A stretch of DNA of 64,000 nucleotides from Methanomassiliicoccales archaeon (GTDB lineage: Archaea; Thermoplasmatota; Thermoplasmata; Methanomassiliicoccales; UBA472): contig DATJOX010000030.1 in the NCBI GenBank assembly GCA_035506675.1, positions 14,796-78,795 of the forward strand, given 5' to 3'. Numbering within the stretch: position 1 is the first letter of the stretch; every line of letters starts with the position of its first letter. The translations under genes and the position numbers were made by a program. Of the stretch, positions 1 through 64,000 are shown one piece after another. Below the pieces are notes generated by a model, which was not told where the DNA came from, did no database searches, and saw only the letters and a program-made list of their open reading frames with translations.

Positions 1-182
1 ATCGACCAACCGGGGTGCACCCTCGAGCGGTATCCGAGCTCGCGCCCGAGCTTGTTGATGCTGCCTGCCTTCTCAATCCCTTCCTTGATCAGCATGACCC
101 GGTAGCTAGATGTCAGCCATATCTTGTTGGGGTCGAATTCTGGTTTGCCCAGTATGGCCCGTATCGTTGCAACGTCTGACAC
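1..182 (-). CDS. hypothetical protein, N-terminal part only (gene runs off the left edge)
   Basis: GTG at 182 is preceded by an in-frame TAA, and the frame is open to position 1. The translation VSDVATIRAILGKPEFDPNKIWLTSSYRVMLIKEGIEKAGSINKLGRELGY looks protein-like. It is too short for the ORF track. Confidence 0.3.
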   Translation of the reverse strand, partial: MSDVATIRAILGKPEFDPNKIWLTSSYRVMLIKEGIEKAGSINKLGRELGYRSRVHPGWS

Positions 183-444
183 GTTCCGCGATTATGTAGG
201 AGCGGTTATCAAACTTTCGTCATTTGCATTTTTGATTGTCGAACTTCGTATACGACAATCGCTTTATTCGGGTCGGGTGGTGTAAATGCGATCAACGCGA
301 CGAAACTTGCACGAACTCCTATCATATCGCATTCCTCCAAAGGCGCTCAACTCGAACCGGCGTTCTAGGCTCTGTTGACTTGGCACCCGGAGAGCGCCGT
401 GCCGCAAAACCCATATATCAATGTCAATTTAGCCACTTGACAAG

Positions 445-876
445 ATGGATACGTACAGGAAGGTTTTGAGCCTTCGAACAGAGGCCGAGGGGTGCATCGT
501 CGACATCACCAAGGACGTCGACTCAGCCGTCTCCGCCTCGAAGATGGACGAAGGGCTCGCATGTGTTTTCGTTCCCCACTCCACCGCGGCGGTGTTCGCC
601 ATCGAGCACGAGCCGGGGGTCGAGAAGGACCTCAGGGCGGCGCTGCAACGCTCGTTCCCGAAGGAGATCCGCTACGAGCACGATCAGGCCTGGCACGACG
701 GCAATGGGCACTCGCACGTGCGCTCCTCTCTCCTCGGTCCGTCGTTGACCGTCCCGTTCCACGCGGGCGCGCTCGACCTGGGCACCTGGCAGCAGCTGGT
801 GCTGATGGAGCTCGACAACCGTGGGCGGGAGCGCAAGGTCATCATCCAGATCATTGGTCAAAAGGTGAAGGGGTAA
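445..876 (+). CDS. YjbQ/UPF0047 family protein (secondary thiamine-phosphate synthase-like)
   Basis: 143-aa ORF. The pattern HSTAAV...EHE...D...H..GNGHSH.RSSL.G and the size are typical of the YjbQ family. Confidence 0.75.
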   Translation: MDTYRKVLSLRTEAEGCIVDITKDVDSAVSASKMDEGLACVFVPHSTAAVFAIEHEPGVEKDLRAALQRSFPKEIRYEHDQAWHDGNGHSHVRSSLLGPSLTVPFHAGALDLGTWQQLVLMELDNRGRERKVIIQIIGQKVKG

Positions 877-880
877 ACAA

Positions 881-2149
881 ATGAAACTCAAGTTCCTGGG
901 CGGAGCAGACGTGGTCGGGCGCATGGGCATGCTCCTCTACAACAAGGGAGCAACGCTCCTCTTCGAGTACGGCATGTCCGCGACCAAACCGCCCACGTTC
1001 CCGGACCCCGCGCCCCAGGTCGATCACGCTTTCCTCACGCACTGCCACCTCGACCACTGCGGCATGCTGCCCTGGCTGTGCGCGCGCTACGACGCCCGCA
1101 TCGCCGCCACGCCGTCGACGATCGCGGTCTCGCAGATCATCATGCAGGATTCGATCAAGGTCGCCGATTCCGAAGGGTATCCGAGGCAGTACCAGCCGGA
1201 GGACATCCGCAAGACGATGTCGGCGTTCTACCCGCTGGACTACGGCGACGTCATGGACGTCGGCGGTTTCGAGATCGAGCTTCACTCCGCCGGGCACGTC
1301 CCGGGCGCGGCGATGTTCGAGCTGCGCGGGGAGCAGACGACGCTGTTCACGGGGGACATGCACACTTACAACACCCGCCTGGTCTATGGCGCGCACCCGG
1401 TAAAGTGTGACAATCTCATAATGGAAGGCACGTATGGAGGACGCCTGCATCCAGACCGCTTGAAGACCGAGTACCAGCTCATCGAGAAGGTGAAAGAGGT
1501 AGTGGGTCGCGGCGGCAAGGTCATCATCCCCTGCTTCGCGGTCGGGCGCACGCAGGAAGTGATGTTGATCCTCAAGGACCTCAAGCTCGACATGTGGGTG
1601 GACGGGATGGGCAAGACCGTCAACCGCCTCTACCTGGATTATCCCGAGTACCTTCGCTCTGAGAAGGCGTTCAAACAGGCGCGCAATCGCTTCAACGAGG
1701 TGCGCACGCCGTCGGGGCGCGAGAGGGCGCGGAAAGGCGACGTGATAATCACGACGGGCGGCATGCTCGACGGCGGCCCGGTGCTCGACTACGTAAAGTA
1801 CGTGAAGGACGACCCCAAATCCGCGATCTTCATGACGGGATTCCAGGTCGAGGGGTCCAACGGGCGCATGCTGCTCTCGGACGGCAAGCTGATGTATCGC
1901 CGGCCGCAGGCGGCCGAGCTCTTGGTGCGGGAACAGCCCCAGGAAATGCGCGTGAAGTGCCAGATCCAGCAGTTCGATCTCTCGGCGCACGCCGACCACA
2001 ACGAGCTGATCGCGTTCGTGCGCGGATGCGACCCGGAGAAGGTCGTGCTCATGCACTCGGACCCGCCGGCGCGGCAGGCCTTGGCGAAGGACCTCGAGGA
2101 CGATTTCAAAGTGCTGCTCCCGACCAGCGGTCAGACCATCGAGATCTGA
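881..2149 (+). CDS. metallo-beta-lactamase / beta-CASP ribonuclease (archaeal CPSF-like, aCPSF2-type size)
   Basis: 422 aa with the HxHxDH motif (HCHLDHCG) near the N-terminus and a C-terminal beta-CASP-like part ending in LSAHAD and VLMHSD. Confidence 0.8.
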   Translation: MKLKFLGGADVVGRMGMLLYNKGATLLFEYGMSATKPPTFPDPAPQVDHAFLTHCHLDHCGMLPWLCARYDARIAATPSTIAVSQIIMQDSIKVADSEGYPRQYQPEDIRKTMSAFYPLDYGDVMDVGGFEIELHSAGHVPGAAMFELRGEQTTLFTGDMHTYNTRLVYGAHPVKCDNLIMEGTYGGRLHPDRLKTEYQLIEKVKEVVGRGGKVIIPCFAVGRTQEVMLILKDLKLDMWVDGMGKTVNRLYLDYPEYLRSEKAFKQARNRFNEVRTPSGRERARKGDVIITTGGMLDGGPVLDYVKYVKDDPKSAIFMTGFQVEGSNGRMLLSDGKLMYRRPQAAELLVREQPQEMRVKCQIQQFDLSAHADHNELIAFVRGCDPEKVVLMHSDPPARQALAKDLEDDFKVLLPTSGQTIEI

Positions 2150-2236
2150 AGAGGTCAGGAGTTCCCACGCCGCATCGCGGCCGGTCATTCCTCGGCAACT
2201 GCTTATAGGTCGCAATCGAATCCTAGCTCGAATTGC

Positions 2237-3244
2237 ATGAAGGCCAGTGGGTACGCGGCGATGGAGAGAGGGGCCGCGCTCCAGCCGTTCGATTTCGAGC
2301 TCGGGGACCCCGGCCCCTACGAGGTCGTCATCAAGATCACGCACTGCGGGCTTTGCCACAGCGACCTGCATTTCATCGATGCGGACCTCGGATACGTTTC
2401 CGCGTTCCCGCTCGTCCCGGGCCACGAGATCGTCGGAACGGTCGAGCGCGTGGGCGACCTGATGACCGAGGTGAAGGTGGGCGACAGGGTCGGAGTGGGC
2501 TATCAGTGCAAGGCCTGCCTCGACTGCGAATGGTGCCGCCGCAGCATGGAGAACTTCTGCAAGAAAAGGCAGGCGACGGTGTCGGGGCGGCCGGGTGGGT
2601 TCGCGTCCCACATCCGGGTCGACGGCCGGTTCGCCTATCCGATCCCGAAGGCGCTTGCGTCGGAGCACGCCGCGCCCCTCCTCTGCGCTGGCCACACGGT
2701 CTATTCGGCGCTGCGCAGGCACGGAGCGGGCCCGGACGTGCGCGTGGGGATCGTCGGGTTCGGGGGCCTCGGTCACATCGGGGTCTTGCTGGCGAAGGCG
2801 ATGGGTTGCGAGGTGACCGTCATCTCGTCCAACGTGGAGAAGAAAGCGGACGCGGAGAAGATGGGGGCCAATCGGTTCCTCAGCGAGAAGAACGAAGAGC
2901 AGATCGCACGGTGGAAGGAATCGTTGGACCTGATCGTCGACACCGCTCCCGGAGGCCCCAACGCAGAGAAGTTTTTCGACCTATTGCGGCCCAACGGGCG
3001 CCTGGTCGTCGTGAGCCGAGGCGCGAGCGAGATCCGCATCTCGTCGACCAGGATAATGGCTTCGCAGATGCAGATCGCCGGCAGCATCACCGGGGGAAGG
3101 GTGGCGATGACGGAGATGCTGAACTTCGCAGCGTGGAATGGCATCAAGCCCTGGGTGGAGGTCATGCCGATGGACCGCGTGAACGAGGCAATCGCGAGGC
3201 TGAGGGCGGGCAAGGCGCGCTACCGCATCGTGCTCACGAATTGA
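2237..3244 (+). CDS. zinc-dependent NAD(P) alcohol dehydrogenase (cinnamyl-ADH-like)
   Basis: 335 aa with CGLCHSD, GHEIVG, the structural-zinc Cys cluster CKACLDCEWC and a GFGGLGH Rossmann motif. Confidence 0.85.
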   Translation: MKASGYAAMERGAALQPFDFELGDPGPYEVVIKITHCGLCHSDLHFIDADLGYVSAFPLVPGHEIVGTVERVGDLMTEVKVGDRVGVGYQCKACLDCEWCRRSMENFCKKRQATVSGRPGGFASHIRVDGRFAYPIPKALASEHAAPLLCAGHTVYSALRRHGAGPDVRVGIVGFGGLGHIGVLLAKAMGCEVTVISSNVEKKADAEKMGANRFLSEKNEEQIARWKESLDLIVDTAPGGPNAEKFFDLLRPNGRLVVVSRGASEIRISSTRIMASQMQIAGSITGGRVAMTEMLNFAAWNGIKPWVEVMPMDRVNEAIARLRAGKARYRIVLTN

Positions 3245-3322
3245 GCCGTTTCGCGTCCTGATACCCAAGCCAGAATGCGCGAATTGCGTAAGTTTATATG
3301 GCGAGTGTGCGATTTCAATGCG

Positions 3323-4159
3323 ATGGACCGGATAAATGACTATCTCGAGGAGGACGTCGGCTTCGGGGACATCACCAGCGACATCCTGATCGGGGACGAG
3401 CTCGGCTCGGCACGCATCTCCGCCAACGAGGAATGCATACTCGCCGGCCTCGAGGAGGCGACCGCGGTCTTCGCGGAAATCGGGGTCAACACCTTCCCGA
3501 TGACCCGGGACGGTGAGCGAGTGGCCAAGGGCGAGGACGTGCTCGTGGTCGAGGGCTCGCTGAAGAAGATCCTTCTCGGCGAGCGTGTGGCACTCAACTT
3601 CCTTATGCGCATGAGCGGCATCGCGACGGCGACCAACGCCGTGTTGATGCAGTGCCGGAAGCAGAACCCGACGGTCAAGGTCGCGGGCACGCGAAAGACG
3701 ACTCCCGGGTTCAGGGTATACGAGAAGAAGGCCGTGGCCCTGGGGGGCGGGGACCCGCACCGCTACCGCCTCGACGACGCCATCCTGATCAAGGACAACC
3801 ATCTGCGGGTCGTGGGCTCGATCACTCAGGCGGTGGCGAAGGCGAAAGCGGTCTCCTTCACGAAGAAGATCGAGGTCGAGGTGGAGACGACCGAGCAGGC
3901 GGTGGAGGCGGCCAAGGCGGGCGCGGACATCGTCATGCTGGACAACATGAGGCCGGAGCAGGTCGAGGTCGCATACCTGGCGGTGAAGCGCCTGAACGAC
4001 GGGGCCCTGGTGGAGGTATCCGGAGGGGTCACCCCGGAGACCGCGCCGCAGTTCGCGAAGCACGCCGACGTGATCTCGCTCGGCTGGATAACGCACTCGA
4101 CGAAGGCCGCGCATTTCAACTTGACCGTGACGGCGGTCAAGACGCCGGAATCCACCTGA
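3323..4159 (+). CDS. nadC: nicotinate-nucleotide pyrophosphorylase (carboxylating)
   Basis: Contains ERVALNFL..MSGIAT, GTRKTTPGFR, KAVALGGGDPHR and LIKDNH motifs. The ORF opens at 3275, and the ATG at 3323 gives the usual length. Confidence 0.85.
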   Translation: MDRINDYLEEDVGFGDITSDILIGDELGSARISANEECILAGLEEATAVFAEIGVNTFPMTRDGERVAKGEDVLVVEGSLKKILLGERVALNFLMRMSGIATATNAVLMQCRKQNPTVKVAGTRKTTPGFRVYEKKAVALGGGDPHRYRLDDAILIKDNHLRVVGSITQAVAKAKAVSFTKKIEVEVETTEQAVEAAKAGADIVMLDNMRPEQVEVAYLAVKRLNDGALVEVSGGVTPETAPQFAKHADVISLGWITHSTKAAHFNLTVTAVKTPEST

Positions 4160-4165
4160 TCGGGC

Positions 4166-4999
4166 TCAGACGTTCAGCTTGGTCTTGTGATACTTCAGGC
4201 CGATCTCTTCTGGCTTCGCGCCGAACGCCAACGCGAGCAGCTCCGCCAGGTACAGCACCGGCATCCCGCTCCTCTGCCGGATATCGTATTGAACGAAGCA
4301 GAACGGGCAGGGGGTGAGGATGGCGTTCGCGCCGTCCTCGCGGAACCTCGTCACATTCTGCTCCATGACCGCATTGGAAATGCGATCGTCGACGCCCGCC
4401 AATCCACCGCCGCAACACTGCGGCCAGTCGTCGCTGTGGGCAACGCTCGCACCGGTCCAGGAGGCGATGGTAGCAATCATCTTCGGCTCGAATCTGCCCT
4501 CTGCCTGGAGAACTCGGCTGGGTCGCGTCAAATGGCAACCTGGGTGGATCGCGAGCTTGAACCGTTCCTGGGGAGCGATGACCTCCTTCCTCACCCTGGA
4601 CGAGCCCGTTTCGGCGATGATCTCGGAGAAATGCCGCACCCGCGCCCCTGCGTTGTAGAGCACCCCTGTGGGTGCCAATATGCTGTTCACCTGTTCCCTT
4701 ACGCTCTCGTCCTGCAGTCGATGCTGTGCTTCCTTGAGGGACATGAAGCATCCGTTGCAGAGCGACAGGATCTCCGCCTCGCGCTTCTCCGCTATCGAAA
4801 GCATGCGCGCCGTCGTCGCCAGCCAGGTGTCGTAGCCGAGGGACCTGAGCCCGATCGGCTCGACGCAGCAAGTCGGGTCGGGAAGGCGCTCGTATCGGAT
4901 GCCAAGGCGATCGAGAACGAAGCAGGACGAACGCTCCAGGAACGGCAGGCGAGCGGGTATCAGGCAGCCGGAGAAGAGGAGGTACCGCGTGTCACTCAA
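4166..4999 (-). CDS. hdrB: heterodisulfide reductase subunit B (two CCG domains)
   Basis: 277 aa with CCG-type Cys motifs (PTCCVEP, PQCCGGG, PCPFC). It overlaps the upstream hdrC stop by 8 nt. Confidence 0.85.
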   Translation of the reverse strand: MSDTRYLLFSGCLIPARLPFLERSSCFVLDRLGIRYERLPDPTCCVEPIGLRSLGYDTWLATTARMLSIAEKREAEILSLCNGCFMSLKEAQHRLQDESVREQVNSILAPTGVLYNAGARVRHFSEIIAETGSSRVRKEVIAPQERFKLAIHPGCHLTRPSRVLQAEGRFEPKMIATIASWTGASVAHSDDWPQCCGGGLAGVDDRISNAVMEQNVTRFREDGANAILTPCPFCFVQYDIRQRSGMPVLYLAELLALAFGAKPEEIGLKYHKTKLNV

Positions 5000-5579
5000 G
5001 TCTTAACCTCCCCAATCGAGTCCCGGCGACGATCAACTTCACTTCCTCGACCGTTCGCTGGTCGACCGCGAGGTCAGGGAGGCCAAGCTCCTTGCGGATC
5101 TTCCTCGTCATGCCAGTGATGGGGAATGAGAGGCCTGTCGCGAGGAAGAGCTTCGCCTCCTCTTTGAAATGGTCGGGAAGGTTGCCTTGCTCAGCGGCGA
5201 TGTTCCGCAGCAAGGTTATCACCTCCGCTGGGTCAGCGTCAAGCTCACAGCGCTCTGAACAGGAGTTGCACATCAGACACTGCCAGATCTGTTCGTCCGA
5301 AGCGGTGTCGAGCGTTCCGTTCGCCGCCCTCTCCAGCACTTCCCTGGTGCGGATGCCGCCGTTCTTCCCGCTGGGGCAGACCGCCGTGCACTGGCCGCAC
5401 TGATGGCAGCGCCAGAGCTCGAGGCGGGCGAGTTTCTCGGAACGCAGGCGTTCCTCTTCGACCAGAGGCGGTGGACGTCTCAACCCCTGCCAATCACCCC
5501 TACCGCTTATCTTGCTTTCCCCGCAAGCCCGACGTTCCTCCGAAAGGGTGAAATCGAACGTCCCCGGATGGAGGGTCAT
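4992..5579 (-). CDS. hdrC: heterodisulfide reductase subunit C
   Basis: Contains two ferredoxin-type motifs, CHQCGQCTAVCP and CLMCNSCSERC. The ORF extends to 5768, but the ATG at 5579 gives the normal size of about 195 aa and the upstream part is not protein-like. Confidence 0.7.
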   Translation of the reverse strand: MTLHPGTFDFTLSEERRACGESKISGRGDWQGLRRPPPLVEEERLRSEKLARLELWRCHQCGQCTAVCPSGKNGGIRTREVLERAANGTLDTASDEQIWQCLMCNSCSERCELDADPAEVITLLRNIAAEQGNLPDHFKEEAKLFLATGLSFPITGMTRKIRKELGLPDLAVDQRTVEEVKLIVAGTRLGRLRLE

Positions 5580-5787
5580 GGGCGATTGGATTGAGGAAGA
5601 GAAGTGCCAGTTCTGCGGCAAGCAGGCGAAGCAGTACGCGTTTGCTGCCTTCCTTTGCGATAGCGAGGAGTGCGTCGACAAGGCGCGCGAGGAGCGCGGC
5701 GGCCCGGGCGGGCACATGAAGGCGAAGATGCAGAAGAAGGAGCTGGTGCGTTTCGAGGAAGAGAGCAAATCGCACGAGAATGACTAG
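5578..5787 (+). CDS. small Cys-containing hypothetical protein
   Basis: MGDWIEEEKCQFCGKQAKQYAFAAFLCDSEECVDKAREERGG..., 69 aa with a CxxC...CxxxxC pattern. It is the inner part of ORF 5512-5787. Confidence 0.35.
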   Translation: MGDWIEEEKCQFCGKQAKQYAFAAFLCDSEECVDKAREERGGPGGHMKAKMQKKELVRFEEESKSHEND

Positions 5788-5872
5788 GTATTCACGGCGC
5801 CCAGACTTTTCGAGTACTCATTCTCCCTGAGTAACGATTAGTACATCCCACCGGCATAGAACGCTAGGGAAC

Positions 5873-7078
5873 ATGTCCAAGCTGCTGAGGCAGGGGGCGC
5901 TCGTCGAACTCGCGATCGCAGCCTCCGTCATCGTCATCTGGTCCCTCCTGATTCCATCGCTGTGGATATTTGGACCATACTTTGCCGCGCTGGCCGCGAT
6001 CGCCTTCTGGTTCCTGTACCGGTCTCCGGTCGAGGCGCCGTCTGGCGAAGTGAAGGTTGAGGCGTTGTCGCTTGCCTTGAGACTGAAGGGATACACCGTC
6101 AAGGAGACCAGCGACTGGTTGCTTCTCCGGGACAAGGAAGGGCGCGAGCTCGAGGTGCGGGTGCGCTACCGCGCGAACGGCGCGGTCGTCTACGCCAAAC
6201 CATCCAGCTCCTCGAACGCCATCTTGCTCATCCTCTTCACCCTAATACTAGGACCGCTCGCATTGGTGGTGATAATTGTCAGCATCTGGACGATGTGGAG
6301 AGCGGACCGATTGGCAGATACTATCCTGATCCCAATACTGTCGCAGCCGTTGCCGACCGCGTCATATCCCACCGATGACCCCCACCGCCAGCTCCTGGAG
6401 TCCCTCAGTCAGGCGAGAGCATTGGCCTCGGACGCCGAGAGGTCCGCGGTGTCGCTCCATCAGGACGTGGTGGGGTTGTCTATCATCGTGGCTATCTTCA
6501 CCTACATCTTCTTCTTCGCCGTTTCCGTCGTGGGCTCTCACCTCTCAGGACCGGCCGACCTGGCAATCTATCTGCCGATCGTCGTCGGTGTGGTATGCGG
6601 CGTGATTGTCTACGTTCTTTTCTCCCCGAAGCGGCGTCGCCAGATCCGTGAGCTCAGGCAATGGTTGTCACGGTTCGACATCAGCATCGCGGGGGAGATT
6701 GCCGGGAGCCCGCCTGAGCAGGGCGAGTCGAGCTTAGAGCTGCTGATGGTCGTGTTCGATCAGATACCGGCGTGGGTCAGGTTGAAGGGGAAGAGCAGAG
6801 CGACCCGACATCCGGTTCTCTGGATTGTTGGCTTGTTCCTGGTTCCGTGGGCGGCCTCTTTGCTCATCTCCGGCATCACAGGCATTCTCAACAACGGCCT
6901 CGATCTGACGTCGTTCGCGATCCTGGTCGTGGCGATCGGCCTGATGCTGGGTTCTTCGTTCGTCTACCATCGCATCGTCATGGAGGAGAAGGCGGAGGAG
7001 TACCGCACTGAGAAAGAGTGGGAGAGGAGACGCGAGTACCTCCGACAGCGCATCCAGGAGCAGTTGGAGGGGAACTAG
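5873..7078 (+). CDS. hypothetical multi-pass membrane protein
   Basis: 401 aa with several long hydrophobic segments and a charged C-terminal tail. No family recognised. Confidence 0.6.
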   Translation: MSKLLRQGALVELAIAASVIVIWSLLIPSLWIFGPYFAALAAIAFWFLYRSPVEAPSGEVKVEALSLALRLKGYTVKETSDWLLLRDKEGRELEVRVRYRANGAVVYAKPSSSSNAILLILFTLILGPLALVVIIVSIWTMWRADRLADTILIPILSQPLPTASYPTDDPHRQLLESLSQARALASDAERSAVSLHQDVVGLSIIVAIFTYIFFFAVSVVGSHLSGPADLAIYLPIVVGVVCGVIVYVLFSPKRRRQIRELRQWLSRFDISIAGEIAGSPPEQGESSLELLMVVFDQIPAWVRLKGKSRATRHPVLWIVGLFLVPWAASLLISGITGILNNGLDLTSFAILVVAIGLMLGSSFVYHRIVMEEKAEEYRTEKEWERRREYLRQRIQEQLEGN

Positions 7079-7163
7079 CCTGAGCGACGCCTCTGACCTC
7101 AATCGGCCTGATGTCTACGTTCTTGCGCGACTCCTTGAACGACTCTGGCGCGAGGGGCGCCCG

Positions 7164-7361
7164 ATGGTCAGAACGAGGCTGCAGGTGGCCGCGAACCTCA
7201 ACTATGACACGCTAGTGAGATACCTCGAATGGATGAAGATGAAGGGGTTCGTCGCATTCACCGTCGAGGACGGGCATAGCACCATAGTTTTGACGCAAGA
7301 GGGCGCAGCCGCCTATACGAAGGTCGTTGGCGTGGTCAATGAGGTGCTTCGCGGCTGCTAA
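7164..7361 (+). CDS. winged-helix DNA-binding protein (HTH_45-like)
   Basis: RTRLQVAANLNYDTLVRYLEWMKMKGFV...LTQEGAAAY resembles small archaeal wHTH proteins. The first helix seems to be encoded upstream of the ATG (see findings). Confidence 0.6.
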   Translation: MVRTRLQVAANLNYDTLVRYLEWMKMKGFVAFTVEDGHSTIVLTQEGAAAYTKVVGVVNEVLRGC

Positions 7362-8398
7362 CGTGCGAGCCTCGATTCTGCGAGCACATGAATGTCTACC
7401 AGGGGGAGCTTCGCTCTCGGCAGCAAGGGCAAGTTCTCGCTCATCGCGCAGCTCAGGTGGATCAGGCATTTCGGACAGGCGGTCACCATTCTGGAAGCAC
7501 CAGTTTCGGCGGCCTCCGCCAATCTCTCCATCTGCCAAGGCCTTGTCTCCGCCCCGCACTCCATCCACCCAGATACTCCGCAGCACGGCCCGAGCTGTCT
7601 CGAGCGGGGCATCTCTGTCAAGCTGCCGAGCGAGGAGACGATCTTCCTTGGTGGTTCGTACACCCCTAGGTGTCTCCCCAGGCGGCAAGGATCGTGGTAG
7701 GTGAGTGTCTCACCGTCCCTGCGAAGCTCGATCTTGCCTTCCTCGATGCCGTCCGTGAGCACTTCCAAGAGCGTTCTTACCTCGAACCCGAGCGGCCCGA
7801 CCACCCGGGGATAGAGGTCTCGGATGCTGGACGCGCACTCGGGGCAGAAGGTGACGACGGTGCTCGTGCCGACACGGTCGAAGGCCTCGACGTTCAGGTG
7901 CACCAACTTCTCGAACAGCTCATCGTCGCCCTCCCAGTAGGCGTCGTGCCCGCAGCATCTCTCGTCCCGGATCACTCTCGGCGAAATGTCCATCTGATTC
8001 AGGAGGGTCAGCGCTGAACGTGGGATGCCCAGAAGGTCGAGTCTCAGGTAGCGGAACAGAATGTCGAGGTACGGGGTGCATCCTACGAAGAGCAACGTTT
8101 CCGAATCGTCGTCAGTGCGCTGGCCCGGGAGGATCCAGCGCTGCCTGTTCGGAACGATGCCAGCGCGCGCGTTCAGGCTCATGATCTGGTAGGGGACGGC
8201 CCCGTGGTTCCTCTGTGGTTGGAGCTTCAAGGCCAGCTCCGGGCGGAGGGTGCGAATGTACTCGTGGAATCGTACGCCGTTCTGGCACACCTCGGTGCAC
8301 ATGCCGCAGTTCATGCACTGCCAGATGCCTCGGTCGGCGGGAACGGTTCCGTCAAGAAGGGTGTGCTCGACCACCTGCCGGGGCGAGAAGGGGCGCAT
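7358..8398 (-). CDS. HdrD-like Fe-S protein (ferredoxin motif plus two CCG domains)
   Basis: Contains CMNCGMCTEVCQ followed by CCG-type motifs (CCGHD, FCPEC, DPCRLG, GPCCG, CPKC). The frame stays open upstream to 8512 and encodes a further CIECGKCTYSCP motif with no canonical start codon. Confidence 0.8.
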   Translation of the reverse strand: MRPFSPRQVVEHTLLDGTVPADRGIWQCMNCGMCTEVCQNGVRFHEYIRTLRPELALKLQPQRNHGAVPYQIMSLNARAGIVPNRQRWILPGQRTDDDSETLLFVGCTPYLDILFRYLRLDLLGIPRSALTLLNQMDISPRVIRDERCCGHDAYWEGDDELFEKLVHLNVEAFDRVGTSTVVTFCPECASSIRDLYPRVVGPLGFEVRTLLEVLTDGIEEGKIELRRDGETLTYHDPCRLGRHLGVYEPPRKIVSSLGSLTEMPRSRQLGPCCGVSGWMECGAETRPWQMERLAEAAETGASRMVTACPKCLIHLSCAMSENLPLLPRAKLPLVDIHVLAESRLAR

Positions 8399-8468
8399 GC
8401 GCGATACAGGGCAGGAGTACGTACACTTGCCGCACTCGATGCATTTCTGCTCTCCGAAGGGCGTCGGC

Positions 8469-8891
8469 TCACGGGGCGTCCCGACCGCCCCCCAAAGGCC
8501 CCAGACTCTTGATCAATTCAGTGAATTCGTTGATGGTGTGCGCGAAGAGGTCTCCCTCGGAGGCCGAGACCCACTGCAGGAGGAGCCGATCTGGCTCGAT
8601 TCCTGCCAGCTCAATGATCTCCCTGACCTGTTTCACTCTCTCCTGCGCCTGGATGTTCCCGACCTTGTAGTGGCAGTCACCGGGGTGGCAGCCCAGGACC
8701 ATCACGCCGTCCGCGCCTGCCGTGAACGCGCGCATCATCATTCCTGCTGAGATCCGGCCGGAGCACATGACGCGCAGGATGCGCACCTCCGGTGCGTACT
8801 GCTTTCTGTTCACGCCAGCGAGGTCCGCTCCGGCGTAGGCGCACCAGTTGCAGCAGAACGCGACTATGTTGGGTCTCCAGTCGGTCGTCAT
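8469..8891 (-). CDS. mvhD: methyl-viologen-reducing hydrogenase delta subunit (MvhD)
   Basis: IVAFCCNWCAYAGADLAG...RVMCSGR...GADGV.V.GCHPGDCHY is the MvhD/FlpD signature. The ATG at 8891 gives 140 aa; the ORF opens at 9038. Confidence 0.8.
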   Translation of the reverse strand: MTTDWRPNIVAFCCNWCAYAGADLAGVNRKQYAPEVRILRVMCSGRISAGMMMRAFTAGADGVMVLGCHPGDCHYKVGNIQAQERVKQVREIIELAGIEPDRLLLQWVSASEGDLFAHTINEFTELIKSLGPLGGGRDAP

Positions 8892-9070
8892 TCGGTCTTC
8901 CCGCGCGGCTTCACACTTAGTTGCCTGTTCCGTGAAGAACCTTTGCATGCGTCGTTCCGTCGCGATGTGTTCGCATCGCTCACCAGCTCGGCGTCGTCCC
9001 GGTCCCGCCGGCACTTGCGGGCGGCCTTCGGATACCATTAAGTCCAGGGCGCTGCTGAAGGAAAGGGAGC

Positions 9071-9772
9071 ATGCGCATCGTCGGCCTGGCGAAGACCTCG
9101 CTTTTGGACTGGGACGGGAACGTTACCGCTGTGCTGTACCTGCCAGGCTGCAACTTCCGTTGCCCGGTCTGCCACAACCGCGAGCTGGTCCTCGAGCCCG
9201 ATCGGGTGGACGAGGTGCCGTGGGAAGAGGTCGAGGGCTTCATCAACGAGAACCGTGAGTTCCTGGACGGGGTTGTGGTCTCGGGCGGCGAACCTACCAT
9301 ACACAAGGACCTTCCGGAGCTGCTTCGCAAACTGAAGCGCCTCGGGGTCAGGGTCAAGTTGGATACCAACGGCTCGAGGCCGGACGTCATTCAAGCGCTC
9401 ATCGAAGAAGGTCTGGTAGACTTCATCGCCATGGACCTGAAGGCGCCTCTCGATTCCAAGTACAACGGTGTCGCGGGCGTCGAAGTGGACCTATCGGCGA
9501 TAAAGCGCTCGATCGAGATCGTCATGTCCTCGGGCGTCGATTACGAGTTCCGCACAACCGTGGTGCCGGTCCTCCTCAAGGATGCCGACTACGAGCGCAT
9601 CGCCGCGTACATCGGGACGGCGAAGAAGTACGCATTGCAGCATTTCCGCCCGAAGAACACGCTGGACCCGAACTTCTCGGTGCTCGATCCCATCCCCGAG
9701 GAGCGCATGAAAGCGATCGCCGAGAAGTGCAAGCCATACGTCAGGCGCGTGGTCATCCGCGGAGGCATCTGA
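9071..9772 (+). CDS. radical SAM activating enzyme (anaerobic RNR activase / PflA-like family)
   Basis: 233 aa with the CNFRCPVC (Cx3Cx2C) cluster motif near the N-terminus and a GGEPT motif. Confidence 0.8.
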   Translation: MRIVGLAKTSLLDWDGNVTAVLYLPGCNFRCPVCHNRELVLEPDRVDEVPWEEVEGFINENREFLDGVVVSGGEPTIHKDLPELLRKLKRLGVRVKLDTNGSRPDVIQALIEEGLVDFIAMDLKAPLDSKYNGVAGVEVDLSAIKRSIEIVMSSGVDYEFRTTVVPVLLKDADYERIAAYIGTAKKYALQHFRPKNTLDPNFSVLDPIPEERMKAIAEKCKPYVRRVVIRGGI

Positions 9773-9876
9773 GTGATTATCACAACCGGCCCTGTGGACA
9801 ATAGTTTTTAGTATCGACCCCCGCCATCAATTCGCGAGCACTGGCATCATCCAGCTACCGTTAGGAAGGGTTCAAC

Positions 9877-10590
9877 TTGAGCACGGACCAGCGCCTGAAG
9901 ACCTACATCGACGGCTACGATCGCATTCTCGAGGGCGGCATCCCGGCGGGGCAGATAATCCTTATCTCCGGCACGCCCGGGACGATGAAGTCCTCCCTGT
10001 CCTACTACATCCTCTACCACAACGTCCTCGAGGGCGGACAGACCGGAGTCTACATCACGCTCGAGCAGTCCCGCGCCTCGCTCATCCGCCAGATGGAGAA
10101 GATGGGGATGGACCCGGGAGCGGCGCCGGACCGACTTCACGTGCTGGACCTGGGCATCATCAGAAAGAAGCTCAAAGAGACCTCCACCGGGGGTTCCTGG
10201 ATGCAGGTGTTCAAGGGCTACGTGGGGAACCTCAAGCAGAGCATGGGGTTCAACATCATGGTCATCGACTCCCTGGACGTCCTCGAGACGATGGCGGGCA
10301 TCTCTCATCGGCGCACCGACCTCTTCTATCTCTTCGAGTGGCTGCGGGATTTGGGCGTCACCGTGTTCCTTATCTCCGAGGCGACCTCGGACAGGCTCCT
10401 CGATGGCTCCTACGACGAAGGATACCTCAGCGACGGGATCATCGCTCTCCGAATGCAGGTGGTGAGGGACGTTGAGACGCAGAGGCGCATCCGCACCGTG
10501 AAGATGCGCGAGACCAACCACGATCCGTCCTACTTCTCGCTCCTCTACAGCAGCGGCAAGTTCCAGGTGACCAAGGTCATCAGCGAGTAA
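9877..10590 (+). CDS. single-domain KaiC/RecA-superfamily ATPase (paralogue 1)
   Basis: 237 aa with a TTG start. It has a Walker-A-like GTPGTMKS, a Walker-B-like MVIDSLD and a C-terminal RRIRTVKMRETNH. Confidence 0.8.
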   Translation: MSTDQRLKTYIDGYDRILEGGIPAGQIILISGTPGTMKSSLSYYILYHNVLEGGQTGVYITLEQSRASLIRQMEKMGMDPGAAPDRLHVLDLGIIRKKLKETSTGGSWMQVFKGYVGNLKQSMGFNIMVIDSLDVLETMAGISHRRTDLFYLFEWLRDLGVTVFLISEATSDRLLDGSYDEGYLSDGIIALRMQVVRDVETQRRIRTVKMRETNHDPSYFSLLYSSGKFQVTKVISE

Positions 10591-10601
10591 CCGGTGCGAA
10601 C

Positions 10602-12062
10602 ATGGTCAAGCGCTTCGAATGCCCGAGATGCGGTTCCGGGGTGCGCCCGGACGACGAACAGTGCTTCCGCTGCGGGGAGATGCTGCGCGAGGAGGTCCGT
10701 CCCCTGAACATCCCTGACGTGAGCATGCGCCCTGAGGTGCTTGGCAAGACCACGAGCCAACTGGTCGAGCGCCCGACCGTGCATCCCGAGAAAGTGGAGA
10801 TGGACGCGAAGGCGAAGGCGATGCAGCGCCGCGAGCGGGAATTGGCCGAGAAGGAAAGGGTCATCAGCGCCTCAGTCGAGCAACTGGAGAATGATACCCG
10901 CGCCCTCGAGGAGGCAATCAAGCGCTTCGAACGCGAGGACCAAGAGATGCGAGAGCGGGAGGAGATCCTCAAGCAGCGCGAGCTCACCATGTCCTCATTG
11001 GCGCAGCGCGTGGAAGGAGCGTTGCCAGAGGTCGAAGGCGAGCCCGGTGCCGAGGCCCAGCTCAGCCAGTTGAAGGAACTCTCGCAAGATTACTCGAAGC
11101 GCGTGAGCGACGAGCGCAGGCGGCAGAAGGCAGAGCTCGACAAGGAAATCGAGGAGCGCCTGAACCGGTTGAAGACGATCCAAGAGCTGGTGGCGGCGGC
11201 CCAGAGCGTTACGCCCTCGAGCGTCGTCATCGAAGCCCATCACCCCGAGGTGTTCGATCAGTCGAACGAGATGCCCGAGGAGGAGCTGGCGGCCGCGGTC
11301 GCGTCCGTGGACGCGGCCGTGCGCGATCAGCTGAGCGCAGCTGCGTCAGTCCCCATTGCGAGCCTGATCACCACCGGCGACGAGAAGCTCGACAACATCC
11401 TCGGCGGCGGCATACCCTCCGGCCACATCCTTATTGTCAACGGGCCCTCTGGCTCGATGAAGAGCACCCTCTGCTATCACATCGTGCACAACGCCGCGAA
11501 GACCGGCGATCGGCGCTCGCTCTACTTCTCGCTCGAACAGAAACGGGACTCGATAATCCGGCAGATGGAGCGCATGGGCATGCCGCTCGCAGAGGCGAGG
11601 GACAAGATGCTCGTGGTGGACATGGTGGACATGCGCAAGGCGACGGAGAACGACCCGGGCGATTGGCGCAGCGTCCTGATGCGCTACGTGAAGAACCTGC
11701 ACGAGCAGATGCCCTTCGACCTCTTCGTGCTCGATTCGCTCGAGTCCTTCAAGGGCATGGCGCAGTTCGCCTTCACCCGCCAGGACATGCGGGACCTGTT
11801 CGACTGGTTCCGCGAGCTGAACGTCTCGGTGCTGGTGATCACCGAGAACTCGTACGACGTGCTCATGCAGAGCGCCCAGGGCGAGACCTATCTGGCGGAC
11901 GGGGTCGTCGAGCTGCAAATGAAGGAGTTCGACGCGCGCGTCTACCGGTGGCTGCGCTGCATCAAGATGCGCGGGATGCACAACGAGACCCGCTACTACG
12001 CCTTCTACCACGACGGTCACGAGTTCAAGTTCTCCCTCCCCCTGGTCGATTCTGGCGTCTAG
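10602..12062 (+). CDS. zinc-ribbon / coiled-coil / KaiC-like ATPase fusion (paralogue 2)
   Basis: N-terminal CPRCG-x10-CFRCG, then about 200 aa of E/K/R/Q-rich heptad-like sequence. The C-terminal domain has GPSGSMKS, FVLDSLE and IKMRGMHNE. Confidence 0.8.
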   Translation: MVKRFECPRCGSGVRPDDEQCFRCGEMLREEVRPLNIPDVSMRPEVLGKTTSQLVERPTVHPEKVEMDAKAKAMQRRERELAEKERVISASVEQLENDTRALEEAIKRFEREDQEMREREEILKQRELTMSSLAQRVEGALPEVEGEPGAEAQLSQLKELSQDYSKRVSDERRRQKAELDKEIEERLNRLKTIQELVAAAQSVTPSSVVIEAHHPEVFDQSNEMPEEELAAAVASVDAAVRDQLSAAASVPIASLITTGDEKLDNILGGGIPSGHILIVNGPSGSMKSTLCYHIVHNAAKTGDRRSLYFSLEQKRDSIIRQMERMGMPLAEARDKMLVVDMVDMRKATENDPGDWRSVLMRYVKNLHEQMPFDLFVLDSLESFKGMAQFAFTRQDMRDLFDWFRELNVSVLVITENSYDVLMQSAQGETYLADGVVELQMKEFDARVYRWLRCIKMRGMHNETRYYAFYHDGHEFKFSLPLVDSGV

Positions 12063-12159
12063 GGAGTCATCAAAATTCGACATCTGGGATAGAAAAGCCT
12101 AATATTATCAAACCGTATAGGGCCACGTCCCGGGAGGCAACACTCTGCACATCGAGCGC

Positions 12160-12858
12160 GTGCGCACGTATATCCAGAATTTCGACGAATCGCTGCAGGG
12201 CGGCATCCCGAAGAACCACGTGGTGCTCCTTACTGGTACCCCTGGTACGATGAAGTCCTCGGTCTCGTACAGCATTCTCTATCAGAACGCTCTGCAGAAC
12301 AAGACCAAGTCCGTCTACATGACTCTCGAGCAGTCGCGCGAGAACCTCCTGCAGCAGATGCACGCCATGGGCATGGACAAGGAGGAGGCGAAGGAGTACG
12401 TGCACATTCTGGACCTCGGGCTCATACGCAAATCGCTCACGCAGCTCAGCGCCAAGGGCACGTGGCTCCAGGTGTTCAAGATGTACGCGGAGAGCCTGAA
12501 GCACTCGCTGAACTACGAGATGCTCGTCGTCGACTCGTTGGACGTGCTCGAGATGGCGGCGCAGATCGGCGAGAACCGCCGGACGGAGCTGTTCTTCCTC
12601 TTCGAGTGGCTGCGCAACCTCGGCATCACGACCTTCCTTCTGTCGGAGACCGCCCCGGACAAGATGTTCGAGAACAAATACGACGAGGGCTACCTGGCGG
12701 ACGGAGTGATCTCGCTGAAGTTGCACGAGCTCGGCGAGACGGACATCCAGAGGCGCATTCGAGCGGTGAAGATGCGCTCGACGAACCACAAGACCGGGTA
12801 CTTCTCGCTGCTGTTCAACGACGGCACGTTCAGAGCGACCCAGGTCATCACCGAGTGA
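12160..12858 (+). CDS. single-domain KaiC/RecA-superfamily ATPase (paralogue 3)
   Basis: 232 aa with a GTG start. It looks close to 50 percent identical to paralogue 1 by eye (GTPGTMKS, LVVDSLD, RRIRAVKMRSTNH). Confidence 0.8.
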   Translation: MRTYIQNFDESLQGGIPKNHVVLLTGTPGTMKSSVSYSILYQNALQNKTKSVYMTLEQSRENLLQQMHAMGMDKEEAKEYVHILDLGLIRKSLTQLSAKGTWLQVFKMYAESLKHSLNYEMLVVDSLDVLEMAAQIGENRRTELFFLFEWLRNLGITTFLLSETAPDKMFENKYDEGYLADGVISLKLHELGETDIQRRIRAVKMRSTNHKTGYFSLLFNDGTFRATQVITE

Positions 12859-12914
12859 GCATTTATCCTGCTATTCGCCTACCATTCATCGTGAGCGAGA
12901 GCTGGCGTTCCTCG

Positions 12915-13856
12915 ATGCGGGTCGATACGGTCCCGGTGCTCATGAGGTCGAGGAGCGAGGCGGTGAGGTTCCTCGCGAAACGCGACCTGCTCGACGAGGA
13001 GGATGGGGACGGGCGAAGTTTGTGGGAGTTGCCGGCGGCGAGGAGACTAGTCTCGAAGCAGCGGCGCGACGGCTCGTGGAAGTACCCATCGCACAAGGCC
13101 TTCCAGAGAGCGTATGATACGTACCAGACGTATCTGACGTTAGGTGACCTGGTGGAGAAGTACTCCTTCAATCGTGGGAGCGACGCCGTGCGAAGCGCCG
13201 TCGACTACATCTTCTCCTCTCAGACAGATGAAGGCGATATCCGAGGCATCTACGGCCCGCAGTACAGTCCGAACTACACGGCAGCGATGACGGAGATTGC
13301 AATCAAGGCTGGCTTTGCCGGCGACCCTAGGATCGAAAAGGCGCTCGACTGGGTATTCGGTATGCGGCAAAATGATGGTGGCTGGGCGATACCCATCCGC
13401 ACCGTCGGCATGGGCTACTACGAGTCCCTGAGTGTCCCAGGACCAATCCAGCCGGACAGAAGAAAGCGGTTCTCGCATCTCATCACTGGCATCGTGCTGC
13501 GCGCCTTTGCCGCTCATGAGCGATGGCGTGACAAAGAAGAGATTCTAAAGGCGGCGGGTCTGCTGGTGAGTCGCTTCTTCAAATCGGACGTTTACACTGA
13601 TCGCCGCTCGCCGCTGAACTGGGAGGCCGTATCGTACCCGTTCCACTGGACCGACATATTGTCATCCCTCGATACGGTCTCTAGGCTTGGCATCACGAGT
13701 TCGGATCGGAACGTGAAGAAAGGCCTCGAATGGATGCACGCGATGCAGAAGCCGTCGGGATATTTCGGAATGAAGCTCCTCGCCCATGCCAGGGAGCCCG
13801 ATATCGACGAATGGATCGTTCTTGCGGCCAGCCGGGTTTTCAAGAGTCTCGCCTGA
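12915..13856 (+). CDS. prenyltransferase/squalene-oxidase-repeat-like (alpha/alpha toroid) protein
   Basis: Repeated Q/R-x-x-DG-x-W type motifs (KQRRDGSWKYP, MRQNDGGWAIP, MQKPSGYFG). The ORF opens at 12462 but overlaps the preceding gene there. Start taken at ATG 12915; GTG 12891 is possible. Confidence 0.6.
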   Translation: MRVDTVPVLMRSRSEAVRFLAKRDLLDEEDGDGRSLWELPAARRLVSKQRRDGSWKYPSHKAFQRAYDTYQTYLTLGDLVEKYSFNRGSDAVRSAVDYIFSSQTDEGDIRGIYGPQYSPNYTAAMTEIAIKAGFAGDPRIEKALDWVFGMRQNDGGWAIPIRTVGMGYYESLSVPGPIQPDRRKRFSHLITGIVLRAFAAHERWRDKEEILKAAGLLVSRFFKSDVYTDRRSPLNWEAVSYPFHWTDILSSLDTVSRLGITSSDRNVKKGLEWMHAMQKPSGYFGMKLLAHAREPDIDEWIVLAASRVFKSLA

Positions 13857-13877
13857 AATCGGCTCGACCATCAAGGC

Positions 13878-13884
13878 TTAATAT
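13878..13884 (+). promoter_or_regulatory. TATA-like box for tRNA-Val
   Basis: TTAATAT lies about 30 nt upstream of the tRNA 5' end, in a locally AT-rich stretch. Confidence 0.3.
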
Positions 13885-13912
13885 CCGAGGTTCGTTTTTG
13901 GGGCTGCCATCT

Positions 13913-13985
13913 GGGCTCATGGTCTAGCGGTTATGACGTTTGCCTCACACGCAGAAGGTCGCCGGTTCGAATCCGGCTGAGCCCA
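13913..13985 (+). tRNA. tRNA-Val (anticodon CAC)
   Basis: Folded by hand. The acceptor stem is GGGCTCA/TGAGCCC and the D arm is GTCT..TGAC. The anticodon stem is TTTGC/GCAGA with loop CTCACAC, and the T arm is GCCGG-TTCGAAT-CCGGC. No CCA is encoded. Confidence 0.95.
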
Positions 13986-14007
13986 CTCACACTCTTATCC
14001 AGACAAT
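13973..14007. repeat. att-like direct repeat, proximal copy (tRNA-Val 3' end plus 22 nt)
   Basis: CCGGCTGAGCCCACT (13973-13987) and ATCCAGACAAT (13997-14007) both recur in the same order and orientation at 32900-32932. Confidence 0.7.
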
Positions 14008-14024
14008 TATTTATTGAATTCAAT

Positions 14025-15005
14025 TCAATCGTTTTCAGCGTTGATAGCTGGCTCGGGCTTGAAGATCGTATTGTATGCTTCATTGACCCGGGCGAACGCA
14101 GGTTCAGCTCTGGCGCGGCAATAGTACCGCTCCGTTGTCTGTGTCGATGCGTGCCTCATGCTACGAGATACCTGATCAATAGGGACGCCGGCATCGAGCG
14201 CCAACTGCCCTCCGGTCGGCCGAAAGTCCTTCCACTTGAAGCGGATACCCGCCTTCTTCATGACCTCGTCCTTGAGCCGCCCGAAGGCCTGCTGGCTATA
14301 AACTCTGACGCCCTTGCTCGAGACTGCCGGGACCAGCGTCTCGCTCCCCCTGATGCCCTTGCTCGCCAGCATCGATCCCCTGGCCTTAAGGAAATCGAGG
14401 ACGAACGGCCTGAGCACATCCGGGACCGGAAGCCGCTTGCTCTCGCCGTACAGCCCCTTCCCTTTGGGATTGGCGACCAGGAACGTCCACTTCCTCGTAT
14501 CCAAGTCCCGAAGCGAGGCCGTGCGAAGCTCGCTCGGCCTCAGGCGCAGGAACGTCAGCATTGCGATCGAGAAGCGACACGCTTCTCCCTTCCATCCGCC
14601 GACCTTCCTGCAGGCTTCGAGGATAGTGGTCAGTTCCTGCCAGTCCAGGCAGAACGGTTCCTGGACGTCGTTCCCGATGCGGATCCTGCCGTCAGCCAAC
14701 ATGTCCTCGACCACCCTATTGCCGCACTCCCGGCAAACGGAGTTCAACATCTGTACGTACTTCCGCACTGTGGAGCGCTTCCTTGCGTTGTCAGCCTTGA
14801 GCGCCACCACGATCTCGATGACGTCCGCCTCCGAGAGCTTGGTCGGGTTCGAGTTTTCGATCTTCTCCGCGTCGTAGAGCTGCTGCACCATCCTAGACAG
14901 GAATCGAAGCTTCCGCTCCCTCTCCTCGATCGTGCTCTCGCCCAACCTCGCGCGGGAGTTCCTCAGGTACCTGCGACATGCGCACGCGAAGGGGTATCTG
15001 CCCAT
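14025..15005 (-). CDS. tyrosine recombinase / phage-type integrase
   Basis: The C-terminal catalytic region has LRPSELR, FRPTGG and MRHASTQTTERYY (Arg, His and the Tyr nucleophile). The ORF opens at 15212, and the ATG at 15005 gives 326 aa. Confidence 0.85.
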   Translation of the reverse strand: MGRYPFACACRRYLRNSRARLGESTIEERERKLRFLSRMVQQLYDAEKIENSNPTKLSEADVIEIVVALKADNARKRSTVRKYVQMLNSVCRECGNRVVEDMLADGRIRIGNDVQEPFCLDWQELTTILEACRKVGGWKGEACRFSIAMLTFLRLRPSELRTASLRDLDTRKWTFLVANPKGKGLYGESKRLPVPDVLRPFVLDFLKARGSMLASKGIRGSETLVPAVSSKGVRVYSQQAFGRLKDEVMKKAGIRFKWKDFRPTGGQLALDAGVPIDQVSRSMRHASTQTTERYYCRARAEPAFARVNEAYNTIFKPEPAINAEND

Positions 15006-15269
15006 GCTCGCACCTCTTGCGTGGCTATCGGTGAAGCCGTCAGACCTCGGCCTGTGCTTGCTCGTTCGCCGGTCCGCGGCTCCAGGGGCGAGTTGTTCGC
15101 GATGCCGTGATTTCCTCGCCCCCGATAGCATAGAGCGCGGGTGCTCTGTAATCTTGCCGGTCTGTCTCGAAGCCCCGCGATGGGGGTGCGGGCCGTTGCA
15201 AGCCTCGTTCAACTTCCACTATCACCGATACAAAAGCCAATAGAGCTTGAAACGCGATTGCGAACAAGA

Positions 15270-16073
15270 ATGGGGAGCAAGGACGACCGAATCGCTGAAA
15301 TAGCCAATCCTGAGCCATGCAACGACGATTCGTTGATCAGGGATGAGGCGCTGCGTCTCAGCGGCGCCTTCAGAGCGATAGGACCGATAAACGAACGTGA
15401 CATCCGACGGATGGCCGCGAAGGGCTTGGACCATCAGCTCAAGATGGTCCTCCTGTCGCAGATGCTCTTTCCCCGACTGTGCTCGATAATCGGAAGGGGT
15501 CTTACGATCGAAGAGCTGAGCCTTCTGGTAGGACTGGATGTAGCGGCCGCGAAGAGAGCGGTGAAAGCATCGAAGCTGGCAAAGGTGGCGGACATCACAC
15601 CTGTCAAAGTCGACAGTGAGCGGTTCGTAAAGGTCATGGTGCCGCTCAAGAGGACGATCAGCACTGAGGGAGGTGAGGTTCGGGAGCGGCCGGTCAGGGA
15701 GCCTATTCTGGCACGAAGGGAATTGGTCGAGCGAGTACAGCGAGAAGGCTATGTCACGAGAGAAGGCCGAGTCCTGCGTCATGATTACCTCGGATGGTTT
15801 CAGGACCAATGCCAACCGTCTACTTCTTCCGAAGCATCAACCAAGCGAGCGAAGCAGGAACTGGCCGAAGCGGGAACGAGTTCACTAGGGAGAGCACAAG
15901 CGCTGATCAAAAATACATTCGCGCGGAGCTGGAAGCTGCCGCTGCCGTGCTGGCATTCCTGGCGCCGCTCTTCCGCAGCGAGCATGCCCAGGTCATTGTT
16001 GAGCACCTTGCGAATTTCTTCTTTGCAACATATGAGAATGCCATACACTTCGCCTCGAGGCACCAAGCGTTGA
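15270..16073 (+). CDS. hypothetical protein of the integrase module (only about 15270-15911 looks coding)
   Basis: Starts MGSKDDRIAEI... The frame looks protein-like up to about 15911, after which frame +2 takes over. Confidence 0.35.
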   Translation: MGSKDDRIAEIANPEPCNDDSLIRDEALRLSGAFRAIGPINERDIRRMAAKGLDHQLKMVLLSQMLFPRLCSIIGRGLTIEELSLLVGLDVAAAKRAVKASKLAKVADITPVKVDSERFVKVMVPLKRTISTEGGEVRERPVREPILARRELVERVQREGYVTREGRVLRHDYLGWFQDQCQPSTSSEASTKRAKQELAEAGTSSLGRAQALIKNTFARSWKLPLPCWHSWRRSSAASMPRSLLSTLRISSLQHMRMPYTSPRGTKR

Positions 16074-16270
16074 GAGACCAGGCTACGTTCGATGAAATTG
16101 AACGCTTGGTATTGCCGCTGCAAGCAGCGGCACAGGGGCTCGAGAGGAACGAGTGGATCAAGGAAGAGCGCATGAGGAAGAGCGTCGCGACGGCGATGGA
16201 CAAGGTGTTGAAGGAGCTTGAGGCTGTGATTGAAGGGCGAGCTATGCTAGTTCCCGGCGTACTCCCATAG
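15794..16270 (+). CDS. hypothetical protein / downstream half of a frameshifted gene (coding-looking from about 15911)
   Basis: KYIRAELEAAAAVLAFLAPLFRSEHAQVIVEHLANFFFATYENAIHFASRHQ... is clearly protein-like. The N-terminal 40 aa of the listed ORF are not. Confidence 0.35.
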   Translation: MVSGPMPTVYFFRSINQASEAGTGRSGNEFTRESTSADQKYIRAELEAAAAVLAFLAPLFRSEHAQVIVEHLANFFFATYENAIHFASRHQALRDQATFDEIERLVLPLQAAAQGLERNEWIKEERMRKSVATAMDKVLKELEAVIEGRAMLVPGVLP

Positions 16271-16288
16271 ATCGTCCGACAGCCCCAA

Positions 16289-16669
16289 CTAGTCCCGACG
16301 ACAACTTTCGTGGAAATACCTCATCTTCTCCACGGCTGCACTAACCTGCTGTATCTCCTTGGGATTCAACAGGTTCCAGCGGATCGGTTTGCCGCACCGA
16401 ATGCATCTTCCAAGAATGACTCCGCCAAGTGCTCTTTGGATCGCCTCTACCTCGATCGCATCTCTTTCTTGTTCCTCGATTCGTTTGTTGTTTGTCTGGG
16501 CGGCCTCAGCCATCCCCGCTCCGATGAGCACGAGTTCGCGCAGTGTCCTCCCTGCTGCGCAGAGGTTGTCGAGGCGCTTGCGCTCCTCCTCAGAGACGCG
16601 AAAGGACACTACGGGCTTCTTGGCATCGTATCGGGTTTTCGCATTTTCCCTCTTGTTCTTCGGTATCAT
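16289..16669 (-). CDS. ribbon-helix-helix-like small protein with C-terminal Cys/His motif
   Basis: 126 aa. VSFRVSEEERKRLDNL is a typical RHH beta-strand/helix start, followed by CIRCGKP...HESC at the C-terminus. Confidence 0.55.
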   Translation of the reverse strand: MIPKNKRENAKTRYDAKKPVVSFRVSEEERKRLDNLCAAGRTLRELVLIGAGMAEAAQTNNKRIEEQERDAIEVEAIQRALGGVILGRCIRCGKPIRWNLLNPKEIQQVSAAVEKMRYFHESCRRD

Positions 16670-16684
16670 CCTAATCGGTGACCA

Positions 16685-16732
16685 TATCGTTTACGACATA
16701 GATTACTATTCGTTTACGCGTATCGTTTACGA
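16685..16732. repeat. three direct TAT(T)CGTTTACG repeats (iteron/operator-like)
   Basis: TATCGTTTACGA occurs at 16685-16696 and 16721-16732, and TATTCGTTTACG at 16707-16718. They sit 16-63 nt upstream of the RHH gene start. Confidence 0.55.
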
Positions 16733-16800
16733 GGGGTGCTAGGCGTTATCCGCGCTGCAAATTGTGCCTGAACCCCACTTGAACTGATTGCTAGCCGCCC

Positions 16801-17589
16801 TCACGAAGACCTTGCGCGAATCGCCCTCAATAGCGCAACAAACGTGGCTTCCTCTGGCATTACATCCACCTTAACACCAAGAGCCTCCAACGCCTTCTTT
16901 GTTGGAGGACCAATCGCACCGACGAGTTTCAGATTCAAAGAGAGTCTTGCATCGGCCTCGGAGTACTTCAGGGCCCATTCAGCCACGAAGCTGTGTGCCG
17001 ACATTGAGCTAGTGAATGCAAATGCATCAACCCTCCCTTCCCTTGCCGATTTGATCACGGCCATGAGCTCATCTGACGCAACGGACCGGTGAAGTCTGTA
17101 CACGACCACCTCTCTTACAGAAACGCCGCTTGACTCAAGCCCCTCAGACATCACTTTCGATCCTTGGTCAGATCGCAGCACCCAGACCGTCCGGGGCCTA
17201 GGGCTCAAATCCGTTATCGCCTCGACTGCACCCTCGGACGTGAAACACTTGGGAACCAGGCTATCCCGCAATCCTATTCTGTCCAACCTTCGCTTGGTAA
17301 CTGGCCCGATTGAAATCAGTGGAACATGGCTCAGTCCCAGCAAGAGGGCGTCCCTCTCCCTCCGATGGTCGGCAAGATCAAACGCCGCGTCGACTCCCGT
17401 GGCCGAGGTGAACACAACCATCTCCACTTCCCTATTTGCGAGCCCCTTGAGGAATGCGGAGAACTCTTCGCTGTCATGCACCTCAACGTCGACGGGCGAG
17501 GCTGCCACTACCTCGAAGCCCATATCGCGAGCGAGCGCAATAGATTCTTGGAGTCGGTCCTTAGGGCGCATTATGGCCAGTACTGTCAT
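16801..17589 (-). CDS. hemD: uroporphyrinogen-III synthase
   Basis: 262 aa with a HemD-like two-domain pattern. The start overlaps the stop of the upstream hemC-cobA fusion by 4 nt. Confidence 0.75.
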   Translation of the reverse strand: MTVLAIMRPKDRLQESIALARDMGFEVVAASPVDVEVHDSEEFSAFLKGLANREVEMVVFTSATGVDAAFDLADHRRERDALLLGLSHVPLISIGPVTKRRLDRIGLRDSLVPKCFTSEGAVEAITDLSPRPRTVWVLRSDQGSKVMSEGLESSGVSVREVVVYRLHRSVASDELMAVIKSAREGRVDAFAFTSSMSAHSFVAEWALKYSEADARLSLNLKLVGAIGPPTKKALEALGVKVDVMPEEATFVALLRAIRARSS

Positions 17590-19220
17590 CCTAAATCCCC
17601 TAAGACCTTACGCATTCGGGCGACGTTTCCTACCACCACAACCGCGGGGGATCCAATCCCCTGGGCGCCGCAAGCTTCTGCAACGTTAGCGACCGTTGCG
17701 ACGACCGTCTTTTGCTCATCGGTGCTGCCCTTCTCGATCACGGCGACAGGGGTCTCCGGGTTCAACCCTCCTGCCACTAAAGATGTCATGTTGTGCGCGA
17801 GATTCGACATGCCCATGAGTATTACGATAGTGCCATCGAGCTTGGCAAGTGACGCCCAGTCGACGGTCTCCTTCTTCTTTCCAGCCGACTCGTGACCTGT
17901 TACGAAGGTTACCTGCGAAGCCAATCCCCGGTGGGTGACAGGGATCCCTGCCATTGCCGGTGCTGCAATCGCCGATGTGACGCCGGGTACAAGGTGCACC
18001 TTCACTCCGCGATCTCTCAAGAACTCTGCCTCTTCGCCTCCCCGGCCGAAGAGGAATGGGTCTCCTCCCTTCAGCCGAACGACTTTCTTTCCGGCTCTCG
18101 CCTCATTTAGGAGGGCTTCGTTAATCTCGTCTTGTTCGGCCTTGTGGTGCTTGCCACGCTTGCCCACGTCGACCAGTTTCACTTGTGGCGAGAGCTCCTT
18201 CAAGATACCTGAAGCGACGAGCGCATCATGAACGACTACATCCGCTTCTCGCAGCAATCTTGCGCCCTTGACCGTTATCAGTTCGGCGTCCCCGGGGCCG
18301 GCGCCTACAAGGAAGACCTCCCCCTCGTCCTCGGAGGCCGGTCTCGCCTCTGTCCAGCGTCGCTTTAGATTCTCAGCAAATCGTCTGAGCCTATCCCGTT
18401 CGGCTCCCGAATCAAGCGCGATCTCGTCCTCAATGGCTCGCTCGCCCCTCTCCTCGAGGATGTTTGCTCTTACTCGCAATTGCCCACCCTCGTGCCTAGC
18501 GTTGATACCGATTGGCAGATAACATCCTCCTCCGAGGGCCTCCAACACCGTCCGCTCGGCCTCCACTTCTTCTCGCGTCGGTGGGTCGTCCAGTCGGCCT
18601 AGGATCTCGCGGAACGGACTCTTTGTAGAACACACAACCGCTATCGCGCCCTGACCCGCGGAAGGCACAAACCTTGCAGGATCGAGGACGAAGTAGCTCA
18701 CGTCGAGCCCGAGGCGCTCGATCCCTGCCTTAGCGAGGATGATCGCATCGTACTCTCCCTCGCGCATCTTCCTGATCCTTGTGGGTACGTTCCCGCGGAT
18801 GTCCTTCGTCAGCAAGTCCGGCCTGACTCGTTTGATCAAAGCCGCGCGTCGCACGCTCGACGTCCCGATGATGGCTCCTTGCGGAAGAGACTCAAGCGGG
18901 GTCTCCGAAACGAGAACGTCCTCTGACGGACCACGACGAATCACTGCGGCGATCATCGTCCCTTCAGTGAGGTCGACGGGCATATCCTTCAGACTGTTAA
19001 CGGCCGCATCGATCTCCCCGGCCATTATCTTGGAATCCAGTTCTTTGGTGAATGCTCCGATCCCTCCGAACGACTTCAAGGGCCGGTCACGGACATCGTC
19101 GCCGGTCGTCTTCACCTTCACAATCTCAACATCCAGATCGGGTGCGACGTTTCTTAATCCGTCCACGACCATCTGCGTCTGGAACACCGCAAGGTTGCTG
19201 CCGCGGGTACCTATGATCAA
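17586..19220 (-). CDS. hemC: fusion protein: hydroxymethylbilane synthase (HemC) plus uroporphyrinogen-III C-methyltransferase (SUMT/CobA)
   Basis: The N-terminal ~290 aa (IGTRGS.LA..Q, GGIGAFTKELD) are HemC. The C-terminal ~245 aa (VFLVGAGPGDAELITVKG..LL..ADVVVHD, GGDPFLFGRGGEE, PGVTSA) are SUMT. Confidence 0.85.
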   Translation of the reverse strand: MIIGTRGSNLAVFQTQMVVDGLRNVAPDLDVEIVKVKTTGDDVRDRPLKSFGGIGAFTKELDSKIMAGEIDAAVNSLKDMPVDLTEGTMIAAVIRRGPSEDVLVSETPLESLPQGAIIGTSSVRRAALIKRVRPDLLTKDIRGNVPTRIRKMREGEYDAIILAKAGIERLGLDVSYFVLDPARFVPSAGQGAIAVVCSTKSPFREILGRLDDPPTREEVEAERTVLEALGGGCYLPIGINARHEGGQLRVRANILEERGERAIEDEIALDSGAERDRLRRFAENLKRRWTEARPASEDEGEVFLVGAGPGDAELITVKGARLLREADVVVHDALVASGILKELSPQVKLVDVGKRGKHHKAEQDEINEALLNEARAGKKVVRLKGGDPFLFGRGGEEAEFLRDRGVKVHLVPGVTSAIAAPAMAGIPVTHRGLASQVTFVTGHESAGKKKETVDWASLAKLDGTIVILMGMSNLAHNMTSLVAGGLNPETPVAVIEKGSTDEQKTVVATVANVAEACGAQGIGSPAVVVVGNVARMRKVLGDLG

Positions 19221-20497
19221 GACCTCACCACCCGTGGAAGCGCGGAAGCGAACGCGTCCAGGGAGTGGTCGACAACTGTCTTGTCATGAGCGGTGGACAA
19301 GAAGTTGGTCTCCCATTGTGATGGGGGCAGGTAGACTCCTGCTTCGAGCAGTTCACGGAAGAGCCTCATGAACAGTGCCGAGTCGCATTCCTTCGCCCCG
19401 GCGTAGTCGCGCACTTCCGCGTTGCAGAAGAACAACTGGAACATCGAGCCGATGCCTTGCACGCGATAATCGAGCCGCATGTCCTGCAGGATCTGCTCGA
19501 GACCGCGCCTCATCCTCTTGCCTTGTGAGTTCAGATCATCATGCCCCTTCCTTTCAAGAATCTCAATCGTCTTCATTCCTGCCGCGAGACTGAGCGGGTT
19601 GCCGCTGAAGGTGCCCGCCTGATACACCTTCCCTACTGGCGAGACCATCGACATAATCTCCCGCGAGGCACCGAAGACGCCGATGGGAAGGCCCCCGCCC
19701 ACGATTTTCCCGAGGGTGGTGATGTCGGGTCGGATTCCGTAGTACTCTTGCGCTCCGCCCATGGCCAATCGGAATCCAGTGATGACCTCGTCGAATATCA
19801 GTAGGATCGAGTTCTCCTCAGTGAGCTCCCTTAGCCCCCGCAGATAGTCCTCATCGGGGAGGATGGGACCTGCATTTCCAATAACTGGTTCCAGGATCAA
19901 AGCAGCCACCTGGTCACTCTCGGCCTTAATCAGTCTCGACATGGCGTCGAGGTCGTTGAACGGGACGAGCAGTGTGTTCGAAGTGACCTCCCCAGGGATG
20001 CCGAGTGAGTCGGGGGTGCTATGGGTCGTCGCTCCTGATCCGGCCTTTACCAGCAGAGCGTCATGGGCTCCGTGGAAGGCGCCTTCAACTTTGATTATCT
20101 TCTTCTTGCCGGTGTAGCCTCTTGCCACTCTCAAAGCATGCATGGTGGCCTCGGTCCCGGAACTCACGAAGCGCATCATTTCCATTGAGGGGTAGTATCG
20201 CGAGATCAACCTCGCCATCTCCACCTCCTTTTCGATCGGCGCGCCGTAAAGGACCCCTTGCTGTGACTGCGCTTTGATTGCCTCAACGACCTCAGCCCTG
20301 GCGTGACCCAGTATGAGAGGGCCGAAGCCCATGCAGTAATCGATGTATTCGTTCCCATCGACGTCGGTCATGTGTGCGCCTTTGGCTCTTGCCATGTACC
20401 TTGGATAAGGGGCGAATGCCCTGACCGGGCTGGAAACGCCTCCAGGCAGCAGCAACCTGGCTTCCTCGAAAAGCTCCCGCGAGATGCGACTGGTCAC
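19217..20497 (-). CDS. hemL: glutamate-1-semialdehyde 2,1-aminomutase
   Basis: 426 aa, a class III aminotransferase with the HemL pattern (SR.LFE.A...PGGV.SPVRAF, FDEV.TGFR). Confidence 0.9.
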
Positions 20498-21471
20498 TTC
20501 GATCCTCCTCTCAGCATCTCCGCTGCCTCAAGCGCGTGATAGGTGATTATCATGTCAGCACCGGCGCGTTTGATCGAAAGCAGCGTTTCCATTATCATCC
20601 GCTCCCCATCAATCCAGCCACGTTGCGCGGCCGCTTTCAGCATTGAATACTCTCCGGAAACATTGTAGGCGGCAATTGGCACCCTGAATTCTCGTCTCGC
20701 GGCGGAGATTACGTCCAGATAGGCGAGGGCAGGCTTGACCATGATGATGTCTGCCCCCTCATTGAGGTCGAGCTCCATCTCCCTCAGCGCTTCCCTGACG
20801 TTGGCAGGGTCCATCTGATGGCTCTTGCGGTCCCCGAATTTCGGAGCTGACTCAGCCGCATCCCTGAACGGTCCATAGAAAGCCGATGCGAACTTGGCAC
20901 TGTATGCCATGATGGCGACATCCTCGAACCCCTTTTCGTCCAAAGCGGCGCGAATCGCTGCAACCTGCCCATCCATCATGCCGCTTGGCGCGATAATGTC
21001 CGCTCCCGCCCCCGCCTGGCTTTGCGCCACCTTGGCGTAGAGCCTGAGTGTCTCATCGTTCTCGATTTTACCTTTACGTAGGGCTCCACAGTGCCCGTGC
21101 GAGGTGTACTCGCAAAGGCAGAGATCTGTGACTACTGCGACGTCTGATACCCTCTTGATCTCCATTACTGCCTTCTGGACGATTCCGTTCTCATCCCAAG
21201 CGCTGCCTCCCTCTTCGTCCTTCATTGCAGGTATCCCAAAGAGGAGAACCGCCGGAATTCCCAGAGCCTCGGCCCTCTTCGCTTCCTTCGCTACCTCGGA
21301 AAGCGGCAACGCTTCCACCCCCGGCATCGAAGGGATGGGCTTGCGCTTGCGAATCCCCTCGTTCACGAAGAACGGGTAAATGAGATCGTTCTGGGTGAGC
21401 ACAGTCTCACTGACCATCTGCCTAGTCTTCGGCCGCATGCGCAGTCTTCGCATTCGGTTCTCTGGGAACAT
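20494..21471 (-). CDS. hemB: porphobilinogen synthase (ALA dehydratase)
   Basis: 325 aa with RMRRLR, LIYPFFV, an active-site region and ITY.A at the C-terminus. Confidence 0.9.
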
Positions 21472-22729
21472 GCTTGTCTGCCTCCACCTTAAACAGTTCT
21501 TTCACGAGCTCGGAGTAGCGCACATCCCCATCATGCGCCGCCCCCTTGAGCACCTGCGTTGGATCAGCGAGGAAGCGGTAGATGAGCGAGTTCGCGAAAT
21601 CCTCCACCACGTTCTCTGATGTCTCGCCCGCCTTTATGCGGTTCAGCGCCTTGCGCACCTCCCGCTCCTTGATGTCATTGAATTTCTGGTAAAGTGAGCC
21701 GATGGCAATCTCCGCCGCCATTTCGTCCAGCCTCTTGGACAATACCTGAAGCTCTTCGCCGATGATGCGTTCAGCGTCCTTCACCTCGCCCTTCCGCTTG
21801 ACGATGTTGTCCGCCGCGACGCCGCGAAGTCCGTCAATGTCATAGAGTTCGACACCGGGAATATCGGCGACATCAGGCGCCACGTTCCTTGGCATGCTTA
21901 CGTCGATTATCATCAACTTCCCTCGACCGTTGCGGATCTCCATCGCGGAATCGATGTGTCGCTTCTCAAGAATCATGTGCGTCGCTGATGTCGCGCACAG
22001 CACCACATCGCTTTGAGCGAGGAATTCCAAGAGTGAATCAAAGCGCACTGCCTTCCCGTTCAACGCGAACGCGAGTTCCACCGCCCTGGAGTAGGTGCGA
22101 CTAGAAACGAATACCGCCTCCGGCTCCTTTCCGATGAGGTGCCTTGCCACAAGGGTGGCCATCTCTCCGGCCCCGATTACTAGCACGTTCCGCCCCTTCA
22201 GCGGTCCGAGCTTCGATTCCGCGAGCTCCACAGCCGCGCTGCCAACCGAGACGCAGCCCTTGCTCAGTCTCGTTTCCGACCTGACCTTCTTGCCGACGCT
22301 GATCGCCTTCCGGAAGACTATGCTCAAGATCGGTCCGATGCATCCATCGCGACAAGAAACGTCAAAAGCCTCCTTAACCTGCGACTGGATCTGGTCCTCG
22401 CCGATTATCATCGACTCGAGGCCTGAAGAGACGCGGAGGAGATGTCTTATCGAATCGTTTCCCGAAAGAAACTGCACAAGATTCTGGTGGCTGTCATAGG
22501 GAATGAATGAGTTGACGAATACCTCGAGTTCGCGCCTTGTCGCTTCCCAGTCATTCGTCACCGTGTAAATCTCGACTCGATTGCATGTCTTCAGCACGAC
22601 GCACTCTCTGACCCCCTGCATCTTGCGCAGCGCGCTAAGGAGATAGAACACGTTTCGGCTGCCTATCAGCTCAAGCTTCTCCACGCCAACGCTTTTGTGC
22701 GTAATGTGGGCGCTAAGGATTGCGTCCAA
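21422..22729 (-). CDS. hemA: glutamyl-tRNA reductase
   Basis: 435 aa with [23 protein letters not shown] and VIGAGEM motifs. Confidence 0.9.
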
Positions 22730-23342
22730 TGGATCCCTCCAGCTTCTGCATAGCCAGGCTCATTGCCTTCTTCTTGTCCAATCTCAGTTCTTCCCAGATC
22801 ATGTTGTCTTCAAGTATCATGCGTAACAGCCGCTCTCTTTCCGATTGTTGTCCAATTCTGCGTTTCGCAATCACACGCATATCGCGTTGCAGATCGACCA
22901 TATCTTCGCATCCCTCGGGTAACCCTTCCTGGACGCGTAGACTGAGGAAGCGTGCCATCGCAGGACTGTTGCCCATTGTTGAAATCGCAATCGTGAAGTT
23001 ACGCTTCTGCACCGTGGATGGAATTATGAAGGACGATATGCCATCCGCTCGGTTGCATGGCTTGCCAAGATCAATCGCGATTGCGCAGATGCGTCCATTC
23101 AATTCAGTATCGTCGGTTGCCGCCACGACGAAATCGGCTCCTTCGATCCAGGGCCGAGGATCACTTGAAGCATCGGAGCGAATCAACTCGATCTGAGTAT
23201 TTTGGAAGGCCTTCACGAAATCGAGGCTAATCACAGCGACCCTCGCCTCGGATGCGAAGTAACTCGCCTTACGGAATCCTACTTCTCCGCCACCGAACAC
23301 GACGATTCTTTTACCGACTAGATCCAAGAATAACGGCAGCAA
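22713..23342 (-). CDS. sirC: precorrin-2 dehydrogenase / sirohydrochlorin-forming SirC (CysG N-terminal domain type)
   Basis: LPLFLDLVGKRIVVFGGGEVG is the typical N-terminus. TTG at 23342 gives 209 aa; the ORF formally opens at ATG 23474. Confidence 0.7.
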   Translation of the reverse strand: MLPLFLDLVGKRIVVFGGGEVGFRKASYFASEARVAVISLDFVKAFQNTQIELIRSDASSDPRPWIEGADFVVAATDDTELNGRICAIAIDLGKPCNRADGISSFIIPSTVQKRNFTIAISTMGNSPAMARFLSLRVQEGLPEGCEDMVDLQRDMRVIAKRRIGQQSERERLLRMILEDNMIWEELRLDKKKAMSLAMQKLEGSIGRNP

Positions 23343-23470
23343 ATCAATCGGCCTCTTTCGAATCCGTTTAGAGTTTCCTAACGACTCCTTGTTGTCGGCA
23401 ATGCGCTCAAGATATAAGGGCAGTGCGCGTGACGAGACGCAAACGTGTACTAATCTCTTGGAGGGATAAA

Positions 23471-23500
23471 CCATCCATCAAAGGATGGATAATCCATCCA
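23471..23500. promoter_or_regulatory. palindromic ATCCATC/GATGGAT cluster in the divergent hem/cfb intergenic region
   Basis: GGATGGAT-A-ATCCATCC (23483-23499) is a perfect 8+8 palindrome. A further ATCCATC lies at 23473-23479. Confidence 0.35.
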
Positions 23501-23594
23501 TTATTGCCAGCATTCGGAGTTCCAAACATATTTATCATGAATGCCCATTACTGCAAGCTGCCCTTAGGGGGCGAATTCGAGGGAGAAATCGAGG

Positions 23595-23993
23595 ATGAAA
23601 TCGGGAGTCTTAGTGGTCGGACACGGAAGCAAATTGGAGTACAACAAGAACCTCGTAACGCACATGGCAGAAATTCTCAACAAGAGAGGGGAATTTGGTC
23701 CTGTCGTAGCTGCATTCATGCAGCTCAACCAGCCCGACATCAAGACTGGTATCAAGACCTTGGCGCATTTGGGAGTAGATACGATCTACGTGCAGCCATG
23801 CTTCCTCGCATCCGGAATCCATCTCACAGAGGATATCCCTGGCGAACTCGGATTCAAGAAGGGGGACATCGAGGGAAAGATGAGTGTCGAAGGGAAGACC
23901 ATTGCTCTAAGATATTGCGGCCCAATCGGGAGCGACGACCGTATCGCCGATATCCTGGCCGATCGCATACACGAGAGGATGAAGAAGGTCTAG
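23595..23993 (+). CDS. cfbA: sirohydrochlorin nickel/cobalt chelatase, small CbiX type (CfbA)
   Basis: 132 aa. VLVVGHGS...QP.FL..G.H...DIP is the CbiX(S)/CfbA pattern, in the context of the cfb genes. Confidence 0.85.
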   Translation: MKSGVLVVGHGSKLEYNKNLVTHMAEILNKRGEFGPVVAAFMQLNQPDIKTGIKTLAHLGVDTIYVQPCFLASGIHLTEDIPGELGFKKGDIEGKMSVEGKTIALRYCGPIGSDDRIADILADRIHERMKKV

Positions 23994-23995
23994 GT

Positions 23996-25285
23996 TTGAG
24001 GGTCTTGTTGCTGGACCTGACCCACGGCGCTTCTATCTTGGCACAAGAGTACCGCCGACAAGGCAACCAGGTCACCTGTGTCGACGTCTACAGTACTGCG
24101 GGCGGATCACAGCTGAGGAATCTCAAATCGCAAGGCATACGAGTGTTGGACGATGCCCCATCCGAGGAATTCGATCTACTCGTGTCACCGATCCACTGCC
24201 CAGACTCGTACATCGGGAATGCGGCATTCAAACGAAGAATAACACACCACGAGGCGGCAGGGGAACTTGCGCAGTTCGAACGCCCAACCATCGAGGTGAC
24301 AGGCGCAGGAGCCAAGACCAGTACTTGTCATGTTATCGCTCACATGCTCACCTTCGCCGGGCTCAGAGTCTTCTTGCTCACAAGCAGCGGAATTTCGTTG
24401 GTCAACAAGGGGCGCGTTGAGATTATCCATAATCATTCGTCAATCGCCCCGGCGTCGGTGCTCGAAGCGAGCCTGATGAAAGTGGACTACGACTGGGGTG
24501 TGTTCGAGGTATCGCTCGGCGGTACTGGAGCAGCTGATGTCGGAGTTATTACAACCCTCGGAAACGACTACCCAATTGCGAAGGGTACCAGGAGTGCATA
24601 TGACGGGAAGTCCCAGATGGTTCGCCTCGCAAAGAAACGAGTCGTAGTGCCAATGGTGGAGGTTGGTGTTTGGAAACCCCTTCTTGAACCTGGAGTCGAA
24701 ATGACGACTTTCGGGATTGACGGGGACGTCGAACTCATGATTCCGAGGGGGCTTCAACTCGAATCTGGCACGCAAGCGCGAATCAGAACTTCCGACATTG
24801 AGGAGAGCATCGATCTTCCTGGCGGCTACCTAATCCCGGCATACCTCACCGCTTTGAACGCGTCCCTTGGGGCTATCTCAGCCTCGGGAACAAGCATGCA
24901 CGCGGCAATCAATTCCCTGAAAACGTTTCGAGGGGTACCTGGACGAGGAGAAGTGCACAAGGAGGATGATTGCTGGGTCATAAGAGATCGAAACCCAGGC
25001 GTGAGCGCCGCATCGCTTGACTGGCTCTTACGTGTGCTCGAAGATAGCTACGGCATCAATGATATCGGCGTTGTCATCGACCCAGTAAGTCCCAAAGTGT
25101 GTGAGAAACTCGACCTAGAACAAATGTCCTCGGCGATGGATCACTATCGGAGCGTCTGTGGGCGATACTTGCTCGGATCGGACATGAAAGAGAGGCGCAT
25201 GGGGTTCAGGAACATCCGCAACGTGTCAGAAATCAAACGGAATCACAAAGCGCTCCTTTGGTGCACCAAGGAGGGATACGTTTGA
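23996..25285 (+). CDS. cfbE: coenzyme F430 synthetase (Mur-ligase-like, CfbE)
   Basis: Mur-ligase P-loop VTGAGAKTST. It is the inner part of the 620-aa ORF 23423-25285, with a TTG start at 23996, 2 nt after the cfbA stop. Confidence 0.75.
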   Translation: MRVLLLDLTHGASILAQEYRRQGNQVTCVDVYSTAGGSQLRNLKSQGIRVLDDAPSEEFDLLVSPIHCPDSYIGNAAFKRRITHHEAAGELAQFERPTIEVTGAGAKTSTCHVIAHMLTFAGLRVFLLTSSGISLVNKGRVEIIHNHSSIAPASVLEASLMKVDYDWGVFEVSLGGTGAADVGVITTLGNDYPIAKGTRSAYDGKSQMVRLAKKRVVVPMVEVGVWKPLLEPGVEMTTFGIDGDVELMIPRGLQLESGTQARIRTSDIEESIDLPGGYLIPAYLTALNASLGAISASGTSMHAAINSLKTFRGVPGRGEVHKEDDCWVIRDRNPGVSAASLDWLLRVLEDSYGINDIGVVIDPVSPKVCEKLDLEQMSSAMDHYRSVCGRYLLGSDMKERRMGFRNIRNVSEIKRNHKALLWCTKEGYV

Positions 25286-26367
25286 CCGACGTACTCCATC
25301 CCCGCCCGAATCCAATTGTCGCCGCTATGTATACCCTTCGCGACCTGGATGCTGATGTCGTCATCATTCACGGGCCTGCGGGGTGTGGGTTCATGGCCTC
25401 GAGGAGGCTGGAGGAGGCGGGGGTCAGGGTCGTCACAACCGGAATGAGGGAAGGGGATCTGATCTTTGGAGCCGAAGAGAAGCTCATCAACGTCCTTATG
25501 CATGTCGAGAAGGAGTTCCATCCGAAGCTGGTGGGGATCGTAGGCACCTGCGCCAGCATGATAATCGGCGAGAATCTAGACTCGGCGATCAAGAAGGCGA
25601 AGATTCAGGCTACAGTAATTCCAGTTGACATACACGGGTGCGCCGGCCCGAACACATCCGGTGCGATCAGGACCCTCGAGGTGGCGGCGCAACGAGGCGT
25701 AGTCCCTCAAGAGGAGATGGAACGCCAGAGGGACATGCTGAACCGCGCAACCCTACTGGAACAGGAAAAAGGGATGACCTCGAGAACATATCTCGAACCG
25801 CACAATGGCGCGACCAAACTCGAGGTGGCGCTTGAAGTCGTCTGCACCTTGCGCAGGGGCATGAGCGTCGGTGTTGTCTTGAACGCGAAGAAGGAGACAG
25901 CGTTTGGATTCGCGGATGTGATGCGCGCGGTAGAATATGCACGCAAGAAGGTGGGGGGCCGAACTGTTCATTTGGGCAATCTCGCCCTTGGTGTTGGACT
26001 GCCCCGCATCAGGCGTTACGCGGCAGAGATAACACGCGACCTGCAAGCGGCCGGTGTCGATCTATCCTGCATAACCGGTGGACTAGACGAATACCCAGTC
26101 GCAGGTGAGATTGCTGCGCACTTTCTAGATGAGAGGCCGGTCGATCTTCGGGTCATCGCCGGGCTACCGCACGCGATCCCGGGAATTAGGGCGGATGACG
26201 TGCTCGTCACAGATCAGCCGAGAGAGCTGCGCAACTTGATCGACCGGGGGTTTGCCCGCTCAGTCGGGGAAATCAACACCCATGCCCAGGTCATGAACGC
26301 CCATTCCATTCTCCCGAACGAGCTGGGGCAGACGATTCGGCAAGTAGTGGACGGGGGCCTGGCGTGA
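25282..26367 (+). CDS. cfbD: Ni-sirohydrochlorin a,c-diamide reductive cyclase, NifD/NflD-like subunit (CfbD)
   Basis: Nitrogenase-component-1-like ([10 protein letters not shown]). The start is TTG 25282, overlapping the cfbE stop, or the upstream in-frame start at 25258 where the ORF opens. Confidence 0.75.
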
Positions 26368-27155
26368 GGCAAATCGCGATCTACGGGAAGGGCGGCATCG
26401 GGAAGTCAACGATCTCCGCCAACGTTGCTGCCGCGATGGCCGAAAAGGGCCTCGTGACCTGGTACGTGGGATGCGATCCGAAGAGCGATGGCTCAATGAC
26501 GCTCATGGCCGGAAGGAGGATCGACACGCTCTTGGAACAAATGAAGAACCAAAGCGAATCCCGCTATGAGATATGCACTGGTTACGCGGGCGTCCGGTGC
26601 GTCGAGATCGGCGGCCCGCTGGCAGGAGTGGGATGCGCCGGTCGGGGAATAATTGTCGCCTGCCAGGCGCTCAGGAGAGACTACTTTTCGAAGGAGAGCA
26701 TCGACGTCATAATCTACGATGTCCCCGGTGACGTTGTGTGCGGCGGCTTCGCGGCGCCATTACGTGAAAGGTTCGCGGATGAGGTTTACATCGTCACCAG
26801 CGGCGAGTACCTGGCTCTATTCGCTGCGAACAACATCGCCAAGGGATTGAAGAATCTGAACATTAGGCTCGGTGGAATCATTTGCAACTCTCGCGAGGTA
26901 CCGAACGAGGAACAGGTCTCCAAGGAGTTTTCTCGGAAGATCGGCACGGCCTTCACCGGCTTCATACCAAGGGACCCCATTGTCAGAGAATGCGAAAACA
27001 AAGGCGAGACCGTAATCGAGTGCGTGCCGGGGAGCAAGCAGGCAGAAGCATATCGGAGGCTCGCTGATTCCATTTTGAGTAACGAGAGATTCACAGTACC
27101 CGAACCAATGGCGCCCGAAACAATAAGGGAAATGCTGAGGGAACTGGGATCATGA
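26364..27155 (+). CDS. cfbC: Ni-sirohydrochlorin a,c-diamide reductive cyclase, NifH-like ATPase subunit (CfbC)
   Basis: [14 protein letters not shown]-loop and cluster cysteines in GVGCAGRG and DVVCGGFA. It has 4-nt overlaps with both neighbours. Confidence 0.85.
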
Positions 27156-28513
27156 ACGTTCGCAGGGTGGTAATCGCGGGCGTAGGAAGCGGCGTAGGTA
27201 AAACCACCATCGCGACTGGCATCATGGCTTTGCTCTCAAGACAATATCGCGTTCAGGCGTTCAAAGTGGGTCCAGACTTCATCGATCCAATGTATCACTC
27301 AGCAGCAACGGGCCGTCCCTCACGCAACCTCGATTCCTTTTTCATGGATGGACCGACGCTCGAGAACCTGTTCGGATGGGCTTCCCGAGATGCAGACATC
27401 GCGATCATCGAAGGAGTGCGTGGACTATACGACGGACTCACTTCAACAGGGGATGTGGGATCAACCGCTGAAATCGCCAAGATGCTCGACGCGAGCGTGA
27501 TCCTTGTGCTAAATGCGCGCTCTCTCGCCAAGAGCGCAGCGGCTCAGGTACTGGGATTCAAGATGCTCGATCGGCAGGTTAGGCTTGAGGGCGTAATCCT
27601 CAACCAGGTGTCTGGGCCACGCCATCGACAGAAAGCGATCGAAGCAGTCGAGCAGCTCACTTCGACCCCTGTCATCGGAGTCGTGGAACGCAGGAATGAG
27701 AGCTTCCCAGAACGCCATTTGGGACTAGTCACGATGCCCGAGAGAGACGCCGCTGAAACCATTGCGACAACCAAGGAATACGCAGCAGGGGTAGACCTAG
27801 ATCAGCTAATGGCCGCGGCGGAGAACCGTGGAGAGCGTAGCTTTCCAGAAGCATGCCCATTCATCCAGGAAGACGGCCCACGAGTCAAGGTTGGCGTCCC
27901 TCGTGATCGAGCGTTCTCGTTCTATTACCCTGAGAATATCGAGTCGATGCGAGCAGCTGGCGCTGAGATTGTGGAGTTTCACCCTACCGATGGAGATGGA
28001 CTACCAGAAGCCGATTCGTACTACTTGGGGGGTGGATATCCAGAGGTCTACGCGTCGAGACTGAGCGACAATACGGACTTCCTGGATGGGCTGAAGACGG
28101 TCTCGGACCAAGGAAGACTTGTTTATGGTGAGTGCGGTGGTCTGATGGTCCTGTGCACCTCGATTTTGGATGGGAGGTCAGAGCACCCGATGGCGGGAGT
28201 CTTTGAGTCGAAAGCTGAACTTACTCTTCATAGACAAGGACTGGCTTATGTCATGGCCCGTGCAACTGCTGACAACTTTGTTTTCCAAGGGGCCGAAATA
28301 CGAGGTCACGAGTTCCACTATTCGAAGCTTGTGCCGCTTCCTCGGGGCCCCTACGCGTACGACGTGAAGAGGGGCACGGGAATCGATGGCAATCACGATG
28401 GGATCCTGAAGAACCATACGGTTGGCACCTACATGCATCAGCACGCACTCGCGAACAAGGAGTGGGGGCGCGGTTTCATCAGAGCGACTATCGATTCGCT
28501 TGCAGGACGTTGA
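27152..28513 (+). CDS. cfbB: Ni-sirohydrochlorin a,c-diamide synthase (CobB/CbiA family, CfbB)
   Basis: 453 aa with [11 protein letters not shown], an [10 protein letters not shown] motif and a C-terminal glutamine-amidotransferase part ([15 protein letters not shown]). Confidence 0.85.
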
Positions 28514-28542
28514 GAGGCAACCCGGCCCATGATTCAGGCATA

Positions 28543-28971
28543 TCAATCGTGCCTGTGGTCGGTGACTTCTCCGGCCAGCAGAACGGGCTCTGTCGTGAGA
28601 ACGGATTTCACTGAAGCCAGACCCTCGTGCAACGCCCTCACCGTCCCGAGACTTCCGTGCACGACAAGCACTTCGAGGCACTTCTCATTGTCCAGGTGCA
28701 CGTGAATCGCTGAGGTAATCACACCATGGTAGTGATGCTGAACGTCTGTCAGGTGATCCTTGACGCTTCCTCGGTTGTGATTATAAAGTAGTGTTATCGT
28801 TCCCACGGCGTGAGCCTCGTTGTCCTTGATTGATTCCTGTACGAGAACCTTTCGTACAAGATCGCGGATGGCCTCCGAGCGAGTGGCGAAGCCTTTCTCT
28901 TGAATGAACCTGTCGAATTCCTCGAGCAGCTTGGGTTCAAGTGATACGCCAATCCTGGTTACCTTTTCCAT
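28543..28971 (-). CDS. nikR: nickel-responsive regulator NikR
   Basis: 142 aa with an N-terminal RHH (RIGVSLEPKLLEEFD, RSEAIRDLV) and a C-terminal metal-binding domain carrying His/Cys ligands (HHYH, HVHLD, C). Confidence 0.85.
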   Translation of the reverse strand: MEKVTRIGVSLEPKLLEEFDRFIQEKGFATRSEAIRDLVRKVLVQESIKDNEAHAVGTITLLYNHNRGSVKDHLTDVQHHYHGVITSAIHVHLDNEKCLEVLVVHGSLGTVRALHEGLASVKSVLTTEPVLLAGEVTDHRHD

Positions 28972-29082
28972 TAGGTTGTCGTACGGGGTTTCTGGCTCAA
29001 AAGGGTTGCCTTCACTTTTCCCTTCGACTTGAGCTAACTGCTGTTATGGCGTCTGCTCGTGCTCTCATGCCGAATGATTGAA

Positions 29083-29958
29083 TCATGTGTGGGGACTCTC
29101 ATGGATGTGGAATCGATCCCCTCTTTTCATGATCGCGTCAACCGCTTCGTCAATCGAGAATGGAAGTTCACTGGTATGATAACCGCAAGACGAAAGCACT
29201 CGGAAAAGGTGGGTGACCTCGGGTACATCCAGATTAGCTCTGTCCAGCAACGCCTCATCGGAAAGGACGTCGCGCACGCTCCCGCAGGCGATTAGGTTTC
29301 TCTTCAGCACCACGATACGCTTGGCGAAGTCCGGGACGGCGTTCACGTCGTGGGTGGCCACGATGACTGTTTTCCCCTCCCCAGAGAGGCGCTTCAGTAT
29401 GTCGATGACTGACTTCCTACTCCGCGGATCCAGGTCTGAAGTTGGCTCGTCGAAGAGGATTATCTCCGGCTGAATCGACAGCACACTGGAGATGGACACT
29501 TTCCTCTTCTCTCCTCCGCTCAACCGGTATGGTGCACGGTCCTTCAGATGCGAAATGCCCAGAGCGTCCAGAGCCGCGTTTCCTCTAGCTACCACATCGG
29601 CAGGCGAGAGGCCCATGTGCAGCGGTCCAAAGGTGACGTCATTCCACACCGAGGAACTGAAAAGGGCAACGTCTGAATCTTGGAAGACAATGCCCAGCTT
29701 CACTCGGAGCCAGTCCAGGTCGTGAGGTCGATCGATGCTGCGCCTGTCGATTTCCTTACCGCACACACGGACCGTTCCATCTGTGGCCGGTACTAGGCCG
29801 GCTATGACCTGCAGCAGAGTGGACTTTCCGGCACCGTTGGGACCGATAATGGCCACCGATTCTCCAGGATAGACGTCCAAGGACACGCTCTCTAGAGCGG
29901 CGTGTCCATCGGGATAGCTAAAGGAGACGCTTCTCAGAGATACTACGGGTTCAGACAT
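29083..29958 (-). CDS. cbiO: ECF transporter ATPase (CbiO/NikO type)
   Basis: Walker A GPNGAGKST, ABC signature LSGGEKRK and Walker B ILFDEPTS. Confidence 0.9.
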   Translation of the reverse strand: MSEPVVSLRSVSFSYPDGHAALESVSLDVYPGESVAIIGPNGAGKSTLLQVIAGLVPATDGTVRVCGKEIDRRSIDRPHDLDWLRVKLGIVFQDSDVALFSSSVWNDVTFGPLHMGLSPADVVARGNAALDALGISHLKDRAPYRLSGGEKRKVSISSVLSIQPEIILFDEPTSDLDPRSRKSVIDILKRLSGEGKTVIVATHDVNAVPDFAKRIVVLKRNLIACGSVRDVLSDEALLDRANLDVPEVTHLFRVLSSCGYHTSELPFSIDEAVDAIMKRGDRFHIHESPHT

Positions 29959-30831
29959 TCAGATATAGACCCCCATGGTCGCCAGTAGACTCTTGTAGGT
30001 GACCTGCGCGGCGAAGAGATCGAAAAGGACGACCACCGCCCCGAACGCAATTATCGCGGCGACGAGGGCATAGTCTCTCCAACCGCTTTTCGATGTGCTC
30101 AGTATCTTCGGGTCTCCGGCGTAACCCCGCGACAGCATCGCCAGGTAGACCTGCTCGCTCATATGAAGAGATTTCGAGAATAGGCTTGCCACTGAAGAAC
30201 CTCCGATGTTTCGAAGCTCAGCGGTGGTCGGTTTTCCAACCATGCGGCTCTTCCGGGCCATGAACATGTTCGCTACCGTGTCCAAAAGCACATGGATGTA
30301 GCGATAGGCCATATCCAATATGGTTATGAACGAAGAGGGGAAGCCAAGCTGCGCCAGCGCTCTCATCAACTTGGACCACTCCACCGACGCCACCAACAGG
30401 ATACTCAACGAGACAGCTGCCCCTACTCTAAGAGTGAATGTCAGCGCGTACAGCAATCCCTCGAGGGTGAAGTAGACGGTCGTGTCAAGAAGGCTGATGC
30501 TTTGCCCAACCATGCGGCCGGGCGTTATCAGGTTAGTCATGCTCGGCAGCAGGATCATCACCGTGAACAAGGGAATGAACAGCCAGACCCTCTTCAGGTA
30601 CCACCTCATGGGAACCCTGGAAGTTAAGGCCATTGCGTTGGCGAAGATGATGACTGCCAGGAGGCTGAGCGGGTTCTTCAGCAATACTGCCACCACCAAA
30701 AGAGAGATCAAGAGAACGAAGACGAAACGGGGGTCGGCGCTCTGCAACCAGCCATTTCGTCGAGAGATTGTCTCCAGATCGAGCGAGTTACGTAATACCT
30801 TCACCACGCCGTTTAATACTCGCTCGAACAC
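29959..30831 (-). CDS. cbiQ: ECF transporter transmembrane T component (CbiQ/NikQ type)
   Basis: 290-aa multi-pass membrane protein located between the ATPase and CbiN/M genes. Confidence 0.8.
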   Translation of the reverse strand: MFERVLNGVVKVLRNSLDLETISRRNGWLQSADPRFVFVLLISLLVVAVLLKNPLSLLAVIIFANAMALTSRVPMRWYLKRVWLFIPLFTVMILLPSMTNLITPGRMVGQSISLLDTTVYFTLEGLLYALTFTLRVGAAVSLSILLVASVEWSKLMRALAQLGFPSSFITILDMAYRYIHVLLDTVANMFMARKSRMVGKPTTAELRNIGGSSVASLFSKSLHMSEQVYLAMLSRGYAGDPKILSTSKSGWRDYALVAAIIAFGAVVVLFDLFAAQVTYKSLLATMGVYI

Positions 30832-30844
30832 TTTCCGCCACCTG

Positions 30845-31162
30845 TCACTTGTTCTCCTCTTGGATGCTCCTTCGCCCGAAAATGGTGCTCATTGCATACG
30901 TCACAAGAATGATAGCTGCAATCCCAACCAATGCCGAAATGATGTAGCCAAGTGAAGCCATGAGCTGACTGTCCCACCCGCTCAGGTCGTAGCCGTCCAG
31001 TGGAGCGCTCCACACTTTCCAAGGCACCCAGTTGCCCACCGAACCCCATTCTCCCCAGGCTTCCGAGAAGTTCCATACAACAAGGATACCTAGAGGCGAT
31101 ATTACAGCAAGCGCCAATAGGATTGCCAGCGTCTTCTTCGACATCAGCTTCGTCATGTTCAA
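30845..31162 (-). CDS. CbiN/NikN-like small membrane protein (PDGLE-type)
   Basis: 105 aa with N- and C-terminal TM helices flanking a W-rich periplasmic loop with APLDGYDL. Its position in the operon supports the call. Confidence 0.65.
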   Translation of the reverse strand: MNMTKLMSKKTLAILLALAVISPLGILVVWNFSEAWGEWGSVGNWVPWKVWSAPLDGYDLSGWDSQLMASLGYIISALVGIAAIILVTYAMSTIFGRRSIQEENK

Positions 31163-31932
31163 CTCTCTCCCTTAGCTTCGACTGGGACTCTTTCCTTCCT
31201 TGCCCCTTCATGCGATTCTGTCGGCTCTACATCCTTATAGACGCCTCGTAGCCAGCCAGGAGAGAGCTTGGGTAGCCTGAGAAGATCGGGCCGGTTCTCC
31301 GCTAGGTAATAGACGACTATGGCCGTGGTCAGGCCTTCGGCTATGCCGACTAAGAGGTGGGCTCCCACCATCGCCGGAATCGCGACATCAAGTCCATACG
31401 GTGAGTAGCCAGGAGCGATGATTGGCTGGATGCCGAACTCCACGGAGCCGCAGAACGCTGCCACAACAATGCCGATGTAGCCCCCCACAAAGGCCGACGC
31501 AGCCCTCGCCTTGGAGGTCAGTTTGCCGTCTTTGGTCAGGAGCTTCTTCACCCCGGCATATGCGAAGATGCCAGTGAAGGACATGACCACGCCCATGTTG
31601 AATACATTGGCCCCATACGCGGTCACACCGCCATCGCCGAACAACAGTGCCTGGATCAACAAGGCTATGCTGAGGGCAATGACTCCTCCGTACGGCCCCA
31701 ATACGATTGCGATGAGGACAGCGCCGACCATATGTGCCGTTGTGCCATCCGGTATCGGCAAATTGAACATCATCAGAATGAAGGACAAGGCGGCCATGAA
31801 TGACAGCACGGGCACGTTCCTAGGTCCTAGATTCTTGTTTGCGTTTCTGAATGCGAAAAACCATATGACTAGCATGACCAAGAACAAAGTTATGAAGGTT
31901 GCCGGTCCCAAGTATCCGTCTGGTATGTGCAT
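31159..31932 (-). CDS. cbiM: ECF substrate-capture component CbiM/NikM
   Basis: The N-terminus MHIPDGYL is the metal-binding signature of CbiM/NikM. It is a multi-pass membrane protein. Confidence 0.9.
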   Translation of the reverse strand: MHIPDGYLGPATFITLFLVMLVIWFFAFRNANKNLGPRNVPVLSFMAALSFILMMFNLPIPDGTTAHMVGAVLIAIVLGPYGGVIALSIALLIQALLFGDGGVTAYGANVFNMGVVMSFTGIFAYAGVKKLLTKDGKLTSKARAASAFVGGYIGIVVAAFCGSVEFGIQPIIAPGYSPYGLDVAIPAMVGAHLLVGIAEGLTTAIVVYYLAENRPDLLRLPKLSPGWLRGVYKDVEPTESHEGARKERVPVEAKGES

Positions 31933-31955
31933 TTTGATATCCCCATAACACGTTT

Positions 31956-32004
31956 CACGTAACTTTGCTACCGGTATTGCAAGAAGGGTATTTCAAAGTT
32001 CGTG
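31956..32004. promoter_or_regulatory. inverted repeat upstream of the cbiM/nikM operon (candidate NikR operator)
   Basis: CACGTAACTTTG (31956-31967) and CAAAGTTCGTG (31994-32004) are reverse complements apart from one extra T. The spacer is 26 nt, and the repeat lies 24-72 nt upstream of the start codon. Confidence 0.3.
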
Positions 32005-32899
32005 ATATTTCTAATGGAAAAGTGTTATCGGACGCTGACAATAACCTCCACACAAATGCAAGTTGCATCGAAAATGTCACAACCGGTTCGAATTTGGATT
32101 GGATCATAAAGGAAGAGATAAGGTTAGTGAGCCTCGATTTACTCGTCGACGAGTCTGCCAAGAAACGCCACGATGATTTGAATCAGCAAACCGAGCCGTG
32201 GCCAAGTCTATTCGTCGGCATCATCGAGAACGTCCCAGGGGAGCGCGGGGTCGACAGCTCCTCGTTTCATGTGGTTGCACGTATTGAACTTGATTGAGTG
32301 CTACCAATTTTATAATAGTAACACGCTCACCCCCACCGACAAAAGCGGCGGTTCTTATGCGGCTCAATCACCAACGAGCTCCTCCTTTCCGCTGCTTTCT
32401 GTCATATCCTTATCATGTCTATGTTCTTTGAACCGCCGCACAAGGCGTAGTGTCGCCGAGATGGCTAGGCACACGGATTTCCTGCATCATGGTGCGCCTC
32501 ATTGTGATGCAAATAGAGCCGACAGGCCGATCCCCAACGTAGCGCCTTGTTCGTTGGCCGAGTGAATAAGGAAGAAAGTGTTTCCTGAAAAGAACCCATT
32601 AATCCGTTTCTGTCTCCTGGTTTGGGAGTGGATTTCACCTTCAATTCCACTGGAGAAATGCATTGCCGGCTGGAGTTAGGATTCGACTTCGGACAGATCC
32701 ACTTTCGATTCCAACCTCGGAATCTGATCGCTGGACTTCTTGCATGTCGAGTTCGGGCAGACCCACCAGTAACGGGCATCTTCGATTGACGACCGAGTCG
32801 AAGAAAAAGAAGTGTAAAAGGGTTTTCTGAGCTGGCTCACGTTCTAACTCGAATGAATAGAATTCCATTTGGATCATCTGGCTAGACGGCTGTGTGGTC

Positions 32900-32932
32900 C
32901 CGGCTGAGCCCACTTCCATCAATCCAGACAAT
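32900..32932. repeat. att-like direct repeat, distal copy
   Basis: CCGGCTGAGCCCACT (32900-32914) and ATCCAGACAAT (32922-32932) are identical to 13973-13987 and 13997-14007. Confidence 0.7.
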
Positions 32933-33117
32933 CATCTCTAGGGTTTGGTCACGATGGCCAAGTTCTTCGCACCTGTTCGAGTTGTCGCCAATCCGCGTCC
33001 AGGGCTGTCAACAGGATGTCCAGATTGAAGATTCAGGAGGCAGATTTGAGCGGTTGGGATGGCGCGGACATCCTGTGCTGAGGCTGGGCTTTGGTCCGGC
33101 CTTGGACGCGTGGTCGT

Positions 33118-34584
33118 TCAAAGCACAGACGAGAGCAGTCGGGATACGCCTTCCTTCGTTCTTATCGTCAAAGATCTGTCCTTGTAGAGCTCGCTCGTAA
33201 TCTGAGTGCAGACTTTCAGGTCCTCTTCGAAAATCTCCCGCTGCTGTCTGGCGAACTCGCGGTCGTAGATCACTGCATTCGTCTCGAAGTTGAGCCGGAA
33301 ACTACGGATGTCCCAGTTCGCGGTGCCTATCGAGGAGACGAGGTCGTCGACCGTAACGGTCTTGGCGTGGATGAAACCGTTGTTGTACGTGTACGCTCTG
33401 ACCCCAGCATCCAGTAGCTCGCCAACATAGGAATATGAGGCCCAATAGACGAAGGGGTGATCAGGCTTGTCGGGGAACATGATCCGAACGTCCACGCCGG
33501 AGAGTGCAGCGATCCTCAGCGCGTCGAGCACGCTCTGATCGGGGACGAAGTACGGCGTCTGGAGGTAAATAGTCCGCTTGGCCAACGCAATCAACTTCAG
33601 ATACTCCTCCTTGATGGGGTTCCACAGATTGTCAGGCCCCCCGCTGACGATTTGGATGTATGCGTTCCCATTCCCTTTGGCCATGGGGAAGTAGGCCGGC
33701 CCGAACGAGAGGTTCTCCTTGGTAGCGTAGTTCCAATCCAGAAAGAAGCGAAGCTGGAGGGCGTCCACCCCCTGACCCTTGATCTCCACCGCAGTGTCCC
33801 GCCACCATCCCAGCGGCCCTTTGCCCAGATACTCCTCACCTATGTTGAAGCCTCCAAGAAAGCCTATCCGCCCGTCGACAATCGCAATCTTGCGATGGTC
33901 ATGGTAGTTGATCCGCAAGGTGATTGCCGGTATGAGGACCTTGTAGAATGGTGCAACCTTGCCCCCCGCTTCCAACAGCATTTGGTAGCCTTCCTTGGGC
34001 ATCCGGTTGCCAAAGGCGTCGTACAGCAGGCGCACCTCCACCCCTTGGCGTGCTTTCTCGGTGAGGGCGGCCACGATCTTGCGGCCAAGCTCGTCGTTCT
34101 CGATAATATAGTACTCCATGTGGATATGGTGCTTCGCACCGTTTATCGCATCGAGCAGCGCGCCGAACTTGTCCTGACCCCGCACGAACGCTCGTACTTC
34201 GTTTCCCTGCGTGACCAAGGCGCCGTTGCTCGTGAGGAGGAGGTCTGCCGCCTGCAAGATGCTCTCCATTTCACTGCCTGCGAATTCTCCCTTCACCCTC
34301 GCGAGTTCAGCTTTCTGTTCATTCAGGAATTGGTGGATCCTCTCCTGATCACCTTTGGCTTTGAGTTGAAAATCTTTCTGCTTGAAATAAGGCCGGCCGA
34401 AGAGGAGGTATAGGACGAAGCCCAGGAACGGCATGAACACGAGGGCCAGAATCCAGACTGTGGCGTTTCCGGGGTCCCTGCGCTCGAAGAAGACCACGTA
34501 GACTATCGCGGCCAAATCAAATATGATCACTAGCGGCAACAGCACCTGACCAAGGTCAAACGCCACGCTTCCACCAGCTGACAA
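33118..34584 (-). CDS. cls: cardiolipin synthase (PLD superfamily, two HKD motifs)
   Basis: 488 aa with two N-terminal TM helices and HKD motifs HRKIAIVDG...GGFN and HAKTVTVDD...GTANWD. Confidence 0.9.
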   Translation of the reverse strand: MSAGGSVAFDLGQVLLPLVIIFDLAAIVYVVFFERRDPGNATVWILALVFMPFLGFVLYLLFGRPYFKQKDFQLKAKGDQERIHQFLNEQKAELARVKGEFAGSEMESILQAADLLLTSNGALVTQGNEVRAFVRGQDKFGALLDAINGAKHHIHMEYYIIENDELGRKIVAALTEKARQGVEVRLLYDAFGNRMPKEGYQMLLEAGGKVAPFYKVLIPAITLRINYHDHRKIAIVDGRIGFLGGFNIGEEYLGKGPLGWWRDTAVEIKGQGVDALQLRFFLDWNYATKENLSFGPAYFPMAKGNGNAYIQIVSGGPDNLWNPIKEEYLKLIALAKRTIYLQTPYFVPDQSVLDALRIAALSGVDVRIMFPDKPDHPFVYWASYSYVGELLDAGVRAYTYNNGFIHAKTVTVDDLVSSIGTANWDIRSFRLNFETNAVIYDREFARQQREIFEEDLKVCTQITSELYKDRSLTIRTKEGVSRLLSSVL

Positions 34585-34727
34585 ATTGGTTGGGATAGCC
34601 TATAAACATGATATTTGGGAGCACTGTGCAAGTTGAGACCTCTCAACAAGTCGGCACCTGCGATTCCTCGAGGTCGCTCCTAGGATATTCATGTCGGCGT
34701 GCCGCTTTCATCTGTCAGGCGCCTACG

Positions 34728-35468
34728 CTAGACCCGCCTGCTTCTTTCCCAGTAGTAGACAAACAGGTCCTTCACCCAATCAAGGAACCTCGGGTCTTCT
34801 CCAACGAATCCCGCGTAGTCTGCCCTTCCTCCCAGGAACGGGAAGCTCAGCCCCGCCTCCCTCTCCGTTATCAAGAAGTTCACCGGAAGGGCGTCGATCC
34901 CTCTGCATTCGATGCCTTGCGCCACCTCTGGGGCCAGCTGTTGCTCAGGAAGGAAGCGATCCAGAAGGAGAAGCCTGCCCTTCACGCGGGGTATTGCTTT
35001 CGCCAGCAACGGGCCAAGGACCGGGGGTCTCTCCATTCCCCCCATCCAAATGTACTCCTGGGCTTCCGCTGCTATCCTTGAGATGACGTTCATGTTCTCC
35101 ATGACATCCATGTTGAGGCTCGCCCCGGAAAGCTCACCTAGCCTGTCCACGAACTCTCCGGGCAGCCCCCATACGTCGTGTGTCGAGAAGTACTCCTTGT
35201 GCAAGTGAACAAACTCCAAGTTGGAGGAGAGATGCAGCACTAGTCTGCCGTAGTCCGTGATCGAATAGGTGCCATCAGGTTCCTTCTTGGTCAGAAAGGC
35301 ATCACTGAGGCGCTGCAGCTGTCTGGAGGCTTCCGTGCTGGTCAATGCCAGTTTGCTCGCCACCACGGTCATCTTACATTTCTTCTTGTTCAGCTCGCGT
35401 AGTATGCAGAGCCGGCTTTGACTAGAAAGCTCAAAATGGAGTTTCTCTACCCCCTCTTGGTCCTCCAA
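34728..35468 (-). CDS. wHTH transcriptional regulator with DUF1724-like C-terminal domain (FilR1-like)
   Basis: 246 aa. The N-terminal ArsR-like HTH (RLCILRELNKKKCKMTVVASKL) and the length and pattern of the C-terminal domain resemble methanogen FilR1-type regulators. Confidence 0.6.
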   Translation of the reverse strand: MEDQEGVEKLHFELSSQSRLCILRELNKKKCKMTVVASKLALTSTEASRQLQRLSDAFLTKKEPDGTYSITDYGRLVLHLSSNLEFVHLHKEYFSTHDVWGLPGEFVDRLGELSGASLNMDVMENMNVISRIAAEAQEYIWMGGMERPPVLGPLLAKAIPRVKGRLLLLDRFLPEQQLAPEVAQGIECRGIDALPVNFLITEREAGLSFPFLGGRADYAGFVGEDPRFLDWVKDLFVYYWERSRRV

Positions 35469-35480
35469 TCTTCCTCACCG

Positions 35481-35517
35481 TTGTGTAATTTCAGCACCGA
35501 TGCTTGTCATTACACAA
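35481..35517. promoter_or_regulatory. perfect 9-bp inverted repeat upstream of the FilR1-like regulator gene
   Basis: TTGTGTAAT (35481-35489) and ATTACACAA (35509-35517) with a 19-nt spacer. The repeat begins 13 nt upstream of the start codon at 35468. Confidence 0.35.
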
Positions 35518-35615
35518 TCTTCGCAGATAAAGGTAATCGGCTTTTCGCAACATCGGCAGATCGCTCGACGGCGGCAACCGTTGGGTGAAATCAGAAAACT
35601 AGGAGGCAAGAGAAA

Positions 35616-36452
35616 ATGGAAAAGATGTTGGTCGTTGTCTTTGACAACGAGACGAAAGCCTATGAAGGGTCTCGCATACTGAACGAACTCGATGCTGAGG
35701 GAGGCGTCACCGTACACGCGGCATCAGTTATCGGCAGGAACGCTGACGGCGCGCTCATGGTCAAGAAGGTGGAGGGCGGTTTTCCGCTCCGCACCGTTGA
35801 GGGCACAGCAATCGGCGGCCTGATCGGTCTGCTTGGCGGCCCTGTTGGCTTCGGGATAGGAGCGGTAGCTGGCTCGGTGGCTGGAGCGACTAGCGACATA
35901 TTCCGCGATGTTGTGGACGAGGACTTCCTGTCGGAAGTGTCTGCTAAGCTGACACCGGGGAAGTTCGCGGTATTGGCTGACCTGAGCGAGGAGTGGGTGA
36001 CCCCGCTGGACACGAAGATGGAGGGGCTCGGTGGCGTCGTCTTCCGAACGGCGAAGCAGAACTTCGAGGATTCTCGGTTGGACAAAGTGGTCCGGGATCT
36101 GAAGGTGGAAATCGACGATCTCCAGGCTGAGCAGAAGAAGGCTGCCTCTAGCAGAAAGGCCAAGCTACAAGCCAAGATCGACGGGCTCAACGCCAAGCTG
36201 AAGAACAAGCAGGAGCAGGGCAAGCAGAGGCTGGACCAGAGGATGAGCGATGATGATGTGAAGATCAAATCGCTCAAGGAGAAGCAGGCGAACGCCGTCG
36301 GAGATGCGAAGTCATCGTTGAAGGCTCGGATGGTTGAGATCCGCAAGGACTACAACGAGGCGGCGAGAAGCTTGAAGAGCCTGGAAGCAGCGCACCTCGA
36401 CAAGGTGGCCAAGGGTCTCCAGACCAAGGCGGTGAAGCTCAGGAAGGGATGA
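35616..36452 (+). CDS. DUF1269-like protein with glycine-zipper segment and long C-terminal coiled coil
   Basis: The N-terminus MLVVVFDNETKAYEGSRIL..L and the GGLIGLLGGPVGFGIGAVAGSVAG zipper are followed by K/Q/A-rich heptad-like sequence. Confidence 0.6.
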   Translation: MEKMLVVVFDNETKAYEGSRILNELDAEGGVTVHAASVIGRNADGALMVKKVEGGFPLRTVEGTAIGGLIGLLGGPVGFGIGAVAGSVAGATSDIFRDVVDEDFLSEVSAKLTPGKFAVLADLSEEWVTPLDTKMEGLGGVVFRTAKQNFEDSRLDKVVRDLKVEIDDLQAEQKKAASSRKAKLQAKIDGLNAKLKNKQEQGKQRLDQRMSDDDVKIKSLKEKQANAVGDAKSSLKARMVEIRKDYNEAARSLKSLEAAHLDKVAKGLQTKAVKLRKG

Positions 36453-37075
36453 AGACGAACAACGAGTACCACGATGTGCAAGGCCCTAGCGCCCACAACG
36501 GGATCCGATGGAGCAAGCAGGAGCTTCTGCATATCGGAATCGCGGTGGCAGTGCTGACGTTAGCATTCGCCATCGCGATCAACATCAGTCCTTTCTGGGT
36601 GGGGTTGCTCGTGGCCGCAGTGGCAGTCTTCACTGCCTTCCTGCCCCACGAGCTGGGCCACAAGCGCGTCGCTCAGCGTTTCGGCGCCTGGGCGGAATTC
36701 AGGGTGTTCCCCCTTGGCCTGGCAGTAGCCCTCATTACATCGTTCTTCGGCTTCGTTTTCGCAGCCCCAGGGGCGGTGTACATCCAGGGCCGACTGACCC
36801 GAAAGCAGAACGGACTCGTCAGTATCGCCGGGCCGGGGATCAACATCGCCATCGCCTTCATCGCGATAGCGGCTAGCTTCCTCTTCCCAATCGGCAATCT
36901 GATCGGGGATATTCTTTGGGCCATCGGTAGCCTGAACGCATATTTGGCAGCCTTCAACCTGTTGCCAATCCCGCCGCTCGACGGCTCGAAGGTGTTCGAA
37001 TGGAACAAAGCTGTGTGGGCCGGCTCGATCGCGATCGCAGCTCTGCTTGCGGCGGTTGGTTATGGTCTAATCTAG
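36449..37075 (+). CDS. site-2 protease (M50) family membrane metalloprotease
   Basis: HELGH zinc motif and NLLPIPPLDG motif in a multi-pass membrane protein. It overlaps the preceding gene by 4 nt. Confidence 0.75.
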   Translation: MKTNNEYHDVQGPSAHNGIRWSKQELLHIGIAVAVLTLAFAIAINISPFWVGLLVAAVAVFTAFLPHELGHKRVAQRFGAWAEFRVFPLGLAVALITSFFGFVFAAPGAVYIQGRLTRKQNGLVSIAGPGINIAIAFIAIAASFLFPIGNLIGDILWAIGSLNAYLAAFNLLPIPPLDGSKVFEWNKAVWAGSIAIAALLAAVGYGLI

Positions 37076-37089
37076 GCGTGGGGACTAGA

Positions 37090-38712
37090 ATGCTGCGACC
37101 CTTGAGAATTCTGCTGGTAGATGACGAAGCGGCCATCCTGGAAATAACTGAGGAGTTCCTCGAAATCTCCATGGTCGCGGACGTCGACACGGCCTCATCA
37201 GCAACGGAAGGTTTGGCGAAGCTGGAGCTCGGCTCCTACGATGCCGTCGTGTCCGACTATCAAATGCCCGGCGAGGACGGCATCGCGTTCCTGAAGAAGC
37301 TCAGATCAAGGGGCATAGAAATCCCGTTCATTCTGTTCACCGGCAAGGGTCGGGAAGAGGTCGTCATCGAGGCGCTGAACTCCGGGGCGGATTTCTACCT
37401 GCAGAAGGGGGGGCAGCCAGAGGCTCAATTCGCAGAACTCGAGAACCAGATCATTACAGCAGTGGAGCGTCGCCGGGCAGAGGAAGCGATCATCGCAATG
37501 AACTCCAAGCTCTCTGCGGCGGTGAATCTGACCCGGGTTGCATTCTGGTCGTTCGGATTCGCGGATATGACCATCCATACGGATGATTGGCAATGGGCCA
37601 CAGTCAGCACCGATGGCACGGCTGATGATGGAACTGAAATGAAACTCGCTGATTATCTTCAGCAATTCGTTCACCCAGATGACGTAGGGAGGGTGTCCCA
37701 ATTCTTCGAAGCTATCTCTGCAAATCATAGCGTGCACGAGGTTGGGAGGATCCAATACCGAGAATTCGTGGGCTCAGGGGCCTACCGATGGGTTGAAGTG
37801 ACGCTCCAGGTCGTCAATGACGCCGTTGGCAACGCGGGCACTGGCTTCGGAGCCATCCAGGACATTACTGAGCACAAAGAGGCAGAGAGGACGTTGAGGG
37901 AGAGCGAGGAGAAGTTCTCGAAGGCGTTTCACAACGAGGCCATTGCCATGGCACTCGTACGTCTAGACAATGGCACTGTCATCGATGCAAATCAACGCTT
38001 CGCTTCGCTAAACGGCTACAGCAGAGACGACATGATAGGAAGGTCTCTGCGAGAACTCATCAAGCTGGTTGAGCCCACCATCCTAGACGAGCTCGCTCAG
38101 GGTCTGAGGGACGAAAGCCAGGTTGTCAGGAAGGAGCTCAAGGTGAGGCGACGGGGCGGGGAATTGTGGACGGCGTTGGCCTCTGCGCAAGTGTTGAGAC
38201 TCGAAGCGGAGGATGTCGTCATCCTCTCGGTTGAGGACATAAGCGAGCGCAGATCAATGGAGTTGCTAGTGGAGACCGAGAAGCGCAAGATGAGGGCGGG
38301 AATGGACCTTGCCCGCTTGGCATCCTGGGAATATGATGCGCTGACTGGCTATTTTACTTTCGATGACAGCTTCTATTCATTCCTGAAGACAAGCTCCGAA
38401 AAGGAGTGTGGGCAGCATATGTCGTGGGATCGGTACCTTCATGAGTTCGTTCATCCAGACGACCGTGAAACCGTCATGAAGACAGTAAGGGCGAACATAG
38501 AATCGGATTTCCCAGGCGACTTCGCCCAGTTCGTGCACAGGATTGTTCGGAAAGATGGAGAGACGAGGACCGTCATGGTCAGGATAACTCCGATAAGAGA
38601 CTCCGACAGGAAGGTCCTGAAGACATTCGGAGTGAATCAAGACATTACCGAACAGATACCGTTCGGGGAATGGAAGAGCCCGGGATCGAATGAGGAACCT
38701 AGGAAGAGTTGA
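37090..38712 (+). CDS. response regulator receiver domain fused to multiple PAS domains
   Basis: RILLVDDE...DAVVSDYQMPG..G receiver, followed by PAS-like repeats (ITEHKEAERTLRESEEKF, DISERRSME). No kinase or HTH output domain was seen. The ORF opens at 37000. Confidence 0.75.
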   Translation: MLRPLRILLVDDEAAILEITEEFLEISMVADVDTASSATEGLAKLELGSYDAVVSDYQMPGEDGIAFLKKLRSRGIEIPFILFTGKGREEVVIEALNSGADFYLQKGGQPEAQFAELENQIITAVERRRAEEAIIAMNSKLSAAVNLTRVAFWSFGFADMTIHTDDWQWATVSTDGTADDGTEMKLADYLQQFVHPDDVGRVSQFFEAISANHSVHEVGRIQYREFVGSGAYRWVEVTLQVVNDAVGNAGTGFGAIQDITEHKEAERTLRESEEKFSKAFHNEAIAMALVRLDNGTVIDANQRFASLNGYSRDDMIGRSLRELIKLVEPTILDELAQGLRDESQVVRKELKVRRRGGELWTALASAQVLRLEAEDVVILSVEDISERRSMELLVETEKRKMRAGMDLARLASWEYDALTGYFTFDDSFYSFLKTSSEKECGQHMSWDRYLHEFVHPDDRETVMKTVRANIESDFPGDFAQFVHRIVRKDGETRTVMVRITPIRDSDRKVLKTFGVNQDITEQIPFGEWKSPGSNEEPRKS

Positions 38713-38734
38713 GAGAGATCTTTTGCGTTAGGGT

Positions 38735-40108
38735 GTGGAAGAGATGAGCGCCGAAGAATCGATTTCGATTGATGAGCGGGTTAGGAAGCTGAAGAACAGA
38801 CCTTACAAGGGGGGTCCTGTGGTGTACTGGATGAGCCGGGACCAGAGGGCTCACGACAATTGGACCCTACTCTACTCTATTCAAATGGCAAACAAAGAGG
38901 ATGTCCCTCATTGTGTTGTTTTCTGCCTGGCACCGGAGTATGGCGAGGCCGGCGTTAGACAATGTGGCTTCATGTTGAAGGGATTGAGCGAGCTAGAAAC
39001 TGAACTTGTCAGCCACGGGATCGAGTTTGTGGTCTTGGAGGGGTATCCAGAAATCGTCCTTCCCTCGTTCCTTCACTCAGTCGGCGCCGGGCTCCTGGTA
39101 ACGGATTTCAATCCTTTGAGAATCGAGCGAGAGTGGAGGAGCAAATTGGCTTCAGAGATATCGATCCCGTTCGACGAAGTGGATGCGCACAACGTCGTTC
39201 CATGCTGGCTCGCCTCCAAGCACAGAATCTTGACACACGAGAGCTTCTTGCTGAATAGCATCCCGTACATCGATTTCCTCAATGATTTCCCTCCCCTGGA
39301 AGCCCCGAGGAAGGGATGGCCGAAGCCTCACGAGTCCATTGAATGGGAAGGATTGAGGCAGCGGCTGAAAGCGGACATGTCGGTCAAGGAAGTCGATTGG
39401 ATTGTCCCAGGGGAGAAGGCTGCCTCGAAGTCACTACAGGAGTTCATAGAGACCCGCCTAGCTCAATATGCTGAGCACTCTGATGACCCAACGACTCCAG
39501 CCCAGTCGGACCTTTCACCCTACATCCACTTCGGCCAGATTTCTTCACAGAGAGCTGCCCTAGAGGTCGTGAAGAGCGGCGCATCCATTGATTCGAAAGC
39601 GTCATTCTTGCGTTCCATCATCATCAAGAAAGAACACTCGGACAACTTTGTGTTCCACACCCCGCAGTATGATACCATAGGGGCGTTCCCCAAATGGGCC
39701 AAGGACTCTATCGACGCTCATAGGTCTGACGATCGAGAGCACCTGTACACAAGGGACCAATTGGAGAGCGCCCAGACTCATGATCAATTATGGAATGCCT
39801 CACAAATCGAACTTCTGAAGGCTGGCAAGATCCACGGCTCCATGCGTGCATATTGGGCGCACATGATCATGAATTGGATGAAGAGTCCAGAGGAGGCCTT
39901 TGCCACAGCCATATACCTGAATAACCGATATTCGCTGGATGGACGGGATCCAAACGTCTACACCGGGATATCAAGTGTCATGGGAGGTCTTTTCGACAAA
40001 CCCACCCTCACCAAGGAGGTTTACGGCAAGGTTCGAAACATGACCTATACTGACGCCAGGCTAAGATACGATATAAAAGCGTACGAAGAGAGGGTGAAGA
40101 CTCTATGA
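38735..40108 (+). CDS. phr: deoxyribodipyrimidine photolyase, class II
   Basis: GGPVVYWMSRDQRAHDNW is the class II signature N-terminus, with a FAD-binding C-terminal half (GKIHGSMRAYW). The start is GTG 38735 or ATG 38744. Confidence 0.85.
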   Translation: MEEMSAEESISIDERVRKLKNRPYKGGPVVYWMSRDQRAHDNWTLLYSIQMANKEDVPHCVVFCLAPEYGEAGVRQCGFMLKGLSELETELVSHGIEFVVLEGYPEIVLPSFLHSVGAGLLVTDFNPLRIEREWRSKLASEISIPFDEVDAHNVVPCWLASKHRILTHESFLLNSIPYIDFLNDFPPLEAPRKGWPKPHESIEWEGLRQRLKADMSVKEVDWIVPGEKAASKSLQEFIETRLAQYAEHSDDPTTPAQSDLSPYIHFGQISSQRAALEVVKSGASIDSKASFLRSIIIKKEHSDNFVFHTPQYDTIGAFPKWAKDSIDAHRSDDREHLYTRDQLESAQTHDQLWNASQIELLKAGKIHGSMRAYWAHMIMNWMKSPEEAFATAIYLNNRYSLDGRDPNVYTGISSVMGGLFDKPTLTKEVYGKVRNMTYTDARLRYDIKAYEERVKTL

Positions 40109-40371
40109 GAATCGAACAGCCAGATTCCGCACAGACACCTAGGGATAATCAACAGAACTCAGCAATAAAGTGCCCCAGATGCGGAATGGAAACGGAACAG
40201 GGCATCTTCACTTGCGGCAGAGATATTGCATCATCGGCGTTTTGGACATCGCAGAATGAACTCCACAATCTGTTCCCAAGGTCAGAGAAAGTCGTCGAAA
40301 AGCCGGTGGGGGTAATCCACTTTTATGGGTATCGATGCCCCACATGCAGAGTCCTTGTTCTTGACTACTAG
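40105..40371 (+). CDS. small zinc-ribbon protein
   Basis: 88 aa with CPRCG...C and CPTC pairs. It overlaps the photolyase stop by 4 nt (ATGA). Confidence 0.5.
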   Translation: MRIEQPDSAQTPRDNQQNSAIKCPRCGMETEQGIFTCGRDIASSAFWTSQNELHNLFPRSEKVVEKPVGVIHFYGYRCPTCRVLVLDY

Positions 40372-40605
40372 GGCCTAGCACAGATTGTGGCAGTCGGGGC
40401 ATGCCCTCTCTTGCCCCAATCACCTACGATTCGGGCAGATTCATTGATCTCTGACCTGCATGCAGACCTTCAGATCTTCCAGGAAGGTGCTCGTTGCCCT
40501 GTGATATCCCTCATCATAAGAGGCAATCCAGAAGCTGCGAATTCTCCCGTTCATCATTCAGATTGATGAGACTTCATCCGAAAAATCATCCTATTCGCGG
40601 CTCTG

Positions 40606-41049
40606 TCAAATCAACGAGTTCCTGGCTTTTGAGGTGTACCAGTAGACGACCACCAAGATTAGGATAATTGCCCCGAGCATCGTCGTGAATTCGATCATGA
40701 CCAGAGTGCTGGTCTCGTCAAGAACACCTGAGACAATAAACCCGACCATGATAGCGAATCCGACGACAATCTCGACTATCGCGTCAACTATCTCCGGAGC
40801 CGCCAAATCCTGGATCTTCCTTTTTTCTTCTTTGCTCAATTGCTTTCTTCTGAAGTGCCGTCTCGTCAGAAGGGCTGTTGCTATCACTTTGCCGGTGCCA
40901 AGGACGATTGCCACCAATGCTGCGAACAGTATTGTCTGACCGATTAGATCCCAGGTGATTTCCAATTCGACCACCCTCCGGATGGGAAAGGATTGACTTA
41001 TTGATGATGAGGCGAATTCTCTATTCGGCGGGCATTCAGGAAGTCCCAA
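40606..41049 (-). CDS. hypothetical membrane protein
   Basis: 147 aa with three hydrophobic helices. The start is uncertain. Confidence 0.45.
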   Translation of the reverse strand: MGLPECPPNREFASSSISQSFPIRRVVELEITWDLIGQTILFAALVAIVLGTGKVIATALLTRRHFRRKQLSKEEKRKIQDLAAPEIVDAIVEIVVGFAIMVGFIVSGVLDETSTLVMIEFTTMLGAIILILVVVYWYTSKARNSLI

Positions 41050-41071
41050 TTGCTCGGAATCAACGTTCTTC

Positions 41072-41410
41072 TCAGGAGTGCTCGATCTTGAATCTTGAGA
41101 TTCCGCCGGTCAGAGAGGCAAGGTCAACGTTCAGTTCCACCATGTAAGCGACGTTCTTCACAAATCTGGTTGGTATGGTGACCAGCTCGCCTCCCTGCGG
41201 CTTCTCTATGTTTAGCTTCACCAGTGCATCCTTGTCCCCTTCGACCACTAGGGAGGGGATCGTCCAGGTCTTCGGGTCAATCAGAATCCCCCTTACCAAG
41301 CCTATCAACTTCCCATCGCTCGTGACTGCTTCCTTTGCTTCCACGCGTCCCCAGTACACCAAGCCCAAATCTTCCGTTCTCACCACACCCGATTGGATCG
41401 CCTTGGTCAT
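41072..41410 (-). CDS. PRC-barrel domain protein
   Basis: 112 aa. GKLIGLVRGILIDPKTWTIPSLVVE is a typical PRC-barrel core. Confidence 0.65.
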   Translation of the reverse strand: MTKAIQSGVVRTEDLGLVYWGRVEAKEAVTSDGKLIGLVRGILIDPKTWTIPSLVVEGDKDALVKLNIEKPQGGELVTIPTRFVKNVAYMVELNVDLASLTGGISRFKIEHS

Positions 41411-41711
41411 GTGAGATAGACTAGCATCAACCGACCGATAGTCTTTTTGTTGAGAGGGGTTCGAGCCTGCTTCTGCTCCGTGTCGAAAGGCGGATGTGGG
41501 CGTGACTGCGCCGATGTGGACGTCCCGCGATTCCCACGCACTTTCCTTAAGTAGACGCTGACCTGGCTCGGCACGGTCCCCACGGCCCCGGTGGCAGGGG
41601 CTAGCGACTTCCGTCGCCCTCCCTCATAGGCGGGGGTTTGGCACAGCCTATTTCCACGAGGCTCCTGGCCGTTGGCACCACGGCAACTAATAAGCTCCAA
41701 CGGTCCGAATC
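41411..41711. ncRNA. candidate structured RNA (identity and strand unresolved)
   Basis: A 300-nt divergent intergenic region that is GC-rich rather than AT-rich. It has several short GC hairpins (41585-41601, 41604-41617, 41645-41663, 41668-41684), and the only ORF across it is not protein-like. Confidence 0.2.
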
Positions 41712-42407
41712 TTGTCTGAGGTCGTCGAAATGAGAGTCACCTATCTGGGGCACTCCGCGTTCCAGGTCGAGACCCACGGCAAGAGCATCCTGATCGATCC
41801 ATACTTGGAGGGAAATCCCAAGGCCGCAGCGGATCCGAAGAAGATCGATGCGCACCTGATTCTGGTCACCCACGCCCACGGAGACCATCTTGGAGATGCG
41901 ATCACTATCTCGAAGAGGACCGGCGCCCCGGTCATGGCTGTCTACGAGGTCGCGAATTATTGCGAGCAGCAGGGAGCTAGGACGATCGACGGGCACATTG
42001 GGGGCGTGAACAAGCTCCCGTTCTGCGAGGTGAAGTACTTCCCTGCGTTCCATGGATCGACGACCAACGACGGCGTTAGCCTGGGAATGCCATGCTCCTA
42101 CGTCCTCACGGTCGAAGGCAAGCACATTTTCCACGCCGGCGACACCTCGCTCTTTGGCGACATGTCCCTCATCGGGGACGAGTTCGCGCTGGACATGGCG
42201 TTGCTTCCTATCGGGGGTCACTACACCATGGGGATCGACGATGCCGTCAGGGCGCAGCGCCGGTTGAGGGCCAAGGTCGTCGTGCCGATGCATTACTCCA
42301 CTTGGGAATCGATCAACGCCGACCCGCAGGAGTTCGAAGCCAAGATCGCCAGCCAGGGAATCGGGCGGTGCCAGGTGCTTCGGCCGGGAGAGCGATTCGA
42401 GCTCTGA
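41712..42407 (+). CDS. metal-dependent hydrolase, metallo-beta-lactamase fold (UPF0173-like)
   Basis: MRVTYLGHSAF...ILIDP....VTHAHGDH is the family signature. An ATG at 41730 is also possible. Confidence 0.8.
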   Translation: MSEVVEMRVTYLGHSAFQVETHGKSILIDPYLEGNPKAAADPKKIDAHLILVTHAHGDHLGDAITISKRTGAPVMAVYEVANYCEQQGARTIDGHIGGVNKLPFCEVKYFPAFHGSTTNDGVSLGMPCSYVLTVEGKHIFHAGDTSLFGDMSLIGDEFALDMALLPIGGHYTMGIDDAVRAQRRLRAKVVVPMHYSTWESINADPQEFEAKIASQGIGRCQVLRPGERFEL

Positions 42408-42487
42408 GCCTTCGTCAGGCAACACTGCGTTCGTGTGGCAATCGCAAGGGTGAAGTACGCTCCGTTCTCTAATCAAAGAACGATAGC

Positions 42488-42634
42488 ATGGCAGAGGAAA
42501 AGAAGGGCAAGGCGGAGGAAACCGCGGAGAAGACCGGAGAGGTCGTTGGGAAGGGAGTGAAGAAGGGCTGGGGCGTCGTGAAGGGCGTGGGGAAGGGAGT
42601 GAAGGAAGGGGTCAAGGGAGATGAGGAGAAGTAG
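42488..42634 (+). CDS. small Lys/Gly-rich repeat protein (48 aa)
   Basis: MAEEKKGKAEETAEKTGEVVGKGVKKGWGVVKGVGKGVKEGVKGDEEK. It is below the ORF-track cutoff, and the antisense 112-aa ORF is its low-complexity mirror. Confidence 0.3.
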   Translation: MAEEKKGKAEETAEKTGEVVGKGVKKGWGVVKGVGKGVKEGVKGDEEK

Positions 42635-42721
42635 ACCTCCTCACCAAACAAATCAACTCGATTCGGATTCCAGACGTGCCTGGTCGCAAAACTATAAGCG
42701 GATGGTAGCGGCTGCCGCCTC

Positions 42722-43825
42722 GTGACCGAGCAAGACCGTTCAGGTCCGACTAGATTCGTGGTTTTGGGAGGATATCTGGGGGCGGGAAAGACCAGGCTCG
42801 CGACCACCCTTGCACGCTATCTGAAAGAAACCCATGGCAAGTCGGTCGCGATCATCACCAACGATCAAGGTAACGTGCTCGTCGACACGGAATACGTGAG
42901 GAACGCCGGCTTCGACGTGCGCGAGATCCTCGGCGGTTGCTTCTGCTCCAACCTTCCCGAGTTCGTGAAGAACGCCCGCAGCCTCGTCCAAATGGGGCGG
43001 CCGGACGTGATAATCGCGGAGCCGATCGGGACCTCAACGAACATTCTCGCCTCCGTTCTCGTGCCGTTGCGCACGATGCATCCGGGCGAATTCGACGTCG
43101 CCCCGCTGATGGTAGTCGTGGACGGGACGAGCGCAAAGAAGCTCCTGGACAAGTCGGCCGTCTTCGGCCCTAACAGCAGGAAGCTCATACCCGTCCAACA
43201 GGCGCACGACGCCGAACTGATCCTTGTCTCCAAGGCCGACCTAATGTCTCATTCAGGCGTCGAAGAAGTGATTCGTGTCATCAACAACGAGGTGCCATCG
43301 GCGGAGATCATCCCGTACTCATCGGTTACGCTGGAGAACATCGACAAGATTGCGACGGCGGTGCTTTCGTCAAGGTCAAGCACCAAGGTCCCCATGGCAG
43401 TAGACAACCGCTTCTTCGCGATGGAGAAGGCGTCAATGGGATGGTTCAACGCGAGCGCTGGCATAGCGACGGCGGGCAAACTCGATCTTTACGCGTACAT
43501 CACTGAGATCCTAAGAGGTGTCGCCGCCCGCTTCGGCACCGAGGCAGTGGCCCACGTCAAGGTCATGGTCGAATCCGAGAAGGTGGCCGTCAAGATGAGC
43601 CTAGTGCAGGATTCGCTGCAGACCGACGGCATCAAGGGCGGCAGGTTCATTGAGGGCGAGGGGAGGATCGTCATGAACGCCCGCATCTCGGCGACTCCCG
43701 AAGAGCTCGAGAGATCAATTCTTGAAGTACTGCAAACATCATCGGCATCGGCAGGAATCAAACTGGTCGATGTTAAGCACTCGAGCCTGAAGCCCCACGG
43801 AGAGACGCCATCATTTCTGAAATGA
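42722..43825 (+). CDS. G3E-family P-loop GTPase (CobW/COG0523-like), paralogue 1
   Basis: GGYLGAGKT P-loop, ITNDQG, and GGCFCSN in place of the CxCC motif. The region IIAEPIGTS follows. Confidence 0.7.
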   Translation: MTEQDRSGPTRFVVLGGYLGAGKTRLATTLARYLKETHGKSVAIITNDQGNVLVDTEYVRNAGFDVREILGGCFCSNLPEFVKNARSLVQMGRPDVIIAEPIGTSTNILASVLVPLRTMHPGEFDVAPLMVVVDGTSAKKLLDKSAVFGPNSRKLIPVQQAHDAELILVSKADLMSHSGVEEVIRVINNEVPSAEIIPYSSVTLENIDKIATAVLSSRSSTKVPMAVDNRFFAMEKASMGWFNASAGIATAGKLDLYAYITEILRGVAARFGTEAVAHVKVMVESEKVAVKMSLVQDSLQTDGIKGGRFIEGEGRIVMNARISATPEELERSILEVLQTSSASAGIKLVDVKHSSLKPHGETPSFLK

Positions 43826-43916
43826 TAAGCGCCTGGCTTGCGCCTACTGGATGATTGGAAGGAGAAAACAAGGATGATGCTTAGAGTCAGGGCGGGTCGT
43901 TGGTTGGCGATTCGCT

Positions 43917-44630
43917 TCAAGACTTCCCATACACCGGCACGAGGTCGCCGCTCATGGTCCTCGATCCGTCCGATATCAGGAACATGATCACTTTCGCCAC
44001 GTCCTCGGTCTTCGTCCACTTGGTCGCGTCCGCCTCAGGCATGTTGGTGCGGTTCTCTTGCGTGTCCATCGTGCTCGGCACGATCGCGTTCACGCGGATG
44101 TTCGTCTTCTTGACCTCATCCGCGATTGTCTGTGTCAGGACCGCGACGCCAGCCTTGGAAACTGCGTAAGCGCCCGACTTGGTGCGGCTCTTGTTCTCGA
44201 TGCCCGGCCGCGCTGAGACGTTCAGGATGATCCCTTCGTTCCTGGACAACATGGAGGGAAGGACGCTGCGGCAGCAGAGGAAGGCGGTCTTGAGGTTGGT
44301 CTGGAGCATGAAGTCCCATTCCTCCTCCGTGGTCGCGTGGACCTCCTTTCCACCGACGTAGAGCCCGGTCAAGTTGAGCAGGGCGTCGATCTTGCCCTCC
44401 CTCGCGATCACCGCGTCCACCATGCTCTGCACTTCGGTCGCGGAGGTGAGGTCGACGGGCACGCAAGTAACGCTTCTGCCGAGCGCACCGATCGACGTCA
44501 TCATCTCGTCCTTCGCTTTTTCGTTCCGGTAGGGAACGGTCACCTTCGCGCCCGCGGACGCTAGCTCCCGTACCATCACCCGTCCGAGCGCTCCAGTACC
44601 ACCGCTGACGATGACCGACAAGTCGTTCAT
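43917..44630 (-). CDS. short-chain dehydrogenase/reductase (SDR)
   Basis: VSGGTGALG cofactor motif and YAVSKAG catalytic YxxxK. The ORF opens at 44825, and the ATG at 44630 gives 237 aa. Confidence 0.8.
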   Translation of the reverse strand: MNDLSVIVSGGTGALGRVMVRELASAGAKVTVPYRNEKAKDEMMTSIGALGRSVTCVPVDLTSATEVQSMVDAVIAREGKIDALLNLTGLYVGGKEVHATTEEEWDFMLQTNLKTAFLCCRSVLPSMLSRNEGIILNVSARPGIENKSRTKSGAYAVSKAGVAVLTQTIADEVKKTNIRVNAIVPSTMDTQENRTNMPEADATKWTKTEDVAKVIMFLISDGSRTMSGDLVPVYGKS

Positions 44631-44739
44631 TCTCGCTCCGCCTCGATTCCCGCTTCTGAGGGCGGAGTATATGGACTGTTCGACAACTTCCCGGTCGAAA
44701 ACCACTTCCTCTTTATTGCCGAAGCGCGATTTCGGAGCG

Positions 44740-44931
44740 ATGCCAGCCGGAACCGTTCCAAAGGTCAGGTGCCTGTGGCGCGCCGACGACGGCCGATGTG
44801 CGAGCTGCAAAGCCCGTCGCATCAAGAACGACGTCCTGCACCAGAGCGACTACGAGATGTGCGTGGTCGAGAGGGACTACCCCAGCTGTGAGTTCTACAA
44901 GGAAAGGCCGACGGTGATGGACAAGCGCTGA
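44740..44931 (+). CDS. small Cys-rich hypothetical protein
   Basis: MPAGTVPKVRCLWRADDGRCASCKARRIKNDVLHQSDYEMCVVERDYPSCEFYKERP. The start is uncertain (ORF from 44611). Confidence 0.3.
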   Translation: MPAGTVPKVRCLWRADDGRCASCKARRIKNDVLHQSDYEMCVVERDYPSCEFYKERPTVMDKR

Positions 44932-44947
44932 AGGCTGGCGGAGAAAG

Positions 44948-45496
44948 ATGACACGGGAAGAGATCGAGGAGTTGGATCGGCTTCTGGCTAGCACAGACCG
45001 TGCGCAAAGGGAGCAGGCGCTCCGAAACCTCGAGACGCGACTGCGCGCAGATGAGGGCGACGCCTCTTCGCTCAAGCCCCTGGGCGATCTCCTGGGCGAT
45101 GGTGACCCGGCGATCCGCAGACTTGCATCCTGGCTGATCGGCAAGTCAGCGCAGAACAAGATCGCGGGGAGGTATCCCGTCGAGCAGCTAGCAGGCCGGC
45201 TCTCCGACACCGACGACGAGGTGCGCGAGAACTCCGCCTGGGCGTTCGGGGAGATGGCCGGCGTCGGGATCGGGGACAAGGTCCTCGCGTCGAGCCTTTC
45301 AAATCTATTCAGCGACGACGCGGCTCTGGTGAGGGGCATGGCGGCATGGGCGGTGGGCCGTTACGCAGAGAAGCTGGGAATCTCCATGCCGCACATCGTG
45401 GAGGCCCTCAAAGGTTTGCGATCCGACGAGAGTCCCATGGTCGCCAGCAGCGCAAAGTGGGCGCTGGACCAGATCCGGCTGATCGGCAAGGTGTGA
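44948..45496 (+). CDS. HEAT-repeat (PBS-lyase-type) protein
   Basis: Repeated D..VR..AAWALG-like units (DGDPAIRRLASWLIGK, DTDDEVRENSAWAFGE, DDAALVRGMAAWAVGR, DESPMVASSAKWALDQ). Confidence 0.75.
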   Translation: MTREEIEELDRLLASTDRAQREQALRNLETRLRADEGDASSLKPLGDLLGDGDPAIRRLASWLIGKSAQNKIAGRYPVEQLAGRLSDTDDEVRENSAWAFGEMAGVGIGDKVLASSLSNLFSDDAALVRGMAAWAVGRYAEKLGISMPHIVEALKGLRSDESPMVASSAKWALDQIRLIGKV

Positions 45497-45607
45497 CAAG
45501 AACCGTCATGGTCATTTCTCGGTCACATCTGCTCAATCTCCCCAAGTACAGTGACCACCGGTTGACATCTCCGTCGAAGGGGAAGACCTTCGAAGGAGAG
45601 ATGAAAC

Positions 45608-46063
45608 ATGGAAGGAAATGAGTGCGATAAGAAGGAATGGAGGGACTTCAAGGCGATGCGAGGCGCCGCCTGGAGGATCGGCGCATCCATCCTAACGGTG
45701 ACGACCTGGCTTTCAATCGGCATACTCTGGCTGTTCTTCAAGGCTGATGACTACAGCTTCTGGGAGAATCTAGGGCTGCTGATCATGAGCGTGCTCGTCC
45801 TGGCAGCTACCAACTTCGCCATCTGGGTGGGCTTCGGGATGAGGTACGTCCCGAGCAGGATGAGGGGTCGGTCGGCGGCCAGGACGACGGCGAAGGCGGT
45901 CGCGGCGATCGCTTGGGTGTCGGTGTTGGCCTACTACCTCTACACCTACGCGGGGAGCTTCACCATCTACCAGAACCTGGCGATCTTCCTGTTGATGATC
46001 GCGAGCGGGGGTGGAGTGAGCGCGGTGCTGAACATCGGCGCGAAGGACCCTGTCGAAGCGTGA
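45608..46063 (+). CDS. hypothetical membrane protein
   Basis: 151 aa with four hydrophobic helices. Confidence 0.55.
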   Translation: MEGNECDKKEWRDFKAMRGAAWRIGASILTVTTWLSIGILWLFFKADDYSFWENLGLLIMSVLVLAATNFAIWVGFGMRYVPSRMRGRSAARTTAKAVAAIAWVSVLAYYLYTYAGSFTIYQNLAIFLLMIASGGGVSAVLNIGAKDPVEA

Positions 46064-46073
46064 GACCTCTCAA

Positions 46074-46102
46074 TGGAGCCATTGGCTCCTCCTCTCTTTT
46101 TT
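46074..46102 (+). terminator. hairpin plus T-run terminator
   Basis: GGAGCC-ATT-GGCTCC (46074-46088) is followed by TTTTTTT (46096-46102), 11 nt after the stop codon of the membrane protein gene. Confidence 0.5.
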
Positions 46103-46155
46103 TGCGTCTTCCGCAACATTTCTCAATCAGTCTGTCAAATATGTGAGTTCAGAAT

Positions 46156-46188
46156 CTAATAATTTCACTTTGAGTAAAAGATTATTAG
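46156..46188. promoter_or_regulatory. 8-bp inverted repeat in the AT-rich region upstream of G3E paralogue 2
   Basis: CTAATAAT (46156-46163) and ATTATTAG (46181-46188) with a 17-nt spacer, 36-68 nt upstream of the start at 46224. Confidence 0.3.
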
Positions 46189-46223
46189 TCAACTAAGGCC
46201 TTACCCCGCTTCAAGGGATACAA

Positions 46224-47303
46224 TTGCCGACACGGATCGCGATTCTGGGAGGGTTCCTCGGAGCGGGGAAGACCACGCTCCTAACCAAGCTGGCGAAGAC
46301 GTTTACGGACAAGGGGAAAACGGTCGCGCTAATCACCAACGACCAAGGCGACGTGCTCGTTGACACTCAGTACGCCAAGGAACTCGGCATCGAGACGACC
46401 GAGGTCCTGAAGGGCTGCTTCTGCTGCAAGTTCCCCGACTTCATCGACGGAGCTCGCAAGTTGGTTGACGCGAAGCGGCCTGACATCATCATGGCCGAGC
46501 CAGTAGGCAGTTGCACCGACCTCTTGGCCACCGTCGTTGCGCCTCTCAAGCTCCGCTTCCCCTCAGAGTTCGATGTCGCGCCCTTGACCGTTCTTCTCGA
46601 CAGCACGCGGATCTCGGAGGGGGTAGAAGAGGAAGGCTCCCTAGGCGCCTTCCTGCGCAAGCATCAGGTGCAGGAGGCAGAGGTGATCGTGCTGACAAAG
46701 ACCGACCTCATCTCCAAAGATGACAAGGAGGCGCTGGTCGGAGTGGTCAGGGATATGAACCCTGGTGCCCGGGTCGTACCTTACTCGGCGGTCTCGGGGG
46801 AGGGGTTGGCCGAGATCGCGTCTCTGGTGCTCTCGCACGAGAAGAGTGTGAAGAGGCCGGTGGACGTGGACTACGAGCTCTATGCGCAGGCTGAGGCCGA
46901 ACTAGGATGGTACAACGGGACATACACCTTTGAGCTCCCGTCCGAACTTGATTCCTATGACCTTTGCTCCAGCATCATGAAGACGATAGCCCAGTCCTAC
47001 CAACCGGGGGAGGTCGCCCACGTGAAGCTCCTCTTCTCCTCGCCATCCAACGCCCTCAAGATGAGCCTGGTGCTCGGAGGGCTGGGGGTGGACGGGGTCC
47101 GTGGATCGAGGCGGGTCAAGGGGAAGTGCACGCTCAACATGAACGCTCGAGTCGTCTCGACGCCCGAGGTGCTCGCGAAAGTTGTGAGAGAGGCCGTCAT
47201 TGGGACCCTGAAGGAGAAGGGCGCCACTTCGATCCATCACAAGGACGACTGCTTCGCTCCTGGCCGGCCAAATCCTACGTATCGTTACAAGAACGGGGTC
47301 TGA
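46224..47303 (+). CDS. G3E-family P-loop GTPase (CobW/COG0523-like), paralogue 2
   Basis: GGFLGAGKT P-loop, ITNDQG, an intact GCFCC (CxCC) motif and IMAEPVGSC. It is colinear with paralogue 1. Confidence 0.75.
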   Translation: MPTRIAILGGFLGAGKTTLLTKLAKTFTDKGKTVALITNDQGDVLVDTQYAKELGIETTEVLKGCFCCKFPDFIDGARKLVDAKRPDIIMAEPVGSCTDLLATVVAPLKLRFPSEFDVAPLTVLLDSTRISEGVEEEGSLGAFLRKHQVQEAEVIVLTKTDLISKDDKEALVGVVRDMNPGARVVPYSAVSGEGLAEIASLVLSHEKSVKRPVDVDYELYAQAEAELGWYNGTYTFELPSELDSYDLCSSIMKTIAQSYQPGEVAHVKLLFSSPSNALKMSLVLGGLGVDGVRGSRRVKGKCTLNMNARVVSTPEVLAKVVREAVIGTLKEKGATSIHHKDDCFAPGRPNPTYRYKNGV

Positions 47304-47361
47304 GGCCAGGACATCAGAACATGAACGATCGGGTGAGGCCCGAGCCCCCGAGGGTCCGCGG

Positions 47362-48024
47362 ATGAAGATGTTAAATATTCGAGCCTTGACTCAGAGAAGC
47401 GTGGAAGGAGAGACAGGCTGCCGCATCGAGATCGCCTACATCGACCCGGAGGCGTACGCGGCGATTGTGAACCACCCCCTGCGCAAGGAGGTCTTGCGAA
47501 CGTTGTACCGGATGGCGCTGAGCGGACCGGTTTCGAAGCAGGAGATGGCCGACAAGCTGGGCATAGACTATCACCAGCTCGTCTATCAGCTCAACCACCA
47601 CCTGCGCGAGTTCTGGCGGGTGGAGAGGGAAGAGAAGGTCCGCGGCACCCGCATGGAGCTGATCGTCCCCTCTCATCCATACACGATCTACATCGCCCTC
47701 GGGAGAGGGAGGGCGATCAACGTGTTCGATCCCCTGGCCAACCTGTTCGGCTCTCTTTCCAAGGTAGGCACGCGATGCGACGTGTGCTCCGCGGCCGAAG
47801 CGGCGAAATGCATGCGCTACGTCGAGGGCGGGTGTTCGTGCAGCTCCGCTCCCTCCGCCGAGGAGAAGGAGCTGCTAAAGCTGAACGGCCGCGCGGCGCC
47901 ATGTCGCCCACTGGACACCGCCATCCTCTGCGCTTTGAGGGGCATACCCGCGGGCAAGGATTGCATCGTGAACATACCATGCGAGGGATGCGCCTTCCTA
48001 AAGAAGACAATCCAGATCACTTGA
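47362..48024 (+). CDS. ArsR-like wHTH regulator with Cys-rich C-terminal domain
   Basis: The N-terminal wHTH (HPLRKEVLRTLYRMALSGPVSKQEMADKLGIDYHQLVYQLNHHL) is followed by about 10 Cys in the last 90 aa (CDVC, C, CSC, C, C, C, CEGC). Confidence 0.6.
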   Translation: MKMLNIRALTQRSVEGETGCRIEIAYIDPEAYAAIVNHPLRKEVLRTLYRMALSGPVSKQEMADKLGIDYHQLVYQLNHHLREFWRVEREEKVRGTRMELIVPSHPYTIYIALGRGRAINVFDPLANLFGSLSKVGTRCDVCSAAEAAKCMRYVEGGCSCSSAPSAEEKELLKLNGRAAPCRPLDTAILCALRGIPAGKDCIVNIPCEGCAFLKKTIQIT

Positions 48025-48239
48025 GCCTCGGAACGCTGTCAGCGAGGCCCGTTCATCAATGAACCTGGCTTACATGCACAGCGGCGGCGATGGCCCGGTT
48101 TCTCAATCCTGTTTCGCTGACGCCTGCGTTATGCGGCCTCAAATCCGCTGATTTGTCGGAATCCGTCGAAACATTGAAAAACGGTGCGCACCCTAGGAGC
48201 CTCCCGAGAGGGGGGCTTAGCTCGGTCGTTGTAGATGCG

Positions 48240-48665
48240 ATGAACCGCCGGATTCTCGACCTGCTGATGATGGACGGCAAGATGACGTACAACGACGTCG
48301 CGCTTAAGCTCCGTCGATCCCCGTCGACTATCAGGGACCGCATCCGGCGCCTCGAGGACGACAAGGTCATCCTCGGCTATGTGGCGGTAGCGAACAACGA
48401 GCTCATCGGAATGAAGGTCGAGGGCCTGGTGTTCGCGAACCTTGAAAACGGTCTGAACATGGAGAAGCTGAAACAGCTGCGCGAGATCCCCGGCGTGATG
48501 GAGGTGCTCGAGGTGTCCGGGCGGCGGAGGATCCTGATACGACTGTTCTCGCGCGACAACCGCACCCTCCACGAGGTCATCCAACGCCAGATAACCCCTC
48601 TCGGGCTGAAGGACGTCGAAGTGCGCATCGTTCTCGATTCGGTGATGCGGTTCCCAGGCGTGTAA
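48240..48665 (+). CDS. Lrp/AsnC family transcriptional regulator
   Basis: RILDLLMMDGKMTYNDVALKLRRSPSTIRDRIRRLEDDKVILGY plus a C-terminal RAM-like domain. The ORF opens at 48090. Confidence 0.8.
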   Translation: MNRRILDLLMMDGKMTYNDVALKLRRSPSTIRDRIRRLEDDKVILGYVAVANNELIGMKVEGLVFANLENGLNMEKLKQLREIPGVMEVLEVSGRRRILIRLFSRDNRTLHEVIQRQITPLGLKDVEVRIVLDSVMRFPGV

Positions 48666-48959
48666 TCAGACACACGGGATCATAGTGGCCGGAGAATGGG
48701 TGGCAAGAACTAGGCAACCACTTCTTCCGTCGTTCGTGGCACGAGCGGTCCCATCAAGAGCCCTGCCCATCATCATGATTCGCGTTCTTGTCAAGATGAA
48801 TCCTATCGGAATTGATGAAATCGTTCGTCTGCTCGTTGTTTGTAGGCTGGCCTGATCTGATCATTCATCCAATCGCTTCCCAGATCATCTATTTCGGAAA
48901 GCCTCATCTTCACGTCGCACGATCTTGCTGGATTCCTTCTCGGGCGAACCTGTTGAAGT

Positions 48960-49655
48960 ATGATAGGAATAATATTTATGCGGGTACCGCCTCCTCGAAT
49001 CGAGGATCTCAGGGGGAGAAACGTGAACCAGAGGATCGGACTGATACCACAGCTGCCGGACCTAGACAAGATCCGCCAGATGCGCAAGCGTCTCAATCTA
49101 TCCCAACGTGAGCTTGCGTCCATGGCCGGCGTCAGCCAGTCGCTTATCGCGAAGATCGAGCGCGGGAGCATCGACCCGTCCTATTCGAACGTGCGCAAGA
49201 TATTGATGGCCTTCGAAGAAGTGCTCAGAAAGCGCAAAGTCGAAGGGGTCAAGCTCGGAGCGCAGCTGACGGTCGGCGATCTCGCGACCAGGGGAGTGAT
49301 ATCGGTTTCACCCGAACAGACCGTGGGGGAGTGCGTCGACCGCATGATGAAGGGGCGATTCACGCAGCTTCCAGTGATGGTGGGTGACAGGGTGGTCGGC
49401 GGCATCACAGACGACAGGATCCGAGACTATACCATCGAGGAGACCAGGAACGGAAGGAAGTCCTACGACGGCGTCATGAGCACGAAGGTCGAGGAGATGA
49501 TGATGGACCCCTTCCCCATCTTGAGCGAGGACACGCCCATAGAGCTTGCGTCGGTGCATCTGCAGCGGGAGGAGGCGATCCTGGTCTCGCGGAAGGGGCA
49601 GATCGTCGGCATCCTGACGAGCGCGGACTTCCTGAACCTCGGAATGAACCAGTGA
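48960..49655 (+). CDS. XRE-type HTH regulator fused to a CBS domain pair
   Basis: LNLSQRELASMAGVSQSLIAKIERG is an HTH, followed by two CBS-like units. The exact start is uncertain. Confidence 0.7.
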   Translation: MIGIIFMRVPPPRIEDLRGRNVNQRIGLIPQLPDLDKIRQMRKRLNLSQRELASMAGVSQSLIAKIERGSIDPSYSNVRKILMAFEEVLRKRKVEGVKLGAQLTVGDLATRGVISVSPEQTVGECVDRMMKGRFTQLPVMVGDRVVGGITDDRIRDYTIEETRNGRKSYDGVMSTKVEEMMMDPFPILSEDTPIELASVHLQREEAILVSRKGQIVGILTSADFLNLGMNQ

Positions 49656-49963
49656 GGATCATGATCCGACACGTTGTGGTTTGGACGCTGAAGCCAGAGG
49701 CGGACGGACGAAGCAAGGAGGAGAACATCAGGCTCCTCAAGAGTGAGCTGGAGGGGCTCAGGGGCAGGATCCCCCAAATCAGGTTCCTCCAGGTCGGCAG
49801 CAACATCCTGACGGTCGAGGGCGCATGGGACGTCGCCCTGGTCGTCGATTTCGACTCCCTCGGGGACCTTCAGGTATATCAGGACCATCCCGCCCACCAG
49901 AGGGTGAAAGCCTTGGTCGGTAAGATCAGGGACCAGCGAGCGACCGTGGACCTGGAATACTGA
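49652..49963 (+). CDS. Dabb (stress-responsive alpha/beta barrel) domain protein
   Basis: 103 aa with IRHVVVWTLKPE...YQDHPAHQ.V, typical of the Dabb family. Confidence 0.75.
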   Translation: MRIMIRHVVVWTLKPEADGRSKEENIRLLKSELEGLRGRIPQIRFLQVGSNILTVEGAWDVALVVDFDSLGDLQVYQDHPAHQRVKALVGKIRDQRATVDLEY

Positions 49964-49969
49964 GGCTAA

Positions 49970-50578
49970 ATGAAACGCAAGGACCTCGAAATAGCGTTGC
50001 AGAAGATGCGCCCGTTTCCCGCCCCCAGAGCGGACCTTGAGCAGTACCTGACCCCGGCTACGATCGCCGCTGACATGCTGTTCTCAGCGTACTCACAGGG
50101 CGACATCGAAGGAAAGGAGGTGGTGGACCTCGGGAGCGGAACCGGCATGCTGGCCATTGGAGCCGCCATGCTCGGGGCGAAGCAGGTGATAGGCGTGGAC
50201 GTAGACGAAGGGGCGGTGGCGCTCGCGCGCGAGAACGCGGAACGCGCGGGGGTCGAGGTCAACTTCGTGAACTGCGACGTGAACGAGGTCGGGGGCATTT
50301 GCGACACGGTCGTCATGAATCCGCCGTTCGGGGCGCAGAGGAGGCATGCGGACCGGCCCTTCCTCGAGAAGGCTATTTCCGTCGCCTCGGTCGCGTACTC
50401 GCTTCACCTCGCGGGCACGGAGGAGTTCGTGCTCCGGCTGATCCACTCCGCTGGAGCCACCGGCGAGATCCAGAAAAGGTATAAATTCGAGATCCCTCAT
50501 ACATTCGCGTTCCATAGGCAGGCTAAGAGGGATGTGGAAGTGATACTGGTCCGCATCCAAAAGGGTGAATCAAGATGA
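49970..50578 (+). CDS. SAM-dependent methyltransferase, METTL5/COG2263-like
   Basis: VVDLGSGTGMLAIGAAMLGA SAM motif and the NPPFG catalytic motif. Confidence 0.75.
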   Translation: MKRKDLEIALQKMRPFPAPRADLEQYLTPATIAADMLFSAYSQGDIEGKEVVDLGSGTGMLAIGAAMLGAKQVIGVDVDEGAVALARENAERAGVEVNFVNCDVNEVGGICDTVVMNPPFGAQRRHADRPFLEKAISVASVAYSLHLAGTEEFVLRLIHSAGATGEIQKRYKFEIPHTFAFHRQAKRDVEVILVRIQKGESR

Positions 50579-51135
50579 AAACAAAGAGGCCCGTTCTACC
50601 AGGAGATGAAGTCGCCGAGGCGGAGGAATTCCTGCCGGGCGAAGGCACGTACGAAGAGAACGGGAAGATATACGCCGCCCTCGCGGGCGAGCTCGAACTG
50701 GACGACGAGGAGAAGACAGTCACCGTGAAGGCCGCTAACCCAATGATAGAACTGAAGGGCGGCGAATCGGTGTTCTGCGCGGTCACGGACGTGCGCAGCG
50801 TGATGGCGATCTGCGAGGTGGTCGCGGTCGAGGGCGTCGAGCGCAACGTCACAGGCGACACGAACGGCACGATTCACATTTCGAAGATGTCCCAGGACTA
50901 TACCCAGGACGCGAGCCGCGAGATGCGCCCCAGCGACATCATCAGGGCGAAGGTCATCTCGTCCAAGCCTTCGGTGCAGCTGACGACCGCCGGCGACCAC
51001 TTGGGCGTGATAAAGGCGTTGTGCCGGAGATGCCGCGCTCCATTGGTCCGGAAGGAGAAGGGGCTGTACTGCAACAACTGCGATCGCTACGAGTCGCGGA
51101 AGGTCGCGGACGACTACGGCGCGGTCGAGTACTAG
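50575..51135 (+). CDS. csl4: exosome complex RNA-binding protein Csl4
   Basis: N-terminal LPGDEV..AEEF.PGEGTYE, a central S1-like domain and a C-terminal zinc ribbon CRRC...CNNC. Confidence 0.8.
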   Translation: MKTKRPVLPGDEVAEAEEFLPGEGTYEENGKIYAALAGELELDDEEKTVTVKAANPMIELKGGESVFCAVTDVRSVMAICEVVAVEGVERNVTGDTNGTIHISKMSQDYTQDASREMRPSDIIRAKVISSKPSVQLTTAGDHLGVIKALCRRCRAPLVRKEKGLYCNNCDRYESRKVADDYGAVEY

Positions 51136-51167
51136 GCGAACATCGTAGCGCCAAAACGAAATTCACA

Positions 51168-51425
51168 ATGCGAATCGTCGATGTGGCAACGGGTGGCAAA
51201 AGGATATATCGCGAGGGATTGATTTCGAAGCAGGGGGGAATGAGGATGTCGAAGAGTAACGAGGACCTGGCAAAGGAAATTCGTGAACTGAAGGACGAGC
51301 TCAAGCAGATGCGCGAGATCGTGAATATGCTCTTCTCCATCATCGTCGAGTCGGAAGAAGAGGAGGACGACTACATCCCCTATCCCGGAACGAGCGCCTC
51401 CGACAATCTCCACCTCAACAATTAA
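51168..51425 (+). CDS. small hypothetical protein with coiled-coil and acidic tail
   Basis: SKSNEDLAKEIRELKDELKQMREIVNMLFSIIVESEEEEDDY. The start could be 51168 or 51240. Confidence 0.4.
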   Translation: MRIVDVATGGKRIYREGLISKQGGMRMSKSNEDLAKEIRELKDELKQMREIVNMLFSIIVESEEEEDDYIPYPGTSASDNLHLNN

Positions 51426-51433
51426 GGCGCGAC

Positions 51434-52096
51434 ATGAGCGAGAGCGGAGCGAAGTTCTTGTGCTTGGTCTCCGGCGGCATCGATTCGCCGGCGGCCGCCT
51501 ATCTCATGCTCAAGCGAGGAGCCGAGGTCGAGCTCCTGCACATGGACAACTCGCCGTACTCCGACGAGGACCAGTTGGAGAAGGTGCGGGAGATACGCGA
51601 TCGACTCGAGATCGTTGCCGACAGGCACGTCGAGCTCACGGTCGCTCCGCACGGACGGAACCAGGAGATGCTCGAGAAGAACTGCCGCAAGGGGTTCCAG
51701 TGCGTTCTCTGCAAGCGCTTGATGCTCCTGGTGGCGGTCGAGATCGCACGGAAGCGCGGAGCGCAGGCGATCGTCACAGGCGAGTCTCTCGGGCAGGTCG
51801 CCTCGCAGACCATTCAAAACCTTAGGGCGGAGTCGACGGGCATCGACTTCCCGATCATCCGGCCGCTCATCGGCTTGGATAAGATCGAAATCGAGGGGAT
51901 CGCGAAGGCCGCGGGCACTTACGACATCTCGATCCGCTCCGCGTCGGTCTGCAAAATGGTGCCGACGAGGCCGATCACGATGGCGCGAATGGAGAGCGTG
52001 CGCGAGCAAGAATCGAGGATCGACCTTCAGGAAATGGTGGGGTTCTCGGTCGAACACGCGGAGAGGATCAGAGATCCTCATAGACCGCGCAGTTGA
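51434..52096 (+). CDS. ThiI-type PP-loop ATP pyrophosphatase (no THUMP domain visible)
   Basis: LVSGGIDSPAAAYLM PP-loop, CVLCKRLM, and GESLGQVASQT. Confidence 0.7.
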   Translation: MSESGAKFLCLVSGGIDSPAAAYLMLKRGAEVELLHMDNSPYSDEDQLEKVREIRDRLEIVADRHVELTVAPHGRNQEMLEKNCRKGFQCVLCKRLMLLVAVEIARKRGAQAIVTGESLGQVASQTIQNLRAESTGIDFPIIRPLIGLDKIEIEGIAKAAGTYDISIRSASVCKMVPTRPITMARMESVREQESRIDLQEMVGFSVEHAERIRDPHRPRS

Positions 52097-52331
52097 GCGA
52101 GCGCTCGGGCGAGTACATCATGTCCATCGTGACGCGGTCGATGTAGCGCGCTTGGACCCTGGAGATGAAAAGGGTGCTCTTGCCCGCCTGCACGCGTATG
52201 TCGGTAGGCTTCGCAGGCTTCATCTCGGTCGGGAGGATGACGGGGCCGGAGCAGTCCGTGGAGACCCTCCAATCCTGACCGCTGTTCCTAACGAATTCGA
52301 TTACCTCTGGGTCCACGACGATCTCGTGCAA
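52068..52331 (-). CDS. hypothetical small protein
   Basis: The 87-aa ORF looks protein-like. It has a convergent 29-nt overlap with the preceding gene. Confidence 0.4.
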   Translation of the reverse strand: MHEIVVDPEVIEFVRNSGQDWRVSTDCSGPVILPTEMKPAKPTDIRVQAGKSTLFISRVQARYIDRVTMDMMYSPERSLNCAVYEDL

Positions 52332-52444
52332 GGCTCGTAGGCATTAGGCTGGCTGTATTTAATTATATGCCGTTAACACCTCGGTGATTGGAACGCATTC
52401 GGTCCACCAGTGCGATTAAAGTCCAGGAACATCATGCTTCAGGC

Positions 52445-52912
52445 GTGAAGTACGTCCTGGATACCTCCGCGCTCTTCTCGATGGAGGACCTTCCCGAGGG
52501 AGAGGTGTTCGTGACCCCTTCGGTCGTCAAGGAGCTCGAGAAGTACAAGGACCGAAGGTTGGAGCGCTGGGGCGAATTGTTGCGAACTTCTGAACCTACG
52601 TCCGCTTCGATCAAGAAAGTGAAGGAGGCGGCGAGCAAGACCGGCGATTCTGGACGCGTATCGCCGACCGACGTCGAGGTGCTCGCCCTGGCGATCGACA
52701 CGGAGGCGACGCTCCTGACCGACGACTACTCAATTCAGAATCTGGCGGCGGTTCTCTCGATCCCCTACAAATCGGTCGGGATGAGAGGCATCAAGAAGGT
52801 CTTCAGGTGGAAGTACCGCTGCACCGGGTGCGGCCGAGTGTACGATGTCCAGCATAAAGAGTGCCCGGTCTGCGGAAGCGCCCTGCGCAGCGTCCGCTCA
52901 AGGGAAGATTGA
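52445..52912 (+). CDS. nob1: Nob1-like endonuclease (PIN domain plus zinc ribbon)
   Basis: KYVLDTSALF, SPTDVEVLALA, LLTDDYSIQN and a C-terminal CTGCG...CPVCG. GTG at 52445 gives the typical N-terminus; the ORF opens at TTG 52388. Confidence 0.75.
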   Translation: MKYVLDTSALFSMEDLPEGEVFVTPSVVKELEKYKDRRLERWGELLRTSEPTSASIKKVKEAASKTGDSGRVSPTDVEVLALAIDTEATLLTDDYSIQNLAAVLSIPYKSVGMRGIKKVFRWKYRCTGCGRVYDVQHKECPVCGSALRSVRSRED

Positions 52913-54007
52913 CTGGCAGCGGATCGCCTTCCCCATTCTGCGTTTTCCCATCAATCTCATCGCCCACTCGAGCCGCCACTGGCTTCCGAAGGTCATCATC
53001 GCGAGACGCTTCGTCCTGACGGCCGTTCGCAGCGGACCGCCGACCTGCCTGCGCCACTCCGTCTCATATTCGGCCAAGCTCACCTTTCCATTGGCTGCAT
53101 TTGCTGCTGAGACCCCCGCGATGCGGCCACAGATCAACGCGATCGGGATTCCGCCTCCGTTCACGGGCATGACCTGACCCGCCGCATCGCCCACGACGAG
53201 CACGTTGCCCTTGACGGTCTGATAGATCGGCCCCGACATCGGGACCATCTTGCCGTTCGGCGGTCCGGGGACCAGCTTTCTGAGCTTGACGAAGTCATCG
53301 TAGTAGCCCTTGAGCGATTTCTTCGCATAGCGCCTCGAAACCCCGAGGCCGACGTTGGCGCCATGCTTCTTCGGGATCACCCAGGCGTAGCCTCCGGGGG
53401 AAACCGCTCCGAAGTACATCTCCGGGACGGGCTCGAAGTCCCTTGGGTCCAGCGCTGACTGCGCCGGGCAGAGGTCCCAGGAGCGCTCGAAGCCCACGCT
53501 CTTTGCCACCATTGAGAGCGGACCGTCCGCCCCGACCACCACTCGCGACCGATAGCGACCCTTGTCGGTGACAACCGTTGTGCCCTCCAGTCCGATCGCT
53601 TTCGTTCCCACCAGAACGGTCGCCCCCGCCTTGCGGGCGCGCTCCGCCAGGTGTCCGTCGAAGGCCGCGCGGTCGGTCGTGAAACCCTGGAATGGGATGT
53701 CCGAGGCACACATCCTCGGGGAGTAGATCCTGATCTCGGTCGTGTTCAGGAGGTTCAGAGAGGAGGGCAGGTCGAACAGGGACTCGATATCCTTCGCATC
53801 TGGGAAAATGTCCTTGACCTCGTCGACGTGCGGGAGGAACTCGCCGCATCGGACCGGCACCCCAATGATCGGGCGCTTCTCAAGGAGCAGGACGCTAGCA
53901 CCGGCCAGCGCCGCATGCTCAGCCGCAGTCGAGCCTGCGGGCCCCGCTCCCACGATCACGACGTCGTACTTCTCCTCGGCGACCAGAACGCCACCCCCCA
54001 GGCTCAC
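52898..54007 (-). CDS. geranylgeranyl reductase family flavoprotein
   Basis: YDVVIVGAGPAGSTAA FAD motif, RCGE, and GDAAG. 369 aa. Confidence 0.85.
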   Translation of the reverse strand: MSLGGGVLVAEEKYDVVIVGAGPAGSTAAEHAALAGASVLLLEKRPIIGVPVRCGEFLPHVDEVKDIFPDAKDIESLFDLPSSLNLLNTTEIRIYSPRMCASDIPFQGFTTDRAAFDGHLAERARKAGATVLVGTKAIGLEGTTVVTDKGRYRSRVVVGADGPLSMVAKSVGFERSWDLCPAQSALDPRDFEPVPEMYFGAVSPGGYAWVIPKKHGANVGLGVSRRYAKKSLKGYYDDFVKLRKLVPGPPNGKMVPMSGPIYQTVKGNVLVVGDAAGQVMPVNGGGIPIALICGRIAGVSAANAANGKVSLAEYETEWRRQVGGPLRTAVRTKRLAMMTFGSQWRLEWAMRLMGKRRMGKAIRCQSIFP

Positions 54008-54963
54008 GCCCGGCGGCTGACCACCACTTCTGCCAGCTCGATCAGGGCGTTCTTGTACGGAGAGGAAGGCAACGGAGCCAGCGTGGCGATCGCCCTTTCG
54101 GCGTATTCGCGCGCCTTCGCCCTGGAGCGTTCCACTGCGTTCGTCTTCAGTGCCAGTGCGAGAGCCTCCTCGACCTCCGCTCTCGTCTTGTCCTTCTTGC
54201 GGAACACGCCTGCGATGCTCGGGCCGAGCTTCGGGTCCGCCATCGCGATCTGGAGCGGTAGCGTCGCTTTGCCGTCGGTCAGGTCCGTTCCGCTCGTCTT
54301 CCCGAGCTCCTTCTCAGTGCCGTCCAGGTCGAGGATGTCATCGATGATCTGGAATGCGATGCCGAGGTTCACACCATAGGCCCCAAGTGCCTCGACCTGT
54401 TCCTTGGTGGCGCCTCCGAGATAGGCTCCTACTCTCGCCGCCGCCTCGATCGGCCTGGCCGTCTTGCCAGTGATGACGGCGATGTACACGTTCTCGGGCG
54501 TGCTCGGGTCGAAGTCGTAGTGCGATTGCAGCATCTCACTCTCGGCGGTGGCCGTGCACGCGTTGGAAATGGTCTCCACCGACTCCTTGTTCCAGTATCC
54601 GCCGAGGCGGAACGAGCGCACGAAAAGGAAGTCTCCGGCGATGAGCGCCTTCTGCACTCCGTACTTCTTGTAGGCGGCTACGCGTCCCCGGCGGGTCTCG
54701 CCGATGTCGTTGATGTCGTCGTGAATGAGCGTCGCGGAGTGAATGAGCTCGAAGGCAGCGGCGATGCCGATGATGTTCGGGCCGGAGTCGCCCCCGACCG
54801 CCTTGTACGCGAGGATCGCGATGCCCGGCCGAATGCGCTTGCCGCCCGCCCCGATCACGTGCATGCAGATGTCCGTCAGGGTCTCTTGGTCCGACGCGAC
54901 GGCGGAGCGTATCTCCGCCTCCACAAGCTTCATCTCCTTCACGATCGGCGCGTACCAGCTCAC
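54004..54963 (-). CDS. polyprenyl diphosphate synthase (trans-IPPS family; FARM context resembles medium/long-chain enzymes)
   Basis: First DDxxD in IHSATLIHDDINDI and second in FQIIDDILD. It overlaps the reductase gene by 4 nt. Confidence 0.85.
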   Translation of the reverse strand: MSWYAPIVKEMKLVEAEIRSAVASDQETLTDICMHVIGAGGKRIRPGIAILAYKAVGGDSGPNIIGIAAAFELIHSATLIHDDINDIGETRRGRVAAYKKYGVQKALIAGDFLFVRSFRLGGYWNKESVETISNACTATAESEMLQSHYDFDPSTPENVYIAVITGKTARPIEAAARVGAYLGGATKEQVEALGAYGVNLGIAFQIIDDILDLDGTEKELGKTSGTDLTDGKATLPLQIAMADPKLGPSIAGVFRKKDKTRAEVEEALALALKTNAVERSRAKAREYAERAIATLAPLPSSPYKNALIELAEVVVSRRA

Positions 54964-55107
54964 GGTATCGGGTTTCGAAAAGGTCGCTTCCCTACTTAAT
55001 CCTATTTGAATTCATCTGGCCTGCCCGAATAATGTCTGGCTGTCGCCTTTGGAGAGGAGAAAGAAGGGCCCCGATAAGGGGCGTCACTGGCCGAAAAGCT
55101 GGCCAGG

Positions 55108-56580
55108 CTAAGGTAAGAAGAACGCGTGCGCCGCCTGCGTACAGGCGTCGATCACCGGCTGCGGGTACAGTCCGATGACCACCACGGCGACGAAGCAGAT
55201 CGCGACCGCGACCGACATCGAGGGGGAGATGTGCAGCCTGCTCTCAGGCCCCTTCTCCACATACATGTACTTCACGACCCTCGCGTAGTAGTACAGGGAG
55301 AGCGCCGAGTTGAGCACTCCCGCGACCGCCAACCAGATCATCCACTCGTTGCCCGCGATCTGCGAGGCGTAGACCGGCCCGGAGAAGAGCACGAACTTCG
55401 AGTCGAAGCCTGCCAGGGGTGGGATGCCAGCGAGCGAGAAGAGCATGATCGCGAACGCGAACGCCGTCAACGGCGCGCGCTTGCTCAACCCCTTGAAGTC
55501 GTCCAGCTTGTCGCCCAGCGCCGCCATCGAGAGGGAGGCCACGACGATGAACGCCCCGCCCTTCATGAAGGCGTGCGTCACGATGTGGAATATGCCTCCC
55601 GTCAGGCCGTAGGCCGCGACCGTCGGGTCGCTCACCGCCGCCACCGGCAGCGCGATAAGGATGTACCCCGCCTGCGCGATCGACGAGTACGCCAGCATGC
55701 GCTTGATGCTCGTCTGCGAGATCGCGATCAGGTTGCCGAGCGTCATCGTGACGACGGCGATGATCGCCGCCACCCCCATCCAGTCCGCGCGCACCGCGAT
55801 CATGCCGATGAGGAAGACCTTGAACAGGGCGACGAACCCCATCTTCTTGCTTCCCGCCGCCAGCATCGCGGTGATCGTGGTGGGCGCTCCCTCGTATACG
55901 TCGGGGGCCCACATGTGGAACGGAACGATCGCGACCTTGAACCCAAAGCCCGCGAGGATCATCACCGCCGCGAGCAGGATCGCTGCCAGCGATTCGGAGG
56001 TGGCGAGCGCGAGCTGCGACCCCATGAGCGCGAAGTTCGTCGTGCCGACGACGCCGTACAGCAGCGATATGCCGAAGAGCGCGAGCGCCGACGACAGTCC
56101 GCCGATGATGAAGTATTTCGTCGCCGCCTCCGCACCCTTCTTGTCCTTCTTGCGGAACGCCACCAGGGCGTACGAGGACAGGCTCGTGAGCTCGATGCCC
56201 ACGAACAGGGTGATGAGGTCGAGCGAGGACGCGACCACCATCATACCGACGGTCGCGAGCATTATCAGGGCGTAGTACTCGCCTGTATGCTTCTCCCGGT
56301 CCACGAACTTGATCGAGGCGATGATGACGTACAGAGCCACCGCCTGGAAGACCAGCATGAAGAGCGCCGAGAACGCGTCCAGGCGCAGCAGGTTCGCGAA
56401 GGTGCCCGCTCCGCTGCCGTCGTAGAAGAAGGCGGCGGTGAATAGCATCGAGCCCGCGACCCCTATCAGCGCCCATCCCGCGGTCGCCTTGTCGCTCTTG
56501 GTCACCGCGCGGACCGCCGGTGCGGCCAGGGCAAAGATCGCGAGCACGATTTCCGGGTACATTACAGAGTAGTCAGCCAT
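55108..56580 (-). CDS. nuoN: Fpo/Nuo-like complex subunit N
   Basis: 490-aa antiporter-like polytopic membrane protein, last gene of the operon. Confidence 0.85.
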   Translation of the reverse strand: MADYSVMYPEIVLAIFALAAPAVRAVTKSDKATAGWALIGVAGSMLFTAAFFYDGSGAGTFANLLRLDAFSALFMLVFQAVALYVIIASIKFVDREKHTGEYYALIMLATVGMMVVASSLDLITLFVGIELTSLSSYALVAFRKKDKKGAEAATKYFIIGGLSSALALFGISLLYGVVGTTNFALMGSQLALATSESLAAILLAAVMILAGFGFKVAIVPFHMWAPDVYEGAPTTITAMLAAGSKKMGFVALFKVFLIGMIAVRADWMGVAAIIAVVTMTLGNLIAISQTSIKRMLAYSSIAQAGYILIALPVAAVSDPTVAAYGLTGGIFHIVTHAFMKGGAFIVVASLSMAALGDKLDDFKGLSKRAPLTAFAFAIMLFSLAGIPPLAGFDSKFVLFSGPVYASQIAGNEWMIWLAVAGVLNSALSLYYYARVVKYMYVEKGPESRLHISPSMSVAVAICFVAVVVIGLYPQPVIDACTQAAHAFFLP

Positions 56581-58079
56581 CAGATCACCCCGAAGAGGTG
56601 CCCGAGCGCGCCCGCCGCCGGCCTAATGATATCGAAGATCACCGAGGGGTAGAGCCCGAACAGTATCAGGAAGCCGCAGAGCACCGCCAGCGGCACCGCC
56701 TCGTACCACGAAACGTCGCGCAGGTGGGACGTATCGATCCTGTCTGTGAGCGGCCCGAAGATCGTGCGCTGCATCGACCAGATGTAGTACGCGGCCGAGA
56801 TCGCAACGCTCATGATCGGGATCAGAAGCAGGTACTGCCAGGTCTGCCAGGTGGCGAAGAACACGGAGAACTCCGCCGCGAATCCGGCGAGGCCGGGGAG
56901 ACCGAGCGAGGCCATCCATCCGATCATCATGAACGTTGCCAACCAGGGAAGCTTGATGGCGAGACCGCCGAGCTTCGGGATCTCTCTCGTGCCCGCCTTG
57001 TGCTGGAACACGCCGCAGACCATGAAGAGGACCGCGGTGATGAGGCCGTGCGCGAACATCTGGAACGCGCCCGCGGCGATGCCGATCGAACCAAGCGTCG
57101 CTATGCCGAGCAGAACCAGGCCCATGTGCGAGATCGACGAGAACGCGACCATCTTCTTGAGGTCCTTCTGCGCCAGCGAAGCGAATCCGCCGTACAGGAT
57201 CGAGAGGACCGCGATCAGCAGGAGCAGCCACTGTAGCTGTTGCGCCCCGGTCGGCAGCGTCGGAAGGGCGATCCTCAGGATGCCGTAGGAGCCCATCTTC
57301 AGCAGCAGTCCGGCTAGGAGCACGGAGCCCGCGGTCGGAGCCTCGACGTGCGCGTCCGGCAACCAGGTATGGAATGGGACGACCGGCATCTTCACGCCGA
57401 AGCCGAAGAACAGCGCCGCGAACAGCGCCACCTGCAGCCCGGTGCTGAATCCCGGTGCCACCTGCTGGATCGCGATCATGTCGAACGTGCCAAGCCCTGA
57501 CTGGAAGTACAGCGCGAAGATCGCCAGCAGCATTACCAGCGAGGCGACGTGAGTGTAGATGAAGAACTTGATCGCAGCGTACTCGCGTCTCGGGCCTCCC
57601 CATATCGCTATGAGGAAGAACATCGGGATCAGGACGACCTCCCAGAAGACGTAGAACATGAAGTAGTCCAGAGAGGTGAACACGCCGATCACGCCGACCT
57701 CCAGGACCAGCATCAGTCCCATGTACTCCTTCGTGCGCTTCGTCACGTCCCAAGAGAATACGATGGCCAGGAAGCAAAGCAGCGCTGTCAGCCAGACCAT
57801 CGGCACACTGATGCCGTCCACGCCGACGGCGAAGTTGATGCCAAGCGCCTGGACCCAAGTGAACTTCTCGTAGTACTGGTAGTCGTTGACGCCGAGCTTC
57901 AGGATGTCGGTGTAGAGCAGCAGGATCGTCGCCAGGATCAGGGTCACGGCGGAGAACGCCAGCGCGGTGTATTTCGCCGCCTTCGCGTGCTTCCCAGTGA
58001 GGAAGGTGACGATCGCCCCGACCATCGGGATCAGGATCAGCAGGGTCAGGACGTGGATGTTCTGCAGGAGTTCCAGCAT
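56580..58079 (-). CDS. nuoM: Fpo/Nuo-like complex subunit M
   Basis: 499-aa antiporter-like subunit. Its stop overlaps the nuoN start by 1 nt. Confidence 0.85.
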   Translation of the reverse strand: MLELLQNIHVLTLLILIPMVGAIVTFLTGKHAKAAKYTALAFSAVTLILATILLLYTDILKLGVNDYQYYEKFTWVQALGINFAVGVDGISVPMVWLTALLCFLAIVFSWDVTKRTKEYMGLMLVLEVGVIGVFTSLDYFMFYVFWEVVLIPMFFLIAIWGGPRREYAAIKFFIYTHVASLVMLLAIFALYFQSGLGTFDMIAIQQVAPGFSTGLQVALFAALFFGFGVKMPVVPFHTWLPDAHVEAPTAGSVLLAGLLLKMGSYGILRIALPTLPTGAQQLQWLLLLIAVLSILYGGFASLAQKDLKKMVAFSSISHMGLVLLGIATLGSIGIAAGAFQMFAHGLITAVLFMVCGVFQHKAGTREIPKLGGLAIKLPWLATFMMIGWMASLGLPGLAGFAAEFSVFFATWQTWQYLLLIPIMSVAISAAYYIWSMQRTIFGPLTDRIDTSHLRDVSWYEAVPLAVLCGFLILFGLYPSVIFDIIRPAAGALGHLFGVI

Positions 58080-58083
58080 TCTA

Positions 58084-60015
58084 TCACCACCCTCCGAAGA
58101 CGTACATCAGAAGGAGAATGACGGCCAGAGCCCCGACGATCACCATCGCGTAGGTCTGCACCATCCCCGTCTGGATCTTCCTCAATACCTGCCCGAGGCG
58201 CACCGCCACGAAGCTGATGCCGTTGACCGCTCCGTCGACGATCTTGCGGTCGAACCAATCGGTGAGCCTTGCGAGCCCATAGATGACCTGCGTGCCGAAT
58301 GCGTCATAGGCCTGCGGGAAGTAGTAGCGGAAGAGGAGCAGGTCGTACACCTTCTTGCACGCGCCCTTCGTCGCCCAGTCCAGGCTCACGCTCTTCTTCT
58401 TGTATACCAGGTACGCGAGGGTGATGCCGAGCAGCGCCGCCGCGATCGAGACGTACGTGGTCCATTCCGAAAACACCGCCGTGAAGACGTCCGCGGCCGT
58501 CCTGACATCGGCTTCCTGGAAGAACACGACGCCGCCAAAGCCGAACAGCACGATCAGGCCGGAGGCGAAAGCGAACACCGCGAGGATCATCAGCGGCACG
58601 CTCATGACCTTCGGGGCCTCGTGCGCGTGATGCGCCGCCTCGCTCTCATGCCCGCTGAACGTCATGAACCAGAGGCGGAACATATAGAAGGCGGTGAGGA
58701 ACGCGGTCACGACGCCCATTACGTACAGCAGGTAGAACGCCCAGTTCACGGCGCCCGCATTGTAGACGGTCGCGAGGACCTCATCCTTCGACCAGAAGCC
58801 GCTGAGTGGCGGAATACCCGCGATCGACAGCGCCCCGATGAGCATCACGAACGAAGTGATCTTCATCTTCTTCGAGAGCCCGCCCATGAGCCGCATGTCT
58901 TCGGTGTGAACCGCGTGGATCACGGCGCCCGCGCTCAGGAAGAGGAGGGCCTTGAAGAAGGCGTGGTTCATGAGATGCGACATGCCGGCGGTGAAGCCGG
59001 CGCTGCCCTCGGCGACCAGTCCCTGCGACAGAACATATCCCCCAGCGCCGAGCGCGAGGAACATGTAGCCGAGTTGTGAGATGGTGGAGTACGCCAGAAC
59101 CCGCTTGATGTTCGGATTGTTGAGCGCCATCGTGGCGGCGAATATCGCCGTGAAGCCTCCGATGATCGCCACGAACAACATCACGTCCGGCGTCTGCACC
59201 ATCAGTGGGAACGAGCGAGCCACGAGGAACACGCCTGCCTTGACCATCGTCGCCGCATGGATCAACGCGGAAACGGTGGTAGGACCTTCCATGGCGTCGG
59301 GCAGCCAATCGTGCAGCGGGAACTGCGCGCTCTTGCCGATCGAGCCCCCGAAGAGCATGAACATGCCGAAGGCGAGGAGGGTCGTGTCGGTCGGATGCGC
59401 CGCGAAGACGTCGCGGAAGTTCAGCGAGCCGAACGAGGCGAAGATCGAGATGATCCCGACCATGAACATGATGTCGCCGATCCTCGTGACCAGGAAGGCC
59501 TTCTTCGCCGCCCGGGCCGCGGACGGCTTGTAGTACCAGAACCCGATGAGCAGGTACGAGCACAGGCCCATGATCTCCCAGAAGATGAACATCATCAGGT
59601 AGTTGCTCGAGATCACGAGCCCGAGCATGCCGACCACGAAGAGAGAGATCTCGACGTAGTAGCGGCGCTTCCTCTCGCCCTCCTCGTGCATGTAGCCGAT
59701 GGAGTAGATGAGGATGAGCGTGCACAGGATGCTGACGATGATCAGCATGACCGCGGTCAGGTTGTCGACGTAGTACCCCATGTCGAGCTGGAACGAACCT
59801 CCTAGGTTGAGCCAGGTCAACGATGCGGTCTGCAGGTCGCGCGAGCCCGTCAGGAACTCGTACGCCACCAGCAGCGAGAGCACCATCGAGGCGGCGATAC
59901 CGCCGACCGCGAAGTAGCCGCCACCCTCGGGCGTCTTCTTGCCCAGGAGGGCCACGAGCAGCAGGCCGATGATCGGGAATATCGGGATGAGCCAGGTATA
60001 TTCTACGAAGGTCAT
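58084..60015 (-). CDS. nuoL: Fpo/Nuo-like complex subunit L
   Basis: 643-aa antiporter-like subunit with a C-terminal extension typical of NuoL. Confidence 0.85.
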   Translation of the reverse strand: MTFVEYTWLIPIFPIIGLLLVALLGKKTPEGGGYFAVGGIAASMVLSLLVAYEFLTGSRDLQTASLTWLNLGGSFQLDMGYYVDNLTAVMLIIVSILCTLILIYSIGYMHEEGERKRRYYVEISLFVVGMLGLVISSNYLMMFIFWEIMGLCSYLLIGFWYYKPSAARAAKKAFLVTRIGDIMFMVGIISIFASFGSLNFRDVFAAHPTDTTLLAFGMFMLFGGSIGKSAQFPLHDWLPDAMEGPTTVSALIHAATMVKAGVFLVARSFPLMVQTPDVMLFVAIIGGFTAIFAATMALNNPNIKRVLAYSTISQLGYMFLALGAGGYVLSQGLVAEGSAGFTAGMSHLMNHAFFKALLFLSAGAVIHAVHTEDMRLMGGLSKKMKITSFVMLIGALSIAGIPPLSGFWSKDEVLATVYNAGAVNWAFYLLYVMGVVTAFLTAFYMFRLWFMTFSGHESEAAHHAHEAPKVMSVPLMILAVFAFASGLIVLFGFGGVVFFQEADVRTAADVFTAVFSEWTTYVSIAAALLGITLAYLVYKKKSVSLDWATKGACKKVYDLLLFRYYFPQAYDAFGTQVIYGLARLTDWFDRKIVDGAVNGISFVAVRLGQVLRKIQTGMVQTYAMVIVGALAVILLLMYVFGGW

Positions 60016-60016
60016 C

Positions 60017-60319
60017 TTACCACCTCAGCAAGGTCAAGTCGGGCAACTCCACCGTGTCCCTCTGCTTCTGCAGGTTGAGGAAGATCGCCAGACCCACAGC
60101 CACCTCGGCGGCGGCAATGGCGATCGAGAACATCGCGAAGACCTGTCCGGTGATGTCGCCGCGGTACGCCGCGAACGTCACGAAATTGATGTTCGCCGCG
60201 TTGAGCATGATCTCGATGGACATCAATACGACGATTGCGTTCTTGCGCGTGAGCACGCCGAAGGCGCCGATCACGAACAGGACGGCCGCGAGGCCCAGGA
60301 AGTACTCCTCCGGTATCAT
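60017..60319 (-). CDS. nuoK: Fpo/Nuo-like complex subunit K
   Basis: 100 aa with three TM helices. LMSIEIMLNAAN is the NuoK signature. Confidence 0.85.
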   Translation of the reverse strand: MIPEEYFLGLAAVLFVIGAFGVLTRKNAIVVLMSIEIMLNAANINFVTFAAYRGDITGQVFAMFSIAIAAAEVAVGLAIFLNLQKQRDTVELPDLTLLRW

Positions 60320-60556
60320 CTACTTGTCCTCCTGCGCGATGTAGACGCCGCCCAGCATCGAGGCGAACATCAGCAGACCGACGATGATCAGGGTCGGCCC
60401 CCAGCTCTCGAATATCGCGTTGCCGAGCTGTTGGTTCGTGAACTCTTGCAGCGTGCCGACCCATTGCACCGAGATGATGCTGCCCACGATGATGAGCAGC
60501 AGCGCGGCGCCCAGGAAGACCCCCATCAGCCAGCGTCTCCATTCATCGCGGCTCAC
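60320..60556 (-). CDS. nuoJ: Fpo/Nuo-like complex subunit J, C-terminal part (separate ORF)
   Basis: Two TM helices ending in GGVYIAQED. Possible starts are GTG 60556, ATG 60526 or ATG 60598. Confidence 0.6.
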   Translation of the reverse strand: MSRDEWRRWLMGVFLGAALLLIIVGSIISVQWVGTLQEFTNQQLGNAIFESWGPTLIIVGLLMFASMLGGVYIAQEDK

Positions 60557-60821
60557 AAGCGCCACCTCCGGAGAGACGCCTCTTGGTGAGCATGACACCG
60601 AATAGGATCAGGACGCTCACCGCGCCCACGTACACCAGTATCTGGATGATCGCGATGTATTCCGCGCTCAGGAAGATGAACGTGATCGCCACGCCCACGA
60701 AGGTCAACGCAAGCCACACCACGTTCCGCACGATCTCCTTCGAGGCGAGCACCATGATCGCGGCGAAGACCGTGAACGCGGCCATTATGAACCAGATTAT
60801 CACGTCCCAGGGGAGGGGCAT
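60543..60821 (-). CDS. nuoJ: Fpo/Nuo-like complex subunit J, N-terminal part (separate ORF)
   Basis: 92 aa. FLSAEYIAIIQILVYVGAVSVLILF is the NuoJ core, and the frame ends at 60543. Confidence 0.7.
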   Translation of the reverse strand: MPLPWDVIIWFIMAAFTVFAAIMVLASKEIVRNVVWLALTFVGVAITFIFLSAEYIAIIQILVYVGAVSVLILFGVMLTKRRLSGGGACEPR

Positions 60822-60822
60822 C

Positions 60823-61569
60823 TCACTTCACCTCCTTCATTGAAAGCGCGTCCTTCGGGCAGTTGTCAACGCACTGCTCGCAGGCGACGCAGAGAGCTTC
60901 ATCGAACTTCGGGCGCTTGATCGGGCGGCCCTTCTCGTTCTTGCCGACCTCGATCATCGTGACCGCTTCTGCAGGGCACACCTTCTCGCACTTCGAGCAG
61001 GAGATGCACTTCTTGTCCTCCAGGGCGGGAACGTCCCTCATCCCCGGTGGCGCGGTCTTGATGCTCTTGCCCTTCGAGCCCATTCCGATCTCCGACGGCT
61101 TGATCTCGAAGATGTCCACCGCCAGTCCGGGGCGGTCCTCGTATTGGAGCTTGAACGGGTCGTAGATGAGGTCCTGGCGCGAGTAGGCGGCGAGCTCGTA
61201 CTCCGGCGCCATGATCATCGCGTTCTTCGGGCAGTACTCGGCGCAGTATCCGCAGATCATGCACCGTCCGAGGTTCACCTGCGGCCTCTCTACCTTGCCC
61301 TTGTTCGGCAGCTCGACCTCGATGAGCTCGATGCACCCAGTGGGGCAAATCTTCTCGCAGATGTGGCAGCCGATGCACTTGTCCATGACCAGCGCCGGGC
61401 GACCGCGGTATCCGTCCGGGATGACGAGGCGTTCCCAAGGATAGAGGACCGTCACGGGTCGATTAAGCCCTCTGGAGGTGCGGAATGTCTCCCGTCCCAC
61501 GACCGCCATCGGCCTTGCCATGATCAGCTTCGGCTTCGGGCTCTTCCTGGACTTCTTCGGTTCCGCCAT
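60823..61569 (-). CDS. nuoI: Fpo/Nuo-like complex subunit I with an extra C-terminal 2x[4Fe-4S] ferredoxin domain
   Basis: Four CxxCxxCxxxCP motifs: CIGCHICEKICP, CMICGYCAEYCP, CISCSKCEKVCP and CVACEQCVDNCP. The N-terminus is Lys-rich. Confidence 0.85.
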   Translation of the reverse strand: MAEPKKSRKSPKPKLIMARPMAVVGRETFRTSRGLNRPVTVLYPWERLVIPDGYRGRPALVMDKCIGCHICEKICPTGCIELIEVELPNKGKVERPQVNLGRCMICGYCAEYCPKNAMIMAPEYELAAYSRQDLIYDPFKLQYEDRPGLAVDIFEIKPSEIGMGSKGKSIKTAPPGMRDVPALEDKKCISCSKCEKVCPAEAVTMIEVGKNEKGRPIKRPKFDEALCVACEQCVDNCPKDALSMKEVK

Positions 61570-62645
61570 CAGATCACCCCAAACATCCTGAGCCCGATGG
61601 CGATTGCGAGGTTGATCAACGCCAGCGGCATCAGCCTCGTCCAGCCGAGGCTAAGGATCTGCTTGGTGGTGACGCGAACGAGCGCGCCCCGCACCCAGAT
61701 CCAGACGAAGAACACTATGAAGATCTTGACGATGAACCAGATCTCAGGCCAGATGAAGCTCGGACCGGACCATCCGCCCAGGAAAAGCAGCACTGCGATC
61801 GAGCAGGCCACGAACCCGCGGATGTATTCCGACAAGAGAATGAGGCCGAACCTCATCCCTCCGTACTCGGTCATCCAGCCTTCCACCAGCTCGGCCTCCG
61901 CCTCCGGCAAGTCGAACGGGATGCGCTCGACCTCCGCGATCGCGGCGACCATGAACACCATGAACCCGATGAACTGCGGGATGATCAGCCAGGTGTTCGC
62001 TTCCTGGAAGTGAACTATATCTCCCAGGTTGAACGAGCCGACGAGAATGACAACTCCAGCGAGTGAAAGAAGCAGCGGGACCTCATAGGAGATCAGCTGC
62101 GCCGCCGCCCTCATCCCGCCCATGATCGTGTACTTGTTGTTCGATGCCCAACCGCCGACGAGAATCGCGAGGGGCGCCACTGAGAAGATCGCGAACACGA
62201 GCAACAGTCCGCCATTGATGTTCGCGAGCGTCCAGGAATCACTCATCGGGATGAGACCCATGAGCAAAGCGGAAGCACCGATGAGAATGATCGGGGCGGC
62301 GTTGTAAGCCCAGACGTCTACCTCGGTCGGGATGATGATCTCCTTGATGAACGCCTTCAGGCCGTCCGCGAAGTTCTGGAACAGCCCGAGGACGCCGACC
62401 TGCGTTCCGCGCCGGTCCATGAGACGACCGAGGACCTTCCTCTCCTCCCAGATGAGCGTGATCGAGACCAGGAAGCCGACGATGAAGACGACCAGAGCGA
62501 CCAGGAACACCGTGACGAAGGCGATCGGGCCTGGCGACCGGAACCAATCGCCCACGCCGTGAAGCGTGAGCCAGTCGAATAGGCCTCCGATGAGGCCCAT
62601 AAGCCACGTCGCGATGCCCATGATGAACGTGTAAAGGTCCGCCAT
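61569..62645 (-). CDS. nuoH: Fpo/Nuo-like complex subunit H
   Basis: 358-aa polytopic membrane protein with a NuoH-like pattern (ERKVLGRLMDRRG, EAEAELVEG). Confidence 0.85.
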   Translation of the reverse strand: MADLYTFIMGIATWLMGLIGGLFDWLTLHGVGDWFRSPGPIAFVTVFLVALVVFIVGFLVSITLIWEERKVLGRLMDRRGTQVGVLGLFQNFADGLKAFIKEIIIPTEVDVWAYNAAPIILIGASALLMGLIPMSDSWTLANINGGLLLVFAIFSVAPLAILVGGWASNNKYTIMGGMRAAAQLISYEVPLLLSLAGVVILVGSFNLGDIVHFQEANTWLIIPQFIGFMVFMVAAIAEVERIPFDLPEAEAELVEGWMTEYGGMRFGLILLSEYIRGFVACSIAVLLFLGGWSGPSFIWPEIWFIVKIFIVFFVWIWVRGALVRVTTKQILSLGWTRLMPLALINLAIAIGLRMFGVI

Positions 62646-62649
62646 CAGC

Positions 62650-63735
62650 TCACCGGTCCGTCTCCCCGAGGCACATGTCCACCGACCCCATGATCGACGG
62701 CACGTCCGCGACCTTGTAACCCTTGAGCATGACCGGTGACGCGGAAACGGTCACGAAGATCGGCGAGCGCACCTTGAGCCGGTACGGCTTGTCGTCCCCG
62801 TTCCCGATGATATACATGAGTCCCTCGCCTCGAGGGTCCTCGACGTGCGCCCAGGCGCTCTTGCCCTTCGGCGCGTTGCGCGGCGGCTTCAGGCGGTGTG
62901 GCCCCTCGGGCATCTTCTTGATCGCCTGGCGGATGATGTCGCAGGACTCGTACATCTCGTCGATGCGCACGCGGTATCTCGAGAACGCATCGCAGCCGTC
63001 GCGAGTGCAGACGTTGAAGTCGATGTCCGGGTAGGCGTCGTATGGGTCGTCCCGGCGGATGTCATAGTCGACGCCCGACCCCCTCAGGTTCGGTCCGGTG
63101 ACGCCCAAGTTCTTCGCATCCTCGGGCGTCAGCATTCCGACCCCCTCGGTGCGCATGCGGAAGATCGTGCTCTCGTCGCAGAGCGCCTCATAGTCCTTCA
63201 GCTTCTTCTCGAAGTGGTTCAGGACGCGGGTGAAGTCGCGCTCGAAGTTCGCGGGAACATCGTTCCGAACGCCTCCGATGCGCGGGTAGTTGTAAGTCAT
63301 CCTCGCGCCGCAGAGGTTCTGCATGAGGTCGAGGAACAGCTCCCTCTCCCTCATCGGGTACAGAAAGATAGTATAGGAACCGAGGTCGGTCCCGAGGGCC
63401 GCGAGCCACATCAGGTGCGAACCGATCCTTTGCGCTTCCAGCACGATCGTGCGGATGTACTTCGCGCGCTCCGGGCACTCGATGTCCATGAGCTTCTCGG
63501 CGGTCAGGCAGTACAGGTGGCTCCAGCTCATCGAGGCGCCGTAGCAAAGGCGGTCCGCCATCGGGATGATCTGGGGATACATGCGGTGCTCCGTGAGCTT
63601 CTCCCAACCGCGGTGCAGGTACCCGACCACCGGCTCCGCCTCGGTGATCGTCTCGCCGTCGATCTTCACGCGGAGGTTCCAGAGCCCGTGCGTCATCGGG
63701 TGCTGCGGGCCCATGTTGATCCACATCTCTGCCAT
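62650..63735 (-). CDS. nuoD: Fpo/Nuo-like complex subunit D
   Basis: NMGPQHPMTHG, GYLHRG.EK and a C-terminal GS.D...GE.DR. The ORF opens at 63888, and the ATG at 63735 gives the conserved N-terminus. Confidence 0.85.
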   Translation of the reverse strand: MAEMWINMGPQHPMTHGLWNLRVKIDGETITEAEPVVGYLHRGWEKLTEHRMYPQIIPMADRLCYGASMSWSHLYCLTAEKLMDIECPERAKYIRTIVLEAQRIGSHLMWLAALGTDLGSYTIFLYPMRERELFLDLMQNLCGARMTYNYPRIGGVRNDVPANFERDFTRVLNHFEKKLKDYEALCDESTIFRMRTEGVGMLTPEDAKNLGVTGPNLRGSGVDYDIRRDDPYDAYPDIDFNVCTRDGCDAFSRYRVRIDEMYESCDIIRQAIKKMPEGPHRLKPPRNAPKGKSAWAHVEDPRGEGLMYIIGNGDDKPYRLKVRSPIFVTVSASPVMLKGYKVADVPSIMGSVDMCLGETDR

Positions 63736-63737
63736 GC

Positions 63738-64000
63738 TCAGACCCTCCTGCCGGTGACGAAGTCCTTCCTGAACGGGAATACCTCGGTGCCCTCGGGGTT
63801 CAGGATGCGCTCGAGCTTCGGGTGGCCGAGGAAGACGATGCCAAACATGTCGTACGTCTCCCTCTCGTGCCAGTTCGCACCGCCCCAAAGCGGGGTGATG
63901 GAATCGACCTCCGGCTTGTCGCGCGGAAGGTCCACGACTACCTCGAGCGTCGCGCAGTTCGCGTACGAGGTGATGTGATAGACAGTCTGCATCTTGTTCT
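63738..64000 (-). CDS. nuoC: Fpo/Nuo-like complex subunit C, C-terminal part (gene continues beyond the right edge)
   Basis: ANWHERETYDMFGIVF.GHP is the NuoC signature. The listed ATG at 63992 is probably internal. Confidence 0.75.
   Translation of the reverse strand, partial: NKMQTVYHITSYANCATLEVVVDLPRDKPEVDSITPLWGGANWHERETYDMFGIVFLGHPKLERILNPEGTEVFPFRKDFVTGRRV

Follow-up and report, generated by a model that had tools for sequence, protein, structure and literature searches.

Related integrative elements and islands

Among the integrative elements of archaea, those of type II (pNOB8/lambda-like) leave an intact integrase gene beside a reconstituted tRNA gene (PMC8371274) and a short, directly repeated copy of the tRNA 3′ end at their far end; their loci are reused, with both tandem integration and loss of the integrase having precedents (PMC8371274). 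The locus assessed here, from an uncultured Methanomassiliicoccales methanogen, is alike in all of these respects, reuse being visible at related loci as a tandem att remnant (L006) and a truncated integrase (L079). However, it differs in having an integrase of a separate, Methanomassiliicoccales-restricted family, no plasmid or virus backbone, and a cargo that comprises an essential cofactor pathway in full and not a set of accessory or ORFan genes. The tRNA-linked genomic (metabolic) islands of bacteria likewise combine a tRNA target, an integrase at one end and direct repeats with deviant GC content, presence/absence polymorphism between close strains and accretion of modules. Unlike in those islands, the host here is an archaeal methanogen, divergence between strains reaches the gene upstream of the tRNA, and the cargo consists of haem/F430 genes that such organisms normally possess in single copy and cannot do without, and that are considered core to methane metabolism. 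The Borgs and jumbo elements of Methanoperedens are also mobile or extrachromosomal DNA with methane-metabolism genes, and they are 50-1000 kb in size, self-replicating and equipped with partial pathways as extra copies (PMC9605863, PMC13444090). One 409-kb Methanoperedens element has inserted at tRNA-Asp and is accompanied by 14-bp repeats and a neighbouring tyrosine integrase (PMC13444090), and the Black Borg carries cfbB and cfbC, judged to be recent acquisitions from its host (PMC9605863, PMC13444090). In contrast to Borgs, the present unit is compact (19 kb), has no replication genes, resides in a different archaeal order and encodes the entire route from Glu-tRNA to F430 together with nickel uptake, apparently as the working copy. 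Finally, specialized transduction of gal/bio by lambda and islands born of aberrant excision offer a pure analogy for how neighbouring chromosomal genes might come to be enclosed between att sites; unlike in the lambda case, no phage functions are present here, and the capture step is inferred.

The integrase and its family

Within the 64,000-nt stretch of DNA that was analysed (hereafter, the window), the putative integration target is an intact tRNA-Val(CAC) gene (13913-13986, + strand; ARAGORN and Rfam). Beside it, on the opposite strand, lies a gene (14025-15005) for a 326-aa protein that matches Pfam PF00589 with 36.4 bits vs a gathering score of 27.1, as well as PHROG_1 (7.7e-22), and whose candidate catalytic residues (R156, K183, K259, R262, H285 and Y294/295) are invariant across 12 family members; judged by its sequence, it is a genuine tyrosine recombinase. 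The gene is full-length and intact after integration, which is the archaeal type II layout. Approximately 50 homologues share 55-78 % identity with the protein, and those with a named source all come from Methanomassiliicoccales metagenome-assembled genomes (MAGs). No relatives were found in the PDB, IMG/VR or a phage collection, and the matches from a plasmid collection were limited to two, both bacterial, partial and weak (27-28 % identity); by these comparisons, the family is separate, uncharacterized and restricted to Methanomassiliicoccales.

Every intact relative examined adjoins a tRNA-Val-type 3′ end. The 78 % relative occurs at tRNA-Val(CAC) and has the left flank seen here (L007, L009, L011), a protein identical to it sits at another, intron-bearing tRNA gene with the same 3′ end (L005, L006, L008, L010), and a 68 % relative is found at tRNA-Val(GAC) (L013-L022). 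The presence of an identical relative at two different tRNA genes attests to the mobility of that element and, thus, of the integrase family. These other elements share only the integrase gene with the present one and show no attR within 10 kb of flanking sequence. The attL-int...attR layout put forward in a preliminary description of the locus is real.

The att-like repeats and their arms

The final 13 nt of the tRNA gene plus 2 nt beyond it, CCGGCTGAGCCCACT, form the attL core, or putative crossover region (13973-13987, +), and recur exactly and in direct orientation as a distal att core at 32900-32914 (+). A second block, ATCCAGACAAT, is found at both 13997-14007 and 32922-32932, its spacer to the core being 9 vs 7 nt; both repeats that had been reported, i.e. 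the duplicated tRNA-Val 3′ end and the block in register with it, are present in the sequence. The chance expectation first attached to them (~6e-5 per exact 15-mer) was too optimistic, since direct 15-mers are common in the window, which contains 12 maximal repeats of at least 15 nt, whereas Markov-2 simulations yield 4.5 repeated 15-mers on average. When the query was fixed in advance as the tRNA's final 21 nt and the next 29 nt, the gapped alignment scored 18, a value reached elsewhere by only 4 of 1486 random 50-mers from the window, which gives a Gumbel p of ~1.3e-3 at the pre-specified site. The match is real, though not astronomically unlikely.

On the integrase side, the predicted P′ arm (13988-14031, +) contains TCCAGACAAT (13998-14007) and ATTGAATTCAATTCAATCG, a palindrome-containing motif (14013-14031) that overlaps the int stop codon, and both are conserved beside related integrases. 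After the tRNA core, TCCAGACA(A/G)(T/C) occurs at the int-adjacent att sites of L005/L007, L006 and L079 and, in a one-mismatch form (TCCAGATAAT), at that of L013; it is absent at the empty site of a sister strain. The 19 nt at 32850-32868, which lie left of the distal core, match 14013-14031 in inverted orientation at 16 of 19 positions (p ~0.001-0.004). This inverted copy, CGAATGAATAGAATTCCAT, would belong to a P arm occupying the final ~70 nt of a 967-nt, non-coding or decayed stretch with 48 % GC (31933-32899), and inverted arm copies are what would be expected if the two ends together made up a single attP. Right of the distal core, the sequence is P′-like (32915-32932, +), with TCCAGACAAT at 32923-32932, and can be interpreted as the attL stump of an older island that lost its integrase.

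Cargo between the repeats

The gene content of the interval is as initially listed: int, small ORFs, hem genes, sirC, cfb genes, nikR and cbi/nik genes, and then cls. The small ORFs are orf186, an ORFan (15222-15782, -), orf153 (15809-16270, +) and orf126 (16289-16669, -), none of which could be assigned to a family; the last has a weak PHROG repressor match and was judged from its sequence to have an RHH-like N terminus and a C-terminal CxxC pair. Upstream of orf126 are three exact, iteron/operator-like copies of TCGTTTACG (16687-16731, +). The sirC-hemA-hemB-hemL-hemC/cobA-hemD operon (16801-23474, -), in which every ORF is intact, covers the steps from glutamyl-tRNA to sirohydrochlorin. Divergent from sirC, the genes cfbA, cfbE, cfbD, cfbC and cfbB (23595-28513, +) make up the complete pathway from sirohydrochlorin to F430, and they are followed by nikR and the cbi/nikM-N-Q-O genes for an ECF nickel/cobalt transporter (28543-31932, -). 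The genes of this cargo are intact.

Of the 30-odd further loci examined in Methanomassiliicoccales, approximately 20 keep the order cfbBCDEA<>sirC-hemABL-C/cobA-D. Those with the conserved order have neither an integrase nor a tRNA-Val within 10 kb, and in none of the 30-odd relatives does the hem cluster have a tRNA-Val-like sequence at such a distance. Because its synteny is typical of the order as a whole, the cargo would be captured Methanomassiliicoccales chromosome and not exotic DNA. The preliminary description had regarded the same tRNA-to-cls synteny with the hem/cfb/nik block, in relatives without the repeats or integrase, as telling against an island; the shared hem/cfb order at the ~20 loci counts as an outcome of that kind, but is read here as a captured native block. 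A conserved order is also what vertical inheritance would give, which counts against a mobile reading.

The island and its empty site in a sister strain

An empty site is present in two independent assemblies, an NCBI MAG (L080) and a JGI assembly (L081), of one sister strain whose flanks are 93-97 % identical to the window at the nucleotide level (blastn). The order there is KaiC (96-97 % nt identity), tRNA-Val, 123 nt, and then the window from 41645 onward (93-94 % nt identity). Hence, the predicted empty site exists, but the tRNA gene abuts a metallo-beta-lactamase-fold gene and not, as had been supposed, the cls side. That gene (41730-42407) and its promoter form the right anchor (41645-42407, +). 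In the sister MAG, cluster members at ≥90 % were found for 7 of 10 left-flank proteins and for the right anchor vs 0 of 12 island proteins. The strain-specific segment (12,857-41,645, i.e. 12.86-41.64 kb) starts left of the tRNA and runs 8.7 kb past the distal repeat. The haem/F430/nickel genes do lie between the repeats, but the island, being larger than 18.9 kb, is not enclosed by them; since the variable segment exceeds the repeat-bounded 18.9 kb, the distal repeat would be an internal junction of a composite island.

At the left edge of the variable segment (12857-13912, +), as delimited by blastn against L080/L081 and an allele tree, the KaiC-like gene is followed by an SQHop-cyclase-like gene (12915-13856), the sister allele of which (P0196) is only 69 % identical in nucleotides and 57-58 % in amino acids. 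The sister's 123-nt sequence downstream of the tRNA was not found in the window and, together with the divergence left of the tRNA, this indicates that the strains differ by more than one clean site-specific insertion. Beyond the distal repeat, island part B (32933-41644) has no integrase, is low in GC and is absent from the sister strain at this locus. It contains cls (33118-34584, -), encoding a bacterial-type cardiolipin synthase, an ArsR/FilR1-like regulator, a DUF1269 protein, an M50-like protein, a photolyase, a response regulator with PAS domains and small membrane ORFs, and its right end has no recognizable att. The block also differs from its flanks in composition, as an island was expected to do: 4-kb windows wholly in the flanks have GC of at least 0.585 and tetranucleotide correlations of at least 0.90 vs 0.53-0.58 and 0.56-0.90 for those wholly within 14-42 kb, and the boundaries coincide with the segment missing from the sister strain. 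Of all the lineages sampled, the host group is still the one that the island most resembles in composition.

Origin of the island

The best explanation, to which we give a probability of roughly 0.5, is that the tRNA-Val(CAC) locus in this Methanomassiliicoccales population is an integration hotspot holding a composite genomic island of ~27.6 kb, comprising modules A and B. Module A (13,973-32,914; repeat unit 18,927 bp) would be a type II (lambda/pNOB8-like) integrative element whose tyrosine integrase recombined a circular attP with the tRNA-Val 3′ end, rebuilding the tRNA at attL and placing a second, directly repeated 15-nt core at the far end; its ends carry inverted copies of an arm motif that, when joined, would form a dyad-symmetric attP. 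Its presumptive cargo is the 15-kb block leading from glutamyl-tRNA to coenzyme F430, plus NikR and the nickel/cobalt ECF importer, and besides these it would have the integrase, three ORFan-like genes and the iteron-like operator. Capture of the cargo may have occurred by aberrant excision or by recombination inside an element. Module B (32,915-41,644) would be an older island without integrase, displaced from the tRNA when A integrated, and its P′-type stump, TCCAGACAAT, would account for the 11-mer that is repeated in register. On this reading, module A would have moved as a single unit together with its cargo, after B, and the island would now supply the cell's working F430/haem-precursor genes; it is probably fixed, since without a further copy elsewhere the cell would not survive its excision. 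Overall, the integrative-island interpretation is partly supported.

Several of the same data suit a different history, which is possible but rather less probable, in which homologous recombination between diverged lineages exchanged the whole region bounded by two highly conserved anchors, namely the KaiC-like gene (which ends at 12,858) on the left and the beta-lactamase-fold gene (at 41.7 kb) on the right. The hem/cfb/nik genes would have been neighbours of tRNA-Val in the donor, the integrase module and distal repeat would be fossils of separate older integrations, and the integrase would never have moved the cofactor genes. Consistent with such a swap, the break in divergence is at 12,857, left of the tRNA and not at the att core, the sister SQHop-like allele is the outgroup to all others despite the near-identical flanks, the compositional anomaly covers 12.9-41.6 kb rather than 14.0-32.9 kb, conservation of the anchors is unusually high (95 members in the KaiC3 cluster at ≥90 % identity; 98 % identity for the beta-lactamase-fold protein), and the cargo synteny is order-typical. 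However, neither the direct copy of the tRNA 3′ end beyond the cargo nor the mirror of the integrase-side arm left of that copy is thereby explained, the donor lineage would still need to have integrated a cargo-containing circle, and no relative has hem/cfb beside tRNA-Val. Allelic replacement is compatible with the composite island as a later step, moving an already composite locus.

The nature of the distal site bears on a third scenario, which we consider improbable, whereby hem/cfb/nik are native chromosome with a tRNA-Val gene on either side, both of these genes having received an element of the family. The proximal element would have lost its attR, and the distal tRNA-Val would have decayed until only its 3′ end survived, along with a P′ stump from the second element (part B), the outcome imitating attL...attR. 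Indeed, several tRNA genes within a genome serve the integrase family as targets, the distal core is followed on its right by P′-type, i.e. attL-like, sequence, and GGCTCAcGtTCTA, upstream of that core, resembles the tRNA 5′ end and lies about as far away as such an end should, with GGCTCA also able to pair with TGAGCC of the core. But the distal repeat, when tested as a decayed tRNA gene (an alternative raised at the outset), revealed no recognizable tRNA, with no covariance-model match even at E≤10 and a non-significant upstream similarity (p 0.14-0.20). The hem clusters of the 30-odd relatives are likewise without a nearby tRNA-Val, the inverted arm motif is not predicted, and the empty site is unexplained, as the sister would then be without essential genes at the locus. 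Lastly, coincidence or artefact, with a small decayed integrase remnant by the tRNA and a distal 15-mer that arose by chance or a contig that is a metagenomic chimera, is very improbable. Exact direct 15-mers are not rare in the window and the source is a metagenome contig, but the empirical p at the pre-specified site is ~1e-3, a family-specific motif in register is joined by a separate inverted arm match, and the integrase has its full length and its conserved residues. Both junctions recur in independent assemblies: a 46,975-bp JGI contig carries left-flank and island proteins together, and a Logan contig (L161) is 100 % identical over cbiM, the gap, the distal repeat and cls.

Implications

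There are no replication, transfer or virion genes in the island. In this methanogen, a full set of genes for haem precursors, F430 and nickel uptake lies between copies of a tRNA-Val att site, in a ~28-kb stretch that is missing at that site from a nearly identical sister strain. This suggests that ‘core’ cofactor genes of methane metabolism can sit in the flexible, and possibly mobile, part of the genome.

Repeat and arm structure at the tRNA-Val gene

The only tRNA found in the window by ARAGORN and Rfam is a tRNA-Val(CAC) at 13913-13986 (+ strand). CCGGCTGAGCCCACT at 13973-13987, which comprises the last 13 nt of this tRNA plus 2 nt, has an exact copy in the same orientation at 32900-32914, and ATCCAGACAAT at 13997-14007 recurs at 32922-32932, such that a 15-nt exact core and an 11-nt motif stand in register in two copies 18,927 bp apart, the distal repeat occupying 32900-32932. 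The recurrence of both blocks is thus as the preliminary description had it, and chance is an unlikely source (Gumbel p ~1.3e-3). That value comes from an a priori query of 50 nt around the tRNA end, whose gapped match scored 18 (33 of 35 aligned columns apart from two 1-nt gaps), a score equalled elsewhere by 4 of 1486 random 50-mers of the same window. The expectation of 6e-5 given earlier for such a 15-mer is of the right order for a single pre-specified 15-mer under a uniform model, but it overstates the rarity for the real sequence; 12 maximal exact direct repeats of at least 15 nt occur in the window, and Markov-2 simulations gave a mean of 4.5 repeated 15-mers. No third copy of the att sequence was found near 41.6 kb or between orf126 and hemD.

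Beyond the core, CGAATGAATAGAATTCCAT (32850-32868, 19 nt), which lies ~31 nt to the left of the distal core, is a 16/19 inverted copy of 14013-14031, located ~25 nt to the right of the tRNA core (p ~0.001-0.004 against shuffles, random 70-mers and GC-matched 70-mers). Because the two arms are mutually inverted, joining of the ends would form a dyad-symmetric attP in the order arm, core, TCCAGACAAT, arm. Inverted arms, which did not figure in the preliminary description, are a prediction of a single-element model; neither a chance repeat nor a pair of tRNA genes predicts them. At the integrase-adjacent att sites of related loci, TCCAGACA(A/G)(T/C) lies downstream of the core in L005/L007, L006 and L079, with a one-mismatch version, TCCAGATAAT, in L013, and ATTGAATTCAATTCAATCG is present at the integrase stop codon in L005, L007 and L079, again with a diverged version in L013.

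The integrase and its family

The 326-aa integrase (14025-15005, - strand) belongs to the tyrosine recombinase superfamily, scoring 36.4 bits with PF00589 over residues 121-295 (gathering score 27.1) and matching the PHROG_1 integrase at E 7.7e-22. It is not XerA, since its score with the NCBIfam XerA equivalog is 36.5 vs a cut-off of 220. Across 12 family members, residues R156, K183, K259-x-x-R262, H285 and Y294/Y295 do not vary and, judged by eye from the order of motifs, are candidates for the catalytic R..K..(H/K)xxR..H/W..Y. The stop codon falls 39 nt past the tRNA end, and the same layout, with int next to an intact tRNA, occurs in every examined relative whose integrase is intact. Approximately 50 homologues were found (55-78% identity), all those with a named source being from Methanomassiliicoccales metagenome-assembled genomes (MAGs); there were no relatives in IMG/VR, the phage collection or the PDB, and matches in the plasmid collection were limited to two, both weak, partial and bacterial.

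The closest relative, P0123 (78% identity), was found in JGI contigs in two contexts. In L007, L009 and L011, the left flank is as in the window (~70% nt identity), with a radical SAM gene, three KaiC-like genes, an SQHop-like gene and tRNA-Val(CAC) in that order, while L005, L006, L008 and L010 have an identical integrase and the same interior (ORFs of 218, 205 and 226 aa and a 2817-aa RHS/YD protein) at a different, intron-bearing tRNA gene whose last 30 nt are the same as those of tRNA-Val. A second relative, P0134 (68% identity; L013-L022), adjoins a tRNA-Val(GAC). These contexts show a family that targets the 3' end common to tRNA-Val-type genes. At least one of its elements has moved from one such gene to another, given that an identical integrase occurs at both. 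The second target, a 108-nt gene with an intron of ~33 nt (11017-11124, - strand, in L005; also in L006, L008 and L010), is not called by ARAGORN at its defaults; with -i it is given as Ala(GGC) with an anticodon-loop intron and no G3:U70 pair, and it reads as tRNA-Val(UAC) when the intron is set between the D arm and the anticodon stem. The RHS/YD-repeat protein (TEN_YD-shell; positions 1-6645 in L005-L008) resembles a polymorphic toxin, an unusual cargo in a methanogen.

Remnants of earlier events are also present in the family. In L006, a 55-nt stump of an earlier att unit lies between the tRNA and the current element, and the site is thus a tandem remnant: within 11040-11115 a 45-nt P'-type stump (TCCAGACAGT...) comes after the tRNA end, and then a second, 11-nt copy of the core and the current P' arm and integrase, an arrangement that looks like the relic of an earlier occupant. 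In L079, the integrase gene is reduced to its last ~170 nt. Comparison of the window's small ORFs and 1.2-kb gap with the related integrase elements revealed nothing in common except the int gene, and a search of those elements for an attR, over the 10 kb available, found none.

The empty site and the limits of the island

The metagenome contig that contains the window (ENA ERZ27256505) is 79.8 kb long and belongs to a Methanomassiliicoccales MAG. Two independent assemblies of a sister strain, L080 (NCBI MAG GCA_035623815.1) and L081 (JGI Ga0187777), both have an empty tRNA-Val site. Their order is a KaiC-like gene (96-97% nt identity), a divergent SQHop-like allele (69% nt identity), an identical tRNA-Val(CAC), 123 nt without the TCCAGACA motif and then the window sequence from 41,645 onward at 93-94% nt identity; thus, a near-conspecific strain has, directly after its tRNA, what is located at 41.7 kb in the window. 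On this right side, the beta-lactamase-fold protein is 98% identical in amino acids and cobW 93%. When the beta-lactamase-fold anchor was searched in JGI metagenomes, only L081 among the 80 loci returned was close enough to inform. Between the beta-lactamase-fold gene and cobW, the window has a short G/A-rich imperfect tandem repeat (AGGGNGTGNNGAAGG units, 42540-42609).

The preliminary description had proposed that the repeats mark the ends of an 18.9-kb element integrated at the tRNA 3' end and enclosing the haem/F430/nickel block. The att-bounded integrase layout and an empty tRNA-Val site support this in part, but the sister site is empty for 13.99-41.64 kb and not for the 18.9-kb unit, and its tRNA-adjacent flanks are not collinear with the window. 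The strain difference spans 12,857-41,645, extending beyond 13,987-32,914, and an anomaly in composition has the same limits: 4-kb windows wholly in the flanks have GC of at least 0.585 (about 0.59-0.63) and tetranucleotide correlations of at least 0.90, whereas those wholly within 14-42 kb have GC of 0.53-0.58 and correlations of 0.56-0.90. The 90%-identity clusters include members from the sister MAG, as well as from many other small contigs, for 7 of 10 left-flank proteins and for the right anchor, vs 0 of 12 island proteins, which occur only in assemblies of the strain itself (ENA, a 46,975-bp JGI contig spanning flank and island, and the Logan contigs L161 and L162, at 100%). The segment has the deviant composition and the presence/absence polymorphism among close relatives that mark a horizontally acquired genomic island.

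Left of the tRNA, at 9071-12858 (+ strand), three KaiC/RAD55-like ATPase paralogues (with DUF7125) come after a radical-SAM activase-like gene in a conserved cassette that is syntenic in all relatives sharing the tRNA-Val(CAC) locus. Conservation is extreme in the third paralogue, whose 90%-identity cluster has 95 members. The SQHop-cyclase/prenyltransferase-repeat gene that comes next is hypervariable (12915-13856 in the window, 1174-2157 in L080 and 402-1331 in L081), being 57-58% identical in amino acids between strains while the neighbouring genes are 93-97% identical in nucleotides, which suggests recombinational replacement at the edge of a hotspot. The sister's SQHop-like allele is an outgroup to every allele of the clade, and its 123-nt sequence downstream of the tRNA is absent from the window, with no significant match beside the distal core or at 41.6 kb; therefore, homologous exchange of the whole hotspot between conserved anchors has also occurred.

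Gene content of the island

The genes next to the integrase are three small ORFs, orf186, orf153 and orf126 (15222-16669), for which no family could be assigned; none has a Pfam match, the sole PHROG match is a weak one to a repressor for orf126 (E 0.005), orf186 is an ORFan among 1.84e9 representative proteins, and the structure models of orf126 (pLDDT 44) and orf186 (pLDDT 31) are unusable. No genes for replication, partition, transfer or virions, which would point to a plasmid- or virus-derived element, were found (Pfam, and PHROG on the small ORFs). Upstream of orf126, between it and hemD, are three exact copies of TCGTTTACG (16687-16731), spaced by 23 and 13 nt, which resemble iterons or an operator of that small, regulator-like ORF.

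The cargo proper consists of hemD, hemC/cobA, hemL, hemB, hemA and sirC (16801-23474, - strand), cfbA, cfbE, cfbD, cfbC and cfbB (23595-28513, + strand) and nikR, cbiO, cbiQ, cbiN and cbiM (28543-31932, - strand), followed by a gene-poor stretch of 967 nt (31933-32899, 48% GC). Its ORFs are intact throughout, and all five CfbABCDE enzymes are present and intact. CfbE (NF033197, 293 bits vs a cut-off of 250) and CfbD (TIGR03282, 402 vs 268) exceed their model thresholds; CfbC (360 vs 402) and CfbB (511 vs 560) fall under exception-level cut-offs, CfbB nevertheless passing the CobB subfamily model, and CfbA has 132 aa with a CbiX domain. An apparent CfbA-CfbE fusion in a 620-aa ORF is an artefact, because cfbA (23595-23993) is in another frame. 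HemC (hydroxymethylbilane synthase) and CobA (uroporphyrinogen-III methyltransferase) are fused in one gene (17586-19220, - strand), a fusion shared across the Methanomassiliicoccales. Among the matches listed, the close ones are from that order (60-64%) and the next best are unnamed two-domain proteins (43-47%), with triple HemC-CobA-HemD fusions at ~44%, a few of them named from Clostridia (e.g. Anaerobutyricum and Eubacterium). This pattern gives a hint that the fused gene was transferred between domains long ago. Directly upstream of cbiM is a possible NikR operator or promoter element, a 15-nt inverted repeat, CCCATAACACGTTTC / GAAAAGTGTTATCGG (31942-32031), its halves 60 nt apart and 87% complementary.

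A HemC/CobA alignment, run against GTDB species representatives, recovered 30-odd Methanomassiliicoccales loci, an earlier genome-contig scan with a single CfbA/E ORF as query having given none. The arrangement cfbB-C-D-E-A <> sirC-hemA-B-L-C/cobA-D is found in ~20 of them, and in the nearest (L023, L029 and L050; 56-72% aa identity) hemD is followed by nikR-cbiOQ(N)M. This order-wide arrangement makes the cargo a Methanomassiliicoccales chromosomal block and not exotic DNA. All of the 30-odd loci are ~65-68% identical to the window genes in nucleotides, and their surroundings, out to 10 kb, contain neither an integrase homologue nor a tRNA-Val-like sequence. The tetranucleotide signature of the cargo is nearest to the host group; as a means of finding the host's native hem cluster, the signature was uninformative. 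The lack of any nearer homologue beyond the 90% clusters carries little weight, because the protein search was word-filtered.

To the right of the distal core, the segment 32,915-41,644 encodes a cardiolipin synthase, an ArsR/FilR1-like regulator, a DUF1269 protein, an M50-like protein, a response regulator with PAS domains and a photolyase. The cardiolipin synthase (33118-34584, - strand; TIGR04265, 530 bits) is of the bacterial type, here in an archaeon and within low-GC DNA.

A composite island and its alternatives

The best reading, to which a probability of about 0.5 is given, is a composite island with the cofactor genes inside its first part. Module A (13,973-32,914) would be an integrative unit bounded by the 15-nt core, with its integrase at the tRNA end and its arms forming one attP, and module B (32,915-41,644) would be an older island that has lost its integrase. 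The in-register 11-mer beside the distal core would then be the P'-type stump of module B, because the empty attB does not have this motif. Both integration in tandem and the loss of integrases have been documented in archaeal elements (PMC8371274). The cofactor block may have entered module A by aberrant excision beside an integrated copy or by recombination within an element. Because F430 is essential, the unit is probably fixed now, unless another copy exists.

Pure homologous replacement, in which the att sites are fossils, accounts for the break to the left of the tRNA and for the wider anomaly in composition, but leaves the direct repeat around the cargo and the mirrored arms unexplained, and is best seen as a step additional to the composite history. 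It is rather unlikely that the 18.9-kb unit is a present or recent self-integrating 'cofactor cassette', i.e. a minimal integrase-driven element that uses tRNA-Val genes to carry the whole glutamyl-tRNA-to-F430 pathway, along with a nickel importer and a regulator, from one Methanomassiliicoccales genome to another, where it displaces or complements the resident copy. A composite of two tRNA genes, with a decayed second tRNA-Val at 32.9 kb, is unsupported, as similarity to the tRNA 5' part at the distal site is non-significant (alignment p 0.14-0.20) and the site has no match to the Rfam tRNA covariance model at E<=10. Chance or a chimeric assembly is disfavoured by the repeat statistics and the independent assemblies.

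Relation to known elements and significance

Mechanistically, the locus belongs with type II archaeal, or lambda-like, tRNA-targeting integrative elements and with bacterial tRNA-linked metabolic islands: an intact int gene lies beside an intact tRNA whose 3' end provides the core, and a direct repeat of the core is present at the other end. There are precedents for mobile DNA with methane-metabolism genes: the Black Borg carries cfbB and cfbC (PMC9605863), one of the Methanoperedens jumbo elements is integrated at a tRNA-Asp with 14-bp repeats and an adjoining tyrosine integrase (PMC13444090), and the Methanomassiliicoccales isolate ISO4-H5 has a 32-kb excising element (PMC5011839). The literature search gave no account of a compact att-bounded unit with a complete Glu-tRNA-to-F430 route and nickel uptake, nor of the window's integrase family or its tRNA-Val specificity.

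Methyl-coenzyme M reductase (MCR) cannot function without F430 and its tetrapyrrole precursors, the genes for which are usually taken to be core markers of methane metabolism that are inherited vertically. In the window, the whole F430 pathway and nickel uptake reside in strain-variable DNA bounded by attachment sites. If this proves correct, cfb and hem phylogenies and presence/absence in MAGs could not be read as clean lineage markers, and there would be a compact, testable route for the spread or replacement of the cofactor supply of MCR-based metabolism; a new Methanomassiliicoccales-specific integrase with a defined tRNA-Val attB and a reconstructable attP would, moreover, be a candidate tool for an order with almost no genetics. 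The doubtful cassette reading, if true, would place F430 supply in the transferable gene pool and offer a concrete vehicle for the patchy, HGT-marked distribution of archaeal methane and alkane metabolism. On the conservative reading too, the locus is a clear case of essential genes trapped within an integration hotspot.

Follow-up and report, generated by a model that had tools for sequence, protein, structure and literature searches.

The block of 16 genes predicted to serve coenzyme F430 biosynthesis and nickel import in the genome of a Methanomassiliicoccales archaeon (G000, 99% complete) is the entire cargo of an 18.9 kb element located at tRNA-Val(CAC). In the window (the whole stretch of DNA analysed, 64,000 nucleotides), tRNA-Val(CAC) is followed by the integrase, which is intact and of the tyrosine type, and by the two backbone genes; the cargo comes next, and after it the conserved right arm and the 15-bp repeat of the tRNA end (Table 1). 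As predicted from its genes, the block is the sole route of this genome from glutamyl-tRNA to coenzyme F430. On balance, and with modest confidence, the block is interpreted as having been carried by an integrative element that targets a tRNA gene and that most likely moved between closely related members of its clade.

Table 1. Features of the element and its cargo (positions in the window)
Feature	Position	Strand	Evidence or remark
tRNA-Val(CAC), integration target	13913..13986	+	ARAGORN
att core, left copy, 15 bp, tRNA 3' end	13973..13987	+	identical to 32900-32914
conserved left arm, tRNA end to integrase stop	13988..14024	+	aligned with G007, G010, G017, G050, G056
tyrosine integrase, 326 aa, uninterrupted	14025..15005	-	PF00589
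orfAB, backbone gene, start approximate	15267..16270	+	frameshift near 15795
orfC, small backbone gene	16289..16669	-	42% to same-position G010 gene
hemD, uroporphyrinogen III synthase	16801..17589	-	NF004587, E 1.7e-57, below cut-off
hemC-cobA fusion	17586..19220	-	TIGR00212 and TIGR01469, above cut-off
hemL	19217..20497	-	TIGR00713, 577 bits vs cut-off 527
hemB with Cys-rich zinc-site motif	20494..21471	-	NF006762, above cut-off; motif located
hemA	21422..22729	-	TIGR01035, above cut-off
sirC, precorrin-2 dehydrogenase	22713..23342	-	TIGR01470, above cut-off
cfbA, nickel chelatase	23595..23993	+	NF033198, 139 bits vs cut-off 120
cfbE, F430 synthase	23996..25285	+	NF033197, 295 bits vs cut-off 250
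cfbD, reductive cyclase catalytic subunit	25282..26367	+	TIGR03282, 402 bits vs cut-off 268
cfbC, reductase subunit	26364..27155	+	best match NF033200, 360 bits, cut-off 402
cfbB, a,c-diamide synthase	27152..28513	+	best match NF033195, 511 bits, cut-off 560
nikR	28543..28971	-	NF003381, above cut-off; His/Cys motifs present
nikM-N-Q-O type ECF importer	29083..31932	-	CbiM/CbiQ/ECF ATPase profiles
importer subunit M	31159..31932	-	
importer subunit N	30845..31162	-	
importer subunit Q	29959..30831	-	
importer subunit O	29083..29958	-	
conserved right arm	32802..32899	+	72-79% identity to best matches
att core, right copy	32900..32914	+	identical to left copy

The gene identities, strands, and order proposed in the earlier note on this DNA are borne out for all 16 genes, each of which has an open frame in the ORF list and a matching profile. 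One minus-strand set consists of sirC, hemA, hemB, hemL, the hemC-cobA fusion, and hemD, the plus-strand set of cfbA, cfbE, cfbD, cfbC, and cfbB, and the second minus-strand set of nikM, N, Q, O, and nikR. The starts of sirC, cfbE, and cfbD are corrected to 23342, 23996, and 25282, respectively. Seven of the 13 co-directional junctions overlap by 4 nt, two have longer overlaps of 17 and 50 nt, and the remaining four are gaps of 0, 2, 13, and 111 nt; the statement that the junctions mostly overlap by 4 nt is thus narrowly true. The hemC-cobA genes are also fused in G019 and are two genes in G009, G012, and G022. The functions of the enzymes and the importer are established for their families, and the motifs expected of the enzymes are found here. 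HemA, L, B, C, and D would produce uroporphyrinogen III, and CobA and SirC would lead from there to sirohydrochlorin. CfbA would insert nickel, CfbB would carry out the amidation, CfbC/D the reduction, and CfbE the closure of ring F, with the ECF importer bringing in nickel and NikR in control.

CfbA, CfbD, and CfbE each score above the cut-off of their own curated profiles, and cfbD gives 53 bits or less with the NifD/E/K profiles. The NifH-like gene gives 360 bits with the CfbC profile (below the cut-off of 402), as compared to 319 with NifH and 187 with BchL; it has no nifD/K partner in the genome, and is 73% identical to the cfb-linked gene of G019. The scores of cfbB with the CfbB and CobB profiles are close to each other (511 vs 499 bits, with a CfbB cut-off of 560). 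The gene is 69% identical to the cfb-linked copy and 38% identical to the cbi-linked cbiA copy of G009, which has both types. CfbC and CfbB, with profile scores slightly below the cut-offs, are therefore identified by orthology, and the Cfb assignments of the earlier note hold, three by curated cut-offs and two by best scores on Cfb models together with orthology. The check for second, better-conserved copies that it had proposed was run by tblastn of each gene against the genome. By this search, each hem and cfb gene occurs only once; hemL matches just aminotransferase paralogues of 27-30% identity, and cfbB one paralogue of 23%. The nikR and M/Q/O genes have other paralogues in the genome. 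mcrA is detected above its cut-off on contig C57 of G000, indicating that the host encodes methyl-coenzyme M reductase, the methane-forming enzyme that has F430 as its nickel cofactor, and ruling out a non-methanogen host.

The importer matches profiles labelled CbiM. Its N-terminal MHIPDG, presumably of the NikM type, is shared by the paralogue that sits at the ancestral site described below. Nickel is favoured over cobalt as its metal, from the adjoining nikR, in which the His/Cys motifs are presumably the nickel ligands, and from the F430 context. A NikR operator upstream of nikM is not resolved in an alignment with four homologous regions. NikM of this type is found in 3 of 46 other genomes of the family, all of genus g5, with 74-75% identity.

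The CAC anticodon of the target tRNA is a single copy among the 35 tRNA genes listed with the intron search off. The catalytic residues of the integrase (R156, K181, K259-x-x-R262, H285, and Y294) are invariant in three aligned homologues, and the protein is 65-72% identical to integrases from genera g2 and g3. The counterpart of orfAB in the G010 element is one 322-aa ORF with 38-40% identity; orfAB has no Pfam match, and Atlas gives weak HTH-like leads of 0.83 or lower. orfC gives Atlas matches of 0.92-0.93, one of them to a cluster with RHH_1 on 59% of its members. As read from these matches, it is probably a ribbon-helix-helix-like DNA-binding protein, and may be a regulator or directionality factor. 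No VirB4 (PF03135) match is found in the genome, no VirB4 or relaxase Pfam match in the non-cargo ORFs of the element, and no capsid or packaging gene in the element, whose gene content is the 16 cargo genes plus the integrase, orfAB, and orfC (ORF list, Pfam). Because the element lacks replication and conjugation genes, any transfer would depend on a helper or on free DNA being taken up. The right arm with the core is matched in 16 of the 46 other family genomes. The 870 bp between nikM and this arm have no blastn match outside G000 with default scoring, and ~230 bp of them are matched in G001:C23 under relaxed scoring. GC content alone is not a boundary marker, because it remains low over ~11 kb past the right att. 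The boundaries lie outside the region covered by the earlier note, which overlooked the tRNA-Val, the integrase, and the second att-like repeat.

The element would be of the lambda-like (type II), tRNA-targeting kind. The integrase of the element would have inserted an attP circle at the tRNA-Val 3' end, such that the tRNA was restored and the 15-bp core was left at both ends. It resembles archaeal cryptic integrated elements (CIE) with type II (pNOB8/lambda-like, non-split) tyrosine integrases in its intact integrase, its size of 18.9 kb (CIE median, 17 kb), its lack of a virus or conjugation signature, its small DNA-binding genes, and its metabolic cargo (PMC6563490 and PMC8371274). Unlike CIE, it carries not an auxiliary gene but the sole copy of a pathway of 16 genes, the predicted product of which is the cofactor of the one route by which the host conserves energy. 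Unlike type II, the K-x-x-R catalytic motif corresponds to the SSV-type consensus, yet the integrase gene is non-split.

Two genomes of the same genus, G001 and G002, are the closest relatives sampled and the only congeners available (one is 86% complete). The tRNA-Val site is empty in G002 on one contig, and G001 contains a 130-bp arm-to-arm relic; these are other species, not strains. In G007, this tRNA-Val holds a remnant of an integrase together with other cargo. G010, which belongs to a distant genus, has the same integrase, orfAB, orfC, and right arm at tRNA-Met; methylase/cas1 cargo there takes the place that the block has in G000 between orfC and that arm.

The 2016-2017 papers on the F430 pathway reportedly describe a cluster in Methanomassiliicoccus that includes tetrapyrrole genes and genes for nickel transport. 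In the linkage survey that the earlier note had suggested, hem, cfb, and nik genes are linked at 8 of 11 related genome loci. Clustering of cfb genes is described for a few methanogens (PMC7242693), and an nflD/murF-like/nifH-like cluster for three Methanomassiliicoccales genomes (PMC4153887). Clustering is the normal arrangement in Methanomassiliicoccales and is by itself no evidence for mobility. The idea of a self-contained, transferable module gains instead from the integrase, att repeats, conserved arm, and empty congener site. Like the methanogen cfbABCDE cluster, the block contains the five cfb genes in one copy each. Cobalamin (cbi) genes sit between sirC and cfbA in G009, G012, and G019. 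Unlike this usual cluster, the block has no cbi genes there, has another nik module at its cfbB end, lies between att repeats, and is off the ancestral site. This site is located between cbiMNQO and the methyltransferase/sufCB genes; the block is present there in G009 and G012, remnants are present in G017 and G021, and the site is joined up in G000 (C28) and G002. The lineage would earlier have lost the ancestral chromosomal copy, which held cobalamin genes as well, so that F430 synthesis would here be an accessory package that can be lost in one step. The element may now be settling into the chromosome, because its loss would mean dependence on outside F430.

Any actual transfer or excision is putative, and the gene trees speak against a distant donor. 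In the cfb and hem trees (FastTree, query-anchored alignments, rows below 45-60% coverage dropped), G000 is sister to genus g6 with supports of 1.0 and 0.999, as in the core-gene tree, and branch-length ratios are ordinary. A first hem tree with fewer taxa, which joined G019 and G022 at 0.81, is unstable. This congruence with the species tree leads to the rejection of a distant donor and is compatible with vertical descent. Alternatively, capture of the chromosomal block by an element may date back to the genus ancestor, followed by deletion of the old site, fixation at tRNA-Val, and domestication, with the block lost on the branch of G001 and G002 and never transferred from cell to cell. The tree congruence agrees with this ancient relocation, as do the emptiness of the ancestral site in G000 and G002 alike, the frameshift in orfAB, the relic arm of G001, which is among the closest to that of G000, and the sister relationship of G001 and G002 (support 0.93), for which a single loss is enough. 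It is nevertheless the less likely of the two readings, because the cargo is unameliorated: its GC3 is 0.65 as compared to the host median of 0.80, lower than in 543 of 543 other 13-ORF runs, and 0.13 below that of the ancestral-site neighbours, whereas the same gap is -0.06 to +0.04 in G009, G012, G042, and G022. In addition, the intact integrase is 72% identical to a distant-genus copy, while 10 neighbouring chromosomal orthologues there (cluster excluded) show 41-73% identity with a median of ~50%; the non-coding arms are 76-79% identical to those of G001, at the level of the coding flank (77%); and the nearest matches of the nik module come from another genus, one of them adjoining a remnant of an integrase. 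According to another explanation, the block was inserted, through an unrelated recombination event at a tRNA hot spot, into a dead relic that consists of the integrase and att repeats, so that the unit never moved whole. The site does collect foreign DNA: past the right att, ~12 kb of further accessory DNA separate the element from the region syntenic with G002. The G019 cluster has also moved off the ancestral site, and neither an arm nor an integrase is matched in its vicinity. This explanation is improbable, however, because the cargo occupies the very slot that is filled by other cargo in G010, and the element has an intact integrase and identical cores.

The relatives are patchy in their F430 genes. 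G001 and G002 have no match for cfbD, cfbE, hemB, cfbB, and cfbA, and both have mcrA. cfbD is found in just 7 of 18 near-complete genomes of the family of the window and has no match in the other 11, which points to widespread F430 salvage. This patchiness might be a binning artefact, if F430 genes are universal and low-GC blocks drop from metagenome bins. Most of the genomes compared are indeed multi-contig, and missing HemBCD in Methanomassiliicoccales is attributed to unfinished genomes in an earlier survey (PMC8351635). However, the single-contig genome G018 is without cfbA, cfbD, and hemB; the remnant clusters of G021, G017, G035, and G004 are contiguous with the missing genes cut out; G002 has both candidate sites closed on single contigs; and the same cfbD search gives 16/16 in f6 and 56/64 in f7, the two best-sampled other families, as compared to 6/17 in the family of the window, such that an artefact is very improbable. 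A mis-assembly joining element and cargo is hardly credible. The region 13986-14247 is without an exact contig in the 66% of the likely source run that was covered, but independent contigs cover 14248-19098 and 19100-33390 with zero differences, connecting hemD with the integrase, and the right arm and flank with nikM. In five other genomes, the tRNA and the integrase are joined in the same way. The search for excision used contigs from four runs, which drop rare variants, and no matching excision or circle junction is found in them. Runs X3, X4, and X6-X11 account for small shares, and X3 gives no useful coverage. A joint from 32916 back to 13997 in run X2 contains 8 letters fitting neither end and is probably that of another element.

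Relatives without the block would have to take up F430 or a late precursor, and the gain and loss of F430 synthesis as one package is suggested. F430 is regarded as made by all isolated methanogens (PMC11362671), and the rumen Methanomassiliicoccales strain ISO4-G1 is predicted to need outside F430 (PMC10658910). As described there, ISO4-G1 is one gut strain lacking one gene, in contrast to 11 of 18 near-complete family genomes here. The family-wide gaps predict an importer of F430 or seco-F430, for which an FecCD-type ABC system adjoining an orphan cfbE is a candidate, and suggest that F430 be added to cultures of these archaea. As a compact set, the 16 genes may also serve as a natural cassette for studies of F430 synthesis in a laboratory host.

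The pathway and the element class are known; their combination was not found described in the literature consulted. cfb sets are reported to be transferred horizontally in Archaeoglobi WYZ-LMO2 and Helarchaeales, and to be otherwise mostly vertical (PMC9982363). In the relevant text of that paper these transfers are tree-inferred with the vehicle unnamed, whereas here the vehicle is visible and the tree has no distant donor. A sole F430 pathway in an att-bounded element would thus be a concrete vehicle for rare cfb transfers and a one-step path to auxotrophy. A second case of cfb genes in such an element is not found in the 11 genome loci or in the closest 21 of 80 metagenome loci. Integrase, orfAB, and orfC have no match in the 80 loci, the arm profile gives one weak match in the closest 21, facing away from the cluster, and none of three pattern matches for cfbD in viral contigs is confirmed. 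In G029 and two gut contigs, the cluster lies between tRNA-Leu and tRNA-Val(CAC), with no att repeat found. As a tentative proposal, still short of probable, this element family may shuttle core methanogenesis machinery in wetland Methanomassiliicoccales (F430 and nickel import here, an mcr set at G001:C23), with most family members scavenging F430 or seco-F430 and producer status switched by integration and excision; F430 would then be a shared good. The right arm most similar to that of G000 adjoins, at G001:C23, a second, divergent mcrBGA set, which is accompanied by genes for McrC, Mmp3, marker 7, component A2, and methyltransferases.

An integrase gene sits directly after tRNA-Val(CAC), and a 15-bp repeat of the 3' end of this tRNA gene (att core) lies beyond the 16 genes hemD to nikM-N-Q-O (16801..31932). 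The 110 bases inside the right repeat constitute a conserved non-coding end (arm), which is matched in 16 of 46 other genomes of the family and was aligned across eight elements. Relatives of the integrase with 65-72% identity are encoded in distant genera, several adjoining tRNA-Val or tRNA-Met. Another genome, G010, has the same integrase, the same backbone genes orfAB and orfC between integrase and cargo, and the same right arm, and a DNA methylase and cas1 fill the slot of the F430 genes of the window's own genome (G000). This shared backbone, together with the tRNA, integrase, repeat and arm, therefore indicates that 13973-32914 is one 18.9 kb element, of which the block is the entire cargo. 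The earlier note placed all 16 genes of the block correctly, but missed the enclosing tRNA, integrase, att repeat and arm. Two stretches, 14248-19098 and 19100-33390, are covered with zero differences by contigs of the probable source run, and runs X2 and X5 contain pieces of the integrase and cargo that match exactly or nearly so; no exact contig across the tRNA-integrase join was found in the part of the source run read. It is highly probable that the block resides in a genuine integrative element. The encoded integrase would direct integration at the tRNA end, and transfer would probably depend on a helper.

Features of the element and of related loci (window positions unless a contig is named)
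Feature	Position	Strand	Remarks
tRNA-Val(CAC)	13913-13986		
Tyrosine integrase	14025-15005	minus	Uninterrupted; R-K-KxxR-H-Y conserved
Right att copy	32900-32914		15-mer identical to last bases of tRNA-Val
Ancestral site of hem-cbi-cfb block	G000 C28:6053-9274 (L084)		cbiO directly abuts methyltransferase gene; same in G002
Second, divergent mcr set	L183 (G001:C23) 183-14757		Ends at right arm of same element family
nikR-O-Q-N-M block of window type	L176 (G043:C59) 6367-11400		Adjoins integrase remnant, low-GC DNA
cfbE beside ABC importer	L024 (G018) 5547-11427		FecCD/periplasmic-binding type
Low-GC accessory DNA	32915-44700		About 12 kb more; synteny with G002 then resumes
Left arm, 30-residue integrase remnant	L087 (G000 C49) about 9000-9233		Follow intron-containing tRNA-Met
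Tandem KaiC-like ATPase genes	10602-12858, about 9900-10600		Upstream of tRNA; kept in congeners

The NCBIfam names for the block are hemD, hemC-cobA, hemL, hemB, hemA, sirC, cfbA, cfbE, cfbD, cfbC, cfbB, nikR and an M-N-Q-O ECF importer. The Cfb assignments, made previously from motifs and context, hold on profile searching, in which CfbA, CfbD and CfbE score above their own cut-offs. CfbC and CfbB score below theirs (360 bits against 402, and 511 against 560, in NCBIfam) with a Cfb model as the top-scoring one, and are nevertheless accepted because orthology settles both. CfbB is 69% identical to the cfb-linked amidase of G009, which has both amidases, versus 38% to the cbi-linked copy. The 4-nt overlaps said to mark most junctions occur at 7 of 13 co-directional junctions with corrected starts. 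Neither a second hem or cfb copy nor a CbiF match above cut-off is found in the G000 genome (1.97 Mb, 99% complete, mcrA present). The gene set inside this site-specific element is complete, single and intact. According to established knowledge of these families, its products would convert glutamyl-tRNA to F430, with nickel import under NikR.

Clustering of hem and cfb is ordinary. Primary papers on the F430 pathway reportedly describe a hem, cfb and nickel arrangement. Both gene sets occur together at 8 of 11 related cfbD loci fetched, and cfb is alone in view at one; the other two are short contigs, with hem out of view in G024 and hem and cfb reordered in G027, which is counted as unusual in neither group. 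An M-Q-O importer also adjoins hemD at four loci. Published cfb clusters appear in sections of PMC7242693 and PMC4153887.

Among 41 genomes including G000, mcrA is present in 39 and cfbD in 16 (33 and 16 of the 34 at least 90% complete). Within the family, cfbD is found in 14 and hemB in 18 of 47 genomes. Of the 106 genomes of the order that are at least 95% complete, 83 match the CfbD profile: 7/18 in the window's family including G000, and 16/16 and 56/64 in two other families. The congeners G001 and G002 give no match to cfbA, B, D, E or hemB. The element is absent from the tRNA-Val of G002, and two arms are joined (about 130 bp) at that of G001. In G009 and G012 the block occupies its ancestral place, flanked by a cbiMNQO set on one side and a methyltransferase/oxidoreductase/sufCB stretch on the other; remnants lie there in G017 and G021, and in G000 and G002 the flanks are joined with nothing between. 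Decaying clusters in G021, G017, G035, G004, G011 and G039 (L022, L023, L025, L026, L028, L029) retain cfbE and some hem genes and have lost cfbA/C/D. In another family, tRNA-Val(CAC) is found a few kb away from a sirC-hem-cfb cluster whose genes all run in one direction (L013-L014 of G029, L105, L106), with tRNA-Leu at the other side of the cluster in G029 and L105 and both tRNA 3' ends pointing inward; no att repeat was found at these clusters.

Eight genomes have cfbE without cfbD, and in G018 it adjoins a FecCD-type importer, which would fit an import of seco-F430, on which CfbE acts. Relatives without the block may salvage F430. An orphan or second cfbE also lies beside an ABC importer in L027 (G006), L008 (G012) and L010 (G024), and the pair is a candidate seco-F430 salvage unit. 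The G018 genome, in one contig, lacks cfbA, cfbD and hemB; importer homologues are present in G000 (C41, C51). Passages of the literature state that all isolates make F430 (PMC11362671), predict an F430 requirement for one rumen strain (PMC10658910) and attribute absent HemBCD to unfinished genomes (PMC8351635).

A distant donor of the cargo is unsupported, because G000 is sister to another genus, g6, in the cfb tree (23 rows, support 1.0) and the hem tree (21 rows, 0.999), with unremarkable branch ratios. In a core tree of four genes, G000 groups with G001 and G002, next to g6 and g7. It is somewhat more likely than not that the package has moved among closely related organisms. Cargo GC3 is 0.65 versus a host median of 0.80, below all 543 other 13-ORF runs (ORFs mechanically called); the GC3 difference between cluster and neighbours is -0.13 in G000 and -0.06 to +0.04 in four other genomes; and the nik module is matched in 3 of 46 genomes, all of one other genus, once beside an integrase remnant. 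These results point to recent arrival. Ancient relocation followed by vertical descent, which is rather unlikely, would explain the congruent cargo trees and the orfAB frameshift, also present in the source-run contig, both of which point to long residence or decay, but not the extreme GC3 or the confinement of nik matches to another genus. No excision junction was found in contigs, and no VirB4 was found. A section of PMC9982363 describes cfb inheritance as mostly vertical with few shallow transfers, and parts of PMC6563490 and PMC8371274 describe cryptic integrated elements along with integrases of type II. In the literature covered, mostly open-access articles, no paper was found that places cfb genes on an integrative element.

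The longest similarity to the G000 arm, about 330 bp, is in G001:C23. Inside this arm lie a second mcrB, mcrG and mcrA, plus McrC, Mmp3, marker 7, component A2, one corrinoid protein and four genes of MtaA-like type. Its McrA is 42% identical to that of G000, scores below cut-off and is strongly changed in the active-site region; mcrB is split over two ORFs, the att core is truncated, and the contig ends before any integrase. No relative was found in genome_contigs. The set is no more than a suggestive related lead.

The accessory DNA right of the element encodes a second cardiolipin synthase, a PAS response regulator, a photolyase and a second CobW-type GTPase. Immediately beyond the right att the sequence is left-arm-like, suggesting that an older element may have occupied the same tRNA-Val site. 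The L087 locus carries the same left arm and represents a second, decayed insertion of this family in G000. At L053 (G017), L056 (G050) and L187 (G014), other members of the element family, or their arms, adjoin genes for large surface proteins of the fibronectin type (1218 and 3610 aa) or for ABC importers of phosphate and zinc.
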